Shown here piece by piece: positions 1 to 38,867 of a stretch of DNA of 38,867 bases; position 1 is the first letter of the stretch, and each line of letters begins with the position of its first letter. The stretch is from positions 1 through 38,867 of the forward strand of contig DATDWU010000027.1 in assembly GCA_035289525.1 (NCBI GenBank). The letters are read 5' to 3'. The position numbers were made by a program, and so were the translations under genes. The DNA comes from Patescibacteria group bacterium (GTDB taxonomy: Bacteria; Patescibacteriota; Microgenomatia; Daviesbacterales; UBA10151). The notes under the pieces are model-generated. The model had not been told where the DNA came from. It saw nothing but the letters and a program-made list of their open reading frames with translations, and made no database searches.

Positions 1-19
1 AATACACCCAATTCTTTCT

Positions 20-95
20 TGGCGCGCCCGGAGGGACTCGAACCCCCAACCGCGACGTCCGAAGCGTCGTGCTCTATCCATTAAGCTACGGGCGC
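20..95 (-). tRNA. tRNA-Arg, anticodon UCG, CCA encoded
   Basis: The reverse complement GCGCCCGTAGCTTAATGGATAGAGCACGACGCTTCGGACGTCGCGGTTGGGGGTTCGAGTCCCTCCGGGCGCGCCA is 76 nt and folds as a cloverleaf. Acceptor is GCGCCCG/CGGGCGC; anticodon arm is CGACG-CTTCGGA-CGTCG (UCG); T arm is GGGGG-TTCGAGT-CCCTC; then G73 and CCA. Confidence 0.9.
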
Positions 96-184
96 AAATT
101 ATATAGTTGCCCTCGCTTGCGAGATTTTCGCCATTATCAAAATCGATGTTTTGATAATGCTTCAATCTTTTAAGCTACGGGCGC
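96..184 (-). repeat. tRNA-Arg-derived pseudo-unit 1 (89 nt), directly upstream of the tRNA
   Basis: 16-nt identity ttaagctacgggcgca at 170-185 versus 81-96, which is the tRNA 5' acceptor/D start. It keeps a D-arm-like GCTT..AAGC, then a perfect 11-bp hairpin at 132-159 (cattatcaaaa/ttttgataatg), followed on the minus strand by GCGAA. The acceptor 3' strand is only partly complementary. Confidence 0.6.
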
Positions 185-274
185 ATTTTTTCAAAATGCT
201 TGTATCTTGCCGTAACTTCGCTACTATTGAAATATTCTTTTCAATAGTACTACGTTACGTAAAGCTACGGGCGC
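185..274 (-). repeat. tRNA-Arg-derived pseudo-unit 2 (90 nt)
   Basis: 16-nt identity aagctacgggcgcaaa at 262-277 versus 83-98. A perfect 11-bp hairpin at 222-248 (tactattgaaa/tttcaatagta) is nested in an outer stem cgtaac/gttacg (211-216/254-259). On the minus strand it is again followed by GCGAA. Confidence 0.6.
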
Positions 275-398
275 AAAAAACATCGAAGATTCTGCCAACC
301 TAAAGTCTCTCCATAGATTAATGGTTACCGAATCATCGAACCCAATCATTGTTTGCTTTTTAAGTTTTAAAAACAATAGCAACAATTCACCTGATATT

Positions 399-731
399 TT
401 AGCAAATTAATAGCTTTTGATTTGGCTCAATTTTAAATTTGCTTATTGTTCCTGTGGGTAGCTCCAAAACATTAAAATATCCGGGATTCCAGAAGAAGAA
501 GCGGTTAGGTTTTAAATTCTTTTTTAATGTTACAACTTTGAAATCCTGATTCAGGACAATAACGTCGACAGGTTCTTTGAGAAAAAACGTATGAATACCA
601 AAGCGGGTTTTAAAAAGCATGTTGCGTGGATTGGTTTTTATGAGTAGTCCGAACATCCGGTCGATAAAAGATCGGGCTATTTTTAAGTCTTTACAAATAA
701 TTTTACCGGTAGTCAGGCTTTTCAGAATCAT
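399..731 (-). CDS. DUF192 family protein
   Basis: DUF192-like core RMFGLL..NMLF..FGIHTFFLKEPVDVIVLN..VLELP. ATG at 731 is preceded by GGAGAAGGA about 8 nt upstream. The ORF-track GTG at 800 is a less likely start. Confidence 0.6.
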   Translation of the reverse strand: MILKSLTTGKIICKDLKIARSFIDRMFGLLIKTNPRNMLFKTRFGIHTFFLKEPVDVIVLNQDFKVVTLKKNLKPNRFFFWNPGYFNVLELPTGTISKFKIEPNQKLLIC

Positions 732-844
732 AAAAAGATCCTTCTCCGCCGGCTGGCGGATCAGGATGACAAATGTTGAAATAACTATAGCATTTGTCAC
801 TTGCGTTTATGGGTTTACGATGATATCATGCCTGAAACTTAACT

Positions 845-1576
845 ATGGCAGGCCCAAAGAAAAAAACTACAGTCAAAAAAACCGAACTTAAGGTAACCGC
901 ACCCCGGAAAACATCAAGAGCTAAGGCAGCCGCAGAGACTGAAGCTTCGTTTTTTGATTCGGCTGACCAAAGTCCCAAAAAGACAATTATCACAAAGAAA
1001 TATTTATATGCGGTGGTAGTTGTTTTAGCAGTAATCGGAGTTTTATTTACTGCCTCAAGGTTTTGGGTGATTGCCTGGGTTGATAATAAGCCGGTAACTA
1101 AATTCGAGCTTTATTCTCTTCTGGAAAGCCGCGATAAAGGAAAAACTTCGGAAGAGTTGATTGTTAATGCCCTGTTGAAGTCGGAAGGAGCAAAACAACG
1201 CCAATCGGTGGAGGAAGCCGAAATCGAGGAGGAAGTAAAAAAGATTGAATCAAACCAGGGTGGGGCGGAACAGCTTGACCAGATTCTTTCAATCAGAGGG
1301 CTGACCCGCGAAGACTTCCGGAAACTGGTTTCTCAGCAGTTATTAATCCAGAAATTGTTTGGTCAAGGTGTGAATATTACCGATGACGATGTTGCTAAAT
1401 TTATTGAATCGGAAAAAGCTTCTTTGGATCCCCAGGCTTTAGCTAACCCGGAAAGCTCGGAAGCAGCCAGGATGCGGGATGGAATAAAAGAACAGCTTAA
1501 GTGGAATAAGGTCAACGAAAACTACAATAACTGGTTAAAAGAGAATTTAAACGGCAGCCGGGTCAGCCGGAACTGA
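845..1576 (+). CDS. Membrane-anchored SurA N-terminal-domain-like chaperone (no PPIase domain seen)
   Basis: Lys-rich N-terminus, one TM helix (YLYAVVVVLAVIGVLF), then a SurA_N-like segment (VDNKPVTKFELYSLLE..QQLLIQKLFG). Confidence 0.45.
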   Translation: MAGPKKKTTVKKTELKVTAPRKTSRAKAAAETEASFFDSADQSPKKTIITKKYLYAVVVVLAVIGVLFTASRFWVIAWVDNKPVTKFELYSLLESRDKGKTSEELIVNALLKSEGAKQRQSVEEAEIEEEVKKIESNQGGAEQLDQILSIRGLTREDFRKLVSQQLLIQKLFGQGVNITDDDVAKFIESEKASLDPQALANPESSEAARMRDGIKEQLKWNKVNENYNNWLKENLNGSRVSRN

Positions 1577-2236
1577 TTTTTCCTTCAACTTTTTTTCAGG
1601 CACAGCAATTCCGGCCAGCAGTCCAAACGAAGTTCCGATCAAAAATCCTCCGGTAACGTCGGTAGTCCAATGCTCCCCCAAATAGATCCTGGAGACCGTC
1701 ATTAAAATTAATATTCCTGCCAGAATCGGCTGGGCAATAGTTTGGAAATATTTGCTTCGCCTGAAAGAGAAAAAACACATTAAAAAAACAATCAAAAAAG
1801 CAGTTCTTGTTTCGTGTCCGGAGGGGTAAGAATATAAATCATGAACAAAATATTTTGGGAATTGGATTTCGAGCACACCTCTGTAAAACATGAACGGAGG
1901 AGCAGGATGATGAACAAAAACCTTACCGAATATCTCAATGGCTAAGGCTAAAGGAAGAAGCAGGAGGGAGACTGCAGTCAGCCAAAATTTTCTAATAGCC
2001 ATTAAAATAAATAGTGTCAACCAAATTACACCGGTTACCTCGGCTGATCCTAAAACCGAAAACCAGGAAAAAAGATAGTCAAGCCGGCGTGGAATTCTAT
2101 CCTGGAATTTAACCGTTAAATCGAAATCAAGTTGGGTAAAAGTTTCCTTAGCCACAAGATACGAAAAGAATATAAACAGTATGAACAGGAAGGCTGCAAT
2201 TACAAACAAGAATTTCTTATTAAATATTTTTTTCAT
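1547..2236 (-). CDS. PAP2 family phosphatase (membrane)
   Basis: PAP2 motifs PSGHETR and SRIYLGEHWTTDVTGG, with multiple TM helices. Confidence 0.8.
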   Translation of the reverse strand: MKKIFNKKFLFVIAAFLFILFIFFSYLVAKETFTQLDFDLTVKFQDRIPRRLDYLFSWFSVLGSAEVTGVIWLTLFILMAIRKFWLTAVSLLLLPLALAIEIFGKVFVHHPAPPFMFYRGVLEIQFPKYFVHDLYSYPSGHETRTAFLIVFLMCFFSFRRSKYFQTIAQPILAGILILMTVSRIYLGEHWTTDVTGGFLIGTSFGLLAGIAVPEKKLKEKSVPADPAAV

Positions 2237-2298
2237 CCTTGATTTAAAACCATTAAACTATGTTACAGGAGAATAAAGGTTTCAGGCAAGTCACCTAC

Positions 2299-3090
2299 TT
2301 AACGGTTGCGCTCGTTGCGGACAAAAAGGTAAGTCCCGACAGAAAGCATGACTGTAAACAAGATGCTGATAACAATCAGGTTAACTAACGGGTGGTACAA
2401 AACGACATATTGGTAATCCGGTTGGCCCCAATAATAAAGTCCTCTGAAAAAATCCACCGCATAAGTCATTGGTGCCAGGCGCGAAAGTACTAAAATCGGC
2501 AAAGGCAACTCTTTAATCGGGTTAAAAACCCCGGCCAGAAAAAACTGGGGGAAAATTACAAAAGGGAAAAGTTGATTGGCGCTTCTCTGATTTCCTAAGG
2601 CAGCCATTACTAAAACCCCAAACGCCCCGCCTAATAAACAGGCGGCAATTATCGCTGGTGTTGCCAAAAGGAGCTGTGCCGTAGTAATAGCAATCGGGAA
2701 AAATAATCCCATGAATAAACCAAAAAAGACAACACCAACAGCCTGTACGAGCGATACTAACGACTCGCCTAATATTTTACCGAATATTATAGAATAACGG
2801 GAAATTGGGGAGACGAACATTTCCTGGGAAAAATCAGATTCCCGGTCCTGGATTAATGAGATGATTCCGGAAGCTGTGGACTGAAATAAGGTTTGAGCTA
2901 AAACTCCGGTAAAGGTAAAAGTTAAATAGTTAAAAGCAATAAATTGGCCAATATTAGATTGCAAGCTGGTTCCTAACGCACCAATAAAAATTATCGGAAA
3001 TATAAAGGAAATTACTAATCGGAAACGGTCCCTAAGCAGTTTGGTAAAGTCTCTTAGGGCAATAGTTAATATGGCGTTAATTTCCTTCAT
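2299..3090 (-). CDS. ABC-2 type transporter permease
   Basis: About six TM helices and an ABC-2 permease-like layout downstream of the ATPase. ATG at 3090 is preceded by GGAGG. The longer ORF-track start at 3144 overlaps the ATPase gene. Confidence 0.75.
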   Translation of the reverse strand: MKEINAILTIALRDFTKLLRDRFRLVISFIFPIIFIGALGTSLQSNIGQFIAFNYLTFTFTGVLAQTLFQSTASGIISLIQDRESDFSQEMFVSPISRYSIIFGKILGESLVSLVQAVGVVFFGLFMGLFFPIAITTAQLLLATPAIIAACLLGGAFGVLVMAALGNQRSANQLFPFVIFPQFFLAGVFNPIKELPLPILVLSRLAPMTYAVDFFRGLYYWGQPDYQYVVLYHPLVNLIVISILFTVMLSVGTYLFVRNERNR

Positions 3091-3097
3091 AATATCG

Positions 3098-4063
3098 TTA
3101 CCTCCGAAGGAGGGGTGTGTTATCGTTAATCGTTTGTTCGCCAATAATTTCTAAGTATGCCTCTTCCAAGCTCGGTGCATGGGTTTTTATATTGGATAAT
3201 TTAGTGCGCAGTCCTCCTAAGAAACTTTGAATATCTTTGTTCTGAATAAATACCTTAAACTCTGCCATTTCCTCAAAACGGATATTTTTACGGGTTAACT
3301 CGGTTATTAATGCGGGTTTATTTGCAGATTCGACAATCAAATAATCTTTGATCAAGTTTCTTTTAATGTATTCCGGAGTGCCTTCCTTAACAATTTTTCC
3401 GTGATTTATTATGCAAATATGGTCGGTTTCTTCGGCCTCTTCAAGATAGTGGGTAGTCAAAAATACGGTAGTTTTTTCCTCACCCATAATTTGCTTTAAA
3501 TACTGCCAAAGATTTCTCCGGGCTTGCGGGTCAAGTCCGATTGTTGGCTCATCTAAAAATAAAACCTTAGGCCGGTGCATTAGCGACCTGATTATTTCCA
3601 ATTTTCTTTTCATTCCACCCGAGAATTTTTTAACCGGTTTATACATCTCACCTTTAAGATCCAAAATATCGGCCAGTTCATTGACCCGCTTTTTATAACT
3701 TTCCGGCATTAAAGAATAGAGCGGACGGAAAGGGTAGAGTCCATACAAAATTGCATGAAAACGGATATTTTCTTCGGCGGTTAAATTTAAATCAAGAGAG
3801 GGATTTTGAAAAATTATGCCGACCTTTCTTCTGACCTGGCTGGACTGCTTATCAATATCAAAGCCGGCAATATTTACATCTCCGGAAGTTTTGGACAGTG
3901 TTGTCGTCAGGATTGAAATAGTAGTGGTTTTACCGGCGCCGTTCGGGCCTAAAAAAGCAAAAAATTCGCCCTCCTTTACCTCGAAAGAAATTTCGTCAAC
4001 GGCATTTTGGGATGATTTTTTATATTTCTTTACTAAATTCTTAACGGAAATAATTTGATTCAT
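3098..4063 (-). CDS. ABC transporter ATP-binding protein (DrrA/ABC-2 type)
   Basis: Walker A GPNGAGKTT, signature FSGGMKRKL, Walker B LFLDEPTIGLD. Confidence 0.9.
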   Translation of the reverse strand: MNQIISVKNLVKKYKKSSQNAVDEISFEVKEGEFFAFLGPNGAGKTTTISILTTTLSKTSGDVNIAGFDIDKQSSQVRRKVGIIFQNPSLDLNLTAEENIRFHAILYGLYPFRPLYSLMPESYKKRVNELADILDLKGEMYKPVKKFSGGMKRKLEIIRSLMHRPKVLFLDEPTIGLDPQARRNLWQYLKQIMGEEKTTVFLTTHYLEEAEETDHICIINHGKIVKEGTPEYIKRNLIKDYLIVESANKPALITELTRKNIRFEEMAEFKVFIQNKDIQSFLGGLRTKLSNIKTHAPSLEEAYLEIIGEQTINDNTPLLRR

Positions 4064-4075
4064 GCAATTGTTCTA

Positions 4076-4172
4076 GGTGACTAATGTGACTAAGGATACT
4101 AAGGTGACGAAGGAAGCTCAGATTTATGTTATATACTTTGGAAACCTCAGTTGCCTCAGTTGCTTAAGTTAC
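4076..4172. repeat. Inverted arrays of tandem 9-mers (imperfect long palindrome)
   Basis: Left arm 4076-4111 is four tandem 9-mers: ggtgactaa tgtgactaa ggatactaa ggtgacgaa. Right arm 4142-4172 is aaacctcag ttgcctcag ttgcttaag ttac. The units are largely complementary (tgactaagg versus cctcagttg: 6 Watson-Crick plus 2 G-T pairs). Confidence 0.55.
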
Positions 4173-4184
4173 ATTATCTACCTT

Positions 4185-5762
4185 TTATCCTAATTTCTCA
4201 CGCTGGGTGCGTAAGAAAATAAACCACTGCTCGAAAAATCCGAATATAACTTTAAATGGTGTTTCGATAAGAAGATCAAAGAAGAATAAAATGATATTGA
4301 TTTTAGAAATATTCTCAGTCAACCGTCTGCCGGCATGGATGATCGGCAGGAAGAAAAAGTCAAACAGAACCGACTTAAAGCTTTGCTTGTCGGTTTGGAG
4401 GGAATAAACATGGGCGGTCTGATTAATCCGGTAACAGATAAATGAAACAATCAGCAGGAAGAAAATAAAGACGGTTTGGCTGACAATAGTCATATTAAGC
4501 AGCGTCAGGGCGTAAACTATCGAGCCTAGCGTTAATACCAGTGCCGCCAGCCAGAGGACAATGAAAATAAAACTTAAAATTGGGTCGACTTTTTTGCCGG
4601 CCTTACGCAAAACCAAAGGCTGCCAGGCATCCTGGCCGGTTGTATAAATTATTGATTTTATCTTATCCCAAATACGCAAAGAATTATCCCGGTCCGGAGT
4701 TTTTATGAAAAGGGCCGCCACCACCATCAGCAAAGGCGGGAAAACCGTATTTAAAGCAATCGAACTCCAGATAACATGGCCGTAAATCAGGCTTTCAAGG
4801 CTGCCCTCAACCCCCAAACCGAAAACCGCTTTTGTAACGATAATAAAGATGACACCCCGGACAATTGCCCGGCTGACCTTTTCCCTGATATTGTCGTATT
4901 TTTTGGTGCAGGTGTTTATAACCGTTACTTTGAAATCATCGATGTTCCTGATCAGGTCGCCGTTTTTACCGCGGTGCTGTTTTAAAATTTCCTCAAGAAT
5001 ATAGAAAGGAATGGACTGGTTTTTGAAAAAAGTTATCAGCTTATCTTTGAGCGGATAATTGATCTGGTAGTTAATTTGCTTGTAGGCTTCCAGAAAGTTA
5101 ATGGCAATGTGCTCGAGATTATTTTCGGTCAGCTCGCCGAATATCTGGATAAAAAGATGGTAGCGCAAAAGAGGTAAGTCCTGGTTGGCATAAGTCCGGC
5201 GGATCGATAAAAAGACCTGGGCGTCTTTGGTGGTGTTGCTGTCATCGGAGATAACTACTTTGTCTTTAAAAAACTGGAACATGAAATTGGCAATCAGTTC
5301 GCGGTCTTTTGAAGGACTGAGAATATTTTCGATAGCCGAGGACATAAAATTTAAAATCCATTCATTAACTATGCCCCGGTTGACGCGGTGCTTTTGACTG
5401 ACTTTATCCTGGAGATGCAAATACAAGGTGATAATTTTTTCAACCCGGTCTGTGATGCTTTCGGGGACTGTGCCCTCCGGAAAATAGCGGGCCCAAACCA
5501 GTTCCCTGACTAAAGGCTCGGCAATCGTCTGGGCGTTTCCTCCCAGCAAAAATCTCCTGCGCAGGATCCTTTCAATCGCTCCCCGCAAAACTGCATCGTC
5601 ATCCCGGAAATCCATGGCATTGCGTAATTTTTCATACCAGGAAGCCACCTCGGAAACGACCGGATTGACGGAAATCATTTTGTCATAAGAATGGGCTTTT
5701 TCTTTATCGAAATGATTAATTAAATACTCGGAAATAGGCGAGAGCCCCTTGTAACTTTCCAT
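4185..5762 (-). CDS. Hypothetical membrane protein (soluble N-terminal region of about 330 aa plus C-terminal TM bundle)
   Basis: Long intact ORF with several C-terminal hydrophobic helices. No motif recognised. Confidence 0.5.
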   Translation of the reverse strand: MESYKGLSPISEYLINHFDKEKAHSYDKMISVNPVVSEVASWYEKLRNAMDFRDDDAVLRGAIERILRRRFLLGGNAQTIAEPLVRELVWARYFPEGTVPESITDRVEKIITLYLHLQDKVSQKHRVNRGIVNEWILNFMSSAIENILSPSKDRELIANFMFQFFKDKVVISDDSNTTKDAQVFLSIRRTYANQDLPLLRYHLFIQIFGELTENNLEHIAINFLEAYKQINYQINYPLKDKLITFFKNQSIPFYILEEILKQHRGKNGDLIRNIDDFKVTVINTCTKKYDNIREKVSRAIVRGVIFIIVTKAVFGLGVEGSLESLIYGHVIWSSIALNTVFPPLLMVVAALFIKTPDRDNSLRIWDKIKSIIYTTGQDAWQPLVLRKAGKKVDPILSFIFIVLWLAALVLTLGSIVYALTLLNMTIVSQTVFIFFLLIVSFICYRINQTAHVYSLQTDKQSFKSVLFDFFFLPIIHAGRRLTENISKINIILFFFDLLIETPFKVIFGFFEQWFIFLRTQREKLG

Positions 5763-5801
5763 ACCCTAAGAGTACCACAATCTGCTAAAATTTTGTCTGG
5801 T

Positions 5802-6788
5802 ATGAAAATACTGGTCATTACTACTAAAACGGGGGAAACCCGCGACCTTTACCGGGTGTCGGAGAAACTATTGGATAAAATAAGAAATGCCGGGGATAAC
5901 GTTGAAGTCTTAAGTTCGGGTGAGAAAGATCCGGGCGTTGAGAAGAAAATGCTCGGGGCCGATGTGCTGATTACCTCCGAATTCGGCATGCTAAATGAGA
6001 CAAACAGCCGGAATTTAAAATGGGTCCATTTAACTTCGGCCGGAACTAATAAACTGCCGGATTTTATTAAAAGTTCGGACATTTATATTACCAATTCCTC
6101 AGGCGTCCATCCGATTCCGATTGCCGAGCATGTTTTTGGCCTGATGCTGATGCTTATACGGAAAATAAATCTGGCTTTTAGAATTCAGGTTGAGAAGAAA
6201 GAGTGGTTCAGAAGTTATGAATATTACCGTCCGGATGAGCTTTATGGAAAACAGCTGTTAATTGTCGGTATGGGACGGATCGGTGAAAGAATTGCCGAAA
6301 TTGCCGGGGTTTTTGGGATGGAAGTAACGGGTATTGTCAGAGATCTGTCAAAGAAAAGAGAGACCCCGGTGCAATTGTTTGAACTTAAAGATTTAAAGGA
6401 GCTGGTTGGTAAGTCAGACTTTGTCGTCAACTGTTTGCCCGGTATTCCCTCAACAGCCGGGATATTTGATTTGGAATTGTTAAAAAAGTTTAAGAAAAGT
6501 GCTTACATTATCAATATAGGCAGGGGCACGACCATTGTTGAAACAGATTTAATTGAGGCCCTGAAAAAGGGGCTGATAGCCGGAGCGGGATTGGATGTTT
6601 TTGAAGTTGAGCCTCTGCCGAAATCGTCTCCTCTTTGGAATCTGGAAAATGTCATTATCACACCGCATTATTCGGGCTGGAATCCTAACTACACCGAGAG
6701 AGTGGTTGATATTTTTATTGAAAACTTACAGGCATATCTTAACGGGAAGAAACTGCCAAACCTGGTTGATAAAAAATTAGGTTATTAG
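5802..6788 (+). CDS. D-isomer-specific 2-hydroxyacid dehydrogenase family protein
   Basis: NAD-binding site GMGRIGERIA, INIGRG, LDVFEVEPLP, ITPHYSG. ATG at 5802 is preferred over TTG at 5793. Confidence 0.8.
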   Translation: MKILVITTKTGETRDLYRVSEKLLDKIRNAGDNVEVLSSGEKDPGVEKKMLGADVLITSEFGMLNETNSRNLKWVHLTSAGTNKLPDFIKSSDIYITNSSGVHPIPIAEHVFGLMLMLIRKINLAFRIQVEKKEWFRSYEYYRPDELYGKQLLIVGMGRIGERIAEIAGVFGMEVTGIVRDLSKKRETPVQLFELKDLKELVGKSDFVVNCLPGIPSTAGIFDLELLKKFKKSAYIINIGRGTTIVETDLIEALKKGLIAGAGLDVFEVEPLPKSSPLWNLENVIITPHYSGWNPNYTERVVDIFIENLQAYLNGKKLPNLVDKKLGY

Positions 6789-6789
6789 T

Positions 6790-8292
6790 ATGAAAATTTT
6801 GCTGAAGAATATATTTTCGGACAGGAAATTAATCGTTACTCTGAGCTTAATTTTAATTCTTCATTTGTTTTTAAGACTTTATCATGCCGAGGCAAATTTA
6901 GGCTTTGGCCACGATGAAGATTTGGGCGGGTGGATTGCCAAAGATATTATCGCCGATCATAACTTCAGGCTGATTGGCCAGGAAACCAGCATAGACGGAT
7001 TATTTATCGGACCGCTTTTTTATTATCTTCAGGCCGGCTATTTTGCGCTGTTTAATATGGATCCGATCGGCGGATTGTATTTGACTCTGACCATTTCGGT
7101 TATTACTTTTTTCAGTATTTATTACGTGTTCAGACGTTTTTTTGGGCTGAACACCGCTCTGACAGGAGTCTTTCTCTATGCCGGTTCGCAGGCCCTGGCC
7201 GGTCACGATACCTGGATTGTGCCGACCCAACCGACCCTTCTTTGGACGACCTGGTTTTTGTTTGCCCTTTTCTACATTATTAAAGAAGGAAATCCGAAAA
7301 TCTTTCTTTTGCTCGGGGTCTTGCTCGGATTAATCTGGTATATCCATATCGCTTTTGTGCCGCTAATTCTACTGATATTTTTAGCCTTTTTTGTTTCAAA
7401 AAAACGCCCGGTTCTTAAGAAAATAATATTCAACAGGCAAACATTTTTTGGAATTATTATCTTTTTATTTCTGATGCTGCCTTTCTTTGCATTTGAGATC
7501 CGTCATAATTTTACCCAAACTCAAAGTTTGATTAAGTCATTGTCCGAAGACAGGCATCAGGAAAACGGCCGGATTTTTAAAGTTTATGACGGGGTATCCT
7601 GGTCGTTTATGAATATCATTTATGAAATTAGAAACACCAATCCCGATTGGATTAGGATCTATCAGGCGGTGATGCTGTTTATTTTCACCGGAATGTTAAT
7701 GGCTAACGCCAAATACCTGGGCCGGTATGGGGTAGTTATATATGGTTGGTTGGGTCTTGTTATCATCAGTCAGTTAATTTCCAAAAGGGCAATCAGCGAA
7801 TACTATTTTACCAACCTGAGTGTTCTAGAAATATTAACAATAGCCGTATTTTTAACCGGTCTGACTAAAAAAAACTATTTAAAAATTTTTGTTTTAATTT
7901 TGCTGGCAATTTTCGCAATTTTGAATCTGGATAGCGTAATTAAAAGACTTCCCAACGGCGAAGGATATTTGATGAGGAAAAAACTGGTGGCTTTTATAGC
8001 TAAAGATGCAAAAAAGAACAATTACCCCTGCATATCCATAAACTATATGACTTCGCCCGGTAAAAACGCCGGTTTCAGATATTTTTTCTGGTTGAACGGC
8101 CTTAATGTGATAAGCACAGGTAACGATGTAGCGGTTTACAGCATCTTAAACCCGGCGGTTATGTCGGAGAAAGAAATAGCAGATAGGGAGGGAGTATTAG
8201 GAGTGATTTTGCCTGATAAACCAAGGGTTGATGAAGCAGCCTGTAAAAAACCGGAACGCCGGTTATTGCCGCCCTGGAGGTTTAATAATTAA
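6790..8292 (+). CDS. GT-C fold glycosyltransferase (family 39 / ArnT-PMT-like), polytopic membrane protein
   Basis: More than 10 TM helices and an early acidic loop motif GHDEDLGGW, typical of GT-C enzymes. Starts 1 nt after the upstream stop codon. Confidence 0.45.
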   Translation: MKILLKNIFSDRKLIVTLSLILILHLFLRLYHAEANLGFGHDEDLGGWIAKDIIADHNFRLIGQETSIDGLFIGPLFYYLQAGYFALFNMDPIGGLYLTLTISVITFFSIYYVFRRFFGLNTALTGVFLYAGSQALAGHDTWIVPTQPTLLWTTWFLFALFYIIKEGNPKIFLLLGVLLGLIWYIHIAFVPLILLIFLAFFVSKKRPVLKKIIFNRQTFFGIIIFLFLMLPFFAFEIRHNFTQTQSLIKSLSEDRHQENGRIFKVYDGVSWSFMNIIYEIRNTNPDWIRIYQAVMLFIFTGMLMANAKYLGRYGVVIYGWLGLVIISQLISKRAISEYYFTNLSVLEILTIAVFLTGLTKKNYLKIFVLILLAIFAILNLDSVIKRLPNGEGYLMRKKLVAFIAKDAKKNNYPCISINYMTSPGKNAGFRYFFWLNGLNVISTGNDVAVYSILNPAVMSEKEIADREGVLGVILPDKPRVDEAACKKPERRLLPPWRFNN

Positions 8293-8999
8293 TTGCCAAG
8301 CGTAAAGTATTTCAGGGAGCTTTTTCTGCCGTCTGAAGTTGATATCTGAAAGCCGTATTCCTGATTAGGCAAAGCAGGCAATCCAAACCTTACTCTTGAG
8401 CTCGACCAGTATCGGATTTGTCCGTTTCCGGCCAAATTATTGTCCGCATAAATATCAATAGATCCTCTCTTGCTCCCAAATTCCTTTCCTTCAAAAACTA
8501 TCTCATATTCGCCGTTTAAAAGCCTGACTGACGTTGAATTAATGACAGGTTGCCCATTTTTAACAGTAAATTTAATTTCATTGCTTTTTTTGTTCTCTGA
8601 AGTGATAACCTGGATTCTGTACGACCCTTTCTTTACTGCCGGAACCTTGGCTTTAATCCCGGTTGGAGACCACGAGACTATCGGCGCGCCGCCTGAGGAA
8701 TAACTTTGGTTGTAGTAACGGAAACTGACCGAGCCGGCGGTACTGCCGAAATTTAAACCGGTTAAAGTAAACTCCTGCATGAAATTGGCTGAAGACGGGT
8801 CCACATCATCAATTTCTACGGCTGTGGTGACGGAAGGTGCGGGTGTGACTGAGGGGCTTGGCGATGGAGTATGGCTTGGCGCAGGGGTTGAGGAGGCAGC
8901 CGGGGTGCTAGTCGGGAAAGGAAAAGGTTTTATTGACGGAAAAGGGAAAGGGTTGAAAAAAGAAATTGCAATCGGTACTGCCAGTAAGCTTGTTAACAT
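8289..8999 (-). CDS. Secreted protein with P/S/T-rich linker and two IPT/TIG-like domains
   Basis: Signal-like N-terminus, the linker PTSTPAASSTPAPSHTPSPSPSVTPAPS, then repeats of the pattern ..TLTGLNFGSTAGSVSF.. / ..FEGKEFGSKRGSIDIY.. Confidence 0.5.
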   Translation of the reverse strand: MLTSLLAVPIAISFFNPFPFPSIKPFPFPTSTPAASSTPAPSHTPSPSPSVTPAPSVTTAVEIDDVDPSSANFMQEFTLTGLNFGSTAGSVSFRYYNQSYSSGGAPIVSWSPTGIKAKVPAVKKGSYRIQVITSENKKSNEIKFTVKNGQPVINSTSVRLLNGEYEIVFEGKEFGSKRGSIDIYADNNLAGNGQIRYWSSSRVRFGLPALPNQEYGFQISTSDGRKSSLKYFTLGN

Positions 9000-9084
9000 A
9001 ACAACAGGCAGTAAGAGGTAGATTTAACCACAGGCTAAATATAAATGCAATTGCATCAAACCGGATCAATATAATTTCCGGTGA

Positions 9085-9118
9085 TTAGCTTCCCACCTCT
9101 CAGGTGTCAACGTAAAGT
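9085..9118. repeat. 34-nt dispersed repeat, degenerate copy (partner inside dinB at 25086-25119)
   Basis: ttagcttcccacctctcaggtgtcaacgtaaagt matches 25086-25119 at 30/34 positions, and the first 22 nt are identical. Confidence 0.7.
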
Positions 9119-9162
9119 AGGCGGATATGCGTTCAGGTAATATTGCTGTATAATCCCTTGTT

Positions 9163-9846
9163 ATGAAAGATCTGGCCAGGCAGTTTAAATATTTGGACGT
9201 CATCACGGTATTTTTTGTGTCGTTTTTGCTGATCTCGAACGTCGTCGCCTCAAAGATTTTAGTTTTAGGTCCCCTTTCTCTCGACGGCGGCGGACTTTTA
9301 TTTCCTTTAACTTATATTTTCGGGGATATTCTAACCGAAGTTTACGGCTATAAAAGGACCCGTAAGGCAATTTGGATGGGATTCGGGGCGAATTTAGTGA
9401 TGGCTGCGACATTTATGCTGGTCGGGGTTTTACCGCCGGCTCCGGATTGGCCAAACCAGGATGCGTATATGACGATTTTAGGTCAATCTTCAAGAATTGT
9501 TTTGGCTTCGGTTACTGCGTATTTTATCGGAGAGTTTATAAATTCATTTATCCTGGCAAAGATGAAGATTTTAACTAAAGGCAAGTTTTTATGGATGCGC
9601 ACAATCGGCTCAACTATATTTGGAGAAGCTTTTGATACAACTGTCTTTATGATTATCGCATTTTGGGGAGTTTTGCCTTTCGAATTATTTGTGGCGGTTG
9701 GAATTTCGGGCTACCTGCTTAAAGTTGCTATCGAAATTTTATTTACTCCGTTTACTTATTTGATAATAAATTTCTTAAAGAAAAAGGAGAGTGAAGACTA
9801 CTATGATTTTAAAACAGACTTCAATCCGTTTTCTGTGAGGCAATAA
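9163..9846 (+). CDS. yhhQ: Queuosine-precursor transporter, YhhQ/DUF165 (VUT) family
   Basis: Characteristic FPLTYIFGDILTEVYGYKRTRKAIWMGF, about six TM helices, and a length of 227 aa. Confidence 0.8.
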   Translation: MKDLARQFKYLDVITVFFVSFLLISNVVASKILVLGPLSLDGGGLLFPLTYIFGDILTEVYGYKRTRKAIWMGFGANLVMAATFMLVGVLPPAPDWPNQDAYMTILGQSSRIVLASVTAYFIGEFINSFILAKMKILTKGKFLWMRTIGSTIFGEAFDTTVFMIIAFWGVLPFELFVAVGISGYLLKVAIEILFTPFTYLIINFLKKKESEDYYDFKTDFNPFSVRQ

Positions 9847-9854
9847 AACCAACC

Positions 9855-10364
9855 CTAAGTAGCTTGTGGTAAAAGATTAGAATCGATTCCGTTAGCAGTA
9901 AGTCTGGCGAGTATTAACATACCCAGCGATCTTAATCTGGCTCCGCCTCTTTCAGTTTTTAGGGCGTCATTGATATCCGGAACTCGCACGACTTTTACCG
10001 CAGGACTCTCCGTTGCCCTGGCAATAATTGCAATTTCATCCGCAAATAATTCGTCAACCTTCGCTCCTGAAAATAGCCTGTAAGATTTCGGTGACTTAGT
10101 ACCTTTATATTGAAGCACTCGGAGAGTATTTTCGGGATCGATCTCAAGACAGGCGATTGCCCCAAAAAAACCTCTATACGAGAGTAATAAGCTTGCATCT
10201 CCTTCAAAACCCGTAACTCCCCCGATTAAGGAAGCCCTTGAATCGCCAATAAGCAGATCCAATTTCAGTGCGTTATAATCCAGAAATGGAATAACAGGCT
10301 TTAAGTAAGGCTTCAGTACTTCACCTTTTTTGGGGTAATTACGGCTCAATGATTCTGTAAACAT
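9855..10364 (-). CDS. Hypothetical protein (orphan)
   Basis: Intact 169-aa ORF with its own promoter-like TTGACT..TATAAA 8 nt from the ATG. EGDASLLLSYRGFFG..LRVLQYKG weakly resembles DUF535/VirK-type segments. Unverified. Confidence 0.45.
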   Translation of the reverse strand: MFTESLSRNYPKKGEVLKPYLKPVIPFLDYNALKLDLLIGDSRASLIGGVTGFEGDASLLLSYRGFFGAIACLEIDPENTLRVLQYKGTKSPKSYRLFSGAKVDELFADEIAIIARATESPAVKVVRVPDINDALKTERGGARLRSLGMLILARLTANGIDSNLLPQAT

Positions 10365-10414
10365 CCGTGAATTTTATAATAGTTTCGGATAGGAGTCAAA
10401 CTATAGGTCGAGGT

Positions 10415-10705
10415 TTATGCAAAGCCGCCGTGTTTGCGGATTAATTCTTCAACTTCCTGCAGCTTTTTCTGGGTCTGGCTTTTTAAAGAACTGGTATTGA
10501 TTTTAAAGGACTGCTTACAGTAATTAAGCCACTCTTTTTCGCTGATTTTTTCGGAAGTTATTTCTTTTTCGCCGGCTTTCGGACCGTTTTTCCAGTTGAT
10601 AACTTTAACGACTGTTTTAAACCAAATCTCTCTTTCTTCCGACTTCTCCTGAGAGGCAAGTTTATTCCGGGGGTTGTTTGATCTGATTGGCGGCTTTTGC
10701 TGCAT
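10415..10705 (-). CDS. Hypothetical small basic protein
   Basis: Intact 96-aa ORF, Lys/Glu-rich. No motif recognised. Confidence 0.35.
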   Translation of the reverse strand: MQQKPPIRSNNPRNKLASQEKSEEREIWFKTVVKVINWKNGPKAGEKEITSEKISEKEWLNYCKQSFKINTSSLKSQTQKKLQEVEELIRKHGGFA

Positions 10706-10837
10706 TTTTGAAGGTTTACTTAATGGAATTACTTTTAAGAGGGCAAGTTCCTAAATTAACCGCATTAAAGTAAAGAGATTATAGCAGGATTTAAAGCCTA
10801 AATCAATCGCCTGTGGTAAAATGTTGGCACTTTAAGA

Positions 10838-11734
10838 ATGAAAAATAGTCACCAGATTCTACTTTTTTATAAGTACACAGCCATAGAAGATCCCGAAAAA
10901 TTAAGGCAGGAGCAGCGTAATGTATGTCAAAAGTTGGGCCTGACTGGCCGGATTATAGTAGCCGGAGAGGGGATTAACGGGACTGTTGAAGGCTTGATTG
11001 GGAATACCCAGGAGTATATAAGATTAATGATTAAAGATTTAAGATTTGAGGATATGCATTTTAAGAAAAGCGCCGGTACGGGGGATGCATTTCCCAAGTT
11101 ATCAGTTAAGGTGCGGCCGGAAATTGTCAGCTCTCATTTAGGCGAGGGCGATATTAATCCCAACCGTGTAACGGGCAAGTATTTAGAACCGGGAGAGCTC
11201 CGGGAATGGTTTAAATCAGGCAAAAAATTTTATATCGTTGATATGCGCAATGATTATGAGCATGAAATCGGCCGTTTTGAAAATTCAATGCTGGCGCCAT
11301 TTACTAATTTCCGGGATTTGCCGAAAGTATTGGAACAGTTAACCGGTTTAAAAGATCAGACGGTTTTAACAGTCTGTACCGGTGGAGTCAGATGCGAAAA
11401 GGCCTCAGGTTTTTTAGTTAACAACGGCTTTAAAGACGTTTATCAGCTCTACGGGGGAATTGTTTCGTATATGGAAAAGTATCCGAATGAGAATTTTTTA
11501 GGCAAGTTGTATGTTTTTGACGGGCGGATAGCCATGGGTTTTAACACTGACGACCCGGAACATAAGATAGTCGGCAAATGCAAATTCTGTTCCGGCCCGG
11601 CCGATACTTACCGGGATTGTGCCAATATTTATTGCCGTGGTAAAAGGCATTTTATTTCCTGTGATGACTGCTTTGATAAATATATGGGATTTTGCCGGGA
11701 TAACTGTCCTGAATTATCGCAAATGCATGATTAA
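10838..11734 (+). CDS. trhO: tRNA uridine(34) hydroxylase, rhodanese-domain protein (UPF0176/YceA)
   Basis: N-terminal LLFYKYT.IEDPE...GRIIVAGEGINGT, a rhodanese Cys loop CTGGVRCEKA, and a Cys-rich C-terminal tail. Confidence 0.85.
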   Translation: MKNSHQILLFYKYTAIEDPEKLRQEQRNVCQKLGLTGRIIVAGEGINGTVEGLIGNTQEYIRLMIKDLRFEDMHFKKSAGTGDAFPKLSVKVRPEIVSSHLGEGDINPNRVTGKYLEPGELREWFKSGKKFYIVDMRNDYEHEIGRFENSMLAPFTNFRDLPKVLEQLTGLKDQTVLTVCTGGVRCEKASGFLVNNGFKDVYQLYGGIVSYMEKYPNENFLGKLYVFDGRIAMGFNTDDPEHKIVGKCKFCSGPADTYRDCANIYCRGKRHFISCDDCFDKYMGFCRDNCPELSQMHD

Positions 11735-12146
11735 AAAAAATCCGACTTCAGTCCAGGGCCGTAGACTTCATCGTCTTGCCGAAGACGCCAGGGAACAAGG
11801 GAAGTTTTTAGAAGCTCTCGAATTAACCGACCGGGCAACTTTAGAATACGCGAAGAACGATGACTTACTAGGTCTGGCCGAAGTTCAGTCCTCAAGACAA
11901 AGCACTTTTAAGCATTTATTCCGCCGGACCGGCAAAAAAGTTTTTTTGGATTTGGAAAAATTTGCCGCTTTGTCCGCGGTTGAAATTGCCCAACTTAGTG
12001 GTATCAACGAGGCGTTAGGAATTCCATATCATAATTTAGGCAAGTATTATTTTGAAGTAAAAGACTACGGTAAAGCCGCTGAATATTTTCAAAAGGCAAT
12101 TGATAATTTGAAACAATTTCCTTCCGGAAGACATAGCCGGGCTTAA
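11727..12146 (+). CDS. TPR-like helical-repeat protein, N-terminal part (ends at an in-frame TAA)
   Basis: ATG at 11727 overlaps the trhO stop by 8 nt. Helical-repeat composition (..GKYYFEVKDYGKAAEYFQKAIDNL..). Followed immediately in the same frame by 12147-12449. Confidence 0.5.
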   Translation: MIKKNPTSVQGRRLHRLAEDAREQGKFLEALELTDRATLEYAKNDDLLGLAEVQSSRQSTFKHLFRRTGKKVFLDLEKFAALSAVEIAQLSGINEALGIPYHNLGKYYFEVKDYGKAAEYFQKAIDNLKQFPSGRHSRA

Positions 12147-12449
12147 GTGATTGCGGATATTGCCGGCCATCTATACGCTGCCGAATATAAAGTAGGTGAT
12201 AAAACGGCCTTAACCGGAGCTTTAAAAGCCCTGGAAGATTTAGAAAATGCCAAAGAAGAGTCCGGTTATAACAAAAATGTCTGGGTCTCAGGTGCACACC
12301 TTCGGATCGCCCACATGCTTTTAAAGGATCAACCTGAAATTTCTAGGAAGCATTTAAAAAGGGCAGAGATAATAATTAAAGCTGATAAAAGATTAAGTTT
12401 AAGGCTGGACCAGTTAAAACAAGCTTACAAACAACTTAATTCTCGATAA
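12147..12449 (+). CDS. TPR-like helical-repeat protein, C-terminal part (same frame as 11727-12146)
   Basis: Begins with GTG directly after TAA at 12144-12146, with no spacer or RBS. The helical-repeat character continues. Confidence 0.4.
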   Translation: MIADIAGHLYAAEYKVGDKTALTGALKALEDLENAKEESGYNKNVWVSGAHLRIAHMLLKDQPEISRKHLKRAEIIIKADKRLSLRLDQLKQAYKQLNSR

Positions 12450-12825
12450 CTTCCGGTAATTTCTCGCCTTCGGCAATAAACTTAATGGAAACGGAATTGA
12501 CGCAGTGGCGGGTATCTTTATCCGTCATTTTTTCTCCCTCAAAGACATGTCCTAAATGAGCATGGCAATTGTTGCATTGGATTTCTACCCGGTAGCCGTC
12601 CCCGTCCGGAATCCTTTTTACAGCACCGGGGAAATTGTCATCAAATGCCGGCCAGCCGCAATGGGCATCAAATTTGGCTTTAGAAGAAAATAACGGAAGG
12701 TTGCACCTCCGGCAAATAAAAGTCCCGGGTACATAAAAATCATCATACTCGCCGGAGAAAGGCGCTTCGGTACCTTTTTCCTCAATAATATGCTTTTCAG
12801 CCGCAGTTAAGTGGTTATATTTCAT
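12436..12825 (-). CDS. msrB: Peptide-methionine (R)-S-oxide reductase
   Basis: CRRC...CNNC zinc motif, GWPAF, HLGHVFEGE, and catalytic RHCVNS. Confidence 0.9.
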   Translation of the reverse strand: MKYNHLTAAEKHIIEEKGTEAPFSGEYDDFYVPGTFICRRCNLPLFSSKAKFDAHCGWPAFDDNFPGAVKRIPDGDGYRVEIQCNNCHAHLGHVFEGEKMTDKDTRHCVNSVSIKFIAEGEKLPEVIEN

Positions 12826-12865
12826 ATTGATATTATATTTTTTTCAATAATACACGGTCAAATTA

Positions 12866-13909
12866 TTATTTAAGGGGGAGTTCAATAGTGAAACTTGTGC
12901 CCTTTGCCGGCTTACTTGAGACCTTTATTTTTCCCCCATGAATTTTAACAATTTGTGAGGTTATAAAAAGACCAACTCCGAGACCTTTTCCGAACGTTCC
13001 CGCTCCGGCTGCCCTTTTGAAGAGATCAAAGATGTCTTTTTGTTCCACTGGAGTTATCCCGACACCATTATCTTTAATGATAAACATTGCACGCGCTCCT
13101 TTTTTAAAGATCCGGATATAAATAGGCTTGCCATTGCCATATTTGATTGCATTAGATAAAAGATTTGTAATTACCTGTTCAAGCCTGATTTTGTCCCACC
13201 TGCCCATTAAAGAGGCATCTCCGTCAATTTTTATTTTGTATTTCTCTCTCTTTATTACTTCGGAAAAACTCTGTTTTACCTGTTTTGTAAGGCTTACAAG
13301 ATTAGTATCCTCCGCTTCTAAATTGATCCTGCCTGTCGTAATAAGCGAGACATCTAAAAGATTATTCACCATTGATTTGAGCCAATTAATCTGTTGCTCG
13401 GAATTTTTAAGAACCTCTATTAATTTTTGAACTGAAAAATTTGCCAGTGGAGAGTTTCTGATATTATTCAGCTCACTCTGGAGCTTTAAAAGCATTATAG
13501 TGAGTGGTGTTTTTAACTCATGCGAGACAATGGAAAGAAATTCATCTCTGGCTTTTATATTCCTTTGGGCCAATTTGTAATCATCATTTAACAAAACAAA
13601 CGCCCTGGCATACCTTTTCTCTTGCTTCCTAAGCCGTTTTACTTCTTCGTTCTCCCAAGCTAAATCAGCTAAAAAACTGACGGTTACCGCGCCTGCTATA
13701 AAAATAAGAAGAAAAATCTTGTCCCCGGCAATAGTAAAAATATCAATCGAAAAGTATAAAAATATCCCGAAAAGTACATTCAGGCCGACTTTTACAAATA
13801 GTCTGGCGACCTTTCCATTGAACGAAAGATACTGCTTCGAATAATCATACATCCGACTAGATAGTTTGTTCCGGGAATATGGATCGATGTTCATGGAACT
13901 TTTTGTCAA
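12866..13909 (-). CDS. Sensor histidine kinase (2 TM, HisKA + HATPase_c)
   Basis: H-box SIVSHELKTPLT; N box LLSNAIKYG; G boxes DNGVGI and GKGLGVGL. The track start is TTG at 13909; ATG at 13894 is an alternative. Confidence 0.85.
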   Translation of the reverse strand: MTKSSMNIDPYSRNKLSSRMYDYSKQYLSFNGKVARLFVKVGLNVLFGIFLYFSIDIFTIAGDKIFLLIFIAGAVTVSFLADLAWENEEVKRLRKQEKRYARAFVLLNDDYKLAQRNIKARDEFLSIVSHELKTPLTIMLLKLQSELNNIRNSPLANFSVQKLIEVLKNSEQQINWLKSMVNNLLDVSLITTGRINLEAEDTNLVSLTKQVKQSFSEVIKREKYKIKIDGDASLMGRWDKIRLEQVITNLLSNAIKYGNGKPIYIRIFKKGARAMFIIKDNGVGITPVEQKDIFDLFKRAAGAGTFGKGLGVGLFITSQIVKIHGGKIKVSSKPAKGTSFTIELPLK

Positions 13910-13941
13910 AATATTAACAAGACTGATCTCCGACCATTCAA

Positions 13942-13950
13942 TGATATAAT
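13942..13950 (+). promoter_or_regulatory. Extended -10 element TGATATAAT, 6 nt upstream of the response-regulator GTG start
   Basis: tgatataat at 13942-13950, then gagtcg, then GTG at 13957. No Shine-Dalgarno sequence. Confidence 0.4.
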
Positions 13951-13956
13951 GAGTCG

Positions 13957-14895
13957 GTGCAAAAAGCTATTCTCGTTGTCGAGGATAATGATGAACTAAG
14001 AAGCTTCTTAAAAAAACTTCTGGCCGCTAATAACTTTAGGGTGGCTGAGGCGGCTGATGGGGCCGAGGCTCTGGAGGCTGTGGAAAAATACATGCCGGAC
14101 CTGGTACTTCTTGATTTCGGATTACCCAAGGTTTCGGGCGAAACAGTTTGTGTAAAAATTAAAAAAGATCATCCGGAGATTATTGTTATTGCCCTTACTG
14201 AAAAGGCTCAAACTCTTGACGTCGTACACGGCTTACAAATAGGCGCGGACGATTATATGGGTAAACCATTTGATGCCGATGAGCTGATAGCCAGAATTGA
14301 CACCCGGTTTAAAAGTGTCACGAATGGGAAAGAAGCTACGCCGGAAGAACCGAGGGCAAAGGAAAAACGGGAATCGGAAAAAATAATCTTGAGAGAAAGT
14401 TTTACATTAATTATCATCCGATTCATCGTTACGGAAATTATTTTTGGATTTTCGCTTTTCCTTATTAGCATTATATTTTATTACCTAAGCACATATCTAA
14501 ACCCCACCTACCTTTCCGCTACGTATTTAATAATATTGGCGATATGGTTCCTAATAAATATTGGCACCGTCATCTTAATCTCTTTAAAATGGAACTCGGA
14601 GTACACTGAAGTTTCCGGTGAGGGTATTGTTAAGCATAGCGGAATTCTTCACCGGAAAGAACAAAAATATGCCTGCAATTTTATTGAGGGAGTAAAAGTA
14701 GAACAATCATTCCTGGGACTGCTTTTTAATTACGGAACAATTGAACTCTATGACCCGGCTCTAAAAGAGCAGGTTTATTTATTAAATATTACCAACCCAA
14801 AAAGTACTAATAAAACAATCCAACGGATAGTTTCAAAAGAAAAAGACAAGCCTATGCCGTTTGTCGCCCAGGAAGATACTAAAGAGGTAATATAA
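13957..14895 (+). CDS. Response regulator: receiver domain fused to TM helices and a bacterial PH (bPH_2/YdbT-like) domain
   Basis: REC motifs VVEDN, DLVLLDFGLP, ALTEK and GADDYMGKPF. Then a charged linker, 3 TM helices, and the C-terminal segment GIVKHSGILHRKEQKYACNFIEGVKVEQSFLGLLFNYGTIELYD. Confidence 0.7.
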   Translation: MQKAILVVEDNDELRSFLKKLLAANNFRVAEAADGAEALEAVEKYMPDLVLLDFGLPKVSGETVCVKIKKDHPEIIVIALTEKAQTLDVVHGLQIGADDYMGKPFDADELIARIDTRFKSVTNGKEATPEEPRAKEKRESEKIILRESFTLIIIRFIVTEIIFGFSLFLISIIFYYLSTYLNPTYLSATYLIILAIWFLINIGTVILISLKWNSEYTEVSGEGIVKHSGILHRKEQKYACNFIEGVKVEQSFLGLLFNYGTIELYDPALKEQVYLLNITNPKSTNKTIQRIVSKEKDKPMPFVAQEDTKEVI

Positions 14896-14963
14896 ACCTT
14901 TCCTCTTCAGTCAAAAGATTATATTTCATTGAGGATATTGTACGAAAAATGAAATTAAAATAG

Positions 14964-14992
14964 TTGACAAAATAGCTTTTGGTTTTTATTAT
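14964..14992 (+). promoter_or_regulatory. Sigma70-like promoter (TTGACA-17-TATTAT), 6 nt from the ATG at 14999
   Basis: ttgaca at 14964-14969, a 17-nt spacer, tattat at 14987-14992. The start codon sits at the expected TSS position. Confidence 0.5.
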
Positions 14993-14998
14993 TCCCGG

Positions 14999-15619
14999 AT
15001 GATAGATGAACGCAGGCCAGGCTTAACACCTGAGTCAACTCCGAGAATAATATACTCTAATAAACCCGGCAAGATGGTCTATTATCTGGTTAGTGTACCC
15101 GGCCATTTAAAGTTTGAATTGGATTATAAGCAGCCCTCAAGCCGGACTGATTTGCAGTTGGGGGCAATGATGGAACAGGATGCTGCAAAAAAACCTGTTA
15201 ACTGGTATGTGAGGGGACTTTTGGATTCGTATACTTATGAGCAACTCGGACTTCCGACAGCAAGAGAAAGCAGTGTTGGTCTTGAAGGTGACGGGCAGCC
15301 ACCGCTTATTACTCAAAGCAGTTTGGCTCATGCGGGCGAATTTGGTGATTTAAGGGAAATTAAAGTCCGCGCAGAAGGCTTGAGTTTATACCGGGTTTCG
15401 TTGAAGCTCCCCCCAAAAAATATAAATGCTTTCCTGAATCATATCTGGCAGCCTGATATGAGGCTTGTTGTTGTTGAAGGTCAGATATCTCCTGTTACAG
15501 GCGAGAACGTACCAAAGGTGGTTGTTAATTCTACCAGAGGTTCAGAGAGGATTTTGCCGGTGAAATATGAACCCAAAACGCCTTCTTTTTTGCCCAGACT
15601 CACCCTTACTGTAGGATAG
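14999..15619 (+). CDS. Hypothetical protein (orphan)
   Basis: Intact 206-aa ORF with its own promoter. No motif recognised. Confidence 0.45.
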   Translation: MIDERRPGLTPESTPRIIYSNKPGKMVYYLVSVPGHLKFELDYKQPSSRTDLQLGAMMEQDAAKKPVNWYVRGLLDSYTYEQLGLPTARESSVGLEGDGQPPLITQSSLAHAGEFGDLREIKVRAEGLSLYRVSLKLPPKNINAFLNHIWQPDMRLVVVEGQISPVTGENVPKVVVNSTRGSERILPVKYEPKTPSFLPRLTLTVG

Positions 15620-15693
15620 TTGTTTGATATTTTTTTCGGCCAGTTGATTATTTTCATCTTGTAAATTTTAATTTCCAGAACTAACATGAAACC

Positions 15694-15962
15694 ATGGCAA
15701 AGATTGATGACATAGAGACGATGTTAAAAGCTCTTGTTAATAACCTAAGCACTTCTAAGCAGGAGATCTTTAAAAGATTTGATGAGTTGGATAAAAAATT
15801 TGATAATAAAATAGATGGATTGGAAGTAAGGCTTGCTAAAAGAATTGACGCCTTGGGTAAACAATTAGCCTATTAGGAAGATGATGCTCCAACCAGGGAA
15901 GAATTTACTGTTTTAAAAAACGGGTAGATAAATTAGAACAAAAACCTTCCTCTGCTTTGTAA
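15694..15962 (+). pseudogene. Small coiled-coil protein gene, apparently disrupted (in-frame TAG plus a frameshift at an A-run)
   Basis: The 60-aa ORF 15694-15876 ends ..GKQLAY-TAG. Reading continues EDDAPTREEFTVLK. After the run ttttaaaaaacggg, the +1 frame reads KKRVDKLEQKPSSAL-stop at 15960-15962. Confidence 0.4.
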
Positions 15963-15972
15963 CTGTTCAAAA

Positions 15973-16557
15973 ATGGACAAACTTAATCAGGTCATTGAAA
16001 TTGTTAATGGATTATATGCTAAGAAAAATCCGGTAATTGATTGGAATAAATGGGTTTTTGAGGGGCATATCAAAGTTGTGGCTGATTGGGTGGAGAAAAT
16101 CTCAGAGAAATATGATTGTGATAAGGAGTCTGTTTTGGCCGCGGCTTTTTTACATGATTTAGCTTATGCCTGGACGAGTAAAAATGATCCTGACCTAGAA
16201 GAAAAAAGTGAATCAAAAGCCAGGGAAGTTTTAGAAGAAGCAGGTTACTCTGAAAATCAGGTGATTTTTATTGTAGACAAAATTATTCACGGTCATGGTA
16301 TGCAGGAGGGGACAGAGCCGGAAACATTGGAGGCAAAAGTCTTAGCTACAGCCGATGCGCTGGCCCATTTTACAACCGATTTTTACCTGGTAATCTGCTG
16401 GAACCGTTATCTTTTTGAAAAAAAGTCTCTGGAAGATTATAAAAAATGGGTTTTAGAAAAAATTGAGAGGGATTTTAATAACAAAATATTTTTTGAGGAA
16501 TATAAAGGCATTGCCAAGCCCCACCACCAAAGTCTAGAAACTCTTTTTAATCTCTAG
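15973..16557 (+). CDS. HD-domain phosphohydrolase
   Basis: H..(FLHDLAY) HD motif and a downstream D (TADALAHF). 194 aa. Confidence 0.7.
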   Translation: MDKLNQVIEIVNGLYAKKNPVIDWNKWVFEGHIKVVADWVEKISEKYDCDKESVLAAAFLHDLAYAWTSKNDPDLEEKSESKAREVLEEAGYSENQVIFIVDKIIHGHGMQEGTEPETLEAKVLATADALAHFTTDFYLVICWNRYLFEKKSLEDYKKWVLEKIERDFNNKIFFEEYKGIAKPHHQSLETLFNL

Positions 16558-16589
16558 TAAGTTTTCAGTTTAATCTTATAATAAAATTC

Positions 16590-17336
16590 ATGTTAGCAGA
16601 CTATCGGGAGATCATGCCGGTTAGGTGGCCTGTTCCTCTAGACTGGGAGAATTTTCAAAGAAGAAATCTAAAAGGGATAATAGCTCCAAAGGATCATTTT
16701 AGAATAAAGTTAGCTTTTGAATTAATGGATATGGCTCATGATGGACAGTTTAGAGAAACTGGTGAGCCATATAAAGCTCACCCAATTAGAGTAGTTGAGC
16801 GTTTAAGAATAGCAGGGTTTGAAGATCCGGCTATATTTGTTGTTGGCCTTTTGCATGATGTAAATGAAGACGCAAAAGAACGGATGCGTATTTGGTTGAT
16901 TGAAACTTTGCCCCGAGTCAGACCAGAGCTCGCTAATATTAGAAATCGGTCCACAACAGATATGTATGAAAAACTTTTTGGAGTAAAGGCTTTTAGAGAT
17001 ATAAAGGCTCTATCCAAAGTAGAGCCGATTGATGATAATTATGAAAGTAAGCAGTTTGCAGAAATAAAAACTTTGGATAACGTGGCTAGAGGTTCCCCTG
17101 TTGTTTGGTTAGTAAAACTCTCGGATAGACTAGACAATGTAGTAACATTGCCATTACACCCAGATGACCCAGCCCGTCTTGAAAAAGACCTAGATAGAAT
17201 AAGAAGAAAACTTATTGAAACACGTAGAGATTATTGGCCCATATTTGAGGATGCAGTGGCATGGTATCCCATGGCTAAAACATTACTTGTAGCCTTAGAC
17301 AGAAGGTGTAATCGCTTAGCCAGGACAGCAGGCTGA
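16590..17336 (+). CDS. RelA/SpoT-type HD hydrolase-domain protein (small alarmone hydrolase-like, HD_4)
   Basis: AHDGQFRETGEPYKAHPIRVVERL and VVGLLHDVNED match the (p)ppGpp-hydrolase HD signature. No synthetase domain. Confidence 0.65.
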   Translation: MLADYREIMPVRWPVPLDWENFQRRNLKGIIAPKDHFRIKLAFELMDMAHDGQFRETGEPYKAHPIRVVERLRIAGFEDPAIFVVGLLHDVNEDAKERMRIWLIETLPRVRPELANIRNRSTTDMYEKLFGVKAFRDIKALSKVEPIDDNYESKQFAEIKTLDNVARGSPVVWLVKLSDRLDNVVTLPLHPDDPARLEKDLDRIRRKLIETRRDYWPIFEDAVAWYPMAKTLLVALDRRCNRLARTAG

Positions 17337-17377
17337 TTTAATTCATGTCTGCTATGTTGTTTTACAGTAATAATTTA

Positions 17378-17406
17378 TTGACAAACAATAAATAGCATGC
17401 TAAGAT
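17378..17406 (+). promoter_or_regulatory. Sigma70-like promoter (TTGACA-17-TAAGAT) upstream of the DUF2975 gene
   Basis: ttgaca at 17378-17383, a 17-nt spacer, taagat at 17401-17406, ATG at 17419. Confidence 0.5.
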
Positions 17407-17418
17407 GTTGTTTATAAA

Positions 17419-17901
17419 ATGCTCAAAAGAAGCTCAACATTATTCTTAAAGCTTGTACTTTGCTCCATTGCAATCATAGTGCTTGCCGGTTTGATTGTGT
17501 TTCCTCAAACTGAAGGAAGAGCTAAAAACCTTGATCTAATCAGTATTTATTCAGATCCGTTTATTATCTATATCTATGTAGGTTCAATCCCGTTTTTTGC
17601 AGGTCTTTATCAAGCGTATAAATTGCTGGGGTTAATAGAAAAAAACAAAGCCTTTTCCCAAGGTGCTGTTAATACCCTAAGAAATATGAAATATGCTTCT
17701 CTAGCCCTTATCGTTTTTATTGCACTCGCGTTATTTCACATCCGTTTCGCGGCCCCTGGTGATGATGATCCGGCAGGTCCAACGGCTCTTGGAATTGTCG
17801 TAGTTTTCGCAATTTCTGTTATTGCAACCGCAGCCGGCGTTTTTCAAAAATTATTACAAAACGCAGTAGATATAAAATCTGAGAACGATCTAACAGTTTG
17901 A
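17419..17901 (+). CDS. DUF2975-like membrane protein
   Basis: Four TM helices, about 160 aa, immediately upstream of a YozG-type HTH regulator. This is the conserved DUF2975 + HTH gene pair. Confidence 0.55.
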   Translation: MLKRSSTLFLKLVLCSIAIIVLAGLIVFPQTEGRAKNLDLISIYSDPFIIYIYVGSIPFFAGLYQAYKLLGLIEKNKAFSQGAVNTLRNMKYASLALIVFIALALFHIRFAAPGDDDPAGPTALGIVVVFAISVIATAAGVFQKLLQNAVDIKSENDLTV

Positions 17902-17962
17902 AGAGATTTTGGCCCTTCGGGCTAAAATCAGAAAATGACTTAACGGTCTAAAAAGAGCAGAT

Positions 17963-18181
17963 ATGATTGTAATTAATATTGATGTGATGTTAGCAAGGCG
18001 AAAAATGAGTGTGACGGAACTTACTGAAAAGGTGGGTATAACCATGGCAAATCTTTCCATTTTGAAAAATGGCAAAGCAAAGGCTATCCGTTTCTCGACC
18101 CTGGAAGCAATTTGTAAGGCTTTAGATTGCCAGCCGGGAGATATTTTGGAATATACAAGTAATAAACCAATATACAAATAA
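17963..18181 (+). CDS. Cro/C1-type HTH transcriptional regulator (YozG-like)
   Basis: IVINIDVMLARRKMSVTELTEKVGITMANLSILKNGKAKAIRFSTLEAICKALDCQPGDILEY is a textbook YozG-like sequence. Confidence 0.8.
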   Translation: MIVINIDVMLARRKMSVTELTEKVGITMANLSILKNGKAKAIRFSTLEAICKALDCQPGDILEYTSNKPIYK

Positions 18182-18363
18182 TCCAATAAAGCCAATGTCC
18201 AATTAAAACAAAACCCACGTCATTGCGAAGAGTGAAACGTCGAAGCAATTTCACTTATTGGTCTCTTCACAAACTGGGGAAGTTAATTTAATTTGGAATG
18301 CTCGCGTTGGGATTGTGAGAGCATGAACTCTTTGAAAATTCTGAGGGAATAAAGAGATAAATT

Positions 18364-18897
18364 TTATCGCCTATAAATGCTTATAGAGTGCGGTTTTACA
18401 GGACTTGGAATCATGACCTCAGGAAGTGAAAAAGTTTTACCCTGGTTTTTTAGATAATCTTCAAGTGTAATGGCAGTCTTCCAATAGAGATTCGCTCTTT
18501 TATAGAATTCGGCAGGACTCACTTTTTCAAACAAAGCAATCATTGCCATATTTAACTCCATTGAAGGGGCAACAAGAACGGCTCTTGGATCAACCATTAC
18601 TTGTAAAATGGAGTCGTTTGAAGAAATAGGCATATCTGGTGTAGGTTCCGCATATACAGAATGCATCCGGCGAAAACCTATTCCTTCCTTTCTAGCGACT
18701 AGATCAAATAACTCATCGGTAATTCTTATTTGCAATGAGTACATTCTATATCTAAGTGTTGGAATGTGCCTGGATCTGTGTCTTGACTTTAAGCCTGAAT
18801 GTAAAATTTCAGGAACAAATTCATCTAAAGTTACATGATAAACCGGAGCTTGGTTTAAGATTTCTTGTGATCTGGACATTACAAAAGCATTATACAT
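18364..18897 (-). CDS. Hypothetical protein; possible ADP-ribosyltransferase-fold (H-Y-E-like) orphan
   Basis: VYHVTLDEFVPEILHSGL resembles the first strand-helix of DarT/Tpt1-type ARTs. HSVYAEP and LPEVMIP are candidate Y and E motifs. Tentative, by eye only. Confidence 0.4.
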   Translation of the reverse strand: MYNAFVMSRSQEILNQAPVYHVTLDEFVPEILHSGLKSRHRSRHIPTLRYRMYSLQIRITDELFDLVARKEGIGFRRMHSVYAEPTPDMPISSNDSILQVMVDPRAVLVAPSMELNMAMIALFEKVSPAEFYKRANLYWKTAITLEDYLKNQGKTFSLPEVMIPSPVKPHSISIYRR

Positions 18898-18902
18898 TCA
18901 CG

Positions 18903-18930
18903 ATTATCAATTTACAACCTATAGTATCAA
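18903..18930 (-). promoter_or_regulatory. Sigma70-like promoter (TTGATA-16-GATAAT), 5 nt from the ATG at 18897
   Basis: Minus strand reads TTGATActataggttgtaaattGATAATcgtgaATG. Confidence 0.45.
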
Positions 18931-18940
18931 TGAGTAGCTT

Positions 18941-19492
18941 TTATGCTTTTGGCTCGAGGAGGACCCAATTTTTGGATACAGCGGGTTCGCTGCAGAGGTT
19001 GCGGTTAAAGCAGCAGGGGCGGCGCATTCCTTTATTGAGTTTATCGAGTGCAACTTCGATATGCTTTTTTCTTGTCTCCTCAGTTTTAACAGCGCGGATC
19101 CAGCGAATCCAGTCCCAGCGGGCCATTGGAGTGATATCTTTCCATAAAGCTTCAGCTTTAGGCGAAAAAGACAGTGCTTTTTTTAAATCAGCCGGCACTT
19201 CCGGCTCTATCCACTCTTTAGTCGGTTCAAGAGAAACTTCTACTGTGTCTCCGGAAGCGGCAGAAGCCTCATCAAGCAGCTTTTTATCAGGGGCAAACCA
19301 ATGGCTTGGTTTAAGTCCTGGTCCGTATCTACCATCCGGTTCAAGCAAAGTCTTAAAAGGCACGCCATTGATACTACCTTTAACCATTATCATGCCTCTG
19401 GATGGAAGTTTTGCCGAGGCATCTTCTGGTAGTTGAAGAATTGTCCAATCGCCAATTTTATAAAGTTTAGCTTCAAAAGAGATTGCCGGCAT
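18941..19492 (-). CDS. DUF1905 + YdeI/OmpD-associated family protein
   Basis: N-terminal FEAKLYKIGDWTILQLPED..GMIMVKGSINGVPFKTLLEPDG (DUF1905). C-terminal DWIRWIRAVKTEETRKKHIEVALDKL (YdeI-like). Confidence 0.7.
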   Translation of the reverse strand: MPAISFEAKLYKIGDWTILQLPEDASAKLPSRGMIMVKGSINGVPFKTLLEPDGRYGPGLKPSHWFAPDKKLLDEASAASGDTVEVSLEPTKEWIEPEVPADLKKALSFSPKAEALWKDITPMARWDWIRWIRAVKTEETRKKHIEVALDKLNKGMRRPCCFNRNLCSEPAVSKNWVLLEPKA

Positions 19493-19500
19493 AGGAAGAT

Positions 19501-19509
19501 ATTATATCA
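19501..19509 (-). promoter_or_regulatory. Extended -10 element (TGATATAAT), 8 nt from the ATG at 19492
   Basis: Minus strand reads TTGATATAATatcttcctATG. Confidence 0.4.
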
Positions 19510-19531
19510 AAGGCCCGAACTTGGTTTTGGA

Positions 19532-19577
19532 GTGACTGACGGGATAACACGCCCTTTTGCTTAAGCAAAAGGTGAAC
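19532..19577 (-). repeat. Copy A1: tRNA-His 3'-terminal 14 nt fused to a 32-nt hairpin segment
   Basis: gtgactgacgggataacacgcccttttgcttaagcaaaaggtgaac is 46/46 identical to 19657-19702. The first 14 nt equal the tRNA-His 3' end (19844-19857). It contains the 8-bp hairpin ccttttgc-ttaa-gcaaaagg. Confidence 0.8.
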
Positions 19578-19597
19578 CGGGATCGAAGATCCGCTTA

Positions 19598-19655
19598 AAA
19601 TCCCTTGCCAACCAACCCATAAAAAATCCTCCACAAGGGAGGAATTTTTTCTGGG
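19598..19655 (-). terminator. Copy B1 of the tRNA-His downstream flank, containing a bidirectional intrinsic-terminator hairpin
   Basis: aaatcccttgccaacca..aaaaaa-tcctcc-acaag-ggagga-atttttt. Hairpin at 19627-19643, flanked by A6 and T6. About 80% identical to 19786-19842. Confidence 0.6.
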
Positions 19656-19656
19656 G

Positions 19657-19702
19657 GTGACTGACGGGATAACACGCCCTTTTGCTTAAGCAAAAGGTGA
19701 AC
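19657..19702 (-). repeat. Copy A2: tRNA-His 3'-terminal block fused to the same 32-nt hairpin segment
   Basis: Identical to A1. With the preceding bases it shares 16 nt (gggtgactgacgggat) with the genuine tRNA 3' end. Confidence 0.8.
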
Positions 19703-19785
19703 TCTCTTCCTCTAACTACTACTTAATTTCTGAGGTTGTATTGAGGCATCAACGATCCATAGTTTTAACATTAAATCGCAGTTAT

Positions 19786-19842
19786 AAATCCCTTGCTAAC
19801 CACCACAAAAAAAGCCCTCCTAAAGGAGGACTTTTCTTTGTG
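19786..19842 (-). terminator. Copy B2: intrinsic terminator immediately downstream of tRNA-His
   Basis: Minus strand reads GTCCTCC-TTTA-GGAGGGC followed by TTTTTTT (plus strand 19806-19832). The flank is homologous to B1. Confidence 0.65.
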
Positions 19843-19915
19843 GGTGACTGACGGGATTTGAACCCGCAACCGTCGGTACCACAAACCGATGCTCTACCAT
19901 TGAGCTACAGCCACC
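19843..19915 (-). tRNA. tRNA-His, anticodon GUG, with encoded G-1 and no encoded CCA
   Basis: Minus strand reads G-GTGGCTG-TA-GCTC-AATGGTA-GAGC-A-TCGGT-TTGTGGT-ACCGA-CGGTT-GCGGG-TTCAAAT-CCCGT-CAGTCAC-C. The extra 5' G opposite C73 is the tRNA-His hallmark. Followed by CAC, not CCA. Confidence 0.9.
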
Positions 19916-20031
19916 AAGTGAATTTAGAATTCAAAATTTATAATTAAGAATTAAATCCGAATCCTAACTCAAAGTGTATTTTACAAGATTTAGAATTAAG
20001 ATGCCAGAAAGCCGGAACTGTTTAAGCATAT

Positions 20032-20060
20032 TTGACAAAGTAAAACCTTAATACTATAAT
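20032..20060 (+). promoter_or_regulatory. Perfect-consensus sigma70 promoter (TTGACA-17-TATAAT), 10 nt from the ATG at 20071
   Basis: ttgaca at 20032-20037, a 17-nt spacer, tataat at 20055-20060. No Shine-Dalgarno sequence before the ATG. Confidence 0.6.
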
Positions 20061-20070
20061 CCTATAGTTT

Positions 20071-20697
20071 ATGTTCGAACGTTTAAGAACTTTAAGAATC
20101 ATAGGAAGAGTCAGATTTACCAAACCCACACCGGCTGCAGGCGAATTTCAACCCTCTAAAGTAACGGAAGTTTATTTAGCTGCCGGTTATACTACTGATT
20201 TCTCTGAACCAGGTGGCATACCTAACCCTAACAAAACTCATCTAAAACAAAATCGGGGAGAAGCTTTGCTGGTTTTCTCCTGTAGCAACCGGATAGATGA
20301 AATAATTAAAGCTGCCAAAGGTTTTGCCCGAACAAGAAGTTTAACAACACGAGAACCTTCGGTAGTTGTTGTCCTTGGGGTTAATAGAGGTAATTTTTCC
20401 AGTTTCAATGGTGGGCTCAGAATGTATGATGCGCTAAATGCTTCCAATGGAAACGGGTGGAAAGCTGTGACAGACTTTAGTCAATTAGAACAGCCTTGCA
20501 GAGTAGCAATTGGCGCTAAAGAGTTAAGAAATAATATTGCACTTCTGGCTGCTGCCGGATGCGAAGTCAGGATAGCAGATCCTGTTAGTATTCCTGCGAC
20601 GTTGGCGGAATGCTTAGACGATAATAGTGGAATCAAACCGGCGCCTGCTTACCCCGATTTCGAAATTTGGTCACCTCCCCAACAAGACCCCCATTAA
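20071..20697 (+). CDS. Hypothetical protein (orphan)
   Basis: Intact 208-aa ORF behind a consensus promoter. No family recognised. Confidence 0.45.
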   Translation: MFERLRTLRIIGRVRFTKPTPAAGEFQPSKVTEVYLAAGYTTDFSEPGGIPNPNKTHLKQNRGEALLVFSCSNRIDEIIKAAKGFARTRSLTTREPSVVVVLGVNRGNFSSFNGGLRMYDALNASNGNGWKAVTDFSQLEQPCRVAIGAKELRNNIALLAAAGCEVRIADPVSIPATLAECLDDNSGIKPAPAYPDFEIWSPPQQDPH

Positions 20698-22472
20698 TTA
20701 GACCACGGCAGCAATTTCCAAAGTTCAACCGGTTTTAGAATTGCCGAGCGGATATCGGGCTGGAGCTCGCCAAAATCCAGTTTATTTTCTCCGGGTATAA
20801 TTTTTTGGTTAATGCTTTTAGGTTTGTAGTAAGGCTTTTCCAGGGTGAATAAATATTCCTGGTCAGGCAGTAAATATTTGGTTTCCAAATTGCCGGATTT
20901 GCCGGTGTTATCCAAAACAGCCTTAACATTGGTGCTTGAAAGCGCGTAACGGAGCTGTCCTAAAATTCCTAAAATATAATCGCCGCCGAAGGCTTTTTTC
21001 CATTTTAAGGAGGCCGATACCTGTAAATAAACCGGTGCTTTAACTTCAATATTTAACAGATTGTCGTTTGGGGTTAAGGGTTTTAGACCATTGAAGAGAT
21101 TAAAGGAAGTTTTGTATTCCCCTCCGGGTAGTCCGGAGACCGGGATATCAAATGAAATTTCCTGGCCGGGTTCAACAGTTTTATCCGCTCCGACTTCAAA
21201 ACGGGTTTTTTCAAAAGCCTCAGCCGTTCCGAAGACATTTAAGGCTGTATCGGAGTCTTTACCCCAGATAGTCTGGCCGGTGTTTTTAAAAGTCACCCGC
21301 ATGACGTAAGGCTCATTATAAGATAAGGTGACGGTTGTGCCGGATGAGGTGGCTTCGAAATAATTAGTGAAGCCTTCTTTTTCAATGGCCAATTTAATGA
21401 ACCTGGCAGACTCAGACTGCACCGGTTTGCCTTTTATTTTTTCGGCGTCCTGCAAAATATAAAAAGGAAGATGGTAATCTTTTTCGGCATTTGCCAGATT
21501 ACCGTTTTTCTTAAAAGAGAAATGGTCAAACGGCGGTTCCTGGTAGTTTAGTAGAAATGGTGTGACTGCAACTATCCGGTTGCTTGCCCAGGCGTTGTCG
21601 AAAGCCTGTTTATAATATTCTCCAACCTTATCAGGGTCAGGGAAACTGTTATCAACAGTGATGCCGTCCGAGTGCTTCCATCCGGTTTCCGTAATAAAAA
21701 CAGGTAAAACTTTTTTAACTCCGAGCCGGTTTAAGATCGACTGTTCCCATTCCCAGGTCCGTACGGTTCCGCGTCCGGCATCACCGGGTTTGCCTGAAAA
21801 ATTGGGATTTGGGTAAGAATGGGAAACCCAACCGTCAAATTTTTCAAAGATCCCGGGAATGGATGCATCCATCCGTTTCATAAACTCTTCCTGATCCATA
21901 TAAGCAGGTGGTTTGTTAGGGGCTGAGGCGTCAAATCCTGCATTTAAAACAAAAAAGTCATCAGATTTTTTCCGTAAAGCCTCAATGGTTCTATTGGTGC
22001 TGACGGCAAATCCTTCCGGATCAACAACACCGCCCCATTCCGAACCGTGGTTGGGTTCGTTATATAAAATTACATAGCGGTTTTTAACCGGCCAAACCAG
22101 TTTATCTAAAAAATCCGCCCAGGCTGTGCCCTCGTCTTCGTAAGGCCGTTCCCAGTTACCGTTATCGGGTTTAGTAGCCAGCCTGACAATCGGGATTAAA
22201 TGACGGCGGCGGAGTTCATTAAAAAATTCCTGCCATTTTTGTTCGTTCCGGTCGCTGGACTCAGCAAGAACTGTGATATAACCCCAATCGCCGTTATTAT
22301 TAACCAGTCTCGCCGCCTCCGAAGCTTCGTCCCTCGTTGCCGAGATGATGTGGATTCCATATTTGTTATTCGGGACCGCGCGGGGATCACTGATTGCCTT
22401 TACGGAAGTAACAAGATACAAGAAACAGGATACAAACAAAATGGAAGCAAAAAGCAGGCTAAATAATTTCAT
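20694..22472 (-). CDS. Secreted glycoside hydrolase, clan GH-A TIM barrel (GH5-like), with a C-terminal beta-rich extension
   Basis: Signal peptide MKLFSLLFASILFVSCFLYLVTSVKA. Acid/base motif YNEPNHGSEW and nucleophile motif VFITETGW. Confidence 0.55.
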   Translation of the reverse strand: MKLFSLLFASILFVSCFLYLVTSVKAISDPRAVPNNKYGIHIISATRDEASEAARLVNNNGDWGYITVLAESSDRNEQKWQEFFNELRRRHLIPIVRLATKPDNGNWERPYEDEGTAWADFLDKLVWPVKNRYVILYNEPNHGSEWGGVVDPEGFAVSTNRTIEALRKKSDDFFVLNAGFDASAPNKPPAYMDQEEFMKRMDASIPGIFEKFDGWVSHSYPNPNFSGKPGDAGRGTVRTWEWEQSILNRLGVKKVLPVFITETGWKHSDGITVDNSFPDPDKVGEYYKQAFDNAWASNRIVAVTPFLLNYQEPPFDHFSFKKNGNLANAEKDYHLPFYILQDAEKIKGKPVQSESARFIKLAIEKEGFTNYFEATSSGTTVTLSYNEPYVMRVTFKNTGQTIWGKDSDTALNVFGTAEAFEKTRFEVGADKTVEPGQEISFDIPVSGLPGGEYKTSFNLFNGLKPLTPNDNLLNIEVKAPVYLQVSASLKWKKAFGGDYILGILGQLRYALSSTNVKAVLDNTGKSGNLETKYLLPDQEYLFTLEKPYYKPKSINQKIIPGENKLDFGELQPDIRSAILKPVELWKLLPWSN

Positions 22473-22499
22473 AATGGAAGTTTGGATATTTTAACACGC

Positions 22500-22769
22500 C
22501 TAGCGGTAAGTATGCTTATCCTTTTTCTTTAAATTAACAGGTATTATTCCGTTATCGTTAATGACATAAAAAAGTCGATGCGAATCACCGACCCAAACCC
22601 TTCTTTGCTCTTGTTCTTTAGCAGCAATCCTTTTTCCTTCAAAGGGGTTGATCTTTAATTTTTCAAATGTATGTCGAAGCTTTTTCTCGATAGATCGGTC
22701 TTTTTTATATAATTTCTTAGCAATTTCTAAGAAAGTTGGGGTGATTACTATTTTAAATCCTAAGTCCAC
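22500..22769 (-). CDS. Type II toxin, RelE/ParE superfamily
   Basis: Pattern ITPTF..AKKL..IEKKL...EKLKINPFEGKRI...RRVWVGDSHRLFYVI..N.IIPVNL..KDKHTY matches the RelE/ParE consensus (..RvGdYRliY.i...i.i..i..R...Y). Confidence 0.65.
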   Translation of the reverse strand: MDLGFKIVITPTFLEIAKKLYKKDRSIEKKLRHTFEKLKINPFEGKRIAAKEQEQRRVWVGDSHRLFYVINDNGIIPVNLKKKDKHTYR

Positions 22770-22781
22770 TTTTATAAAACA

Positions 22782-23021
22782 TTACTTCTTTAATTTGTCA
22801 AAAAATTCTTCTTCGCTAAGATGTTCTCCTTTTTTATATTCATTCATAATAATACCAAGAACCTTACCGTCTTCGGCCGTTAATTTTTCATCCGAAGTTA
22901 ATTCATTCCAGTTATATGGTGATGGAATAGAGGTTTCTTGAGTAATAACAAACTCGTTGACGTTCTCAGTAAATTTTAGTCTGTTTTTATATTCTTCTGG
23001 TATGGTAATAATTTGAGTCAT
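22782..23021 (-). CDS. Putative cognate antitoxin (unclassified)
   Basis: 79-aa acidic ORF, 12 nt upstream of the toxin gene. Its start overlaps the upstream gene's stop (ATGA). No recognised DNA-binding motif. Confidence 0.35.
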   Translation of the reverse strand: MTQIITIPEEYKNRLKFTENVNEFVITQETSIPSPYNWNELTSDEKLTAEDGKVLGIIMNEYKKGEHLSEEEFFDKLKK

Positions 23022-23275
23022 TTTTGTATATCCTTTGCGATTCTTCTTTGTCGTAATAAAGCTTCTAAAATATCAGATAATTGTTGGGCTGTGACATGAG
23101 AAATAACTACTCTATTTGTTAAAATTGCCTGTCCGTTTGGAACGTTTAATACAAAATCAAGAACAACCTCTTGATCGCTGGCATTTATGCTTACAATATT
23201 TGCATAGGACCCTTGTCCGACTGAATCAGGTATTCTTATTGCTAGTTGTTGAGTGGCAGGTTTCTTCTGATCCAT
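23018..23275 (-). CDS. DUF3467 family protein
   Basis: GQGSYANIVSINASDQEVVLDFV..ILTNRVVISHVTAQQL matches the DUF3467 pattern (..YAN....t..EF.LDF..). Confidence 0.55.
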   Translation of the reverse strand: MDQKKPATQQLAIRIPDSVGQGSYANIVSINASDQEVVLDFVLNVPNGQAILTNRVVISHVTAQQLSDILEALLRQRRIAKDIQK

Positions 23276-23439
23276 AGACGTATATTATACACAATTTTTT
23301 ATAATTTTAACTATAGAGAAGATATAAGTTTTCTCTCTTGACTTCGGGTTAAATTTGGTTTAATAATAAATAACCGAAATTTTGCCGAATATGTTTCTTG
23401 CCCTGTTTCACATTTCGCTACTGCTTAAAAAAATTTTTA

Positions 23440-23456
23440 AAGCATGATTCATGCTT
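23440..23456. promoter_or_regulatory. Perfect 17-bp palindrome (candidate operator)
   Basis: aagcatga-t-tcatgctt has 8-bp arms around one central base. It lies between a promoter-like TTGACT-17-TAATAA (about 23349-23377) and the ATG at 23476. Confidence 0.3.
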
Positions 23457-23475
23457 CATAATTCGTAATTCATTT

Positions 23476-23733
23476 ATGGTTGAGCTTTGTGATCCTGTTA
23501 ATGTTTGGGTCTTCTTTGAAAAAGGGCAGATCAAGCCTTATGTTTTCTTTTGGAATAAACGGCGGATTGCCATAGATAAAATCAATTTAGTCCACCAAAG
23601 CAGAGAGGGAGATAGGGATTTATATCATTTTTCAGTTTCCTCGGGAGGTAATTTTTATAGATTGGGGTTTGACAGTGGTAGGTTGAAGTGGGTTCTGGAA
23701 GCTATTGAAGAAGATGATGTTGTTTTGTCCTAA
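23476..23733 (+). CDS. Hypothetical small protein
   Basis: ATG at 23476 (MVELCDPVNVWVFF..). The ORF-track TTG at 23398 is unlikely. No motif recognised. Confidence 0.4.
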   Translation: MVELCDPVNVWVFFEKGQIKPYVFFWNKRRIAIDKINLVHQSREGDRDLYHFSVSSGGNFYRLGFDSGRLKWVLEAIEEDDVVLS

Positions 23734-23735
23734 GA

Positions 23736-24080
23736 CTAGAAAATACTGGCTACAGGGGAGATCATTAAAGCTCGGGTTAAGGCTTGTTGATCCGAAACTG
23801 GAGCAGGGCGAGGTGCAGGCAGCGAAAACTCAATAAATTTAGATGGAGGTCTTCTGAATAAAGGTTGGGCTTTCTCTCTCATAATTTTTAACACAAGTTG
23901 CGGAATAAAAGTGGTTATGCTGGCTCCATAGCTAAGTTCTTCGGCGACCTCGAGAGTTCTTGCCGCCACTGTTGCTAACCGTTCCGGTGACTGATCGGCA
24001 AGGCGGGGAGCAAATATAACTGAGAGTGTGTTCAACGCTGGCTTGGACTCCAGAAGATTGGCGAGAGGGATCGGTATCAA
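23736..24080 (-). CDS. Hypothetical protein (doubtful; TTG start, GC-richer than its surroundings)
   Basis: The only ORF in this interval, divergent from dinB, with no recognisable motif. Confidence 0.25.
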   Translation of the reverse strand: MIPIPLANLLESKPALNTLSVIFAPRLADQSPERLATVAARTLEVAEELSYGASITTFIPQLVLKIMREKAQPLFRRPPSKFIEFSLPAPRPAPVSDQQALTRALMISPVASIF

Positions 24081-24125
24081 CCATTAACAGTAAAAACATA
24101 TCAAGTAGCGGATATTTTGTCTAGT

Positions 24126-25460
24126 ATGAAAATAATAATTCACATTGATTTTAATTCTTTTTTCGCAACTGTCGAGCAGCAGGCTAATCCGCGCTTGCGG
24201 GGAAAACCTATCGGGGTGACGGGTGGAGATAGGCTGACCCGGACGGTTATAGGTGCGGCGTCGGTTGAGGCAAAATTGCGCGGGGTTAAAACCGGAATGA
24301 GGATCCCCGAGGCTTTAAAATTGTGCCCGGATCTGACTTTGGTCAAAGGCGATTCGGATAAATACGTTGAGATTAATAAAAAATTTTTAAATATTTTAAA
24401 AGGCTATACCGATAAGATGGAGGTATTTTCGATAGATGAAGTATTTTTGGAAATCTCGAAGTCTGAAATACGAAATACGAAGTACGAAATAGATTGTAAT
24501 GTTTTGAATTCAAACTTCGAACTTTATACTTCAAACTTCCTTTTTAATCTCGCTCTAGACATTAAAGAGCAGATTAAAAAGCAGGCAGGTGAGTGGATTA
24601 CCGTTTCAATCGGCATTTCTTATAACAAAATGATGGCTAAATTGGCAGGTTCCTTATATAAACCTGACGGATTGGTCGGAATTTTTGATGAGCAGTCGGC
24701 AATGTGGATTTTAGACCGCGTGAAGCTTGATGATGTCTGCGGTATTGGATTTAGGATCAAAAAAAGATTGAACGATATGGGTGTATTCAATTTCTCTGAT
24801 TTACGCAAAGTACCGCTGCCTTTATTGCTGACGTCTTTTAAAAGTTATGGCCGGATTTTATATAATTTTGCCAGAGGTATTGACGAGCGTGAAATTGTGC
24901 CTTTTTTTGAAAAAGAAGAAGTGAAATCCATCGGTCACAGGCATACTATTAACAGGGACGTTTCAGATCCTGAGGAATTGAAACAGATTCTTTTAAAACT
25001 TTGTGAACTTGTTGCGCGCCGGGCGCGGGCTAAAAAACTGGAAGGAAAAACTGTCAGCTTTTGGTTCAGATATGCTTTCTTAAGTTTAGCTTCCCACCTC
25101 TCAGGTGGAAGCGTAAATTTGGGGGGTTTTGGGTTTTCCGGTTCCGGAATGCAAACTACAATTCCTTACACCAGCGATGGTTTGGATATTTTTAATGCCT
25201 CCTGGAACTGTTTTCTGAAACTTTGGGACGGTAGTCCGGTACGGATGGTTGGTGTTTCCCTCTCCAATTTAAAATCCGCCACCCCGCAAAACTTAACTTT
25301 TCTTGAAGATATAAACAGAAGGGAAGTTATCACCCGCGCTTTGGATAAAATTAATGACAGGTATGGTGAATTTACGTTGCAAAGAGGCATATTGCTCAAC
25401 TCAAGAAATATCCGAAGAATGGCCAATTCTTTTATGTCGGACAGGCGGTTTAAGATTTGA
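24126..25460 (+). CDS. dinB: DNA polymerase IV (Y-family), carrying two in-frame repeat insertions
   Basis: HIDFNSFFATVEQ, SIDEVFLE, SIGISYNKMMAKLAGSLYKPDG, and a helix-hairpin-helix VCGIGFRIKKRL. ATG at 24126. Confidence 0.85.
   Translation: MKIIIHIDFNSFFATVEQQANPRLRGKPIGVTGGDRLTRTVIGAASVEAKLRGVKTGMRIPEALKLCPDLTLVKGDSDKYVEINKKFLNILKGYTDKMEVFSIDEVFLEISKSEIRNTKYEIDCNVLNSNFELYTSNFLFNLALDIKEQIKKQAGEWITVSIGISYNKMMAKLAGSLYKPDGLVGIFDEQSAMWILDRVKLDDVCGIGFRIKKRLNDMGVFNFSDLRKVPLPLLLTSFKSYGRILYNFARGIDEREIVPFFEKEEVKSIGHRHTINRDVSDPEELKQILLKLCELVARRARAKKLEGKTVSFWFRYAFLSLASHLSGGSVNLGGFGFSGSGMQTTIPYTSDGLDIFNASWNCFLKLWDGSPVRMVGVSLSNLKSATPQNLTFLEDINRREVITRALDKINDRYGEFTLQRGILLNSRNIRRMANSFMSDRRFKI
24457..24540. 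repeat. Imperfect palindrome of tandem 7-mers inside dinB
   Basis: The left arm gaagtctgaaatacgaaatacgaagtacgaa pairs with the right arm ttcaaacttcgaactttatacttcaaacttc (23 Watson-Crick plus 1 G-T of 31). Encodes KSEIRNTKYEIDCNVLNSNFELYTSNF. Confidence 0.7.
25086..25119. repeat. 34-nt dispersed hairpin repeat inside dinB (partner at 9085-9118)
   Basis: ttagcttcccacctctcaggtggaagcgtaaatt. Forms gcttcc(c)acc-tctca-ggtggaagc, a 9-bp stem with one bulge. Encodes ..LSLASHLSGGSVN.. Confidence 0.7.
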
Positions 25461-25485
25461 AGATATTTAGTGTAAACTTAAATTA

Positions 25486-26190
25486 ATGAAGTTCCTGCTG
25501 CCTGTTTTGATTATAGCCCTCGTCCTTTTGCTTAACCGGACTTATGCTTATTACTACGACTATATTAAAGACCATTTTCAAAAAGCTCCTGCTCAAACCA
25601 TATTAAGCGAAAAAGATGAAAATTCAAGTTTTATTGCGCTTGGTGACAGTTTAATGGTTGGAGTGGGGACTGGGGAGGGTGATGAAAGTTTGGGTCTGTT
25701 GCTTTACAAAGCGAAGATTGGGAATAAAGCATTAAAATATGTTAATCTGGCCATTCCGGGATCGACAATAAAACAAGTTTTGAAAGAACAATTACCAAGG
25801 GCTTTGCAATCTCGTCCTAAAATTGTATGGCTTCTGGCGGGCATTAATGACGTTCACGATTTTACCCCAAAAAAAGAATTTGAAAAAGATTATCGTTTGA
25901 TTGTTGATGGTTTGATTGCCTCGGGTGGGCAAATAACCCTAATTAATATTCCTTATTTGGGCTCAAGTTCAATTTTGCTTCCGCCCTGGAATTTATTTAT
26001 GGATTTTCAAACTAAGCAGTACAATGCCATTATTGATAAAATTGCCCGGGAGAAAGGCCTAAAAATGATTGACCTTTACAAACTGAGCCGGGAAAAATTT
26101 ATAGATAGCTCGGATTTGTATTCGGAAGATCTTTTTCACCCTTCCGGCCGGGGGTACATTCTCTGGTCGGACTATATAAATGCAAATTAA
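25486..26190 (+). CDS. SGNH/GDSL hydrolase family protein (secreted or anchored)
   Basis: Block I ALGDSLMVG, block III LAGINDV, block V DLFHPS. N-terminal signal/TM. Confidence 0.75.
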   Translation: MKFLLPVLIIALVLLLNRTYAYYYDYIKDHFQKAPAQTILSEKDENSSFIALGDSLMVGVGTGEGDESLGLLLYKAKIGNKALKYVNLAIPGSTIKQVLKEQLPRALQSRPKIVWLLAGINDVHDFTPKKEFEKDYRLIVDGLIASGGQITLINIPYLGSSSILLPPWNLFMDFQTKQYNAIIDKIAREKGLKMIDLYKLSREKFIDSSDLYSEDLFHPSGRGYILWSDYINAN

Positions 26191-27277
26191 CGTTCCCGAT
26201 CCGGTTACCCAAACCTACCTATTTTCCCTGGTTTTCTTTACTGCCCTTTTCTTAAGCGTCCGCAAAAAAGAAGCCGGGTTAACCATGAGCCGTGAAGTGA
26301 CAACCGAACTTAAAGGCTTTGCGATTTTAGCTGTGGTTTTTTCCCATATAGGTTATTTTCTCTCAACCGATGACCGGTTTCTTTTCCCGTTATCAATTTT
26401 AGCCGGCACAGGGGTTAATTTATTTTTATTCTTATCAGGATTCGGGTTAACAGCTTCGGCTTTAAAAAAACCGCTCTCGATTGTTAAGTTTTACAAAAAA
26501 AGGTTGTCTAAACTTTTTTTACCGTTATGGTTGACGATAACCTTGATTGTAATTGCCGATTCGATTTTTCTGGGTAAAAGCTATCCTTTGCTGGTTTTGA
26601 TCAAAAATTATTTAGGTTTTTTCCCAAGTGCCGACATCTTTACCGATTTAGACTCTCCTCTTTGGTATTTTACGCTAATTTTCTTTTATTATTTACTTTT
26701 TCCGCTTTTGTTTTGGAGAAAATTTTCTTATTTGGCCGCGCCTTTAATGTTGGTTGTAACCTTCTATCTTCTTAAACAACCTTTGCCTATTAAAGAGCCG
26801 GTGCTTAACTTATACAAACTCCATTTTATTTCTTTTCCGTTGGGCGTGTTTTTTGCCCAAGTTATTTACCATGAGGATTTGACTCCGATTAAGGCTGCGG
26901 CTAAGCATTTTTATTCCAAATTTAATTTGAGTTTAGTTTCAATCCCATTTTTTGCAGCTATTTTTTATTATACGTCGTTTAATTCCGGTGTGGGTTTAAG
27001 TAAAACTATTGAACAGACGATAAGTCTGGTAACGACACTATCCGCGGTTTTCTTATTTGCGGTAATAAATCTTAAATTCAAGTTGTTCTCTTTTTTTGGA
27101 AAATATTCTTATGAAATATACCTGGTTCATTGGCCTATTTTAGCCAAATACGGGTTTTTATATTTATACATGCCGGCATTTTTAGCGACCCTGGTGTATT
27201 TAATAATATTTATTTTATTGGGATTATTGATGCAGCGGATTCAGGAAAAATTAGTTTTTAAACGGTGGCGACTTTGA
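26180..27277 (+). CDS. Acyltransferase family 3 (AT3) membrane O-acyltransferase
   Basis: LKGFAILAVVFSHI near the N-terminus and about 10 TM helices. Overlaps the SGNH gene by 11 nt. An alternative start is ATG at 26285. Confidence 0.75.
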   Translation: MQINVPDPVTQTYLFSLVFFTALFLSVRKKEAGLTMSREVTTELKGFAILAVVFSHIGYFLSTDDRFLFPLSILAGTGVNLFLFLSGFGLTASALKKPLSIVKFYKKRLSKLFLPLWLTITLIVIADSIFLGKSYPLLVLIKNYLGFFPSADIFTDLDSPLWYFTLIFFYYLLFPLLFWRKFSYLAAPLMLVVTFYLLKQPLPIKEPVLNLYKLHFISFPLGVFFAQVIYHEDLTPIKAAAKHFYSKFNLSLVSIPFFAAIFYYTSFNSGVGLSKTIEQTISLVTTLSAVFLFAVINLKFKLFSFFGKYSYEIYLVHWPILAKYGFLYLYMPAFLATLVYLIIFILLGLLMQRIQEKLVFKRWRL

Positions 27278-28682
27278 TAGTATTGGTTGTTCCTGAAACT
27301 CCAGCAGTTGTACCCGTCACCACAACGACTTTGTCGTTCTTTTTTAATCCATGGCCCCGGGCAATTTCGCTTAAAATATGATCCATGAAAATATTAAAAT
27401 TGGCAGACGGTTTAACGACAGCCGGCTCGACTCCCCAGACCAGACTAAGCTGGTTACGGGTTTGGCCGTCATGAGTGACGGCTATAATTTTGGTATTTGG
27501 CCGGAAAGCCGAAGTGATTTTGGCGGTTTTGCCTGTAGCCGTACCGGTCACTATAGCTTTGGCACCGACTCTTAAGGCTAGGGATGTCGCAGAAGCGGCG
27601 ATAGCCATTAAACTCATTTCCTGTTTAGTCAATTTTTCCCAATGAATATTGATAGCGTGATGATAATCGGGATGGGATTCAACCGAATTGATAATGTCTT
27701 TCATGGTTGCGACTGCCTCAACCGGGTATTTGCCCGATGCCGATTCGGCTGATAACATAACTGCGTCAACCTGATCTAATACGGCGTTGGCAACGTCCGA
27801 AACTTCGGCGCGGGTAGGCCGGGGATTTTCGGTCATTGACTCAAGCATCTGGGTCGCAACTATAACCGGTTTTTGGTACTGGCGGCAGAGATTAATGATC
27901 CGTTCCTGGTAAATCGGGACCTGGGCGGTTTCGGTTTCGATAGCCAAATCTCCCCGGGCCACCATAATGACGCTTGATAACTTCATGATTTCTTCCAGGT
28001 TGTCGATGGCTTTTTTCTTCTCAATTTTGACGATTATTTTTACTTTCGGATTGTGGTCCGCTATTAGTTTCAGGACCGGTTCGATATCTTTGGCTGTTTG
28101 GACGAATGATAGGGCGATATAATCAACACCTTCTTTTAAGGCAAAAATTGCATCGGATCTGTCTTTGGCAGTGAAGCTGGCGTCTTTTAAATTGGTGTCG
28201 GGAACATTTACGCCTTTGTTTGAAGAAATAACGCCGTTATTTAAGGCTTTGACGGTAATAGTTTTCCCGCTGATTCCGGTAATTTTTACTGCTATTAATC
28301 CGTCATTTAAAAACATCCGCTCGCCCGGTTTAATAAAAGGAGTAAGGTCAAATTGAATAGGCAGTTCGGTTTCATCTTTAGGTTCGGTGGAAATTTTGAG
28401 AATCTCACCGGATGAGATCTGTCTGATTCCGTCAATAGTCCCGAGGCGGAGTTTAGGGCCTTGTAAATCGGCAAAAACGGCGATTGGTTTTTTTAACTCA
28501 TCGGAGATTTGGCGTGCATAGCCGATTTGTTTGGCTTTTTCTTCCTGGTTGCCGTGGGACATGTTTAATCTGACGACATCCATGCCCTCTTTGGCCATTT
28601 TTTTCATGGTCTGATAATCCCAGGAGGCCGGGCCGATGGTGCAGACTATCTTGGTTTTACGGAAATTTGAAAGTGAATCCAT
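27258..28682 (-). CDS. pyk: Pyruvate kinase
   Basis: KTKIVCTIGPAS, VVRLNMSHG, MVARGDLAIE, ATQMLESM. 474 aa. Confidence 0.95.
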   Translation of the reverse strand: MDSLSNFRKTKIVCTIGPASWDYQTMKKMAKEGMDVVRLNMSHGNQEEKAKQIGYARQISDELKKPIAVFADLQGPKLRLGTIDGIRQISSGEILKISTEPKDETELPIQFDLTPFIKPGERMFLNDGLIAVKITGISGKTITVKALNNGVISSNKGVNVPDTNLKDASFTAKDRSDAIFALKEGVDYIALSFVQTAKDIEPVLKLIADHNPKVKIIVKIEKKKAIDNLEEIMKLSSVIMVARGDLAIETETAQVPIYQERIINLCRQYQKPVIVATQMLESMTENPRPTRAEVSDVANAVLDQVDAVMLSAESASGKYPVEAVATMKDIINSVESHPDYHHAINIHWEKLTKQEMSLMAIAASATSLALRVGAKAIVTGTATGKTAKITSAFRPNTKIIAVTHDGQTRNQLSLVWGVEPAVVKPSANFNIFMDHILSEIARGHGLKKNDKVVVVTGTTAGVSGTTNTIKVATV

Positions 28683-28730
28683 TTATGTCCTATAGTTGAA
28701 TTTTACAACTTTGAGGGTAGAATGTAAAGA

Positions 28731-28845
28731 GTATTAAGTAGTAAGCATCAAGTATTAAGCAAAGATTTGCATGGGTCATTTATTAGTGGCTTAAATTCTC
28801 AACCTAAATCTTGATAATTCCCGCTTAATACCTAATACTTAATAC
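28731..28845. repeat. Inverted arrays of tattaag-type 7-mers flanking the pyk / SDR divergent intergenic region
   Basis: Left arm gtattaagtagtaagcatcaagtattaagc (28731-28760). Right arm gcttaatacctaatacttaatac (28823-28845). The terminal 10-mer and 9-mer are exactly complementary. Confidence 0.55.
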
Positions 28846-28846
28846 A

Positions 28847-29794
28847 ATGAAAATCTTGGTAACCGGCGGTGCAGGCTTTTTAGGATCAAATTTGTGCGGC
28901 AGACTTTTAAAAGAGGGACATGAAGTTTTTTGCCTGGACAATTTGGTTACCGGTAAAAAAAATAACATCGAAGAATTTTTAACAAATCCGTTGTTTAAGT
29001 TTGAAAATCTGGATGTAACTGACGTTGGCGAGTTAAAGGATATTGATTTTGACCGGGTTTATCATCTGGCATCCCCTGCCTCGCCCAATAAGCATAGTTC
29101 AAAGAGCTATTTGAGCCTGCCTTTTGAGACTATGAAGGTCAATTCTTTAGGAACCTGGGTCCTTGCCCAATTTGCAGCGGATCATAAAGCCAGATTTTTA
29201 TTTGCCTCAACTTCGGAAATTTACGGCGATCCTTTAGAGCACCCCCAAAAAGAAGATTACCGGGGCAATACTTCAACCACCGGAATCCGCAGCGTTTATG
29301 ATGAGGCAAAAAGGTTCGGTGAAACGGTTGTTTCCGCTTTTGTCCGCTACAAAAATCTGGACGGGCGGATAATCCGGATTTTTAACACTTACGGCCCGAA
29401 GATGGATTTGGAAGACGGCCGGGCAGTTATAGAATTTGTCACCCGCGCCTTAAAAAATGAAGAAATCCCGGTTTTCGGTGACGGGAGCCAAACCCGCTCA
29501 TTTTGCTATGTTGACGATTTAATTGACGGGATAATTAAGGTTATGGAGTCGGAGGGAACTTCAGGTGAGGTTTTTAATCTGGGCAATCCGGATGAATTCA
29601 CTATTTTAGAACTGGCAGAAATAGTAAAGAAGGTCACCGGTTCGACTTCGGAAATAAAACTGGCCGAGGAGCTGCCTGAGGATGATCCGAAAAGAAGGAA
29701 GCCTGATATAGACAAAGCCAGAAGAGTTTTGGGTTGGGAACCGAAAGTAAAACTTGAAGAAGGACTTGCTAAGCTTACAGACTACCTAAAGTAA
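28847..29794 (+). CDS. UDP-glucuronate decarboxylase (UDP-xylose synthase)-like NAD-dependent SDR
   Basis: [32 protein letters not shown], and RIFNTYGP are typical of UXS/ArnA-C-terminal-type decarboxylases. Confidence 0.8.
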
Positions 29795-29927
29795 AGCCCG
29801 CACAGACTTCGTTTTTATTCTCGAACCAGAAGTTGGCATAATTTGTCATCCGGGACACTTGAGCAATATGAGGTTTTGAGGAAATCAGAAAGCTTTTAAA
29901 ATTATATTTACGAGTCTTTATGGCAAT

Positions 29928-30974
29928 TTATACTTTATTTTTCTGAAACTGATCTGCGAGGGGTTTTGTATCCCCCCTAAATATATATTGATCTATTGCC
30001 TCCTGATATGCTCTTCTTGATCGTTCATCTCTTTTGATACCTCTCCAATTTACTAGAGGTAAACCTTTATGAGCTAAATAGGTATCAACTAACGTTCGGG
30101 TCATTGTATGGTTGTAATCTGGGTGGGGATGTATTGCTAAATAAGTTCCAGTAATCCATGTAGGAGATTCGGAACGATCGGCAACTCGTGATCCTAATAC
30201 CATATCATTGTACCAAGTTAAATACATATCTACAGTATCTCTAAATTCCCTGACAGAATTACTGCCAAAATAAAAGCCCAGTCTAAAGTTTTGACTAATT
30301 TCGGCAATTCCTCGATCAATCCTTGACTGTTTATCTCTGTATAAAGTTATCCCTTCTGAGGTTGGTCTTACCAATTTAACAGTATCTCTGTACGCTTGCT
30401 CTAAATCTGCTAAATTCACCCGACCTAGACTCGTAAATGCTGTAACATTTTGCGCCCTAGCTTTTTCTTTTGCATCTCCTTCCCGTTGTGTCCCATTTAC
30501 TACTACAACCTGTGATATAGCGGCTAACCAATCCTCGGGGTCCTTAAAATCTTCTGCAAATGCTAGTCTTGGACTATACTCATCTATAGTTAAATCAATT
30601 CCTTTTGGAGCTATCCTGTCTTCACCGGCAGGTCTATGATAATTTCTTACAGCATCATGAGCTAATTTAGCAAATCCGACAACTTCCCTTTGATTCATTG
30701 CTGTATCTGTTGAGAGAGATAAAACGAGATTTGTTAAGGTGGGTTCAAATTCCTCCCAAGCATGAGTTTTAGCAAGTTTATTAAGAGCTCCAAACCTACC
30801 TGCTTCTCTAACTTCAGTTGGAAGGGATGGATATAAACCAATAACCGACTCTCTTAGACCTAAAGCAGAACCTAAACCAGCAATATTCGCTTCCGCCCAC
30901 TTAAGTACTGGATGAGTAGAGTGTCCCACATAAAACGCGGGGACACCTTCTCTTTCATTTCGTTGTAAAGTCAT
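29928..30974 (-). CDS. Fic-fold-like protein with a degenerate active-site motif
   Basis: Residues 282-293, HPHPDYNHTMTR (nt 30096-30131), align with the Fic motif HPFxDGNGRxxR. The downstream TLVDTYLAHKGLPLVNW...DERSRRAYQEAI parallels the Fic post-motif helix and the ..G.P.i....r..Y..al.. pattern. Confidence 0.5.
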   Translation of the reverse strand: MTLQRNEREGVPAFYVGHSTHPVLKWAEANIAGLGSALGLRESVIGLYPSLPTEVREAGRFGALNKLAKTHAWEEFEPTLTNLVLSLSTDTAMNQREVVGFAKLAHDAVRNYHRPAGEDRIAPKGIDLTIDEYSPRLAFAEDFKDPEDWLAAISQVVVVNGTQREGDAKEKARAQNVTAFTSLGRVNLADLEQAYRDTVKLVRPTSEGITLYRDKQSRIDRGIAEISQNFRLGFYFGSNSVREFRDTVDMYLTWYNDMVLGSRVADRSESPTWITGTYLAIHPHPDYNHTMTRTLVDTYLAHKGLPLVNWRGIKRDERSRRAYQEAIDQYIFRGDTKPLADQFQKNKV

Positions 30975-30980
30975 CGGCGA

Positions 30981-31009
30981 AGTATATAGGAAAAGAAAAA
31001 ATTTATCAA
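30981..31009 (-). promoter_or_regulatory. Sigma70-like promoter (TTGATA-17-TATACT), 6 nt from the ATG at 30974
   Basis: Minus strand reads TTGATAaattttttcttttcctaTATACTtcgccgATG. Confidence 0.5.
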
Positions 31010-31024
31010 ACTATAAGACTAAAA

Positions 31025-31088
31025 GCACGCCCGGAGGGATTAAGATCGCTTCGCTAACCTTCCCTCGCTCCGCGAGGTCGAACTAGCT
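31025..31088 (-). repeat. tRNA-sized remodelled partial copy of tRNA-Arg(UCU) that retains the exact 3'-terminal 17 nt
   Basis: gcacgcccggagggatt at 31025-31041 is identical to 31225-31241, at an offset of exactly 200 bp. The upstream part (minus strand) contains the hairpin CCTCGC-GGA-GCGAGG and an AGCT.GTTCGA D-like stretch. Confidence 0.6.
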
Positions 31089-31184
31089 TTCTAATTAAAA
31101 ATCCCTGCTGACTCTGATTAAATTAAATTATGTTACTTTTGAAGACTTCTGGGTTAAATCGCTGTTGGAATTCTCTTGGGAGTT

Positions 31185-31224
31185 AGATTTAAAATTTCAG
31201 AATGAATCCCGAAATTTTAAATCT
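31185..31224. other. Perfect 14-bp AT-rich inverted repeat abutting the tRNA-Arg(UCU) 3' end
   Basis: agatttaaaatttc (31185-31198) and gaaattttaaatct (31211-31224) with a 12-nt loop. It begins 1 nt after the discriminator position. Confidence 0.6.
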
Positions 31225-31225
31225 G

Positions 31226-31298
31226 CACGCCCGGAGGGATTCGAACCCCCGACCTAAACGTTAGAACCGTCTTGCTCTATCCACTGAGCTACGGGCGC
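31226..31298 (-). tRNA. tRNA-Arg, anticodon UCU, no encoded CCA
   Basis: Minus strand reads GCGCCCG-TA-GCTC-AGTGGATA-GAGC-A-AGACG-GTTCTAA-CGTTT-AGGTC-GGGGG-TTCGAAT-CCCTC-CGGGCGT-G. There is a G1-U72 wobble and an unusual G32. Followed by CAG. Confidence 0.8.
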
Positions 31299-31368
31299 TT
31301 TCATTCATGCGCTGGAGCGAAGTGGAGAGGCGAGTCATTGAAGTCTCATCCACATAAGCTACGTGCGC
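31299..31368 (-). pseudogene. Decayed 70-nt tRNA-Arg-like copy directly upstream of tRNA-Arg(UCU)
   Basis: On the minus strand, GCGCACGTAGCTTATGTGGATGAGAC matches the tRNA 5' 26 nt at about 21 positions. The 3' part TCGCTCCAGCGCA resembles TCCCTCCGGGCGT. No foldable cloverleaf. Confidence 0.5.
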
Positions 31369-31444
31369 ACTTGGAGTATTATATCAATTTAGACCAGTCA
31401 CACAAAACTTTATTATTAGCGACTTATAGTGTAATATAATAATT

Positions 31445-31810
31445 ATGCCAATCATATTTACAACCGGACAAAAGGAACGTCCAGTGGTTATCAGGTCTTT
31501 GCCAGGAGAAACTGAAGAGTGTATTAGGGCTTCTGCAGGAAATGTTACTGCGACAGTAGCTGATAAATTGGGTCTTTTGAGGTCAGAGAGAGATCGTGAG
31601 TGGGGTTATAGCGCTGTGAGAAGTTTAGGTAGGATTGGAATGGATCCTCATAATGCCGCGAGGCTCGTTGGCGCTGCTGCGGCGGATAGAGCAGGAATGG
31701 GAGTAAGGTTTAAAATTCAATTTTTAGGAGATGAAACCGGTGGACCAAGGATATATTATGAATTCCAGCCAACAAGAATCAATCTCGAGGAATACCTTTC
31801 GAAGCCCTAA
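31445..31810 (+). CDS. Hypothetical protein (orphan)
   Basis: Intact 121-aa ORF. An AT-rich -10-like sequence (taatat/tataat) lies directly upstream of the ATG. Confidence 0.4.
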   Translation: MPIIFTTGQKERPVVIRSLPGETEECIRASAGNVTATVADKLGLLRSERDREWGYSAVRSLGRIGMDPHNAARLVGAAAADRAGMGVRFKIQFLGDETGGPRIYYEFQPTRINLEEYLSKP

Positions 31811-31858
31811 TCTTCTTTGATTTGACAATCTTTTATATATTCTGTTAAAGTTTTTGTA

Positions 31859-32533
31859 ATGCGAAAGATACTGTCCATTCTTGTTGCTGTTGCGCTTTTA
31901 ACCCCTCTTTATCCTGTATACGCCCAGGGTTCTCAGCCGGTAATGACCCGCCCTCCAAAGACTGCTACTGCTCCCGGATTATTAAAGCCCCGGGATATTA
32001 ATGCCGTCGAAAAAAGAATGGATAAGGTTGAAGACCGCCTGGCCTCTCTCAAGGATAGAATGGCGTCAAGAGCCGCCGAACTTCGAAAAAAACTGGATAA
32101 ATTCAGAGATAAAGTCAAAGCCGGTAGAGTTGAGGCCATAAATAATAACTTAAATACCATAAACAGCCGCCGGACTTCCCAGATGCAGGAAGCATTGCAA
32201 AAAATAGCCAATGTTTTAGAGAGAATAAAAACTAAAACCGCGGAAACCGGAAGCGCGGGTAAGGATGTTACCGCGGTAAATGCCGCTATAGCTACTCTGG
32301 AGACGGAATGGGCACAGGCCGACGCAGCAATTAAGGCCCAGGCGGATAAGGACTATTCAGTTGTGGTTAATACTGAGTCAACGGTTAAGGCCGATGCTTC
32401 CTCGGCCAGGGACAGTTTAAAAACAGATTTGCAGGCAACCCATACCCAGCTTGTAGAAGCAAGACAGGCACTTGCAAAGGCTCTAAGTACTGCGTTAAGC
32501 TCTATATCAGGAGGTGCTAATGGATCCGAGTAA
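31859..32533 (+). CDS. Secreted coiled-coil protein
   Basis: Signal peptide MRKILSILVAVALLTPLYPVYAQG, then long amphipathic helical repeats. Confidence 0.5.
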   Translation: MRKILSILVAVALLTPLYPVYAQGSQPVMTRPPKTATAPGLLKPRDINAVEKRMDKVEDRLASLKDRMASRAAELRKKLDKFRDKVKAGRVEAINNNLNTINSRRTSQMQEALQKIANVLERIKTKTAETGSAGKDVTAVNAAIATLETEWAQADAAIKAQADKDYSVVVNTESTVKADASSARDSLKTDLQATHTQLVEARQALAKALSTALSSISGGANGSE

Positions 32534-32999
32534 CCCAAATTCAGCAACAGATACTCCGGCTACTTCCCCGAATTCGGGAATGCCACAACCCTTAAGCACT
32601 TCCGGGCCGGTTGGTATGGGATCAGGCGATACTGCCGATCCGGCTTCCAGCAGTATTCCGGTTGGAGAGGGTCTGCCTTCTCAGATGCCGGGAAATCCCC
32701 AGGTTACTACTGCTTCGGGCGGGGGGAAGAAGTGGATGGTGATTATCATTATTATTTTAGTTTTGGCAATTTTAGCAGTCGGGGGATATTTCTTTTACAC
32801 CAGTTACAATAAAGGAAGCAGTCAGGCTCCGGTTACCGACACCCAATCAACCCAGCAAACTCAGGATTTAACAAATTTAAAGAATGAGGCGGATAATATT
32901 CAGATTACCGATCCGGCAGGTGATTTAAACGAAGTTGACAGCCAGATTAATTTGCTGGAAGCAACTCCGGCTTCGTCCGCAGCTAAAACAGCAAAATAA
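32520..32999 (+). CDS. Membrane-anchored protein with a Pro/Ser-rich N-terminus
   Basis: ATG at 32520 lies 5 nt after GGAGG (32510-32514). One TM helix (WMVIIIIILVLAILAVGGYFFY). Overlaps the upstream gene by 14 nt. Confidence 0.5.
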   Translation: MDPSNPNSATDTPATSPNSGMPQPLSTSGPVGMGSGDTADPASSSIPVGEGLPSQMPGNPQVTTASGGGKKWMVIIIIILVLAILAVGGYFFYTSYNKGSSQAPVTDTQSTQQTQDLTNLKNEADNIQITDPAGDLNEVDSQINLLEATPASSAAKTAK

Positions 33000-33125
33000 C
33001 ACTTTCTGAAGATGCTTCATCGGTATAAATTCCCATAATCGGATGATGGCTTTGGTAAAAAATTCGTAAAGATTAATCCATCCGACAAGTGTATTTTTAA
33101 AACTATCCTGGGGGTCAATTAATAG

Positions 33126-33590
33126 CTAAGGGGTTAGTAAGTGCCTGGTAGATGAAGATAACCCCGGTGTAACCGAAGGCGGATGCAGCCGGCAAAGCCA
33201 CTCCCTGTCTTCTCCCGGAAGTAATAATTTTATTCCTCTTTCAGATCTCATATGGCCGTGAGTTACAAGAAATCTACTAAATTGGTTCGGGTCTAAGTTA
33301 GGATCAGCCGGATTTGCTGCCGCTGCTTTTAATATCATTTGCTTCATTGAATTGGGATCAATTTGGGGAATGACCCAAACCAAATCATTTAAAAGTTCCA
33401 GTGATGCATCGATAACAAATCCTCTATAAAGGCCTCCCGATCCGCTTATTTCCCTTAATCGGTATGGCCTAAGTTCCGTATGGGCAGGTAAGTTTTCAAC
33501 ATAAACGCCTGCAGATCCAAGTACATGTCTTGCAGTATATTCTCTTACACCGGGATAGCCGCCGGGTGCTTCAACTGTGTATTTAGACAT
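33126..33590 (-). CDS. Hypothetical protein (orphan)
   Basis: Intact 154-aa ORF with its own promoter. No motif recognised. Confidence 0.4.
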   Translation of the reverse strand: MSKYTVEAPGGYPGVREYTARHVLGSAGVYVENLPAHTELRPYRLREISGSGGLYRGFVIDASLELLNDLVWVIPQIDPNSMKQMILKAAAANPADPNLDPNQFSRFLVTHGHMRSERGIKLLLPGEDREWLCRLHPPSVTPGLSSSTRHLLTP

Positions 33591-33596
33591 GGAAGA

Positions 33597-33625
33597 AGTA
33601 TAAATTTAGCATCTACAATTGTAAA
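33597..33625 (-). promoter_or_regulatory. Sigma70-like promoter (TTTACA-17-TATACT), 6 nt from the ATG at 33590
   Basis: Minus strand reads TTTACAattgtagatgctaaattTATACTtcttccATG. Confidence 0.5.
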
Positions 33626-33692
33626 TATCCATCTAATAGCGCTTTCAACTCTTCAAATAGTTGCAATTAACTACCCGGAATCATATGTTATA

Positions 33693-34556
33693 ATGAATTT
33701 TGTGAGTAAAAGTTTTCTTTTCTTCTCATTTATACTCCTGACTCTATTCCTGGTGACCCCGGTATTAGCTTTTAATAAACCTGTTCCTCCGAAAGCTCCG
33801 TCAGCTCCATCTGCACCTGAAGTCCCGGCTCCGCCTGATGTTGATGGTATTTATGATGTACCGGAGCGTCCGGGTATGAAAGTCAAAGTTTTTGCCCATC
33901 CTGCTAAACCGAAAACACCGCCTAAACCGGGCAGTTCGCCGTCTCCCTCGCCATCTGCTGCAGTCTCTAATTTATTGGCCTGCGGGTTAACAGATCCGGA
34001 CTCATCCTCGGTTGTTACTAAAGCCGGCTGGAAAATTCCGGCAGGAAATATAACTTATCTATTAAATACGTCCAGCGTTCCTACCTCGGTTGGAAAAACT
34101 AATCTGCCGGCAATCGTAAAAGCCGGTTTTGACCAATATAATCTGGCTACCGGGGGAATAGTTAATTTTGTGAAGGGACCGGATACGACTGTGAGCCGGG
34201 CCAGGCTGGATGGCAAAAATATCGTCACTTGGGGCAGGGCAAGTTCGGGTACGCTGGGGGTTACTTATATTTGGTACTACCCTTCGACCGGTTTGGCGGT
34301 GGAGATTGATACTGTTATGAATACCAGATATAAGTGGACCTGGTCAAATTCGAATTCCTGTGCGGATAGCACCACCTATGATGCTCAAAATATTATGACG
34401 CACGAACTTGGCCACTGGTTAGGACTTTCCGATGAATATAACGCCGGAGCTTTTTCCAACAATACGATGTACGGCTATGGATCCGTTAACGAGGTCAAGA
34501 AAAACACACTGACTACTGGTGATATTTCCGGAGTTGCCGCTATTTATTCTCCTTAA
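33693..34556 (+). CDS. Secreted metzincin zinc metalloprotease (matrixin/snapalysin-like)
   Basis: HELGHWLGLSDEY (HExxHxxGxxD) plus Met-turn NNTMYGY. Signal peptide starts at ATG 33693 (MNFVSKSFLFFSFILLTLFLVTPVLA), followed by a Pro-rich linker. Confidence 0.7.
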   Translation: MNFVSKSFLFFSFILLTLFLVTPVLAFNKPVPPKAPSAPSAPEVPAPPDVDGIYDVPERPGMKVKVFAHPAKPKTPPKPGSSPSPSPSAAVSNLLACGLTDPDSSSVVTKAGWKIPAGNITYLLNTSSVPTSVGKTNLPAIVKAGFDQYNLATGGIVNFVKGPDTTVSRARLDGKNIVTWGRASSGTLGVTYIWYYPSTGLAVEIDTVMNTRYKWTWSNSNSCADSTTYDAQNIMTHELGHWLGLSDEYNAGAFSNNTMYGYGSVNEVKKNTLTTGDISGVAAIYSP

Positions 34557-34603
34557 GTGATAGATATCACAAACTCTTCATTACTCTCTGGTATACTACA
34601 AGG

Positions 34604-35089
34604 ATGTTAATAAAATACGTTTACGTTGTCTTTCTAGGATTAATTTTAGCCACTTTCGTCGGTGTGGGTATAGCAGCTTTTTACAAAGGTCCGGTTTATC
34701 CCGAAACACCGGTTTCTTTAAAATATGCCAGGCCATACCCAGAGAGCACCATGGCGACCCCTTCGGCCGATTATATCAGGGAACAGGAAGCTTTTGATGC
34801 AAAGAGCAAAAAATTCCAGACGGCAACCGAAAATTATAACCGTTATGTTTCGATGATAGCTTTGGGCTTTGCCATAGTTATGCTTGTCATCAGCCTGGTT
34901 TTCTTTAAGAAAATTCCGGTTATTGCAGACGGTGTGCTGTTGGGAGGAGTTCTTACCTTAGGTTATTCGGTTGTCCGTGGGTTTAATACTAATGATGATG
35001 TTTACAGATTCCTGGTTGTCGGCGCCGGACTGATTACGGCTATGGTTTTAGGTTACCTTAAATTCGTCGCACCGCAAAGTAAAGAGTAG
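34604..35089 (+). CDS. Hypothetical membrane protein (3-4 TM)
   Basis: Hydrophobic helices at the N-terminus, middle and C-terminus. No motif recognised. Confidence 0.45.
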   Translation: MLIKYVYVVFLGLILATFVGVGIAAFYKGPVYPETPVSLKYARPYPESTMATPSADYIREQEAFDAKSKKFQTATENYNRYVSMIALGFAIVMLVISLVFFKKIPVIADGVLLGGVLTLGYSVVRGFNTNDDVYRFLVVGAGLITAMVLGYLKFVAPQSKE

Positions 35090-35094
35090 CAGTA

Positions 35095-35316
35095 TTATTT
35101 TAACTTCTTTAGAAAATCTTCAGTTGTTATTCCTGCCCGTTTAATCTGGGCTTTTAAAAGGAAAGGTGCAACTTCTTTATGTAATGGAATTGATAGGGAA
35201 GGAGAGCCCGGTTTCTGTAATATCGCATGGTCTCCTGAAGTGTGAATGTGAATATATCCGAATTTTAAGAATGTTTTGACTGCTCTCTTGCCGGAGATAT
35301 TGGTTAATTTAGGCAT
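35095..35316 (-). CDS. hicA: Type II toxin HicA (mRNA interferase)
   Basis: KRAVKTFLKFGY....SGDHAILQKPG....IPLHKE......LKAQIKRAGI matches the HicA/YcfA pattern. Confidence 0.8.
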   Translation of the reverse strand: MPKLTNISGKRAVKTFLKFGYIHIHTSGDHAILQKPGSPSLSIPLHKEVAPFLLKAQIKRAGITTEDFLKKLK

Positions 35317-35554
35317 TAATTACCGGAATAGGAGATTCAACAGATTTTTTCGCAAACTCAGAATGCTTGTCTGATGTTTTGGTGAGCGCTTCCATATAGG
35401 CTTTAATTGCCAGTCCGGCATTATTCAAAGCTTCTTCTTTTGTTTTTCCTTGAGACATACATCCATAAAGATTTACAACATCAGCGACGTATCCGTCATA
35501 TTCTTTATCAAAGGTTAATTTAATAATGTAATCTAACTTGTTCAGTTTCATCAA
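35309..35554 (-). CDS. hicB: HicB-like antitoxin (UPF0150 fold)
   Basis: YDGYVADVVNLYGCMSQGKTKEEALNNAGLAIKAYMEAL. Overlaps hicA by 8 nt. Confidence 0.7.
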   Translation of the reverse strand: MMKLNKLDYIIKLTFDKEYDGYVADVVNLYGCMSQGKTKEEALNNAGLAIKAYMEALTKTSDKHSEFAKKSVESPIPVINA

Positions 35555-35595
35555 ATCATTATAACACGGCTGAAAAGAGCAATAAGTTGTTAAAC

Positions 35596-35624
35596 TTGCT
35601 TATTTAAAACATATAGGCTATAAT
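35596..35624 (+). promoter_or_regulatory. Sigma70-like promoter (TTGCTT-17-TATAAT) giving a leader of about 200 nt for the helicase gene
   Basis: ttgctt at 35596-35601, a 17-nt spacer, tataat at 35619-35624. Confidence 0.45.
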
Positions 35625-35778
35625 TACCAAAGTTGATTAAGAATTCGAGTCATTAGAATTACTCCTTAGGGAAAACATTCATATTGGCTCCAAAGATTTT
35701 TCGGAGCAATCCAGTTATTTCTTTCAAAGCAGGTTTTTTAAATTCTGCAAAATATTTCTTTTCAATTAATTTAAGTTA

Positions 35779-35824
35779 TCTTCTTCATCTTCTCAAGCTT
35801 TGCTTGGATAAAAGATGAAGAAGA
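35779..35824 (+). promoter_or_regulatory. Perfect 13-bp stem-loop ending 7 nt before the DEAD-box helicase start codon
   Basis: tcttcttcatctt (35779-35791) pairs with aagatgaagaaga (35812-35824). The 20-nt apical region contains a further 5-bp helix, caagc-ttt-gcttg. Confidence 0.55.
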
Positions 35825-35831
35825 ACCTAAT

Positions 35832-37034
35832 ATGTACAACAACAGATACCGCAGTTTTAATAAGTCAAAAATGGGCTCTTTCGGCAAACGGACATTTGGC
35901 GGACGCCGGAGAAATTACGCCAACCAGTTTGGGTTGGATGCCAGTTTATTTGTCAAAAAAGCCACCTTTGACCCTCAGGATGAATTAACTTACACTCCCC
36001 ACAACAGTTTTTCCGATTTTGCAATTTCCACACCTTTAAAAAATAATATCCTGGGCAAAGGATATACGGAGCCGACTCCGATTCAGGATCAGGCTATTGA
36101 ACCGATTTTGGAAGGACGCGATTTAATAGGTCTGGCTAATACCGGAACAGGAAAAACCGCCGCCTTTTTAATCCCGATTATTGACCAGATCTTCAGAAAC
36201 AGGAATAAGCAGGCTTTAATTATTGCCCCGACCAGGGAACTGGCAGTCCAAATTAACCAGGAACTGAGAAGCTTTTCCCACGGGATGAGAATATATTCGG
36301 CTTTAATAATCGGCGGAACTAATGCCCAAAGGCAAATCCATGATTTAAGAAGAAACCCCAACGTTGTAATTGGTACGCCCGGTCGGCTGCGTGATTTAAT
36401 CGAAAGACGGGTTCTCCATCTTGAAGATTTTTCCATTTTTGTTTTGGATGAAGTTGATTTAATGGTGGATATCGGTTTTATTGATGATGTTAAATATTTC
36501 TGCACACTTTTACCCAAAGAGCGCCAGTCGCTATTTTTCTCAGCCACCATTTCACCTAAAATCAGGCTGGTTTTGGACATTTTTGTCAACGATCCGGTAA
36601 CAGTTTCTGTTAAAAAACAGGATACTTCGGAAAATGTTGACCAGGATGTCATTAAAGTTATCAGCCGGGAGAAAAAAGTTGACCAGCTTCATGATGTTTT
36701 AATCAAGGATGGTTTTGAAAAAGTGCTGGTTTTCGGCCGGACTAAACACAGCGTCGATAATTTATACAAGGAATTGGTTTACCGGGGCTTTAAAGCCGGA
36801 GCGATCCACGGCAATAAATCACAGGGTCAAAGAATGAGGGTCCTGGAAAGCTTTAAACAAAACGAGATTCAGATTTTACTGGCAACAGATGTTGCTTCCC
36901 GAGGTCTGGATATTCCGGACGTGACTCATGTTATTAATTATGAAATGCCGGAGTCTTACGGCGATTACATCCACAGAATAGGCCGCACCGGCAGGGCCAA
37001 CAAAAAAGGCATGGCCCTAACCTTCATAGATTAG
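35832..37034 (+). CDS. DEAD-box ATP-dependent RNA helicase
   Basis: Q motif TPIQ, motif I ANTGTGKTAAF, PTRELA, motif II VLDEVD (DEVD variant), SAT, and HRIGRTGR. Confidence 0.9.
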   Translation: MYNNRYRSFNKSKMGSFGKRTFGGRRRNYANQFGLDASLFVKKATFDPQDELTYTPHNSFSDFAISTPLKNNILGKGYTEPTPIQDQAIEPILEGRDLIGLANTGTGKTAAFLIPIIDQIFRNRNKQALIIAPTRELAVQINQELRSFSHGMRIYSALIIGGTNAQRQIHDLRRNPNVVIGTPGRLRDLIERRVLHLEDFSIFVLDEVDLMVDIGFIDDVKYFCTLLPKERQSLFFSATISPKIRLVLDIFVNDPVTVSVKKQDTSENVDQDVIKVISREKKVDQLHDVLIKDGFEKVLVFGRTKHSVDNLYKELVYRGFKAGAIHGNKSQGQRMRVLESFKQNEIQILLATDVASRGLDIPDVTHVINYEMPESYGDYIHRIGRTGRANKKGMALTFID

Positions 37035-37138
37035 ATATTAACCGTTGTTTAAGAGCGGAAAAAAAGGTATAATAAATCATCACCAAGATCGAAGAAACAA
37101 GAAGGAAAAGACTCGCCACAGAACCTCAGGGGTTTACT

Positions 37139-37474
37139 TTGGAAACTGACGGAGAATTTTACAACTGCTTAATTTGCCACGCTTCAATATCGGGAGAGAC
37201 GGGATGGTGGGACTTAAATGGTGTTAAATGTTTAGCCTGTCAGAAAGCAATTGAACTCGGAATAATCCCCAGTTATGTCTGCCGGGACCGGACAAGCTGG
37301 TACGCAACTTACGAACTGGTTAATAAATTCAAAATTTCACCTTCAGTCATCGGCAGTATGGTCAGGGAGGGTAAGTTAAAATCCCGGAAAATTAAAGCTA
37401 TCTCCGGCCCGACCAGTTTTGAAATCTTTTTAAAGCAGGAAAACGAAATATTAAGCGAATATACCCGGCACTAA
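37139..37474 (+). CDS. Hypothetical zinc-ribbon protein (start codon uncertain)
   Basis: CLIC...CLAC four-Cys motif. The only in-frame start is TTG at 37139, and the frame is open from 37076. A TATAAT lies at 37068-37073. Confidence 0.35.
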   Translation: METDGEFYNCLICHASISGETGWWDLNGVKCLACQKAIELGIIPSYVCRDRTSWYATYELVNKFKISPSVIGSMVREGKLKSRKIKAISGPTSFEIFLKQENEILSEYTRH

Positions 37475-37538
37475 TTCCCGGAAAAACCCACCCCCCAACA
37501 AAATTGACTAATGTATTGGAGTTTACTAAGCTGAAGTT

Positions 37539-38024
37539 ATGTCTGAAGCGGGAATAACGACTGAAGATTTATCGCCTGTTCGAAGGGATGGCGAAAGCCG
37601 GAGAGCTAAGCTTCTGGGTTGGTTAAACCGAAAGGTCGGACTGTGGCCTAAACCGGAACTCAAAATTGAATCACAGCAGACTATGGAAGCTCCACTGCCT
37701 GTTGCCGGAGGGGAAACAGATAGTGAGCCCGAAACTCAGGCTGTCAAGGGTAAATGGAAACCAACTGACTCTGCTATAAGGGTCGCCAGGGCGGAACAAG
37801 CGGAACCTGTAAGGGATGCAGAAGGACATACCCCACGGGATAGGGCAAATTTAATAGCCGGCCACGGCGGCCCGCCAAACGAACTTGAGTCTCTGAATAG
37901 AAATGATGAGCTTATTGCATTGGCTGCAGCGGGTGTGGCCCGCCAGAAAGTGGAAAGTGAAAGACCCAAAAAGCCTACTTCGTCCCGGCAGCCAGTCAAG
38001 TCTTTTGTGAGGCGGACTGCTTAA
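37539..38024 (+). CDS. Hypothetical low-complexity (likely disordered) protein, locally GC-rich
   Basis: 161-aa ORF rich in E/P/R/A/G. An antisense ORF is also open, which is typical of locally elevated GC. Confidence 0.35.
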   Translation: MSEAGITTEDLSPVRRDGESRRAKLLGWLNRKVGLWPKPELKIESQQTMEAPLPVAGGETDSEPETQAVKGKWKPTDSAIRVARAEQAEPVRDAEGHTPRDRANLIAGHGGPPNELESLNRNDELIALAAAGVARQKVESERPKKPTSSRQPVKSFVRRTA

Positions 38025-38030
38025 ATACGG

Positions 38031-38252
38031 TTATTTATCCAGCTTTATGTTCTCAATGATTTTGGTAATCTCGTTAATTCGGGCATAACCCATCTCGATA
38101 TCCTCGATAGCCATTTTGTAGGCGGCGTTTTCCGATAAATCTCCCATCTGGGCGGCTTCCCCTTTTCTGGTCATAGCATCGGCCAGGGCTTTTTCAGCCT
38201 CGGTAAGCTTCTTCTTCCACATCTCCAGTTTTTGTTTTTGTAAATCGTTCAT
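38031..38252 (-). CDS. Stand-alone GreA/GreB N-terminal coiled-coil domain protein
   Basis: GDLSENAAYKMA matches the Gre tip motif GDLSENAEY, including the two acidic residues. Only 73 aa, with no room for the C-terminal domain before the convergent gene. Confidence 0.55.
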   Translation of the reverse strand: MNDLQKQKLEMWKKKLTEAEKALADAMTRKGEAAQMGDLSENAAYKMAIEDIEMGYARINEITKIIENIKLDK

Positions 38253-38343
38253 ATTATCTTAAGGGGAATTATACACGAGACAGCTTATGTCTTCATAACC
38301 TAAAAGTCAAATTGATTATGGTATTTTGGATTGCGCCGGAAAA

Positions 38344-38709
38344 TTACCTAAAAAATCTCATGTAAAAATATGTCAGCCACTGCATGATAGCTATAACCAT
38401 CAAGACTAAAGAATAACGCTTCAGGTTTTTATATTTGCTTTTTCTATAGCTATTTACCGCAATCCCGAAACTTAATAAATTTAAAAAAGGCACCAGAATT
38501 AATATCGCAAAGAAGATCAATATATTTCTCTCCATAAAAATGTTGACAGAGGTCAAAATATTTTGATCTATGTAATGAAAAAGAGGGTAAACAGGTTTCT
38601 GAGATGCCATTTCATAATACCTACCCCATATATAAATGAATTGGTAGCTATATAAGGCTACAGAAACAGAAAGATAAATAACAGCAGCCTTAAGAGAGAG
38701 TAGCTTCAT
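38344..38709 (-). CDS. Hypothetical membrane protein (4 TM)
   Basis: Hydrophobic helices throughout. No motif recognised. Confidence 0.4.
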   Translation of the reverse strand: MKLLSLKAAVIYLSVSVALYSYQFIYIWGRYYEMASQKPVYPLFHYIDQNILTSVNIFMERNILIFFAILILVPFLNLLSFGIAVNSYRKSKYKNLKRYSLVLMVIAIMQWLTYFYMRFFR

Positions 38710-38867
38710 CTATTAAATTATGGCATATAGGCACGCATTGTCAAATTTACTAAAGTTCCAAACTGTAACATTCTATACTATAGTTATCATTAGGAGCGGG
38801 AGAGAGTATTTGAGACGGTCTTCAGGATTTGTGTAGTGATGGTTCTGAGGAAGTTCAGTACCTGGCG

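Follow-up and report, generated by a model that had tools for sequence, protein, structure and literature searches.

Tandem copies of a tRNA-Arg 5' end that might act as decoy rods in a pre-tRNA leader

Two units preceding tRNA-Arg(UCG)

Why is an intact tRNA-Arg(UCG) gene preceded by two units that each open with a copy of its own 5' end? We addressed this question in a 38.9-kb stretch of DNA, hereafter called the window, in which the observation lies on the minus strand. The tRNA gene occupies positions 20..95 (minus strand) and is recognized both by ARAGORN and by the Rfam tRNA model, which scores it at 66.1 bits and places it at 23..95. The repeated segment, termed O, consists of the first 15 nucleotides of the tRNA and the T that precedes them. 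A 14-mer, AAGCTACGGGCGCA, has exactly three exact copies at plus-strand positions 83, 172 and 262, and their spacing of 89 and 90 nucleotides agrees with a preliminary description of two extra units with these periods.

The tRNA-proximal unit, U1, spans 97..185 (minus strand). It begins with an O copy (185..170; TGCGCCCGTAGCTTAA on the minus strand) that matches the tRNA 5' end at 16 of 16 positions. This is followed by a segment called X' (169..146), an 11-bp hairpin, the sequence GCGAA, an imperfect inverted copy of O termed anti-O (CAAGCGAGGGCA, 119..108), and a tail (ACTATATAATTT) that includes TATAAT (103..98). X' represents unit nucleotides 17-40 and is a copy of the 24 nucleotides preceding the O of U1 (z 4.2, p 0.003). 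The tRNA-distal unit, U2 (187..275, minus strand), has a similar order: O (275..260), CGTAAC from a second stem, an 11-bp hairpin, GCGAA, AAGTTACGG, anti-O (CAAGATACAAGCA, 209..197), and the tail TTTTGAAAAAA.

The O copy of U2 carries TTTA where the tRNA has TTAA and matches at 15 of 16 positions. Thus, the original claim of a flawless 16-mer in each unit holds for U1 but not for U2 when the base before G1 is counted. Outside the 16-mer the two units are identical at 36 of 73 positions (49%), which is lower than the approximately 55% first reported. The copies are separated by 73-77 nucleotides, and the region 81-277 carries no ORF of at least 60 amino acids. Both units derive from the 5' end of tRNA-Arg.

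Rod structures with compensated stems

The apical hairpin of U1, CAUUAUCAAAA-CAUCGA-UUUUGAUAAUG, lies at 132..159 on the minus strand (arms 132-142 and 149-159), and that of U2, UACUAUUGAAA-AGAAUA-UUUCAAUAGUA, lies at 222..249 on the same strand (arms 222-232 and 239-249). Each has a perfect 11-bp stem whose arms are 100% complementary, as had been noted, and both loops have six nucleotides rather than the five to six given earlier. These are the only perfect hairpins of at least 9 bp with a 3-8-nucleotide loop in the whole window, and shuffled sequence gives 0.06 hairpins of at least 11 bp per window. We also confirmed that the stems differ at four of 11 pairs, all compensated, and that GCGAA follows the hairpin in both units.

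GCGAA corresponds to invariant columns 55-59 of the alignment of U1 with U2. It forms the 3' side of an asymmetric internal loop, where it lies opposite GAAG (163..160) in U1 (127..131, minus strand) and opposite GUAG in U2 (217-221, minus strand). A second helix covaries as well, with AGAUU/AAUCU in U1 and CGUAAC/GUUACG in U2. Of the 24 stem pairs in the gap-free alignment, eight differ between the units in both partners, and no pair differs in a single partner alone. In the true register 91.7% of cells are paired, as opposed to 31-46% when the 3' partner is slid by one to three columns. Both units share a rod architecture composed of the 11-bp upper stem, the G(A/U)AG/GCGAA loop, and lower stems of 5-6 bp and 3-7 bp, and relative to shuffled sequences the rod folds have z scores of -4.7 and -4.2. 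Unlike an intrinsic terminator, with its G+C-rich stem and U tract, the units have A+U-rich stems directly followed by GCGAA.

Such units could be ordinary tandem duplicates of the whole tRNA (76 nucleotides plus a spacer of about 13) that are now decaying. The 89/90-nucleotide period fits a tRNA plus a short spacer, the hairpin begins at unit position 27 where the anticodon stem starts, and the loop of U1, CAUCGA, is similar to the CUUCGGA anticodon loop. Many loci in our survey (130 of 238) have true tandem tRNA-Arg pairs with this spacing, and clearly decayed full tRNA copies occur among the fragments elsewhere, at L178 and L181. However, a covariance model search of positions 1-500 with permissive filters (E<=10) matched only the tRNA at 23-95, such that the units are not detectable as tRNA pseudogenes by this check. 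ARAGORN likewise predicts no gene within them, and alignment scores between the units and the tRNA beyond nucleotide 16 are no better than those of shuffled sequence (p 0.3-0.96). A perfect, compensated 11-bp stem next to an exact 16-mer is not a decay pattern, and we give this explanation very little credence. The preliminary description was therefore right to consider simple neutral decay of duplicated tRNA genes inadequate, given an exact 14-16-mer beside 49% identity and fully compensated stems. An RNase P decoy in the strict sense, another of its proposals, is improbable, given that the units do not score as tRNA-like at all.

A lineage-specific arrangement beside a mobile element

The same two units, with no variant joints, are present in all 10 contigs of the same species and in the contigs of four further DNA runs, and they are fixed in this species. 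They are absent from relatives with 63-79% amino acid identity in a flanking protein. Contigs carrying closer relatives of this protein (91%, 86% and 79%) end before the tRNA, and only L140 reached it. The units have a lineage-specific origin and, because they are missing from close relatives, are not essential. The flanking genes are housekeeping-like and code for a DUF192 protein, a SurA_N-like protein, a PAP2 protein and an ABC transporter.

Positions 1..84 of the plus strand correspond to the 3'-terminal 28 codons of an ORF for a large serine recombinase. This gene belongs to a mobile element that abuts the tRNA 3' end and is not part of the units. Another reading is that the units are recombination sites or scars, with the 16-mer serving as the core for a site-specific recombinase that targets the 5' part of the tRNA and the 11-6-11 palindromes as its binding sites, or that they are tiny mobile cassettes. 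The perfect 11-6-11 palindromes have what we take to be the geometry of Xer/dif-type cores, and their arms (TTATCAAAA and TATTGAAAA) presumably resemble Hin-type hix half-sites. The mobile element uses the same tRNA gene, the units have a sporadic phylogenetic distribution, and an identical module at two tRNA genes of locus L262 suggests mobility.

Several observations oppose this interpretation, which was among those first put forward for the locus and which now appears highly improbable. No recombinase or cargo was found between or upstream of the copies. The only recombinase nearby, the large serine recombinase, works at the 3' end of the tRNA. Its element varies in presence independently of U1 and U2, which are the same whether or not it is there. 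The duplicated segment lies about 26 nucleotides from the palindrome centre. We discarded the hix-like and dif-like readings since the spacing falls 2 bp short of that of hix sites and the central six nucleotides differ between U1 and U2. Neither hairpin sequence occurs in 2.9 million viral contigs, a BLAST search of phage records with the units gave chance 21-mers only, and the breakpoints of related fragments avoid the anticodon loop (see below).

The units share with integron attC sites and REP elements a conserved structure of variable sequence, fixed unpaired bases and a short motif in common with a neighbouring site. They differ in that the locus has no known integron integrase or RAYT, the window has no dispersed copies, and the conserved motif is the 5' end of the tRNA itself. 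Fragments of tRNA genes occur at the attachment sites of integrated phages and islands (reviewed in PMC9897764), as reportedly described by Williams in 2002. Like the units, att-site fragments are partial copies beside an intact gene that are identical to it up to a sharp breakpoint. They hold the 3' part, however, are separated from the gene on its downstream side by kilobases of an integrase-bearing element, and have their breakpoint in the anticodon or T loop. The fragments described here hold the 5' part, lie 73-77 nucleotides upstream with no element between, and break in the D loop or after whole arms.

A putative imperfect inverted copy of the tRNA 5' end

Within each unit O is perfect, whereas anti-O is degenerate. 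As read from the sequence, about 9-11 of 14 positions match the inverted copy in U1, U2 and the Curtissbacteria unit L003, and 13 of 17 match in a Saccharimonadales family. The p values per unit are 0.03 (U2), 0.05 (L003) and 0.12 (U1). Anti-O reaches p<=0.05 in nine of 62 units (14.5%), an enrichment over controls, and the comparison of the whole set with a reverse-only control gives a Wilcoxon p of 0.001. It is undetectable in many survey units. In the Saccharimonadales family, by contrast, anti-O is clear: its nine units have unrelated inserts, and yet 13 O:anti-O pairs are retained in 6-9 of the nine sequences.

Related units in other bacteria

The architecture, which consists of a tRNA 5' copy, a variable hairpin, anti-O, a short leader and then the tRNA, is present at 89 of 238 loci. 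It recurs widely, in many phyla and with Arg, Lys, Val and Ser tRNAs. Because only loci with an intact 12-mer were admitted to the survey, general conservation of O does not follow from it. In the tRNA-Lys family, the first 23 nucleotides of the fragment are invariant in eight loci whose cognate tRNAs vary at 14 of 72 sites, and 11 of these 23 lie outside the searched 12-mer. The fragment differs from the tRNA at five of these 11 positions, which conversion from the tRNA therefore cannot maintain.

The breakpoints of 107 fragments cluster in the D loop or immediately beyond complete arms (12-22, 25-28 and 39-43). None occurs at 29-38, which includes the anticodon loop, or at 44-53, and one occurs at 54. 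The junctions coincide with pre-existing hairpins, clustering in the D loop and directly after the D arm and the anticodon arm. Arrays of identical units are found at L146, L232, L290 and L174, and at L262 the same module is present at two tRNA genes whose 5' ends are alike. Units precede both tRNA-Arg genes of the culturable Anaeromyxobacter soli SG29 (L328), and a Marinobacter array is found at L004. The survey shows that independent origins of such units are frequent. The preliminary description had proposed that something either selects for these sequences or repeatedly regenerates them, and regeneration is plausible in light of these findings.

Other searches returned less. Rfam 15 yields only tRNA matches in the window and in 24 related loci. 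A scan of genome contigs with the 14-mer GCGCCCGTAGCTTT gave 120 chance matches with no tRNA nearby, and a first metagenome pattern search gave no match. BLAST of a gammaproteobacterial array against E. coli genomes also produced no match, although the tRNA itself went unmatched and we draw no inference from this result. The Anaeromyxobacteraceae family is too conserved for covariation analysis. Our literature search revealed no account of tRNA fragments from the 5' end, of partially duplicated sequence upstream of tRNA genes, or of integration at the 5' ends of tRNAs. Reports on tRNA-dependent lysogeny (PMC10865867) and on tRNA fragment annotation (PMC9897764) concern 3' events.

Promoter-like sites and the leader

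An ancestral promoter-like site, TGcTAAAAT, is located at 404..396 (minus strand), and in the relatives L140, L017 and L018 it is directly followed by the tRNA. A lineage-specific spacer (277..398, minus strand) lies between this site and U2 and contains two hairpins and a T6 run. On the minus strand it also carries a forward T-loop-like segment (GGGTTCGA, 343..336), an inverted copy of tRNA nucleotides 8-18 (324..314) and a -10-like CAGAAT (294..289). We considered and dropped the idea that the spacer is a decayed ancestral tRNA (p about 0.1). The hairpin-plus-T6 directly upstream of U2 has the appearance of a structure that could terminate transcripts from the ancestral promoter.

There is no convincing -35 element before U2, and a consensus scan of 97-276 identified neither promoters nor terminators. 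The unit tails carry -10-like hexamers, namely TATAAT in U1 and TGaAAAAAT before the O of U1. Promoter-like sites also exist at other loci. The tRNA-Lys family has a conserved CTTGATTTTT-17-TATATA site upstream of the first fragment, the Curtissbacteria unit L003 is preceded by TTGTCT-17-TAGAAT, and a good promoter-like site is present within each unit of L151.

A third, degenerate unit in the window (31299..31369, minus strand) precedes tRNA-Arg(UCU) (31225..31298, minus strand). It starts with UGCGCACGUAGCUUAUGUGGAUGAGAC and ends with an imperfect inverted copy, GCCUCUCCACUUCGCUCCAGCGCA. This unit sits 9 nucleotides before the tRNA and just behind TTGTGT-16-TGaTATAAT, of which TGaTATAAT lies 7 nucleotides before the fragment. 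Unit copies within the 38.9 kb occur only at the two tRNA-Arg genes.

These features bear on whether the units might be a selected cis-acting leader element of another kind, either a dsRNA signal for processing or stability (for example, one recognized by RNase III) or tandem promoters that would raise tRNA output. Phage T7 R1.1-type RNase III processing signals have reportedly been described by the Nicholson laboratory, and the rod presumably resembles them in geometry. Both have an upper stem of about 10-11 bp (11 bp in the units), an asymmetric 4/5-nucleotide internal loop, which is conserved here, and a lower stem, here 9-13 bp. The comparison concerns geometry alone, since there is no sequence relationship and the units occur in a tRNA leader context. 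The -10-like hexamers, the promoter-like sites of L151 and the conservation of the fragment family across species would also suit such an element. However, the tail hexamers abut O by 0-2 nucleotides, and thus their transcripts would begin inside the tRNA or the fragment. The empty consensus scan and the lack of any strand signature (see below) further weaken the proposal, which we judge unlikely.

Two other candidates were dismissed. A leader peptide with attenuation is suggested by ATG-CGC-CCG-TAG, but this string arises from U(-1) and U8-A9-G10 of any such tRNA and has no ribosome-binding site. A likeness of the units to DnaA boxes was also considered and dropped.

A possible decoy for the tRNA 5' end

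The explanation we currently favour, to which we assign a probability of roughly 40%, is that the units are partial duplications, both fold-back and direct, of the 5' end of the gene that have been kept in the pre-tRNA leader, where the exact O might serve as a decoy that keeps anti-O off the tRNA 5' end. The units would be relics of serial partial duplications of the tRNA-Arg gene. In each event the first 12-16 nucleotides (O) would have been copied directly once and inverted at least once (anti-O), together with local leader sequence. The resulting direct-inverted-direct pattern would be expected for snap-back or template-switch replication errors at the hairpins of the gene itself. Because they lie between the promoter and the tRNA, the relics would be transcribed in the 5' leader of the pre-tRNA.

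In the leader RNA, each O is predicted to pair with its own anti-O across the stabilizing apical hairpin to form the rod. The upstream O could thereby capture the antisense segment upon its transcription. The segment would then be prevented from sequestering the nascent tRNA, whose 5' end is identical to O, while the tRNA 3' strand does not yet exist. This role, we propose, is the reason why the upstream O has stayed exact, whereas anti-O would be free to decay and O and the rod would not. Indeed, a decoy predicts an exact O beside a degenerate anti-O. We infer transcription of the units, their template-switch origin and their decoy role. One point that tempers our enthusiasm is that the anti-O of U1 would form only 8 interrupted bp and may therefore pose little or no danger to a stably folded tRNA.

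The logic would be similar to that of an attenuator, with a choice between 1:2 and 2:3 pairing. The trp leader attenuator uses alternative 1:2, 2:3 and 3:4 pairings. Both arrangements have three segments of which the middle one pairs with either neighbour, and the partner transcribed first wins. The units differ in lacking a leader peptide, a terminator and a ligand, their third segment is the tRNA 5' end, and the switch is hypothetical.

A purely DNA-level origin without function is nearly as likely as the decoy reading. According to this alternative the units are debris from the same duplication and fold-back events. The stems would have stayed perfect because intrastrand template switching "corrects" quasi-palindromes. 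The exactness of the 16-mer would reflect a recent origin of the units, or else its homogenization with the adjacent selected gene by short-tract conversion or slippage. The units would have been divergent from birth, their sequence having been taken from older debris nearby. Tandem inversion duplications and quasi-palindrome template-switch mutations have reportedly been described by Kugelberg, Reams and Roth, by Ripley, and by Lovett. These systems resemble the units in the direct-inverted-direct order that the units appear to have, hairpin junctions, later remodelling, and arms kept complementary by templated mutation. They differ in being kilobase-scale duplications under selection or point-mutation hotspots rather than fixed tRNA leader elements of 70-130 nucleotides found across phyla. 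The tyrT locus of E. coli has 178-bp tandem repeats, each with the last ~19 nucleotides of tRNA-Tyr, that are attributed to unequal or slipped recombination. Both tyrT and the units discussed here are tandem, non-coding and hold an exact end segment of the adjacent tRNA, but tyrT is a mirror image in which the 3' end is repeated downstream without a rod hairpin or an inverted copy.

Much of the RNA-level evidence is compatible with functionless debris. The rods in the window are essentially Watson-Crick only, with almost no G-U pairs and no one-sided changes, and U1 and U2 fold slightly better on the antisense strand. Across 65 units the sense strand is the more stable in 32, which indicates no strand asymmetry, and GNRA or UNCG loops are not in excess (2 of 30). 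A search of RNA sequencing runs returned none that contain the window or the Marinobacter locus, and metatranscriptome contigs at an Anaeromyxobacter locus cover the tRNAs alone and are uninformative. The copying of U1 nucleotides 17-40 from the 24 nucleotides preceding its O, the forward and inverted tRNA scraps in the spacer, the ongoing amplification apparent in the arrays of identical units, the L262 module shared by two tRNA genes with a common 5' end, and the relatives without units are all in line with such an origin.

However, four observations are less readily explained as debris. X' and its source are about 17% diverged, yet O is retained at 16/16 and 15/16, for which we roughly estimate a chance of 0.01-0.05 under equal decay. 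Exact 16-nucleotide direct repeats 90 nucleotides apart should favour loss by slippage, yet the same-species data reveal no variant joints. The 23 invariant nucleotides of the tRNA-Lys fragment persist across species, including the five unlike the tRNA. Lastly, a conserved asymmetric internal loop is unexpected from palindrome correction.

Implications

A broader version of the decoy proposal is that these elements constitute a widespread, uncatalogued class of cis-acting pre-tRNA leaders, which could be called "tRNA 5'-end mimic rods", that are born by fold-back and held by selection. The mimic, the antisense segment and the true 5' end would be the three partners of a pairing switch. Through it, tRNA-Arg, tRNA-Lys and other tRNAs could be either protected or conditionally restrained in their folding and maturation, and this could happen in many bacterial phyla, among them the Candidate Phyla Radiation (CPR). 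We consider this extension speculative and somewhat unlikely.

If the rods act in leader RNA, they would represent a new and common bacterial way to manage tRNA folding or output that is made from the sequence of the tRNA itself. They would also offer a clean natural case of duplication creating a dependency, in which the decoy must persist while its antisense partner exists. Even if they have no function, the units identify the 5' ends of tRNAs as a hotspot of fold-back and tandem micro-duplication. This would matter for tRNA annotation, where fragments can be mistaken for genes or att sites, for island-finding tools that rely on tRNA fragments, and for studies of replication-transcription conflict at highly expressed structured genes. 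The survey provides families that can be used for experiments or covariation analysis, including those of the Anaeromyxobacteraceae, the Saccharimonadales, the Parcubacteria-like tRNA-Lys loci and Marinobacter.

The units upstream of tRNA-Arg(UCG)

The tRNA-Arg(UCG) gene (95..20, minus strand) is preceded on the same strand by two units, called U1 (185..97), which lies directly upstream of the gene, and U2 (275..187), which lies beyond U1. The preliminary description of tandem units that begin with a copy of the tRNA 5′ end and continue with a hairpin and GCGAA stands with small corrections. The plus-strand 14-mer AAGCTACGGGCGCA occurs exactly at 83, 172 and 262 (spacing of 89 and 90). Counting the base before G1, U1 matches the tRNA 5′ end at 16 of 16 positions, but U2, which had also been described as exact, matches at only 15 of 16, with TTTA replacing TTAA. 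Both units carry a perfect 11-bp hairpin at an equal offset (unit nt 27-54), directly followed by GCGAA, and the loop, previously given as 5-6 nt, comprises 6 nt in both. No other perfect hairpin of at least 9 bp (3-8-nt loop) exists within the 38.9-kb window, and shuffles predict just 0.06 perfect hairpins of at least 11 bp per window. No ORF of 60 or more amino acids overlaps 81-277.

Each unit is predicted by RNAfold to fold whole into one rod (z = -4.7 and -4.2). GCUU/CUU and GUA of the 16-mer pair with a CAAG-containing segment downstream, after which come a second helix, an asymmetric internal loop and the 11-bp stem. A gap-free alignment of U1 and U2 permits 24 base pairs to be drawn, 8 of which are changed on both sides and none on one side only, which bears out the earlier proposal of compensatory stem changes. 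In this alignment 91.7% of cells pair, compared with 31-46% in registers slid by 1-3 columns. Outside the 16-mer, the two units are 49% identical rather than about 55% as first estimated.

The Rfam tRNA model gives no match to U1 or U2 at E ≤ 10, and beyond nt 16 the units align to the tRNA no better than shuffled sequence does. We consider it very improbable that U1 and U2 are plain whole-gene duplicates in decay. At another locus (L355, 7396-7611), a near full-length pseudo-tRNA-Arg(UCU) is present upstream of the intact gene; in this pseudo-tRNA a 15-bp hairpin interrupts the D loop, and the T loop contains another large insertion. No Rfam family matches the units in the window or in 24 related loci.

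Recurrence in other genomes

A strict gapped pattern, in which the 5′ 13-mer had to occur twice at a spacing of 73-103 nt, was searched in GTDB species and yielded 6 loci. In all 6, a 5′ fragment precedes an intact tRNA-Arg. Two of the host MAGs belong to Peribacteraceae, and there is one each from Gracilibacteria, Curtissbacteria, Marinobacter and a gammaproteobacterium. A looser 12-mer pattern, applied to metagenomes and genomes, uncovered at least 238 loci. Among the 238 listed, 130 are true tandem tRNA genes and 89 carry 1-4 fragments upstream of a tRNA, whereas the remaining 19 include some collagen-like coding repeats or contig ends. Candidates rejected as collagen-like (Gly-X-Y) coding repeats come from bacterial and viral contigs (L163, L213, L264-L271, L316, L369, L389), and such repeats will be false positives for any automated two-12-mer survey of tRNA-Arg.

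Among the matches listed, fragments precede tRNA-Arg genes with all six anticodons, and at least 11 fragments lie before tRNA-Lys(UUU) and at least one before tRNA-Val(GAC). Similar fragments with hairpins precede 3 of about 95 unselected non-Arg tRNAs in the surveyed loci (two Ser(GCU) and one Lys(CUU)), and in all three cases the tRNA-Arg of the same genome is also fragment-bearing. In a 1569-nt metagenome contig (L262), tRNA-Arg(UCG) and tRNA-Lys(CUU) are separated by 1.1 kb, and each is preceded by a copy of one 66-nt module (62/66 identical) that lies behind the first 13 nt of the cognate tRNA. The pattern is real and general; its function is putative.

Architecture and origin

The recurring order starts with a copy of the tRNA 5′ end (O). 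It continues with an insert that varies and often forms a hairpin, an inverted but imperfect copy of O (anti-O) and a short A+T-rich leader, which leads to another O or to the tRNA. Across the surveyed units, anti-O shows statistical enrichment. It is very evident in a Saccharimonadales family, where 13 O:anti-O pairs are kept in 6-9 of 9 units, and the inserts are unrelated. A Curtissbacteria locus (L003) and U2 have in common the TTTA form of O, the sequence CAAGnTACA..AGCA..TTGAAAA of anti-O and tail, and, 13 nt before O, an AGAATCT motif.

Breakpoints of 107 distinct fragments among the matches listed cluster at 12-22, 25-28 and 39-43, with none at 29-38 or 44-53. They fall at the hairpins of the tRNA gene itself, and an inverted copy is frequent. 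The direct-inverted-direct order would be the signature of snap-back or template-switch events, of the kind described for tandem inversion duplications and quasi-palindrome mutagenesis. An origin by recurrent partial duplication of the tRNA gene 5′ end together with leader sequence is well supported.

Local history in the window

The window's organism is low in G+C, and its genes suggest a member of the Candidate Phyla Radiation (CPR). Three relatives without units were compared, their distance being judged by amino acid identity of the flanking SurA_N-like protein (L140, 79%; L017, 65%; L018, 63%). In all three, the tRNA comes about 8 nt after the DUF192 stop codon and a TG-n-TAAAAT site. The window counterpart of this site is at 404..396, so about 300 nt (96-395) were inserted in the window's lineage. 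U1 nt 17-40 are a copy of the 24 nt before the U1 16-mer, namely the U2 tail (z 4.2, p 0.003). The lineage-specific spacer before U2 (277-398, minus strand) has two hairpins, including a long hairpin and a T6 run immediately before U2. It also contains a forward T-loop-like 8-mer, GGGTTCGA, at 343..336, tRNA nt 8-18 in inverted form at 324..314, and cAGAATCT 13 nt before the U2 16-mer, which matches TAGAATCT of the Curtissbacteria locus.

A third, degenerate unit (31369..31299, minus strand) lies upstream of tRNA-Arg(UCU) and consists of a 5′ fragment followed by its imperfect inverted copy. At the 5′ end this unit is like the UCG-type tRNA and unlike the adjoining UCU tRNA, which suggests copying between the two Arg loci. 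The tRNA-His of the window is without a comparable unit.

The arrangement U2-U1-tRNA is identical in 10 same-species contigs from several groundwater and soil samples, and four further DNA runs (X1, X2, X3 and X5) yielded contigs with no variant joints. We regard it as quite unlikely that the units are a recombination core or scar.

Probable leader position and putative function

Promoter-like sites lie ahead of the fragments at several loci: CTTGATTTTT-17-TATATA, conserved upstream of the first fragment in a Parcubacteria-like tRNA-Lys(UUU) family; TTGTCT-17-TAGAAT upstream of the Curtissbacteria unit; and TTGTGT-16-TGaTATAAT at the UCU locus of the window, where the third unit begins 7 nt behind TGaTATAAT. 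From these sequence elements we judge it most likely that the fragments belong to the 5′ leader of the transcript. Other functions of such a leader, as an RNase III-type signal or by promoter multiplication, seem improbable; a consensus promoter and terminator scan of 97-276 found neither.

The tRNA-Lys family comprises L209, L216, L231, L289, L317, L353, L367 and L381. Its fragment GCGCCCGTAGCTGTTTTGGTAGG is invariant in the 8 loci, and the first 23 nt are unchanged. Eleven of these 23 nt lie outside the searched 12-mer, and the fragment differs from the tRNA at 5 of the 11, whereas 14 of 72 sites are variable among the tRNAs of the same loci. This argues for constraint on the fragment, at least in this family. 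The units of L289 are 37 nt. In L209, one O copy has decayed, and all of its changes are C>T or G>A.

There is a striking asymmetry between an exact O and a degenerate anti-O, and pairing of the rod is kept by double changes. We explain this combination best by a putative decoy role that would maintain the units. The upstream O would capture anti-O in the nascent leader, and the captured anti-O could not then trap the identical tRNA 5′ end, which would emerge 10-40 nt later. Selection would act on O and the rod, and not on anti-O. We infer both transcription and the role, and assign this reading a probability of about 40%.

A functionless process at the DNA level, in which palindrome correction is combined with the youth of the units or with conversion from the adjoining gene, is an alternative not much less likely than the decoy role. 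The invariance of the tRNA-Lys fragment is harder to reconcile with it. Signs of selection at the RNA level were looked for and did not appear: no sense/antisense folding asymmetry was found over 65 units, U1 and U2 are essentially without G-U pairs, and there is no excess of GNRA or UNCG loops. Metatranscriptome contigs at an analogous Anaeromyxobacter locus cover the tRNAs only. In an Anaeromyxobacteraceae family (L145, L174, L220, L221, L256, L283, L328, L363), a fragment with a GGGGGCC/GGCCCCC hairpin precedes tRNA-Arg(UCU) and, in L283, L328 and L363, also tRNA-Arg(UCG). This family is too uniform for covariation to be scored. In L328, three segments have their G5/C5 runs shortened together to four.

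Fragments of tRNA genes, tyrT tandem repeats carrying tRNA ends, and template-switch duplications are already known. The combination of 5′ fragments that fold together with inverted copies of themselves, in leaders, across phyla and conserved in some families was not found in Rfam or the searchable literature.

The mobile element adjoining tRNA-Arg(UCG)

A mobile element adjoins the 3′ end of tRNA-Arg(UCG) (window 1-84, plus strand) and continues in another contig (L007, 1-9175). Its genes code for a large serine recombinase, a TraG/VirD4-like protein, Replic_Relax and DUF2958. The serine recombinase ORF (575 codons) crosses the junction and ends with 28 codons that are antisense to tRNA-Arg(UCG). 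Three strains (L010-L012) are without the element and diverge immediately after ...CCGGGCGCGC, where the empty site carries a terminator and tRNA-Lys. When the element is present, tRNA-Arg(UCG) acquires an encoded CCA.

Follow-up and report, generated by a model that had tools for sequence, protein, structure and literature searches.

The window, by which we mean the whole 38,867-nt stretch of Patescibacteria DNA analysed here, contains exactly three tRNA genes according to ARAGORN and Rfam. All three are intact and lie on the minus strand: tRNA-Arg-TCG (20–95), tRNA-His-GTG (19842–19914) and tRNA-Arg-TCT (31225–31298). A sequence-only reading of this DNA had proposed that each of these genes is accompanied by partial copies of itself, and this was borne out, with exact copies of 13–17 nt lying 70–200 nt away. 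Downstream of tRNA-His, the 3′ block recurs at 19655–19670 (16 nt exact) and at 19532–19545 (14 nt exact); downstream of tRNA-Arg-TCT, it recurs at 31025–31041 (17 nt exact). Upstream of tRNA-Arg-TCG, the 5′ block is found as an exact 15-nt copy (170–184) and as a second copy that is exact over 13 nt (262–274) and matches at 14/15 positions over 260–274. Upstream of tRNA-Arg-TCT, a 5′ copy matches at 12/15 positions (31354–31368), with similarity extending to 31343. The Arg-TCG 5′ copies are spaced at 89 and 90 nt and the His copies at 187 and 125 nt; the spacing is 200 nt for the Arg-TCT 3′ copy and ∼70 nt for its 5′ counterpart.

All of the copies are on the tRNA strand, with 3′ fragments downstream of the gene and 5′ fragments upstream. 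In all cases the first nucleotide of the 3′ block is tRNA position 58, within the T loop, and the block runs to the end of the gene; the 5′ blocks end in the D loop. Every copy at the three loci is adjoined by a hairpin, as had been reported. When the 600-nt tRNA flanks were shuffled 1000 times and the longest tRNA match was scored, no match exceeded 13 nt, compared with the 15, 16 and 17 nt observed. The recurrence is not a product of chance, as had been proposed, and reflects a process tied to tRNA gene ends. Four tRNA loci were examined in the window species, and one of them, tRNA-Lys-CTT, 0.85 kb from tRNA-Arg-TCG, had no copies.

Organization and distribution of the units

The 3′ copies terminate homologous, gene-less units of 125–200 nt behind tRNA-His, tRNA-Arg-TCT and tRNA-Arg-TCG. 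An intrinsic terminator opens each unit at the first position past the tRNA end. A CTGCGATTTAA motif and RAAGCNAGTTCR come next, and the unit closes with GTTCR, which resembles a T loop, then a hairpin, a linker of 7 nt and a copy of the last 16–17 nt of the tRNA, from the T loop to the discriminator. Behind tRNA-His there are two units, both on the minus strand. The first, E1, is of a long type (19655–19841, 187 nt), with the terminator at 19814–19831, GCAAGGGATTT at 19786–19796, CTGCGATTTAA at 19771–19781, GTTCA and its hairpin at 19678–19702 and, at the outer end, the linker followed by the 16-nt copy. The second, E2, is of a short type (19530–19654, 125 nt), with the terminator at 19627–19644, GTTCA and its hairpin at 19553–19577 and then the 14-nt copy. 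The Arg-TCT unit (31025–31224, minus strand, 200 nt) comprises an AT-rich hairpin (31185–31224), CAACAGCGATTTAACC (31152–31167), GGGATTTTTAATTAG (31091–31105), AGCTAGTTCGA (31078–31088), a hairpin (31063–31077), a second hairpin and linker (31042–31062) and the 17-nt copy.

The 5′ units are a smaller, mirror-image arrangement, in which tRNA positions 1 to 13–18 are followed by hairpins. At tRNA-Arg-TCG, the first 5′ unit (96–184, minus strand) has TATAAT directly before the tRNA, hairpins at 112–123 and 132–159, and the exact copy of tRNA positions 1–15 at its outer end. The second (185–274, minus strand) has a long hairpin (211–259) and ends with the imperfect copy of the same positions. The outermost copy is adjoined by a conserved upstream element, TTGGGTTCGATGATTCGG ... 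GGCAGAATCTTCGATG (281–345, minus strand), which is also found directly before tRNA-Lys (L013; L numbers denote the compared sequences) and, in truncated form, before tRNA-Arg-TCT in L033. The Arg-TCT 5′ leader (31299–31387, minus strand) contains a degenerate copy of tRNA positions 1–26 (31343–31368) and, within 31374–31387, an extended −10-like TGATATAAT, a promoter-like box that is also present in L033 and L200.

The internal spacing of the 3′ units is kept at the three tRNA genes, with GCGATTTA at +62–65 and GTTCR at +139–141 after the core, that is, the tRNA-end block. A profile HMM of the units matched only these tRNA flanks in 2.9 Mb of DNA searched. The junction of the core with the left end, AAAACAAAAAGT, is exact to the nucleotide in four settings: Arg-TCG E2 of the window species, Arg-TCT of L199, Arg-TCT of L033 and, after a degenerate core, L200. 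The hairpin occurs in 10/10 distinct modules, always 1–2 nt after GTTCR, and together with the ∼7-nt linker (consensus GYGTRTT) it accounts for the 23–36 nt that separate GTTCR from the core in every unit. Hairpin sequences are wholly different between unit types. Pairing is kept: the Arg hairpin shows a compensatory change (CCTCGC/GCGAGG versus CCTTGC/GCAAGG), as does the His hairpin (...TTGC/GCAA... versus ...TTCC/GGAA..., with a 1-bp extension on both strands), and the terminator stem also covaries. The compensatory changes in the hairpin imply a constraint beyond what a simple relic would predict.

The family is also present, patchily, in related Patescibacteria. L033 has units at both tRNA-His and tRNA-Arg-TCT, yet L200, with ∼92% DNA identity to L033, lacks the His unit, and no units were found in L197 or L201. 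Within the His array there is a copy-number polymorphism, as strain L006 lacks exactly one unit, the 125-nt E2. The Arg-TCT unit of L199 is a mosaic: its first 145 nt are 90% identical to Arg-TCG E2 of the window species, the final 54 nt share 87% identity with the Arg-TCT unit of the window, and the break falls at GTTCG. Sequence comparison thus indicates that modules have been exchanged between the Arg-TCG and Arg-TCT loci across species. The copy is identical to the end of the resident tRNA in 6/11 cases. In L198 and L206 it carries a tRNA allele other than that of the resident gene; in L199 it is decayed while the rest of the unit is kept, and the L198 copy was likewise counted as decayed.

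Larger insertions were found at the same junction. In L206, the insertion is 1.27 kb long and encodes a Fic protein with an excisionase-type HTH; in L200, it is 0.56 kb long and flanked by unequal copies. On the 3′ side of tRNA-Arg-TCG, the window holds only positions 1–19 (minus strand), which are the end of a large inserted element abutting the tRNA 3′ end. The same sequence is extended in L011, where the element encodes a large serine recombinase, a VirD4/TraG-like coupling protein, a Replic_Relax protein and a heavy-metal ATPase. The element is at least 9.6 kb long, with its far end beyond the recovered sequence, and in strains L013–L015 the DNA is different from the first base after tRNA-Arg-TCG onwards. 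No sequence relation between the units and this element was found.

The units themselves, of 70–200 nt, contain no ORF, and no recombinase domain was detected in any unit or window ORF. No tyrosine integrase was seen in any compared locus of the lineage, and a search of viral contigs yielded no free attP form. These results count against an integrative origin.

Origin of the units

The sequence-only reading had offered three candidate processes. The best fit is with tRNA-targeting mini integrative elements, because one family occurs at three tRNA genes, the junctions are precise, presence varies between close relatives and cargo is inserted at the same junctions. The single-unit polymorphism of L006 and the mosaic unit of L199 also speak for this reading. 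The units are most likely miniature kin of the mobile elements that are common in tRNA genes and not a new tRNA-copying system; we lean towards regarding them as tandem, non-autonomous integrative elements bounded by att-type tRNA fragments. Site-specific recombination in the T loop or D loop is the mode of tRNA-targeting integrative elements. The copies would then be att-type end fragments bounding small insertions that were stacked at both ends of the gene by recombination in these loops, each incoming element bringing a replacement tRNA end and displacing the older copy outwards. The units, roughly of attP size, would either rely on a recombinase whose gene lies elsewhere or be relics that no longer move, and later recombination among the repeats could alter copy number and shuffle modules. 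We infer the recombinase, the position of the crossover and any present-day mobility. Copies that are decayed or of a different allele were not made from the resident gene, and are expected of displaced or imported att fragments. The shared orientation, the placement of 3′ fragments downstream and 5′ fragments upstream, and the start in the T loop are the signature of tDNA islands (PMC4383910).

The two other proposed processes fared poorly. Template switching does not account for a single family that occurs at three loci and shows mosaic exchange. Local tandem duplication, in which replication slippage or unequal crossing-over copies the tRNA end with its flank and divergence and gene conversion follow with no dedicated enzyme, is unlikely but has some points in its favour. 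It would account for the single-unit difference in strain L006 and for the two right-hand His modules, which are 100% identical over ∼48 nt compared with 71% for the rest of the units, indicating homogenisation or recent duplication. However, it does not explain why the same family with the same internal spacing is found at three tRNA genes, each with its own tRNA end, nor the exchange of modules across species, the nucleotide-precise junctions in four contexts or the unrelated cargo elements at the same junction, and it does not place a hairpin after GTTCR and ahead of the copy.

Transposition with a long target-site duplication is improbable. In this case, staggered cuts at the tRNA boundary and 13–18 nt inside it, in the T or D loop, would be followed by gap repair that duplicates the tRNA end. 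Casposases are known to produce 14-nt duplications and tandem arrays at tRNA-Leu (PMC4779613), and the units resemble casposons in their insertion at a tRNA 3′ end, in the flanking direct repeats of ∼14 nt and in the sharing of single copies by neighbouring units. Such a process would account symmetrically for 5′ and 3′ copies, and most copies do equal the adjacent tRNA end, even where that end varies between species. In contrast to casposons (PMC4779613), the units are 100 times smaller and lack Cas1, a polymerase and terminal inverted repeats, the first 45 nt matching the reverse complement of the last 45 nt no better than shuffles. Their repeats do not always match the target, as with the foreign alleles of L206 and L198 and the unequal copies flanking the 0.56-kb element of L200. 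The Pfam lists of the compared loci contained no Cas1 or transposase except a REP-type Y1_Tnp gene in L207, whose flanking CACTCCCGGAGTG palindromes bear no relation to the hairpins of the units.

Similarly improbable is a selected functional module, either a terminator-plus-promoter cassette or a small RNA (promoter-like TATAAT, GGAAGCAAGUUCG, hairpin, linker and 16–17 nt block) that would mimic a tRNA end or, as a guide, target the DNA of the tRNA gene. The universal hairpin with its compensatory changes, the covarying terminator stem and the conserved motifs and spacing would suit such a role, and several units have a TATAAT-like box 7–10 nt ahead of GGAAGC. The 16–17 nt block of the genuine tRNA gene is preceded by TTCGA or TTCAA, which may resemble the motif beside a guide-matched target. 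However, the units are missing from close relatives (L197, L201 and, for His, L200) and one of them from strain L006, so they are dispensable, and the tRNA-end block is decayed (L198, L199) or mismatched (L206) in units that are otherwise kept. A consensus promoter scan of the units was empty, and no compared locus encodes an RNA-guided effector. Nor did the third of the original candidates, selection for tRNA-mimicking RNAs, gain support: in permissive Rfam searches, only the true tRNAs scored above threshold and no unit matched the tRNA model or another family, no tRNA-like fold emerged, ARAGORN found no tRNA in the units, and some copies are decayed or of a foreign allele.

A hairpin-directed single-strand DNA enzyme (an HUH relaxase, Rep or Y1 transposase), nicking the boundary between linker and copy, a set distance past the 3′ side of the hairpin, and joining it to the T- or D-arm loop of the tRNA gene, is very improbable. 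The geometry of a hairpin, ∼7 nt of GYGTRTT and a boundary resembles HUH nick sites, the element next to tRNA-Arg-TCG encodes Replic_Relax and coupling proteins, and a Y1 transposase is present in the lineage. Against this, the complete difference in hairpin sequence between unit types leaves no single recognition sequence evident, the palindromes of the L207 Y1 gene are unrelated and IS200/IS605 insertions are not known to make direct repeats. Just as remote is the idea that the units are not relics but structurally constrained, tRNA-end-specific miniature mobile elements with a mechanism of their own. The arrangement of GTTCR, hairpin, 7-nt linker and 16–17 nt block might then serve as a nucleic-acid guide or hairpin-directed signal, homing to the T or D loop, where TTCGA or TTCAA precedes the matched block, and be used by a trans-acting Patescibacteria enzyme.

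Comparison with known elements

Patescibacteria have very small genomes with few recognised mobile elements. Among the elements known elsewhere, CIMEs are cis-mobilisable, att-flanked, gene-poor derivatives of ICEs; known examples measure kilobases and have a clear origin in a resident ICE (CIMEs are reviewed together with IMEs in PMC5704250). The units are similarly bounded by att repeats, lack genes for recombination and transfer, and share their site with larger elements arranged in tandem, but no sequence kinship to the serine-recombinase element was found. REP/RAYT and IS200/IS605 mini-elements share with the units a small size, a lack of coding sequence and a variable hairpin that is directly preceded, on its 5′ side, by a short conserved motif. 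However, they are dispersed between genes and are not known to be linked to tRNA ends or to make direct repeats, and the REP-like palindromes of L207 are unrelated in sequence to the units.

The closest parallels in organization are with the tDNA islands and tandem arrays catalogued with Islander (PMC4383910), in which an intact tRNA gene is likewise accompanied by a displaced fragment of its end with matching orientation. Fragments of the 3′ end, starting in the T-loop/T-stem region, lie downstream and those of the 5′ end upstream. Arrays arise there by repeated use of one site, and attP, given as ∼250 bp, is comparable to a unit plus core. Against the integrative reading, a circle of 125–200 bp is very small for excision and reintegration. 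Islander fragments start in the anticodon loop, the T loop or at the T/acceptor junction; the D-loop end of the 5′ blocks is not a listed sublocation. Here, both ends of the same tRNA are used. A further point against the integrative reading is that 5′ fragments are rare among known islands (159/3919; PMC4383910). The units also differ in being 70–200 bp long and gene-less, with no integrase inside the interval, and in having a hairpin and linker between GTTCR and the fragment, by which the halves of a classical core site would be separated, again a point against the integrative reading. The sole recombinase seen here at such a junction is a serine recombinase, a class not known to target tRNA genes according to PMC4383910.

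In the tycheposons and degenerate island arrays of Prochlorococcus (bioRxiv 10.1101/2020.12.28.424599), another streamlined genome carries tRNA-adjoining islands in which neighbours are split only by a partial tRNA copy, with additional scattered partial tRNAs left by older events, and a minority of tycheposons use large serine recombinases. Tycheposons are, however, kilobases long and carry an integrase and cargo, whereas here a conserved, gene-less unit of ∼190 nt recurs at several tRNAs in several species.

The tRNA gene ends of this uncultured groundwater bacterium behave as much-used insertion targets, on the 5′ and 3′ sides alike. Their commonest occupants are gene-less and far below the limits of island finders (Islander covers 2–200 kb and excludes intervals shorter than 2 kb or without an integrase; PMC4383910), so that such arrays are overlooked and may confuse the annotation of both tRNAs and islands. 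The units form a natural catalogue of minimal, probably recombinogenic sites of ∼190 bp each and, together with the candidate tRNA-linked serine recombinase, could aid the development of genetic tools for a group in which such tools are almost lacking. The structure-conserving hairpins beside every copy offer a concrete handle for experiments.

Genes beside the arrays

The His array is adjoined by a DUF1905/OmdA gene (18941–19492), and not by the ORF at 18364–18897, which had been named as its neighbour. The latter and three further ORFs near the arrays had been described as orphans with strong promoters. Their orphan status was confirmed, as none of the four matched a Pfam, PHROG or NCBIfam family. 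The DNA around the arrays is lineage-variable, which favours the integrative reading, and this includes the ORFs at 20071–20697 (plus strand, 208 aa), upstream of tRNA-His, at 29928–30974 (minus strand, 348 aa), just past the distal Arg-TCT copy, and at 31445–31810 (plus strand, 121 aa), past the Arg-TCT 5′ copy. Among the four, a perfect consensus promoter (TTGACA-17-TATAAT) is found only at the 20071 gene.

Copies of tRNA ends in the window

The window holds three tRNA genes, all intact and all on the minus strand: tRNA-Arg-TCG (20-95), tRNA-His-GTG (19842-19914) and tRNA-Arg-TCT (31225-31298). The sequence-only reading had proposed that all three carry partial copies of themselves, that a hairpin lies beside each copy and that this recurrence exceeds chance; all three points were borne out. 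Upstream of tRNA-Arg-TCG there are two exact copies of its 5′ end, at 170-184 (first 15 nt) and 262-274 (first 13 nt). Downstream of tRNA-His there are two exact copies of its 3′ end, at 19655-19670 (last 16 nt) and 19532-19545 (last 14 nt), and downstream of tRNA-Arg-TCT there is one, at 31025-31041 (last 17 nt). These blocks of 13-17 nt are on the same strand as their tRNA. An imperfect copy of the 5′ part of tRNA-Arg-TCT was also found, at 31343-31368. A hairpin adjoins each copy on the inner side.

When the flanks were shuffled 1000 times, the longest tRNA match never exceeded 13 nt. At unrelated loci (a small sample of 9 tRNAs), matches of 11 nt or more were never terminal blocks. The tRNA-end copies are a real, non-random feature. 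Four tRNA loci of the window's species were examined, and the fourth, tRNA-Lys-CTT, had no copies.

A conserved element of ~65-75 nt (ATGNTTGGGTTCGATGATTCGG ... GGCAGAATCTTCGATG), with imperfect inverted arms containing TTCGAT, lies immediately upstream of both tRNA-Lys and the outermost Arg-TCG 5′ copy (window 281-345; strain contig L013 5710-5775 and 6807-6872). A shortened form abuts tRNA-Arg-TCT in the relative L033 (about 8780-8800); there was no Rfam match. Elsewhere in the window, a 56-nt repeat occurs twice (9069-9124 and 25070-25125; 77% identical, with 22 nt exact, TTAGCTTCCCACCTCTCAGGTG), one copy lying between a TATAAT box and a Vut_1/YhhQ-type transporter gene and the other within the 3′ part of a dinB-like polymerase gene. 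The repeat could form a hairpin and has no Rfam match at the gathering threshold. Toxin-antitoxin-type genes lie at 22500-22769 and 35309-35554; their products are a ParE-like toxin, whose small partner is encoded upstream, and a HicB-like antitoxin. The orphan ORF at 20071-20697 had no relative among GTDB representative genomes.

Anatomy of the 3′ units

The gene-less stretches between a tRNA gene and the copy of its 3′ end (hereafter units, each closed by the copy) form one family, with an identical order of parts when read in the tRNA sense. From the first base past the tRNA end there is an A-rich stretch with an intrinsic terminator, followed by AACWGCGATTTAA, which starts ~58-61 nt into the unit and has its GCGATTTA core at +62-65. 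Next come an AT-rich stretch, often resembling TATAAT, and RAAGCNAGTTCR, with GTTCR at +139 to +141. A hairpin begins 1-2 nt past the GTTCR motif and leads through a linker of ~7 nt (GYGTRTT) to the tRNA block, which is always last. Short units (125-128 nt) are without the central part. The left end, AAAACAAAAAGT, directly follows a tRNA-end block (the core), nucleotide-exact, in four different contexts.

A profile of the long units, run against 2.9 Mb of fetched sequence, matched these tRNA flanks and nothing else. Exact-pattern scans with the unit motifs gave nothing in viral contigs and, in the GTDB representative genomes, only chance matches or hits to one related genome (L033). Rfam in permissive mode returned no family for the 3′ units, the 5′ units (mirror-image stretches upstream of tRNA genes) or the conserved upstream element.

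A sequence-based, alignment-derived fold recovered the terminator hairpin only. The pre-core hairpin was compared module by module, and at least three of the comparisons showed compensatory changes that preserve its pairing. On its inner side is a weak tRNA-like continuation of ~10-13 nt (GGNNGNNNGTTCR at 3′ units, AGAGCATCG at the 5′ unit of the relative L199). Each fragment thus resembles a tRNA end in which a hairpin interrupts the T or D loop. Since so little weakly tRNA-like sequence lies past the terminal block, we rejected decayed whole-gene duplicates (pseudo-tRNAs) as the source of the units. We likewise rejected tmRNA-like pieces and tRNA genes that are split or permuted: ARAGORN and Rfam gave no signal, and complementary halves in the correct order were absent.

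Gain, loss and exchange among strains and relatives

The relatives compared were species with a pyruvate kinase at 73-78% identity, and their contigs were fetched. One metagenome scan with the pyruvate kinase gave distant relatives only (at most 56% identity). Contigs identical or near-identical to the window were found in several aquifer metagenome assemblies. Genomes at 54-56% identity had no units.

Within the window's own species, strain L006 is missing exactly the 125-nt outer His unit (19530-19654). Among the relatives, L033 has one unit at tRNA-His and one at tRNA-Arg-TCT; L200, with ~92% DNA identity to L033, has none at tRNA-His and a 0.56-kb element between tRNA-Arg-TCT and its unit. 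At tRNA-His, L199 has a long 3′ unit and a 5′ unit (an 18-nt copy, 159 nt upstream), L198 has a short unit whose copy is decayed, L206 retains just a decayed trace of the unit terminator, and L197 and L201 have nothing. At tRNA-Arg-TCT, L199 has a unit with a decayed copy, L206 a 1.27-kb element, a degenerate copy and then a unit, and L197 nothing; this locus is outside the fetched stretch in L198 and L201.

The units are mosaics. In the Arg-TCT unit of L199, the first 145 nt are 90% identical to the second Arg-TCG unit of the window's species and the last 54 nt are 87% identical to the window's Arg-TCT unit, with the breakpoint at GTTCG. In the His array, the two right-hand modules show no differences between GTTCA and the copy, whereas the remainder is 71% identical.

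The copies often track their tRNA, those of L033 sharing the substitutions that separate its tRNAs from the window's. The L198 His copy and the distal Arg copy of L206 carry the allele of another species, and the L199 Arg copy has four mismatches. These foreign-allele and mismatched copies argue against both continuous regeneration from the resident gene and selection for identity. The pattern fits att fragments that differ in age and were displaced or imported.

In L200 (7903-8466) and L206 (3990-5219), the elements that separate the tRNA from an older unit are small, carry cargo and have no recombinase. The former has a 105-aa ORF with no family match; the latter encodes a protein in which a Fic domain is fused to an excisionase-family HTH and which has a strong promoter of its own. 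In L206, the T loop of tRNA-His (14938-15014) is atypical (GCGGGAGCGTTACCCGT) and lacks TTCRA.

Probable integration into tRNA genes and rival explanations

Elements that integrate into tRNA genes restore the gene and leave a displaced end fragment (PMC4383910), as the Prochlorococcus islands do; islands carrying the tRNA 5′ part are a rarer class (159 of 3919 in the database; PMC4383910). The loci described here match the signature of such elements in their configuration, in a 3′ block that begins within the T loop, in their arrays and in the variability of their flanking genes. The feature is a lineage-specific variant of this known integration hot spot. What is new is a family of miniature units that lack genes and have a conserved structure, the presence of units at both ends of tRNA genes, the serine-recombinase element linked to a tRNA end, and the occurrence in Patescibacteria.

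The units have no genes, and each is roughly as large as a single attP site. We therefore lean towards regarding them as miniature non-autonomous integrative elements, or as relics of such elements, which became stacked as the site was used repeatedly. Elements would insert repeatedly at one tRNA site, recombination among the repeats would then reshuffle the units, and the mirrored 5′ units would derive from the rarer island class. Among the candidates of the sequence-only reading, tRNA-targeting mini integrative elements fit best. This explanation does not cover everything: the units have no recombinase linked to them, and a hairpin and linker separate the T-loop-like GTTCR from the copy, a place at which a classical core site would be uninterrupted. 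Integration also does not account for a hairpin preserved through compensatory changes.

These three points, together with the inner tRNA-like sequence, keep four other explanations alive: that hairpin-directed single-strand enzymes made the units, that the units are a functional RNA or guide-like module, that they arose by plain tandem duplication, or that they stem from target-duplicating, casposon-like transposition. Against the last, terminal inverted repeats were looked for in the units and were absent.

A larger element lies at tRNA-Arg-TCG. The window's first 19 nt are part of this element, which abuts the 3′ end of the gene. In strain contig L011 it continues for at least 9.6 kb, with genes for a large serine recombinase (553 aa), for VirD4/TraG-like coupling and Replic_Relax proteins and for metal resistance. 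No window ORF has a recombinase or transposase domain. Strains L013-L015 are without the element and instead have two ~190-nt units after tRNA-Arg-TCG, both closed by a copy of that gene's 3′ end. The gene therefore has two 5′ and two 3′ copies. A protein search toward the element's far end found a 99% variant on short contigs only, and homologues of nearby cargo genes were named Patescibacteria and Microgenomates.

The serine-recombinase reading frame (C-terminus ...LARPEGLEPPTATSEASCSIH) crosses the tRNA-Arg-TCG gene antisense and has its stop inside it (window 1-95; L011 10706-12441). The codons for the last ~25 residues therefore lie across the junction, and an excised form would have different ones.

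The closest GTDB representative genomes (L033, L034, L035 and L036) are labelled 'uncultured Gammaproteobacteria bacterium'. These labels look wrong, because the gene content and the Patescibacteria and Microgenomates names of the cargo-gene homologues point to Patescibacteria. In a further relative, L207, a gene for a 216-aa Y1_Tnp (HUH) protein adjoins pyruvate kinase (11430-12190), with CACTCCCGGAGTG palindromes on both sides in a REP/RAYT-like arrangement.

Follow-up and report, generated by a model that had tools for sequence, protein, structure and literature searches.

Hairpin-bearing modules stacked on the tRNA-His 3' end of a CPR bacterium: a possible insertion footprint, duplicated and deleted at the tRNA core

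The tRNA-His gene of an uncultured ultra-small CPR/Patescibacteria bacterium, a member of a Levybacteria-like lineage, is followed by two further copies of its own 3' end, each preceded by a short hairpin-bearing unit. Our preferred explanation, to which we give a tentative probability of roughly 40%, is that this arrangement is an old, vertically inherited footprint of a site-specific insertion into the tRNA 3' end, which was later duplicated and deleted by core–core recombination. Partial tRNA copies beside tRNA genes are the standard signature for mapping integrated mobile DNA. Here the signature has shrunk to 125–187 bp and has no integrase, and the copies have been duplicated and deleted via the repeated core itself and are conserved as hairpin-bearing modules in related genomes. 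The original prediction, made from the same 38.9-kb stretch of DNA (hereafter the window), had interpreted the topology as that of serial site-specific integration, and had named non-autonomous elements mobilised in trans, deletion scars and a tRNA-linked small-RNA/terminator module as possible identities of the units. The module anatomy and the proposed exchange history described below suggest instead that the units are footprints amplified and deleted at the tRNA core and not two independent mini-elements.

The repeats, tRNA-His, the terminators and the promoter of the next gene are all present where they had been placed (Table 1). The core block ATCCCGTCAGTCAC has three exact copies (19857-19844, 19670-19657 and 19545-19532) compared with 0.1 matches in shuffled sequences, and the core-to-core spacing is 187 and 125 nt, so that the predicted core–unit–core–unit–core topology is real. 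The repeated block, of 14-16 nt as originally described, begins in the T loop at tRNA position 58 and ends at the discriminator. A 31-nt hairpin segment holding the perfect 20-nt palindrome CCTTTTGCTTAAGCAAAAGG occurs in two exact copies compared with 0 expected, and the 46-nt junctions formed by this segment and the core (19532-19577 and 19657-19702) are indeed 100% identical. The flanks B1 and B2 both have the G+C-rich hairpin and T run of Rho-independent terminators; B1 shows the intrinsic-terminator pattern on both strands, and B2 shows it on the plus strand, with T7 after the hairpin on the minus strand. The two flanks are similar as described, although their identity is slightly lower than the estimated 80%, being 77% in a gapped alignment (48/62) and 71% ungapped over 76 nt.

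Table 1. Features of the tRNA-His locus and of the modules at the two tRNA-Arg genes
Feature	Position	Strand	Basis or context
Tandem 89-nt units U-a (274..186) and U-b (184..96)	96..274	-	Upstream of tRNA-Arg(TCG) (95..20)
DUF1905/OmdA gene, downstream neighbour	18941-19492	-	Pfam
Extended -10 TTGATATAAT (19510-19501) and 8 nt to ATG (19492)	19492..19510	-	Sequence
Core copy 3, ATCCCGTCAGTCAC	19532..19545	-	Sequence; pattern search
Hairpin segment copy 2, same sequence as copy 1	19546..19576	-	Exact repeat
Unit 2 small hairpin GGATC-TTC-GATCC	19580..19592	-	Conserved in L019 and L020
Unit 2 anticore GGTTGGTTGGCAAGGGATTT	19598..19617	-	Minimum-free-energy fold
Flank B1, bidirectional intrinsic terminator TCCTCCCTTGTGGAGGA and T6	19621..19644	-	Terminator scan, both strands
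Core copy 2, ATCCCGTCAGTCACCC, tRNA positions 58-73	19655..19670	-	Pattern search
Hairpin segment copy 1, TTCACCTTTTGCTTAAGCAAAAGGGCGTGTT	19671..19701	-	Sequence repeats
Unit 1 interior	19703..19781	-	Pairwise alignment of two periods; multiple alignment
Unit 1 anticore GGTGGTTAGCAAGGGATTT	19786..19804	-	Folds; alignment
Flank B2, hairpin GTCCTCC-TTTA-GGAGGGC then T7	19806..19831	-	Sequence; plus-strand terminator-like match 19816-19829
Core copy 1, last 14-16 nt of tRNA-His	19857-19842	-	Pattern search
tRNA-His (GTG)	19842..19914	-	ARAGORN; Rfam RF00005, 69.1 bits
Module downstream of tRNA-Arg(TCT) (31298..31225)	31025..31109	-	Sequence repeats
70-nt leader U-c, between promoter TTGATATAAT (31387-31378) and tRNA-Arg(TCT)	31299..31368	-	Sequence

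The 187-nt period (unit 1) aligns with the 125-nt period (unit 2) over its whole length at 88% identity in 124 columns, and the two differ by two insertions, at about 19781-19759 and 19744-19703, which are present in unit 1 and absent from unit 2. The supposed elements of 187 and 125 bp are therefore paralogues, namely diverged copies of one module, about 125 nt long, and the 84 nt once taken for unique sequence fall within this alignment. Each period runs from the tRNA 3' block (T-loop position 58 to the discriminator) through an intrinsic terminator, a stretch complementary to the block (the anticore), a small hairpin, an 8-bp perfect hairpin and a degenerate 5' strand of the T arm to the next block copy. 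The 8-bp hairpin of the first hairpin segment corresponds to the palindrome at 19697-19678 and is followed by the T-arm strand GCGTG-TT. The unit 1 anticore pairs with the tRNA 3' end and core in predicted folds, G-U pairs included, and is also similar to the 5' acceptor strand of tRNA-His; the anticore of the relatives, ACGGGATTT, is a perfect reverse complement of tRNA positions 56-64. The small hairpin of unit 1, GGATCGTTGATGCC (19758-19745), is degenerate and lies between the two insertions. The small hairpin of unit 2 may, when the bases that follow are included (TTCGATCCCGGTTCACC, 19587-19571), represent a degenerate tRNA-His 3' end of older date. In their T-loop part the distal cores read TT-AT compared with TTCAAAT in the tRNA, and because of this 3-nt deletion, which L019 and L020 share, the distal copies do not have a complete T-loop overlap region.

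The 15 loci of the same species that were compared, drawn from about 13 ENA assemblies, share every base of the 426 nt between the tRNA start and the ATG, and one population (ERZ27254846) carries a precise 125-nt deletion allele, so that in this species the tRNA start lies either 301 or 426 nt from the ATG. An assembly artefact, which the original prediction had itself named as a way in which it could fail, is thereby excluded for practical purposes: apart from the risk that attaches to repeats in any metagenome assembly nothing speaks for it, the assemblies are independent and come from at least two pipelines, and the 46-nt repeat is well under the k of 141 that most contig names indicate by their 'k141' prefix. 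Its probability is negligible. The expected presence/absence polymorphism was found, both in the population that lacks the 125-nt unit and in the distance from tRNA-His to the DUF1905 gene, which differs among relatives. The end-points of the deletion fall within the 46-nt perfect repeat, and so ordinary homologous deletion is enough to produce it. Within this species no strictly empty site was seen; the comparison with an empty (attB) site consists of the one-unit allele in the same species and of a tRNA–22 nt–DUF1905 arrangement found only in the distant L018, whose tRNA-His differs.

The same observations bear on the idea of two non-autonomous mini-elements of 125 and 187 bp with att-like ends, integrated serially at tRNA-His by an integrase acting in trans. 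The topology, the presence or absence of the 125-nt unit among populations and the occurrence of related modules of defined size at other tRNA genes are all in agreement with it, and CIMEs, which are described in the ICE/IME literature as cis-mobilizable, att-flanked elements without integrase, provide a precedent. However, the two units are paralogous along their whole length, the module is inherited vertically in relatives, and ordinary homologous deletion between the 46-nt repeats accounts for the loss of a unit. Two integrations are unnecessary, since one unequal exchange between cores is enough to account for the stack. Double-stranded DNA circles of 125 bp are also sterically very unfavourable. 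In agreement with the original description, no integrase was found in the window: Pfam searches detected no integrase, transposase or other recombinase domain in the about 45 ORFs of the window, and no recombinase in the ORFan 'cargo' genes of relatives. Dispersed copies of the hairpin segment, the search for which had been proposed, were not found in the window, nor beyond chance in 185,579 species genomes, JGI metagenomes or IMG/VR. The exact 20-nt palindrome had no match in IMG/VR and six in the 185,579 species genomes, all attributable to chance and lying in unrelated terminators or coding sequence of Firmicutes and Bacteroidales. A degenerate hairpin-core pattern built from three lineages gave no match in IMG/VR and two chance matches inside genes in JGI metagenomes. 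No full-size element with the same ends was detected in viral, genome or metagenome scans, and the tRNA-His 3' 19-mer retrieved from IMG/VR phage tRNA arrays and one classical 44-nt att pair, which sits in an unrelated isolate contig, and no CPR element. Serial integration of two such elements is therefore decidedly unlikely.

Related genomes place the module in a longer history. L019 and L020 have a single orthologous module directly after tRNA-His, and on this comparison the module is both old and vertically inherited. Their interval from tRNA-His to the DUF1905 gene is about 720 nt and includes an ORFan gene, with a degenerate 3'-end-like block 23 nt ahead of the DUF1905 ATG; in L026 the interval is about 2 kb and contains two ORFan genes as well as its own repeated terminator and hairpin modules. 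In the more distant L018, tRNA-His lies 22 nt upstream of the DUF1905 ATG, an arrangement that resembles an empty site. The L018 tRNA is not followed by a terminator hairpin ahead of DUF1905, and in this light the terminator and hairpins resemble an addition to the locus. Comparison of the window with L020 shows a 3' module half that is far better conserved than the terminator flank, and the hairpin sequence shifts among the window, L020 and L019 yet stays paired, with one G:C to C:G exchange, one added T:A pair and different loops. This comparison comprises four sequences of three lineages, in which MAFFT mis-registers the L020 hairpin. Neither an inert scar nor an element of recent mobility is predicted to combine vertical inheritance with hairpin-preserving substitutions. 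As to the ORFan genes, the 198-aa product shared by L019 and L020 has only one other homologue cluster, in an unrelated context.

An insertion footprint could have arisen as follows. In an ancestor of the Levybacteria-like lineage, foreign DNA would have entered tRNA-His by recombination in its T-loop/acceptor part, a site-specific event of the tyrosine-integrase type being the most likely route. The incoming DNA would have provided a new tRNA 3' end and a terminator, and the original 3' fragment would have been displaced downstream together with the DUF1905 gene, to which it had been adjacent from the start and remained attached. The inserted DNA may then have been lost almost entirely, leaving the one-module state that is seen in L019, L020 and one population. 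The two-module state may have formed by recombination between a distal core and the tRNA core of a different chromosome or allele, through either unequal crossover or a site-specific exchange within the 14-16-nt core. This would have brought together two diverged versions of the module, after which gene conversion or selection would have prevented the 46-nt hairpin and core from diverging. The reverse reaction, an exchange between the two 46-nt repeats, would yield the precise 125-nt deletion allele that is observed. A tRNA gene with a displaced 3' fragment is the mark of integrase-driven insertion, tRNA-targeting tyrosine integrases use crossover subsites in the anticodon loop, the T loop and the T/acceptor junction, and 5' fragments (in 159/3919 islands) and tandem arrays are also documented (PMC4383910). 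Partial tRNAs scattered in tRNA-seeded islands have likewise been interpreted as traces of older integrations (bioRxiv 10.1101/2020.12.28.424599; PMC9897764).

Several observations count for such a footprint: the distal core adjoins the upstream region of the DUF1905 gene directly, tRNA-Arg(TCT) has the same boundary from position 58 to the 3' end, and in L026 ORFan cargo with modules of its own lies between tRNA-His and DUF1905. Others count against it. No integrase or other recombinase was detected in the 38.9 kb, the collections searched yielded no full-size element with these ends, no strictly empty site is seen within the species, and the distal copies have no complete T-loop overlap. The hairpins show compensatory changes in three lineages, which neutral scars would not retain, and the units at tRNA-Arg(TCG) are equal in length (89 nt) with eight compensatory pairs, for which random deletion remnants fail as an explanation. 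The 100% identity of the 46-nt block next to flanks of about 77% needs the added assumption of gene conversion or selection.

All three tRNA genes of the window carry partial-end copies with hairpins, so that the feature is not peculiar to tRNA-His. Upstream of tRNA-Arg(TCG), U-a and U-b each open with the first 13-15 nt of that tRNA and both fold as the same rod-like hairpin (z = -5.0 and -4.5, respectively), although 8/19 pairs are changed on both sides between them, with none broken. The module downstream of tRNA-Arg(TCT) consists of AGCAGGGATTT (31109-31099), the hairpin CCTCGCGGAGCGAGG (31077-31063) and a 17-nt exact copy (31041-31025) of tRNA positions 58-74, which adjoins the promoter of the next gene and starts at the same tRNA position as the tRNA-His block. 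The leader U-c opens with GCGCACGTAGCTTA, a near-copy of the tRNA-Arg 5' end and D arm, and both U-b and U-c have tRNA-Arg-like acceptor and D-arm sequence for about 26 nt. The motif GGTTGGCA..GRATCTT is common to the flanks of tRNA-His and tRNA-Arg(TCG), with 2 matches compared with 0.03 expected.

The compensatory changes at tRNA-His, and more strongly those at tRNA-Arg(TCG), suggest functional modules. In this case the modules would be structured RNA or DNA elements rather than scars: either a pre-tRNA trailer or leader, a small RNA mimicking a tRNA end, in which a closing helix of the tRNA-end copy and its complement encloses one or two hairpins, or, at the DNA level, a hairpin or cruciform site. 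Selection would hold them beside tRNA genes as, for example, processing, decoy or insulator structures before the next promoter. The occurrence of modules at all three tRNA genes, the shared flank motif, the pairing kept in the window, L020 and L019, the better conserved 3' half, and the 89-nt U-a and U-b are consistent with this. So is the fold of unit 2, in whose minimum-free-energy structure the anticore and core 3 form a 16-bp closing helix and which is more stable than shuffled sequences (z = -2.9). However, unit 1 and the tRNA-Arg(TCT) module fold no better than shuffles (z = -0.6 and -0.2, respectively), and the covariation statistics are weak because only four sequences are available. 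The modules have no evident promoter of their own and lie downstream of terminators; their hairpins are Watson–Crick only, without G-U, and so fit DNA palindromes or bidirectional terminators better than RNA. Compensatory change can also be mimicked by self-templated quasi-palindrome repair, one population has lost a unit, and L018 has none. In Rfam 15 only the three tRNAs reach the gathering score; at E <= 10 the flanks of all three tRNA genes give only matches far below it and the tRNA model has no match to the units, and ARAGORN relaxed to 75% thresholds does not call them as tRNAs. A function is thus somewhat unlikely, though it deserves weight.

The repeats could also have formed without any mobile DNA, if tRNA-His and its terminator had been duplicated or triplicated in tandem and the copies had decayed to pseudo-tRNAs whose 3' ends were gene-converted. 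Every period opens with a tRNA 3' end and a homologous terminator, the stretch after the terminator is like the 5' acceptor strand and D arm of tRNA-His (GGTGGTTAGCAAGGG compared with GGTGGCTGTAGCTCAATGG), and a degenerate T-arm 5' strand stands ahead of each distal core (GCGTGTT compared with GCGGGTT, 6/7); the acceptor and D-arm sequence retained by U-b and U-c points in the same direction. Against this, the interior has no detectable similarity to an anticodon arm or variable region, in line with the failure of Rfam and ARAGORN to see a tRNA there. Perfect 8-12-bp hairpins with compensatory change are not expected from neutral decay, the state of L018 gives the terminator and hairpins the appearance of additions, and the copy boundaries coincide with the T loop and the gene ends in two different tRNAs. 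Decay of tandem tRNA copies is therefore quite unlikely, and an insertion into the tRNA 3' end is retained as the preferred origin.

The closest known systems to such an insertion footprint are the Islander-type tRNA islands, prophages and tandem arrays (Williams 2002; Hudson et al. 2015, PMC4383910). They share with the present locus an intact tRNA gene with direct repeats of its end and a 3' fragment downstream, here as three copies of tRNA-His positions 58-71/73; a fragment that starts at a T-loop or T/acceptor-junction subsite, here position 58 of the T loop in both tRNA-His and tRNA-Arg(TCT); stacking at one tRNA; and cases of 5' fragments, as at the tRNA-Arg genes. Unlike those islands, the present units have no integrase and no cargo, their intervals of 125 and 187 bp hold no ORF, the repeats are 125-187 bp rather than kilobases apart, the two 'islands' are paralogues of each other, and the distal copies have lost three T-loop bases. 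The tycheposon islands of Prochlorococcus (Hackl et al., bioRxiv 10.1101/2020.12.28.424599) are similar in that a streamlined genome uses a tRNA as seed, partial tRNA copies are traces of older integration, and the tRNA-adjacent content varies, as do the ORFans of L019, L020 and L026. At the present sites, in contrast, no integrase-bearing element was observed, and the remnants are compact, structured and conserved between genomes.

CIMEs resemble the locus in that att-like direct repeats bound DNA without recombination genes, and in that att–att recombination can add or remove units. They differ in being kilobase-sized and demonstrably derived from known ICEs or IMEs; the viral, genome and metagenome scans detected no parent element of the present units. 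Similarity to integron attC sites lies in the retention of pairing rather than sequence at short-core junctions, near single-gene 'cassettes' in relatives, but direct reading and the window ORFs show no RYYYAAC/GTTRRRY core sites, no integron integrase and no cassette array. MITEs and REP/BIME repeats are likewise short, hairpin-forming, non-coding intergenic units, whereas the present units occur only at their cognate tRNA, each bearing that tRNA's end, with no dispersed copies in the window or the collections searched and without the usual terminal inverted repeats or target-site duplication. Direct sequence reading also set aside integron attC, IS200/IS605 or REP hairpin ends, relics of group IIC introns after terminators, type III antitoxin repeats, CAST or TnpB guide-like repeats, and a sigma-54 promoter in the GGCAAGGGATTT motif, the defining features of each being absent.

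Few mobile elements are known in CPR bacteria. If the footprint reading is true, the locus records a traffic of integrative elements together with strong deletion pressure in these bacteria, and island-finding tools would overlook or misinterpret such sites. Should the modules be functional, a major uncultured radiation would possess a new type of structured element linked to tRNA genes. A broader, more speculative and unlikely view is that tRNA genes of this Levybacteria-like lineage are systematically paired with 70-190-nt structured modules of an undescribed class, each made of an exact 13-17-nt copy of the 5' or 3' end of its own tRNA, the complement of that copy and one or two compensatorily kept hairpins. 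These could be non-autonomous site-specific elements that copy the host tRNA end and are moved by a trans-acting recombinase, or they could be tRNA-end-mimicking RNAs or DNA hairpins that take part in tRNA transcription, processing or promoter insulation. On the two sides of the locus, the 208-aa gene upstream of tRNA-His has a single homologue, at 83%, whose contig stops short of the tRNA, and the TGnTAnAAT–8 nt–ATG layout of the DUF1905 gene is common to nine homologous loci.

The sequence ATCCCGTCAGTCAC, corresponding to positions 58-71 of tRNA-His (the end of the T loop, the 3' strand of the T stem and the 3' strand of the acceptor stem), is found three times in direct orientation in the window, at 19857-19844, 19670-19657 and 19545-19532, where a pattern search expects 0.1 occurrences. 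A 31-nt segment with a perfect 20-nt palindrome, CCTTTTGCTTAAGCAAAAGG, lies just before the second and third of these cores (two exact matches in the window against 0 expected), and since the segment and the core recur exactly at both places, the two 46-nt junctions are 100% identical. Core copies 1 and 2 each have an intrinsic-terminator hairpin and T run behind them (flanks B2 and B1, respectively, which share 77% identity), and core copy 3 leads into TTGATATAAT, with the ATG of the DUF1905/OmdA gene 8 nt beyond. The original prediction of two att-like mini-elements of 125 and 187 bp had described this layout accurately, from tRNA-His and the three cores to the identical junctions, the terminators and the promoter of the next gene, coordinates included.

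Aligned core to core, the 187-nt period (unit 1) and the 125-nt period (unit 2) are 88% identical over 124 columns, and two extra inserts (about 19781-19759 and 19744-19703) are present in the 187-nt period only. Each period runs from the core through the terminator, an anticore stretch, a small hairpin and an 8-bp hairpin to GCGTG-TT. The anticore stretch, GGTGGTTAGCAAGGGATTT or GGTTGGTTGGCAAGGGATTT, complements the core if several G-U pairs are allowed, and is similar to the 5' strand of tRNA-His as well; the small hairpin, GGATC-TTC-GATCC, is degenerate in the long copy; and GCGTG-TT is a degenerate 5' strand of the T arm that lacks three T-loop bases. Because both periods share these ordered parts at such identity, the 84 nt that had been taken for unique sequence are not unique, and the alignment indicates that the two "elements" are one module present twice. 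Neither of two tRNA tools recognises a tRNA in the units, nor do these match any Rfam family; descent from tandem tRNA duplicates that have since decayed is quite improbable.

Same-species contigs were found via both flanking proteins in about 13 ENA assemblies, along with one Logan contig that does not span the interval. The 426 nt from the tRNA start to the ATG are identical in 15 of the 15 loci spanning the full length in these assemblies, which excludes an assembly artefact as the source of the duplication. In contig k141_2285098 (ERZ27254846), however, precisely 125 nt are missing and the deletion ends fall within the 46-nt repeat; the array is polymorphic within the species.

The sources of the DUF1905 protein homologues name them Candidatus Levybacteria or Patescibacteria. 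In two relatives, L019 (Logan SRR13076504) and L020 (GCA_964406775.1), one orthologous module comes after a near-identical tRNA-His, and behind it lie a 198-aa ORFan gene and then DUF1905. Their modules are 91% identical, with differences mostly in the hairpins, and the complementary stretch of both matches the reverse complement of tRNA positions 56-64 at all 9 nt. The hairpin reads CCTTTTGC-TTAA-GCAAAAGG in the window, CCTTTTTGC-CAAA-GCAAAAAGG in L020 and CCTTTTCC-GAAG-GAAAAGG in L019; despite a double substitution and one additional pair, the pairing is intact. In a more distant relative (L018), only 22 nt separate the tRNA-His end from the DUF1905 ATG, and neither a terminator nor a repeat was found in this gap. 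In another CPR lineage (L026, ENA ERZ27252334 k141_3613990), tRNA-His and DUF1905 are about 2 kb apart, and this interval holds two ORFan genes, a tRNA 3'-end copy at 1983 and repeated modules of its own, two of the four hairpin copies being within a 55-nt tandem repeat. In four other relatives examined, DUF1905 is not near tRNA-His. Since the intervals differ among relatives, the region downstream of tRNA-His is a long-standing hot spot.

The 198-aa ORFan (L019 3439-4035, L020 3352-3948), which has one other homologue cluster only in 5.8 billion proteins, is flanked by the distal core on one side and, on the other, by a degenerate block that resembles the tRNA 3' end, ATTTCCCGTTAACTCACC, located 23 nt before DUF1905; it looks like a single-gene cassette with a core copy at each end. 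Across many CPR genomes with differing neighbourhoods the DUF1905 gene keeps 80-92% identity, and it lies downstream of tRNA-His in 5 of 9 lineages examined. TGnTA(A/T)AAT occurs about 8 nt before the ATG in all DUF1905/OmdA homologues (L017-L026; window 19492-19510), which implies that their mRNAs may be leaderless or near-leaderless.

Documented insertions into tRNA genes involve 3' fragments or, less often, 5' fragments, subsites in the T loop and at the junction, and tandem arrays (PMC4383910), and scattered old tRNA fragments have also been described (bioRxiv 10.1101/2020.12.28.424599; PMC9897764). The topology and block boundaries of the array fit this known footprint of integrase-mediated insertion. 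The block extends between the T loop and the end of the gene, and its distal copy has stayed joined to the original neighbour. The serial integration originally proposed is supported in part, in its core-unit-core topology. Two integrations are not needed, because exchange of the distal core of one allele with the tRNA core of another, starting from the single-module state of the relatives, would yield exactly this stack. The reverse exchange would produce the observed 125-nt deletion allele. Since the two exchanges would account for both states, the best explanation is an old footprint of insertion that was later amplified and deleted by way of its own repeats (probability roughly 0.4).

No recombinase was found among the window genes. 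The hairpin has no further copy in the window and was not found in IMG/VR; it gave chance matches only in the species-genome collection, as did its degenerate pattern in JGI metagenomes. Mini-elements mobilised in trans are likewise quite improbable. An unrelated high-GC isolate contig in IMG/VR (IMGVR_UViG_2600255093_000008; L039 8520-8538, L046 3882-3900) carries two direct tRNA-His 3' halves that span the anticodon loop through the 3' end, and a full tRNA is called at neither copy; this is a classical att pair of 44 nt, in contrast to the 14-16-nt cores of the window.

Features of the tRNA loci in the window and of one related contig
Feature	Position	Strand	Remarks
tRNA-His (GTG)	19914..19842	minus	ARAGORN; Rfam
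tRNA-Arg(TCT)	31298..31225	minus	
Exact 17-nt copy of tRNA-Arg(TCT) positions 58-74	31041-31025	minus	about 185 nt after gene
Module downstream of tRNA-Arg(TCT)	31025-31109	minus	AGCAGGGATTT and hairpin CCTCGCGGAGCGAGG precede 17-nt copy
70-nt leader (U-c) and promoter, then tRNA-Arg(TCT)	31299-31387	minus	
tRNA-Arg(TCG)	95..20	minus	
U-a and U-b, tandem 89-nt units	274..186 and 184..96 (window 96-274)	minus	upstream of tRNA-Arg(TCG)
Shared motif GGTTGGCA..G(A/G)ATCTTCGAT	281-300 and 19580-19617	minus	upstream of tRNA-Arg(TCG) units; unit 2
Repeated modules of L026	870-3000 (L026)		terminator flank x3, hairpin CTAAACCACCTGGAGGGTGG x4; two ORFan genes interleaved

Modules also accompany the other tRNA genes. 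The 17-nt copy behind tRNA-Arg(TCT) borders immediately on the next gene's promoter, TTGATA-17-TATACT (31009-30981), and AGCAGGGATTT in this module is complementary to AATCCC. The 70-nt leader of the same gene begins with GCGCACGTAGCTTA, a near-copy of a tRNA-Arg 5' end with D arm, more similar to tRNA-Arg(TCG) than to tRNA-Arg(TCT); about 7-10 nt ahead of the leader is a strong extended -10 element, TTGATATAAT. U-a and U-b each open with the first 13-15 nt of tRNA-Arg(TCG) and adopt the same rod-like fold (z = -5.0 and -4.5) with a 12-bp apical stem, a bulged G and a 6-nt loop, then GCGAA; 8 of 19 pairs are changed on both sides and none is broken. The motif GGTTGGCA..GRATCTT is common to the tRNA-His and tRNA-Arg(TCG) flanks (2 matches against 0.03 expected). 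A related sequence, GGTTAGCGAAGCGATCTT, immediately precedes the core in the tRNA-Arg(TCT) module, and a 40-nt AT-rich hairpin (31224-31185) directly follows tRNA-Arg(TCT).

The compensatory changes that maintain the hairpins, the equal length of the units at tRNA-Arg(TCG) and the modules at 3 of the 3 tRNA genes of the window are awkward for inert scars and speak for the main rival, that the modules are functional structures, which we regard as rather unlikely. A purely RNA role is opposed by the lack of an evident promoter of their own, their position behind terminators, exclusively Watson-Crick stems and the folding of two modules no better than shuffles. The array consists of partial-tRNA, att-type repeats that are unusual in their miniature size, conserved structure and recurrence at every tRNA gene in view; it is doubtful that the modules form a defined class of tRNA-end-anchored structured elements.

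The gene content of the window is that of an ordinary chromosome. Upstream of tRNA-His, 20071-22472 holds two lineage-specific genes without Pfam domains: a 208-aa gene, divergent from tRNA-His, with a single homologue (83%) in the whole protein collection, and a 592-aa gene with a weak sub-threshold GH5 match. Addiction-module-like genes in the window are limited to a ParE-toxin-family gene, which has a small partner upstream, and a DUF3467 gene (22500-22769 and 23018-23275), located about 3 kb away from tRNA-His.
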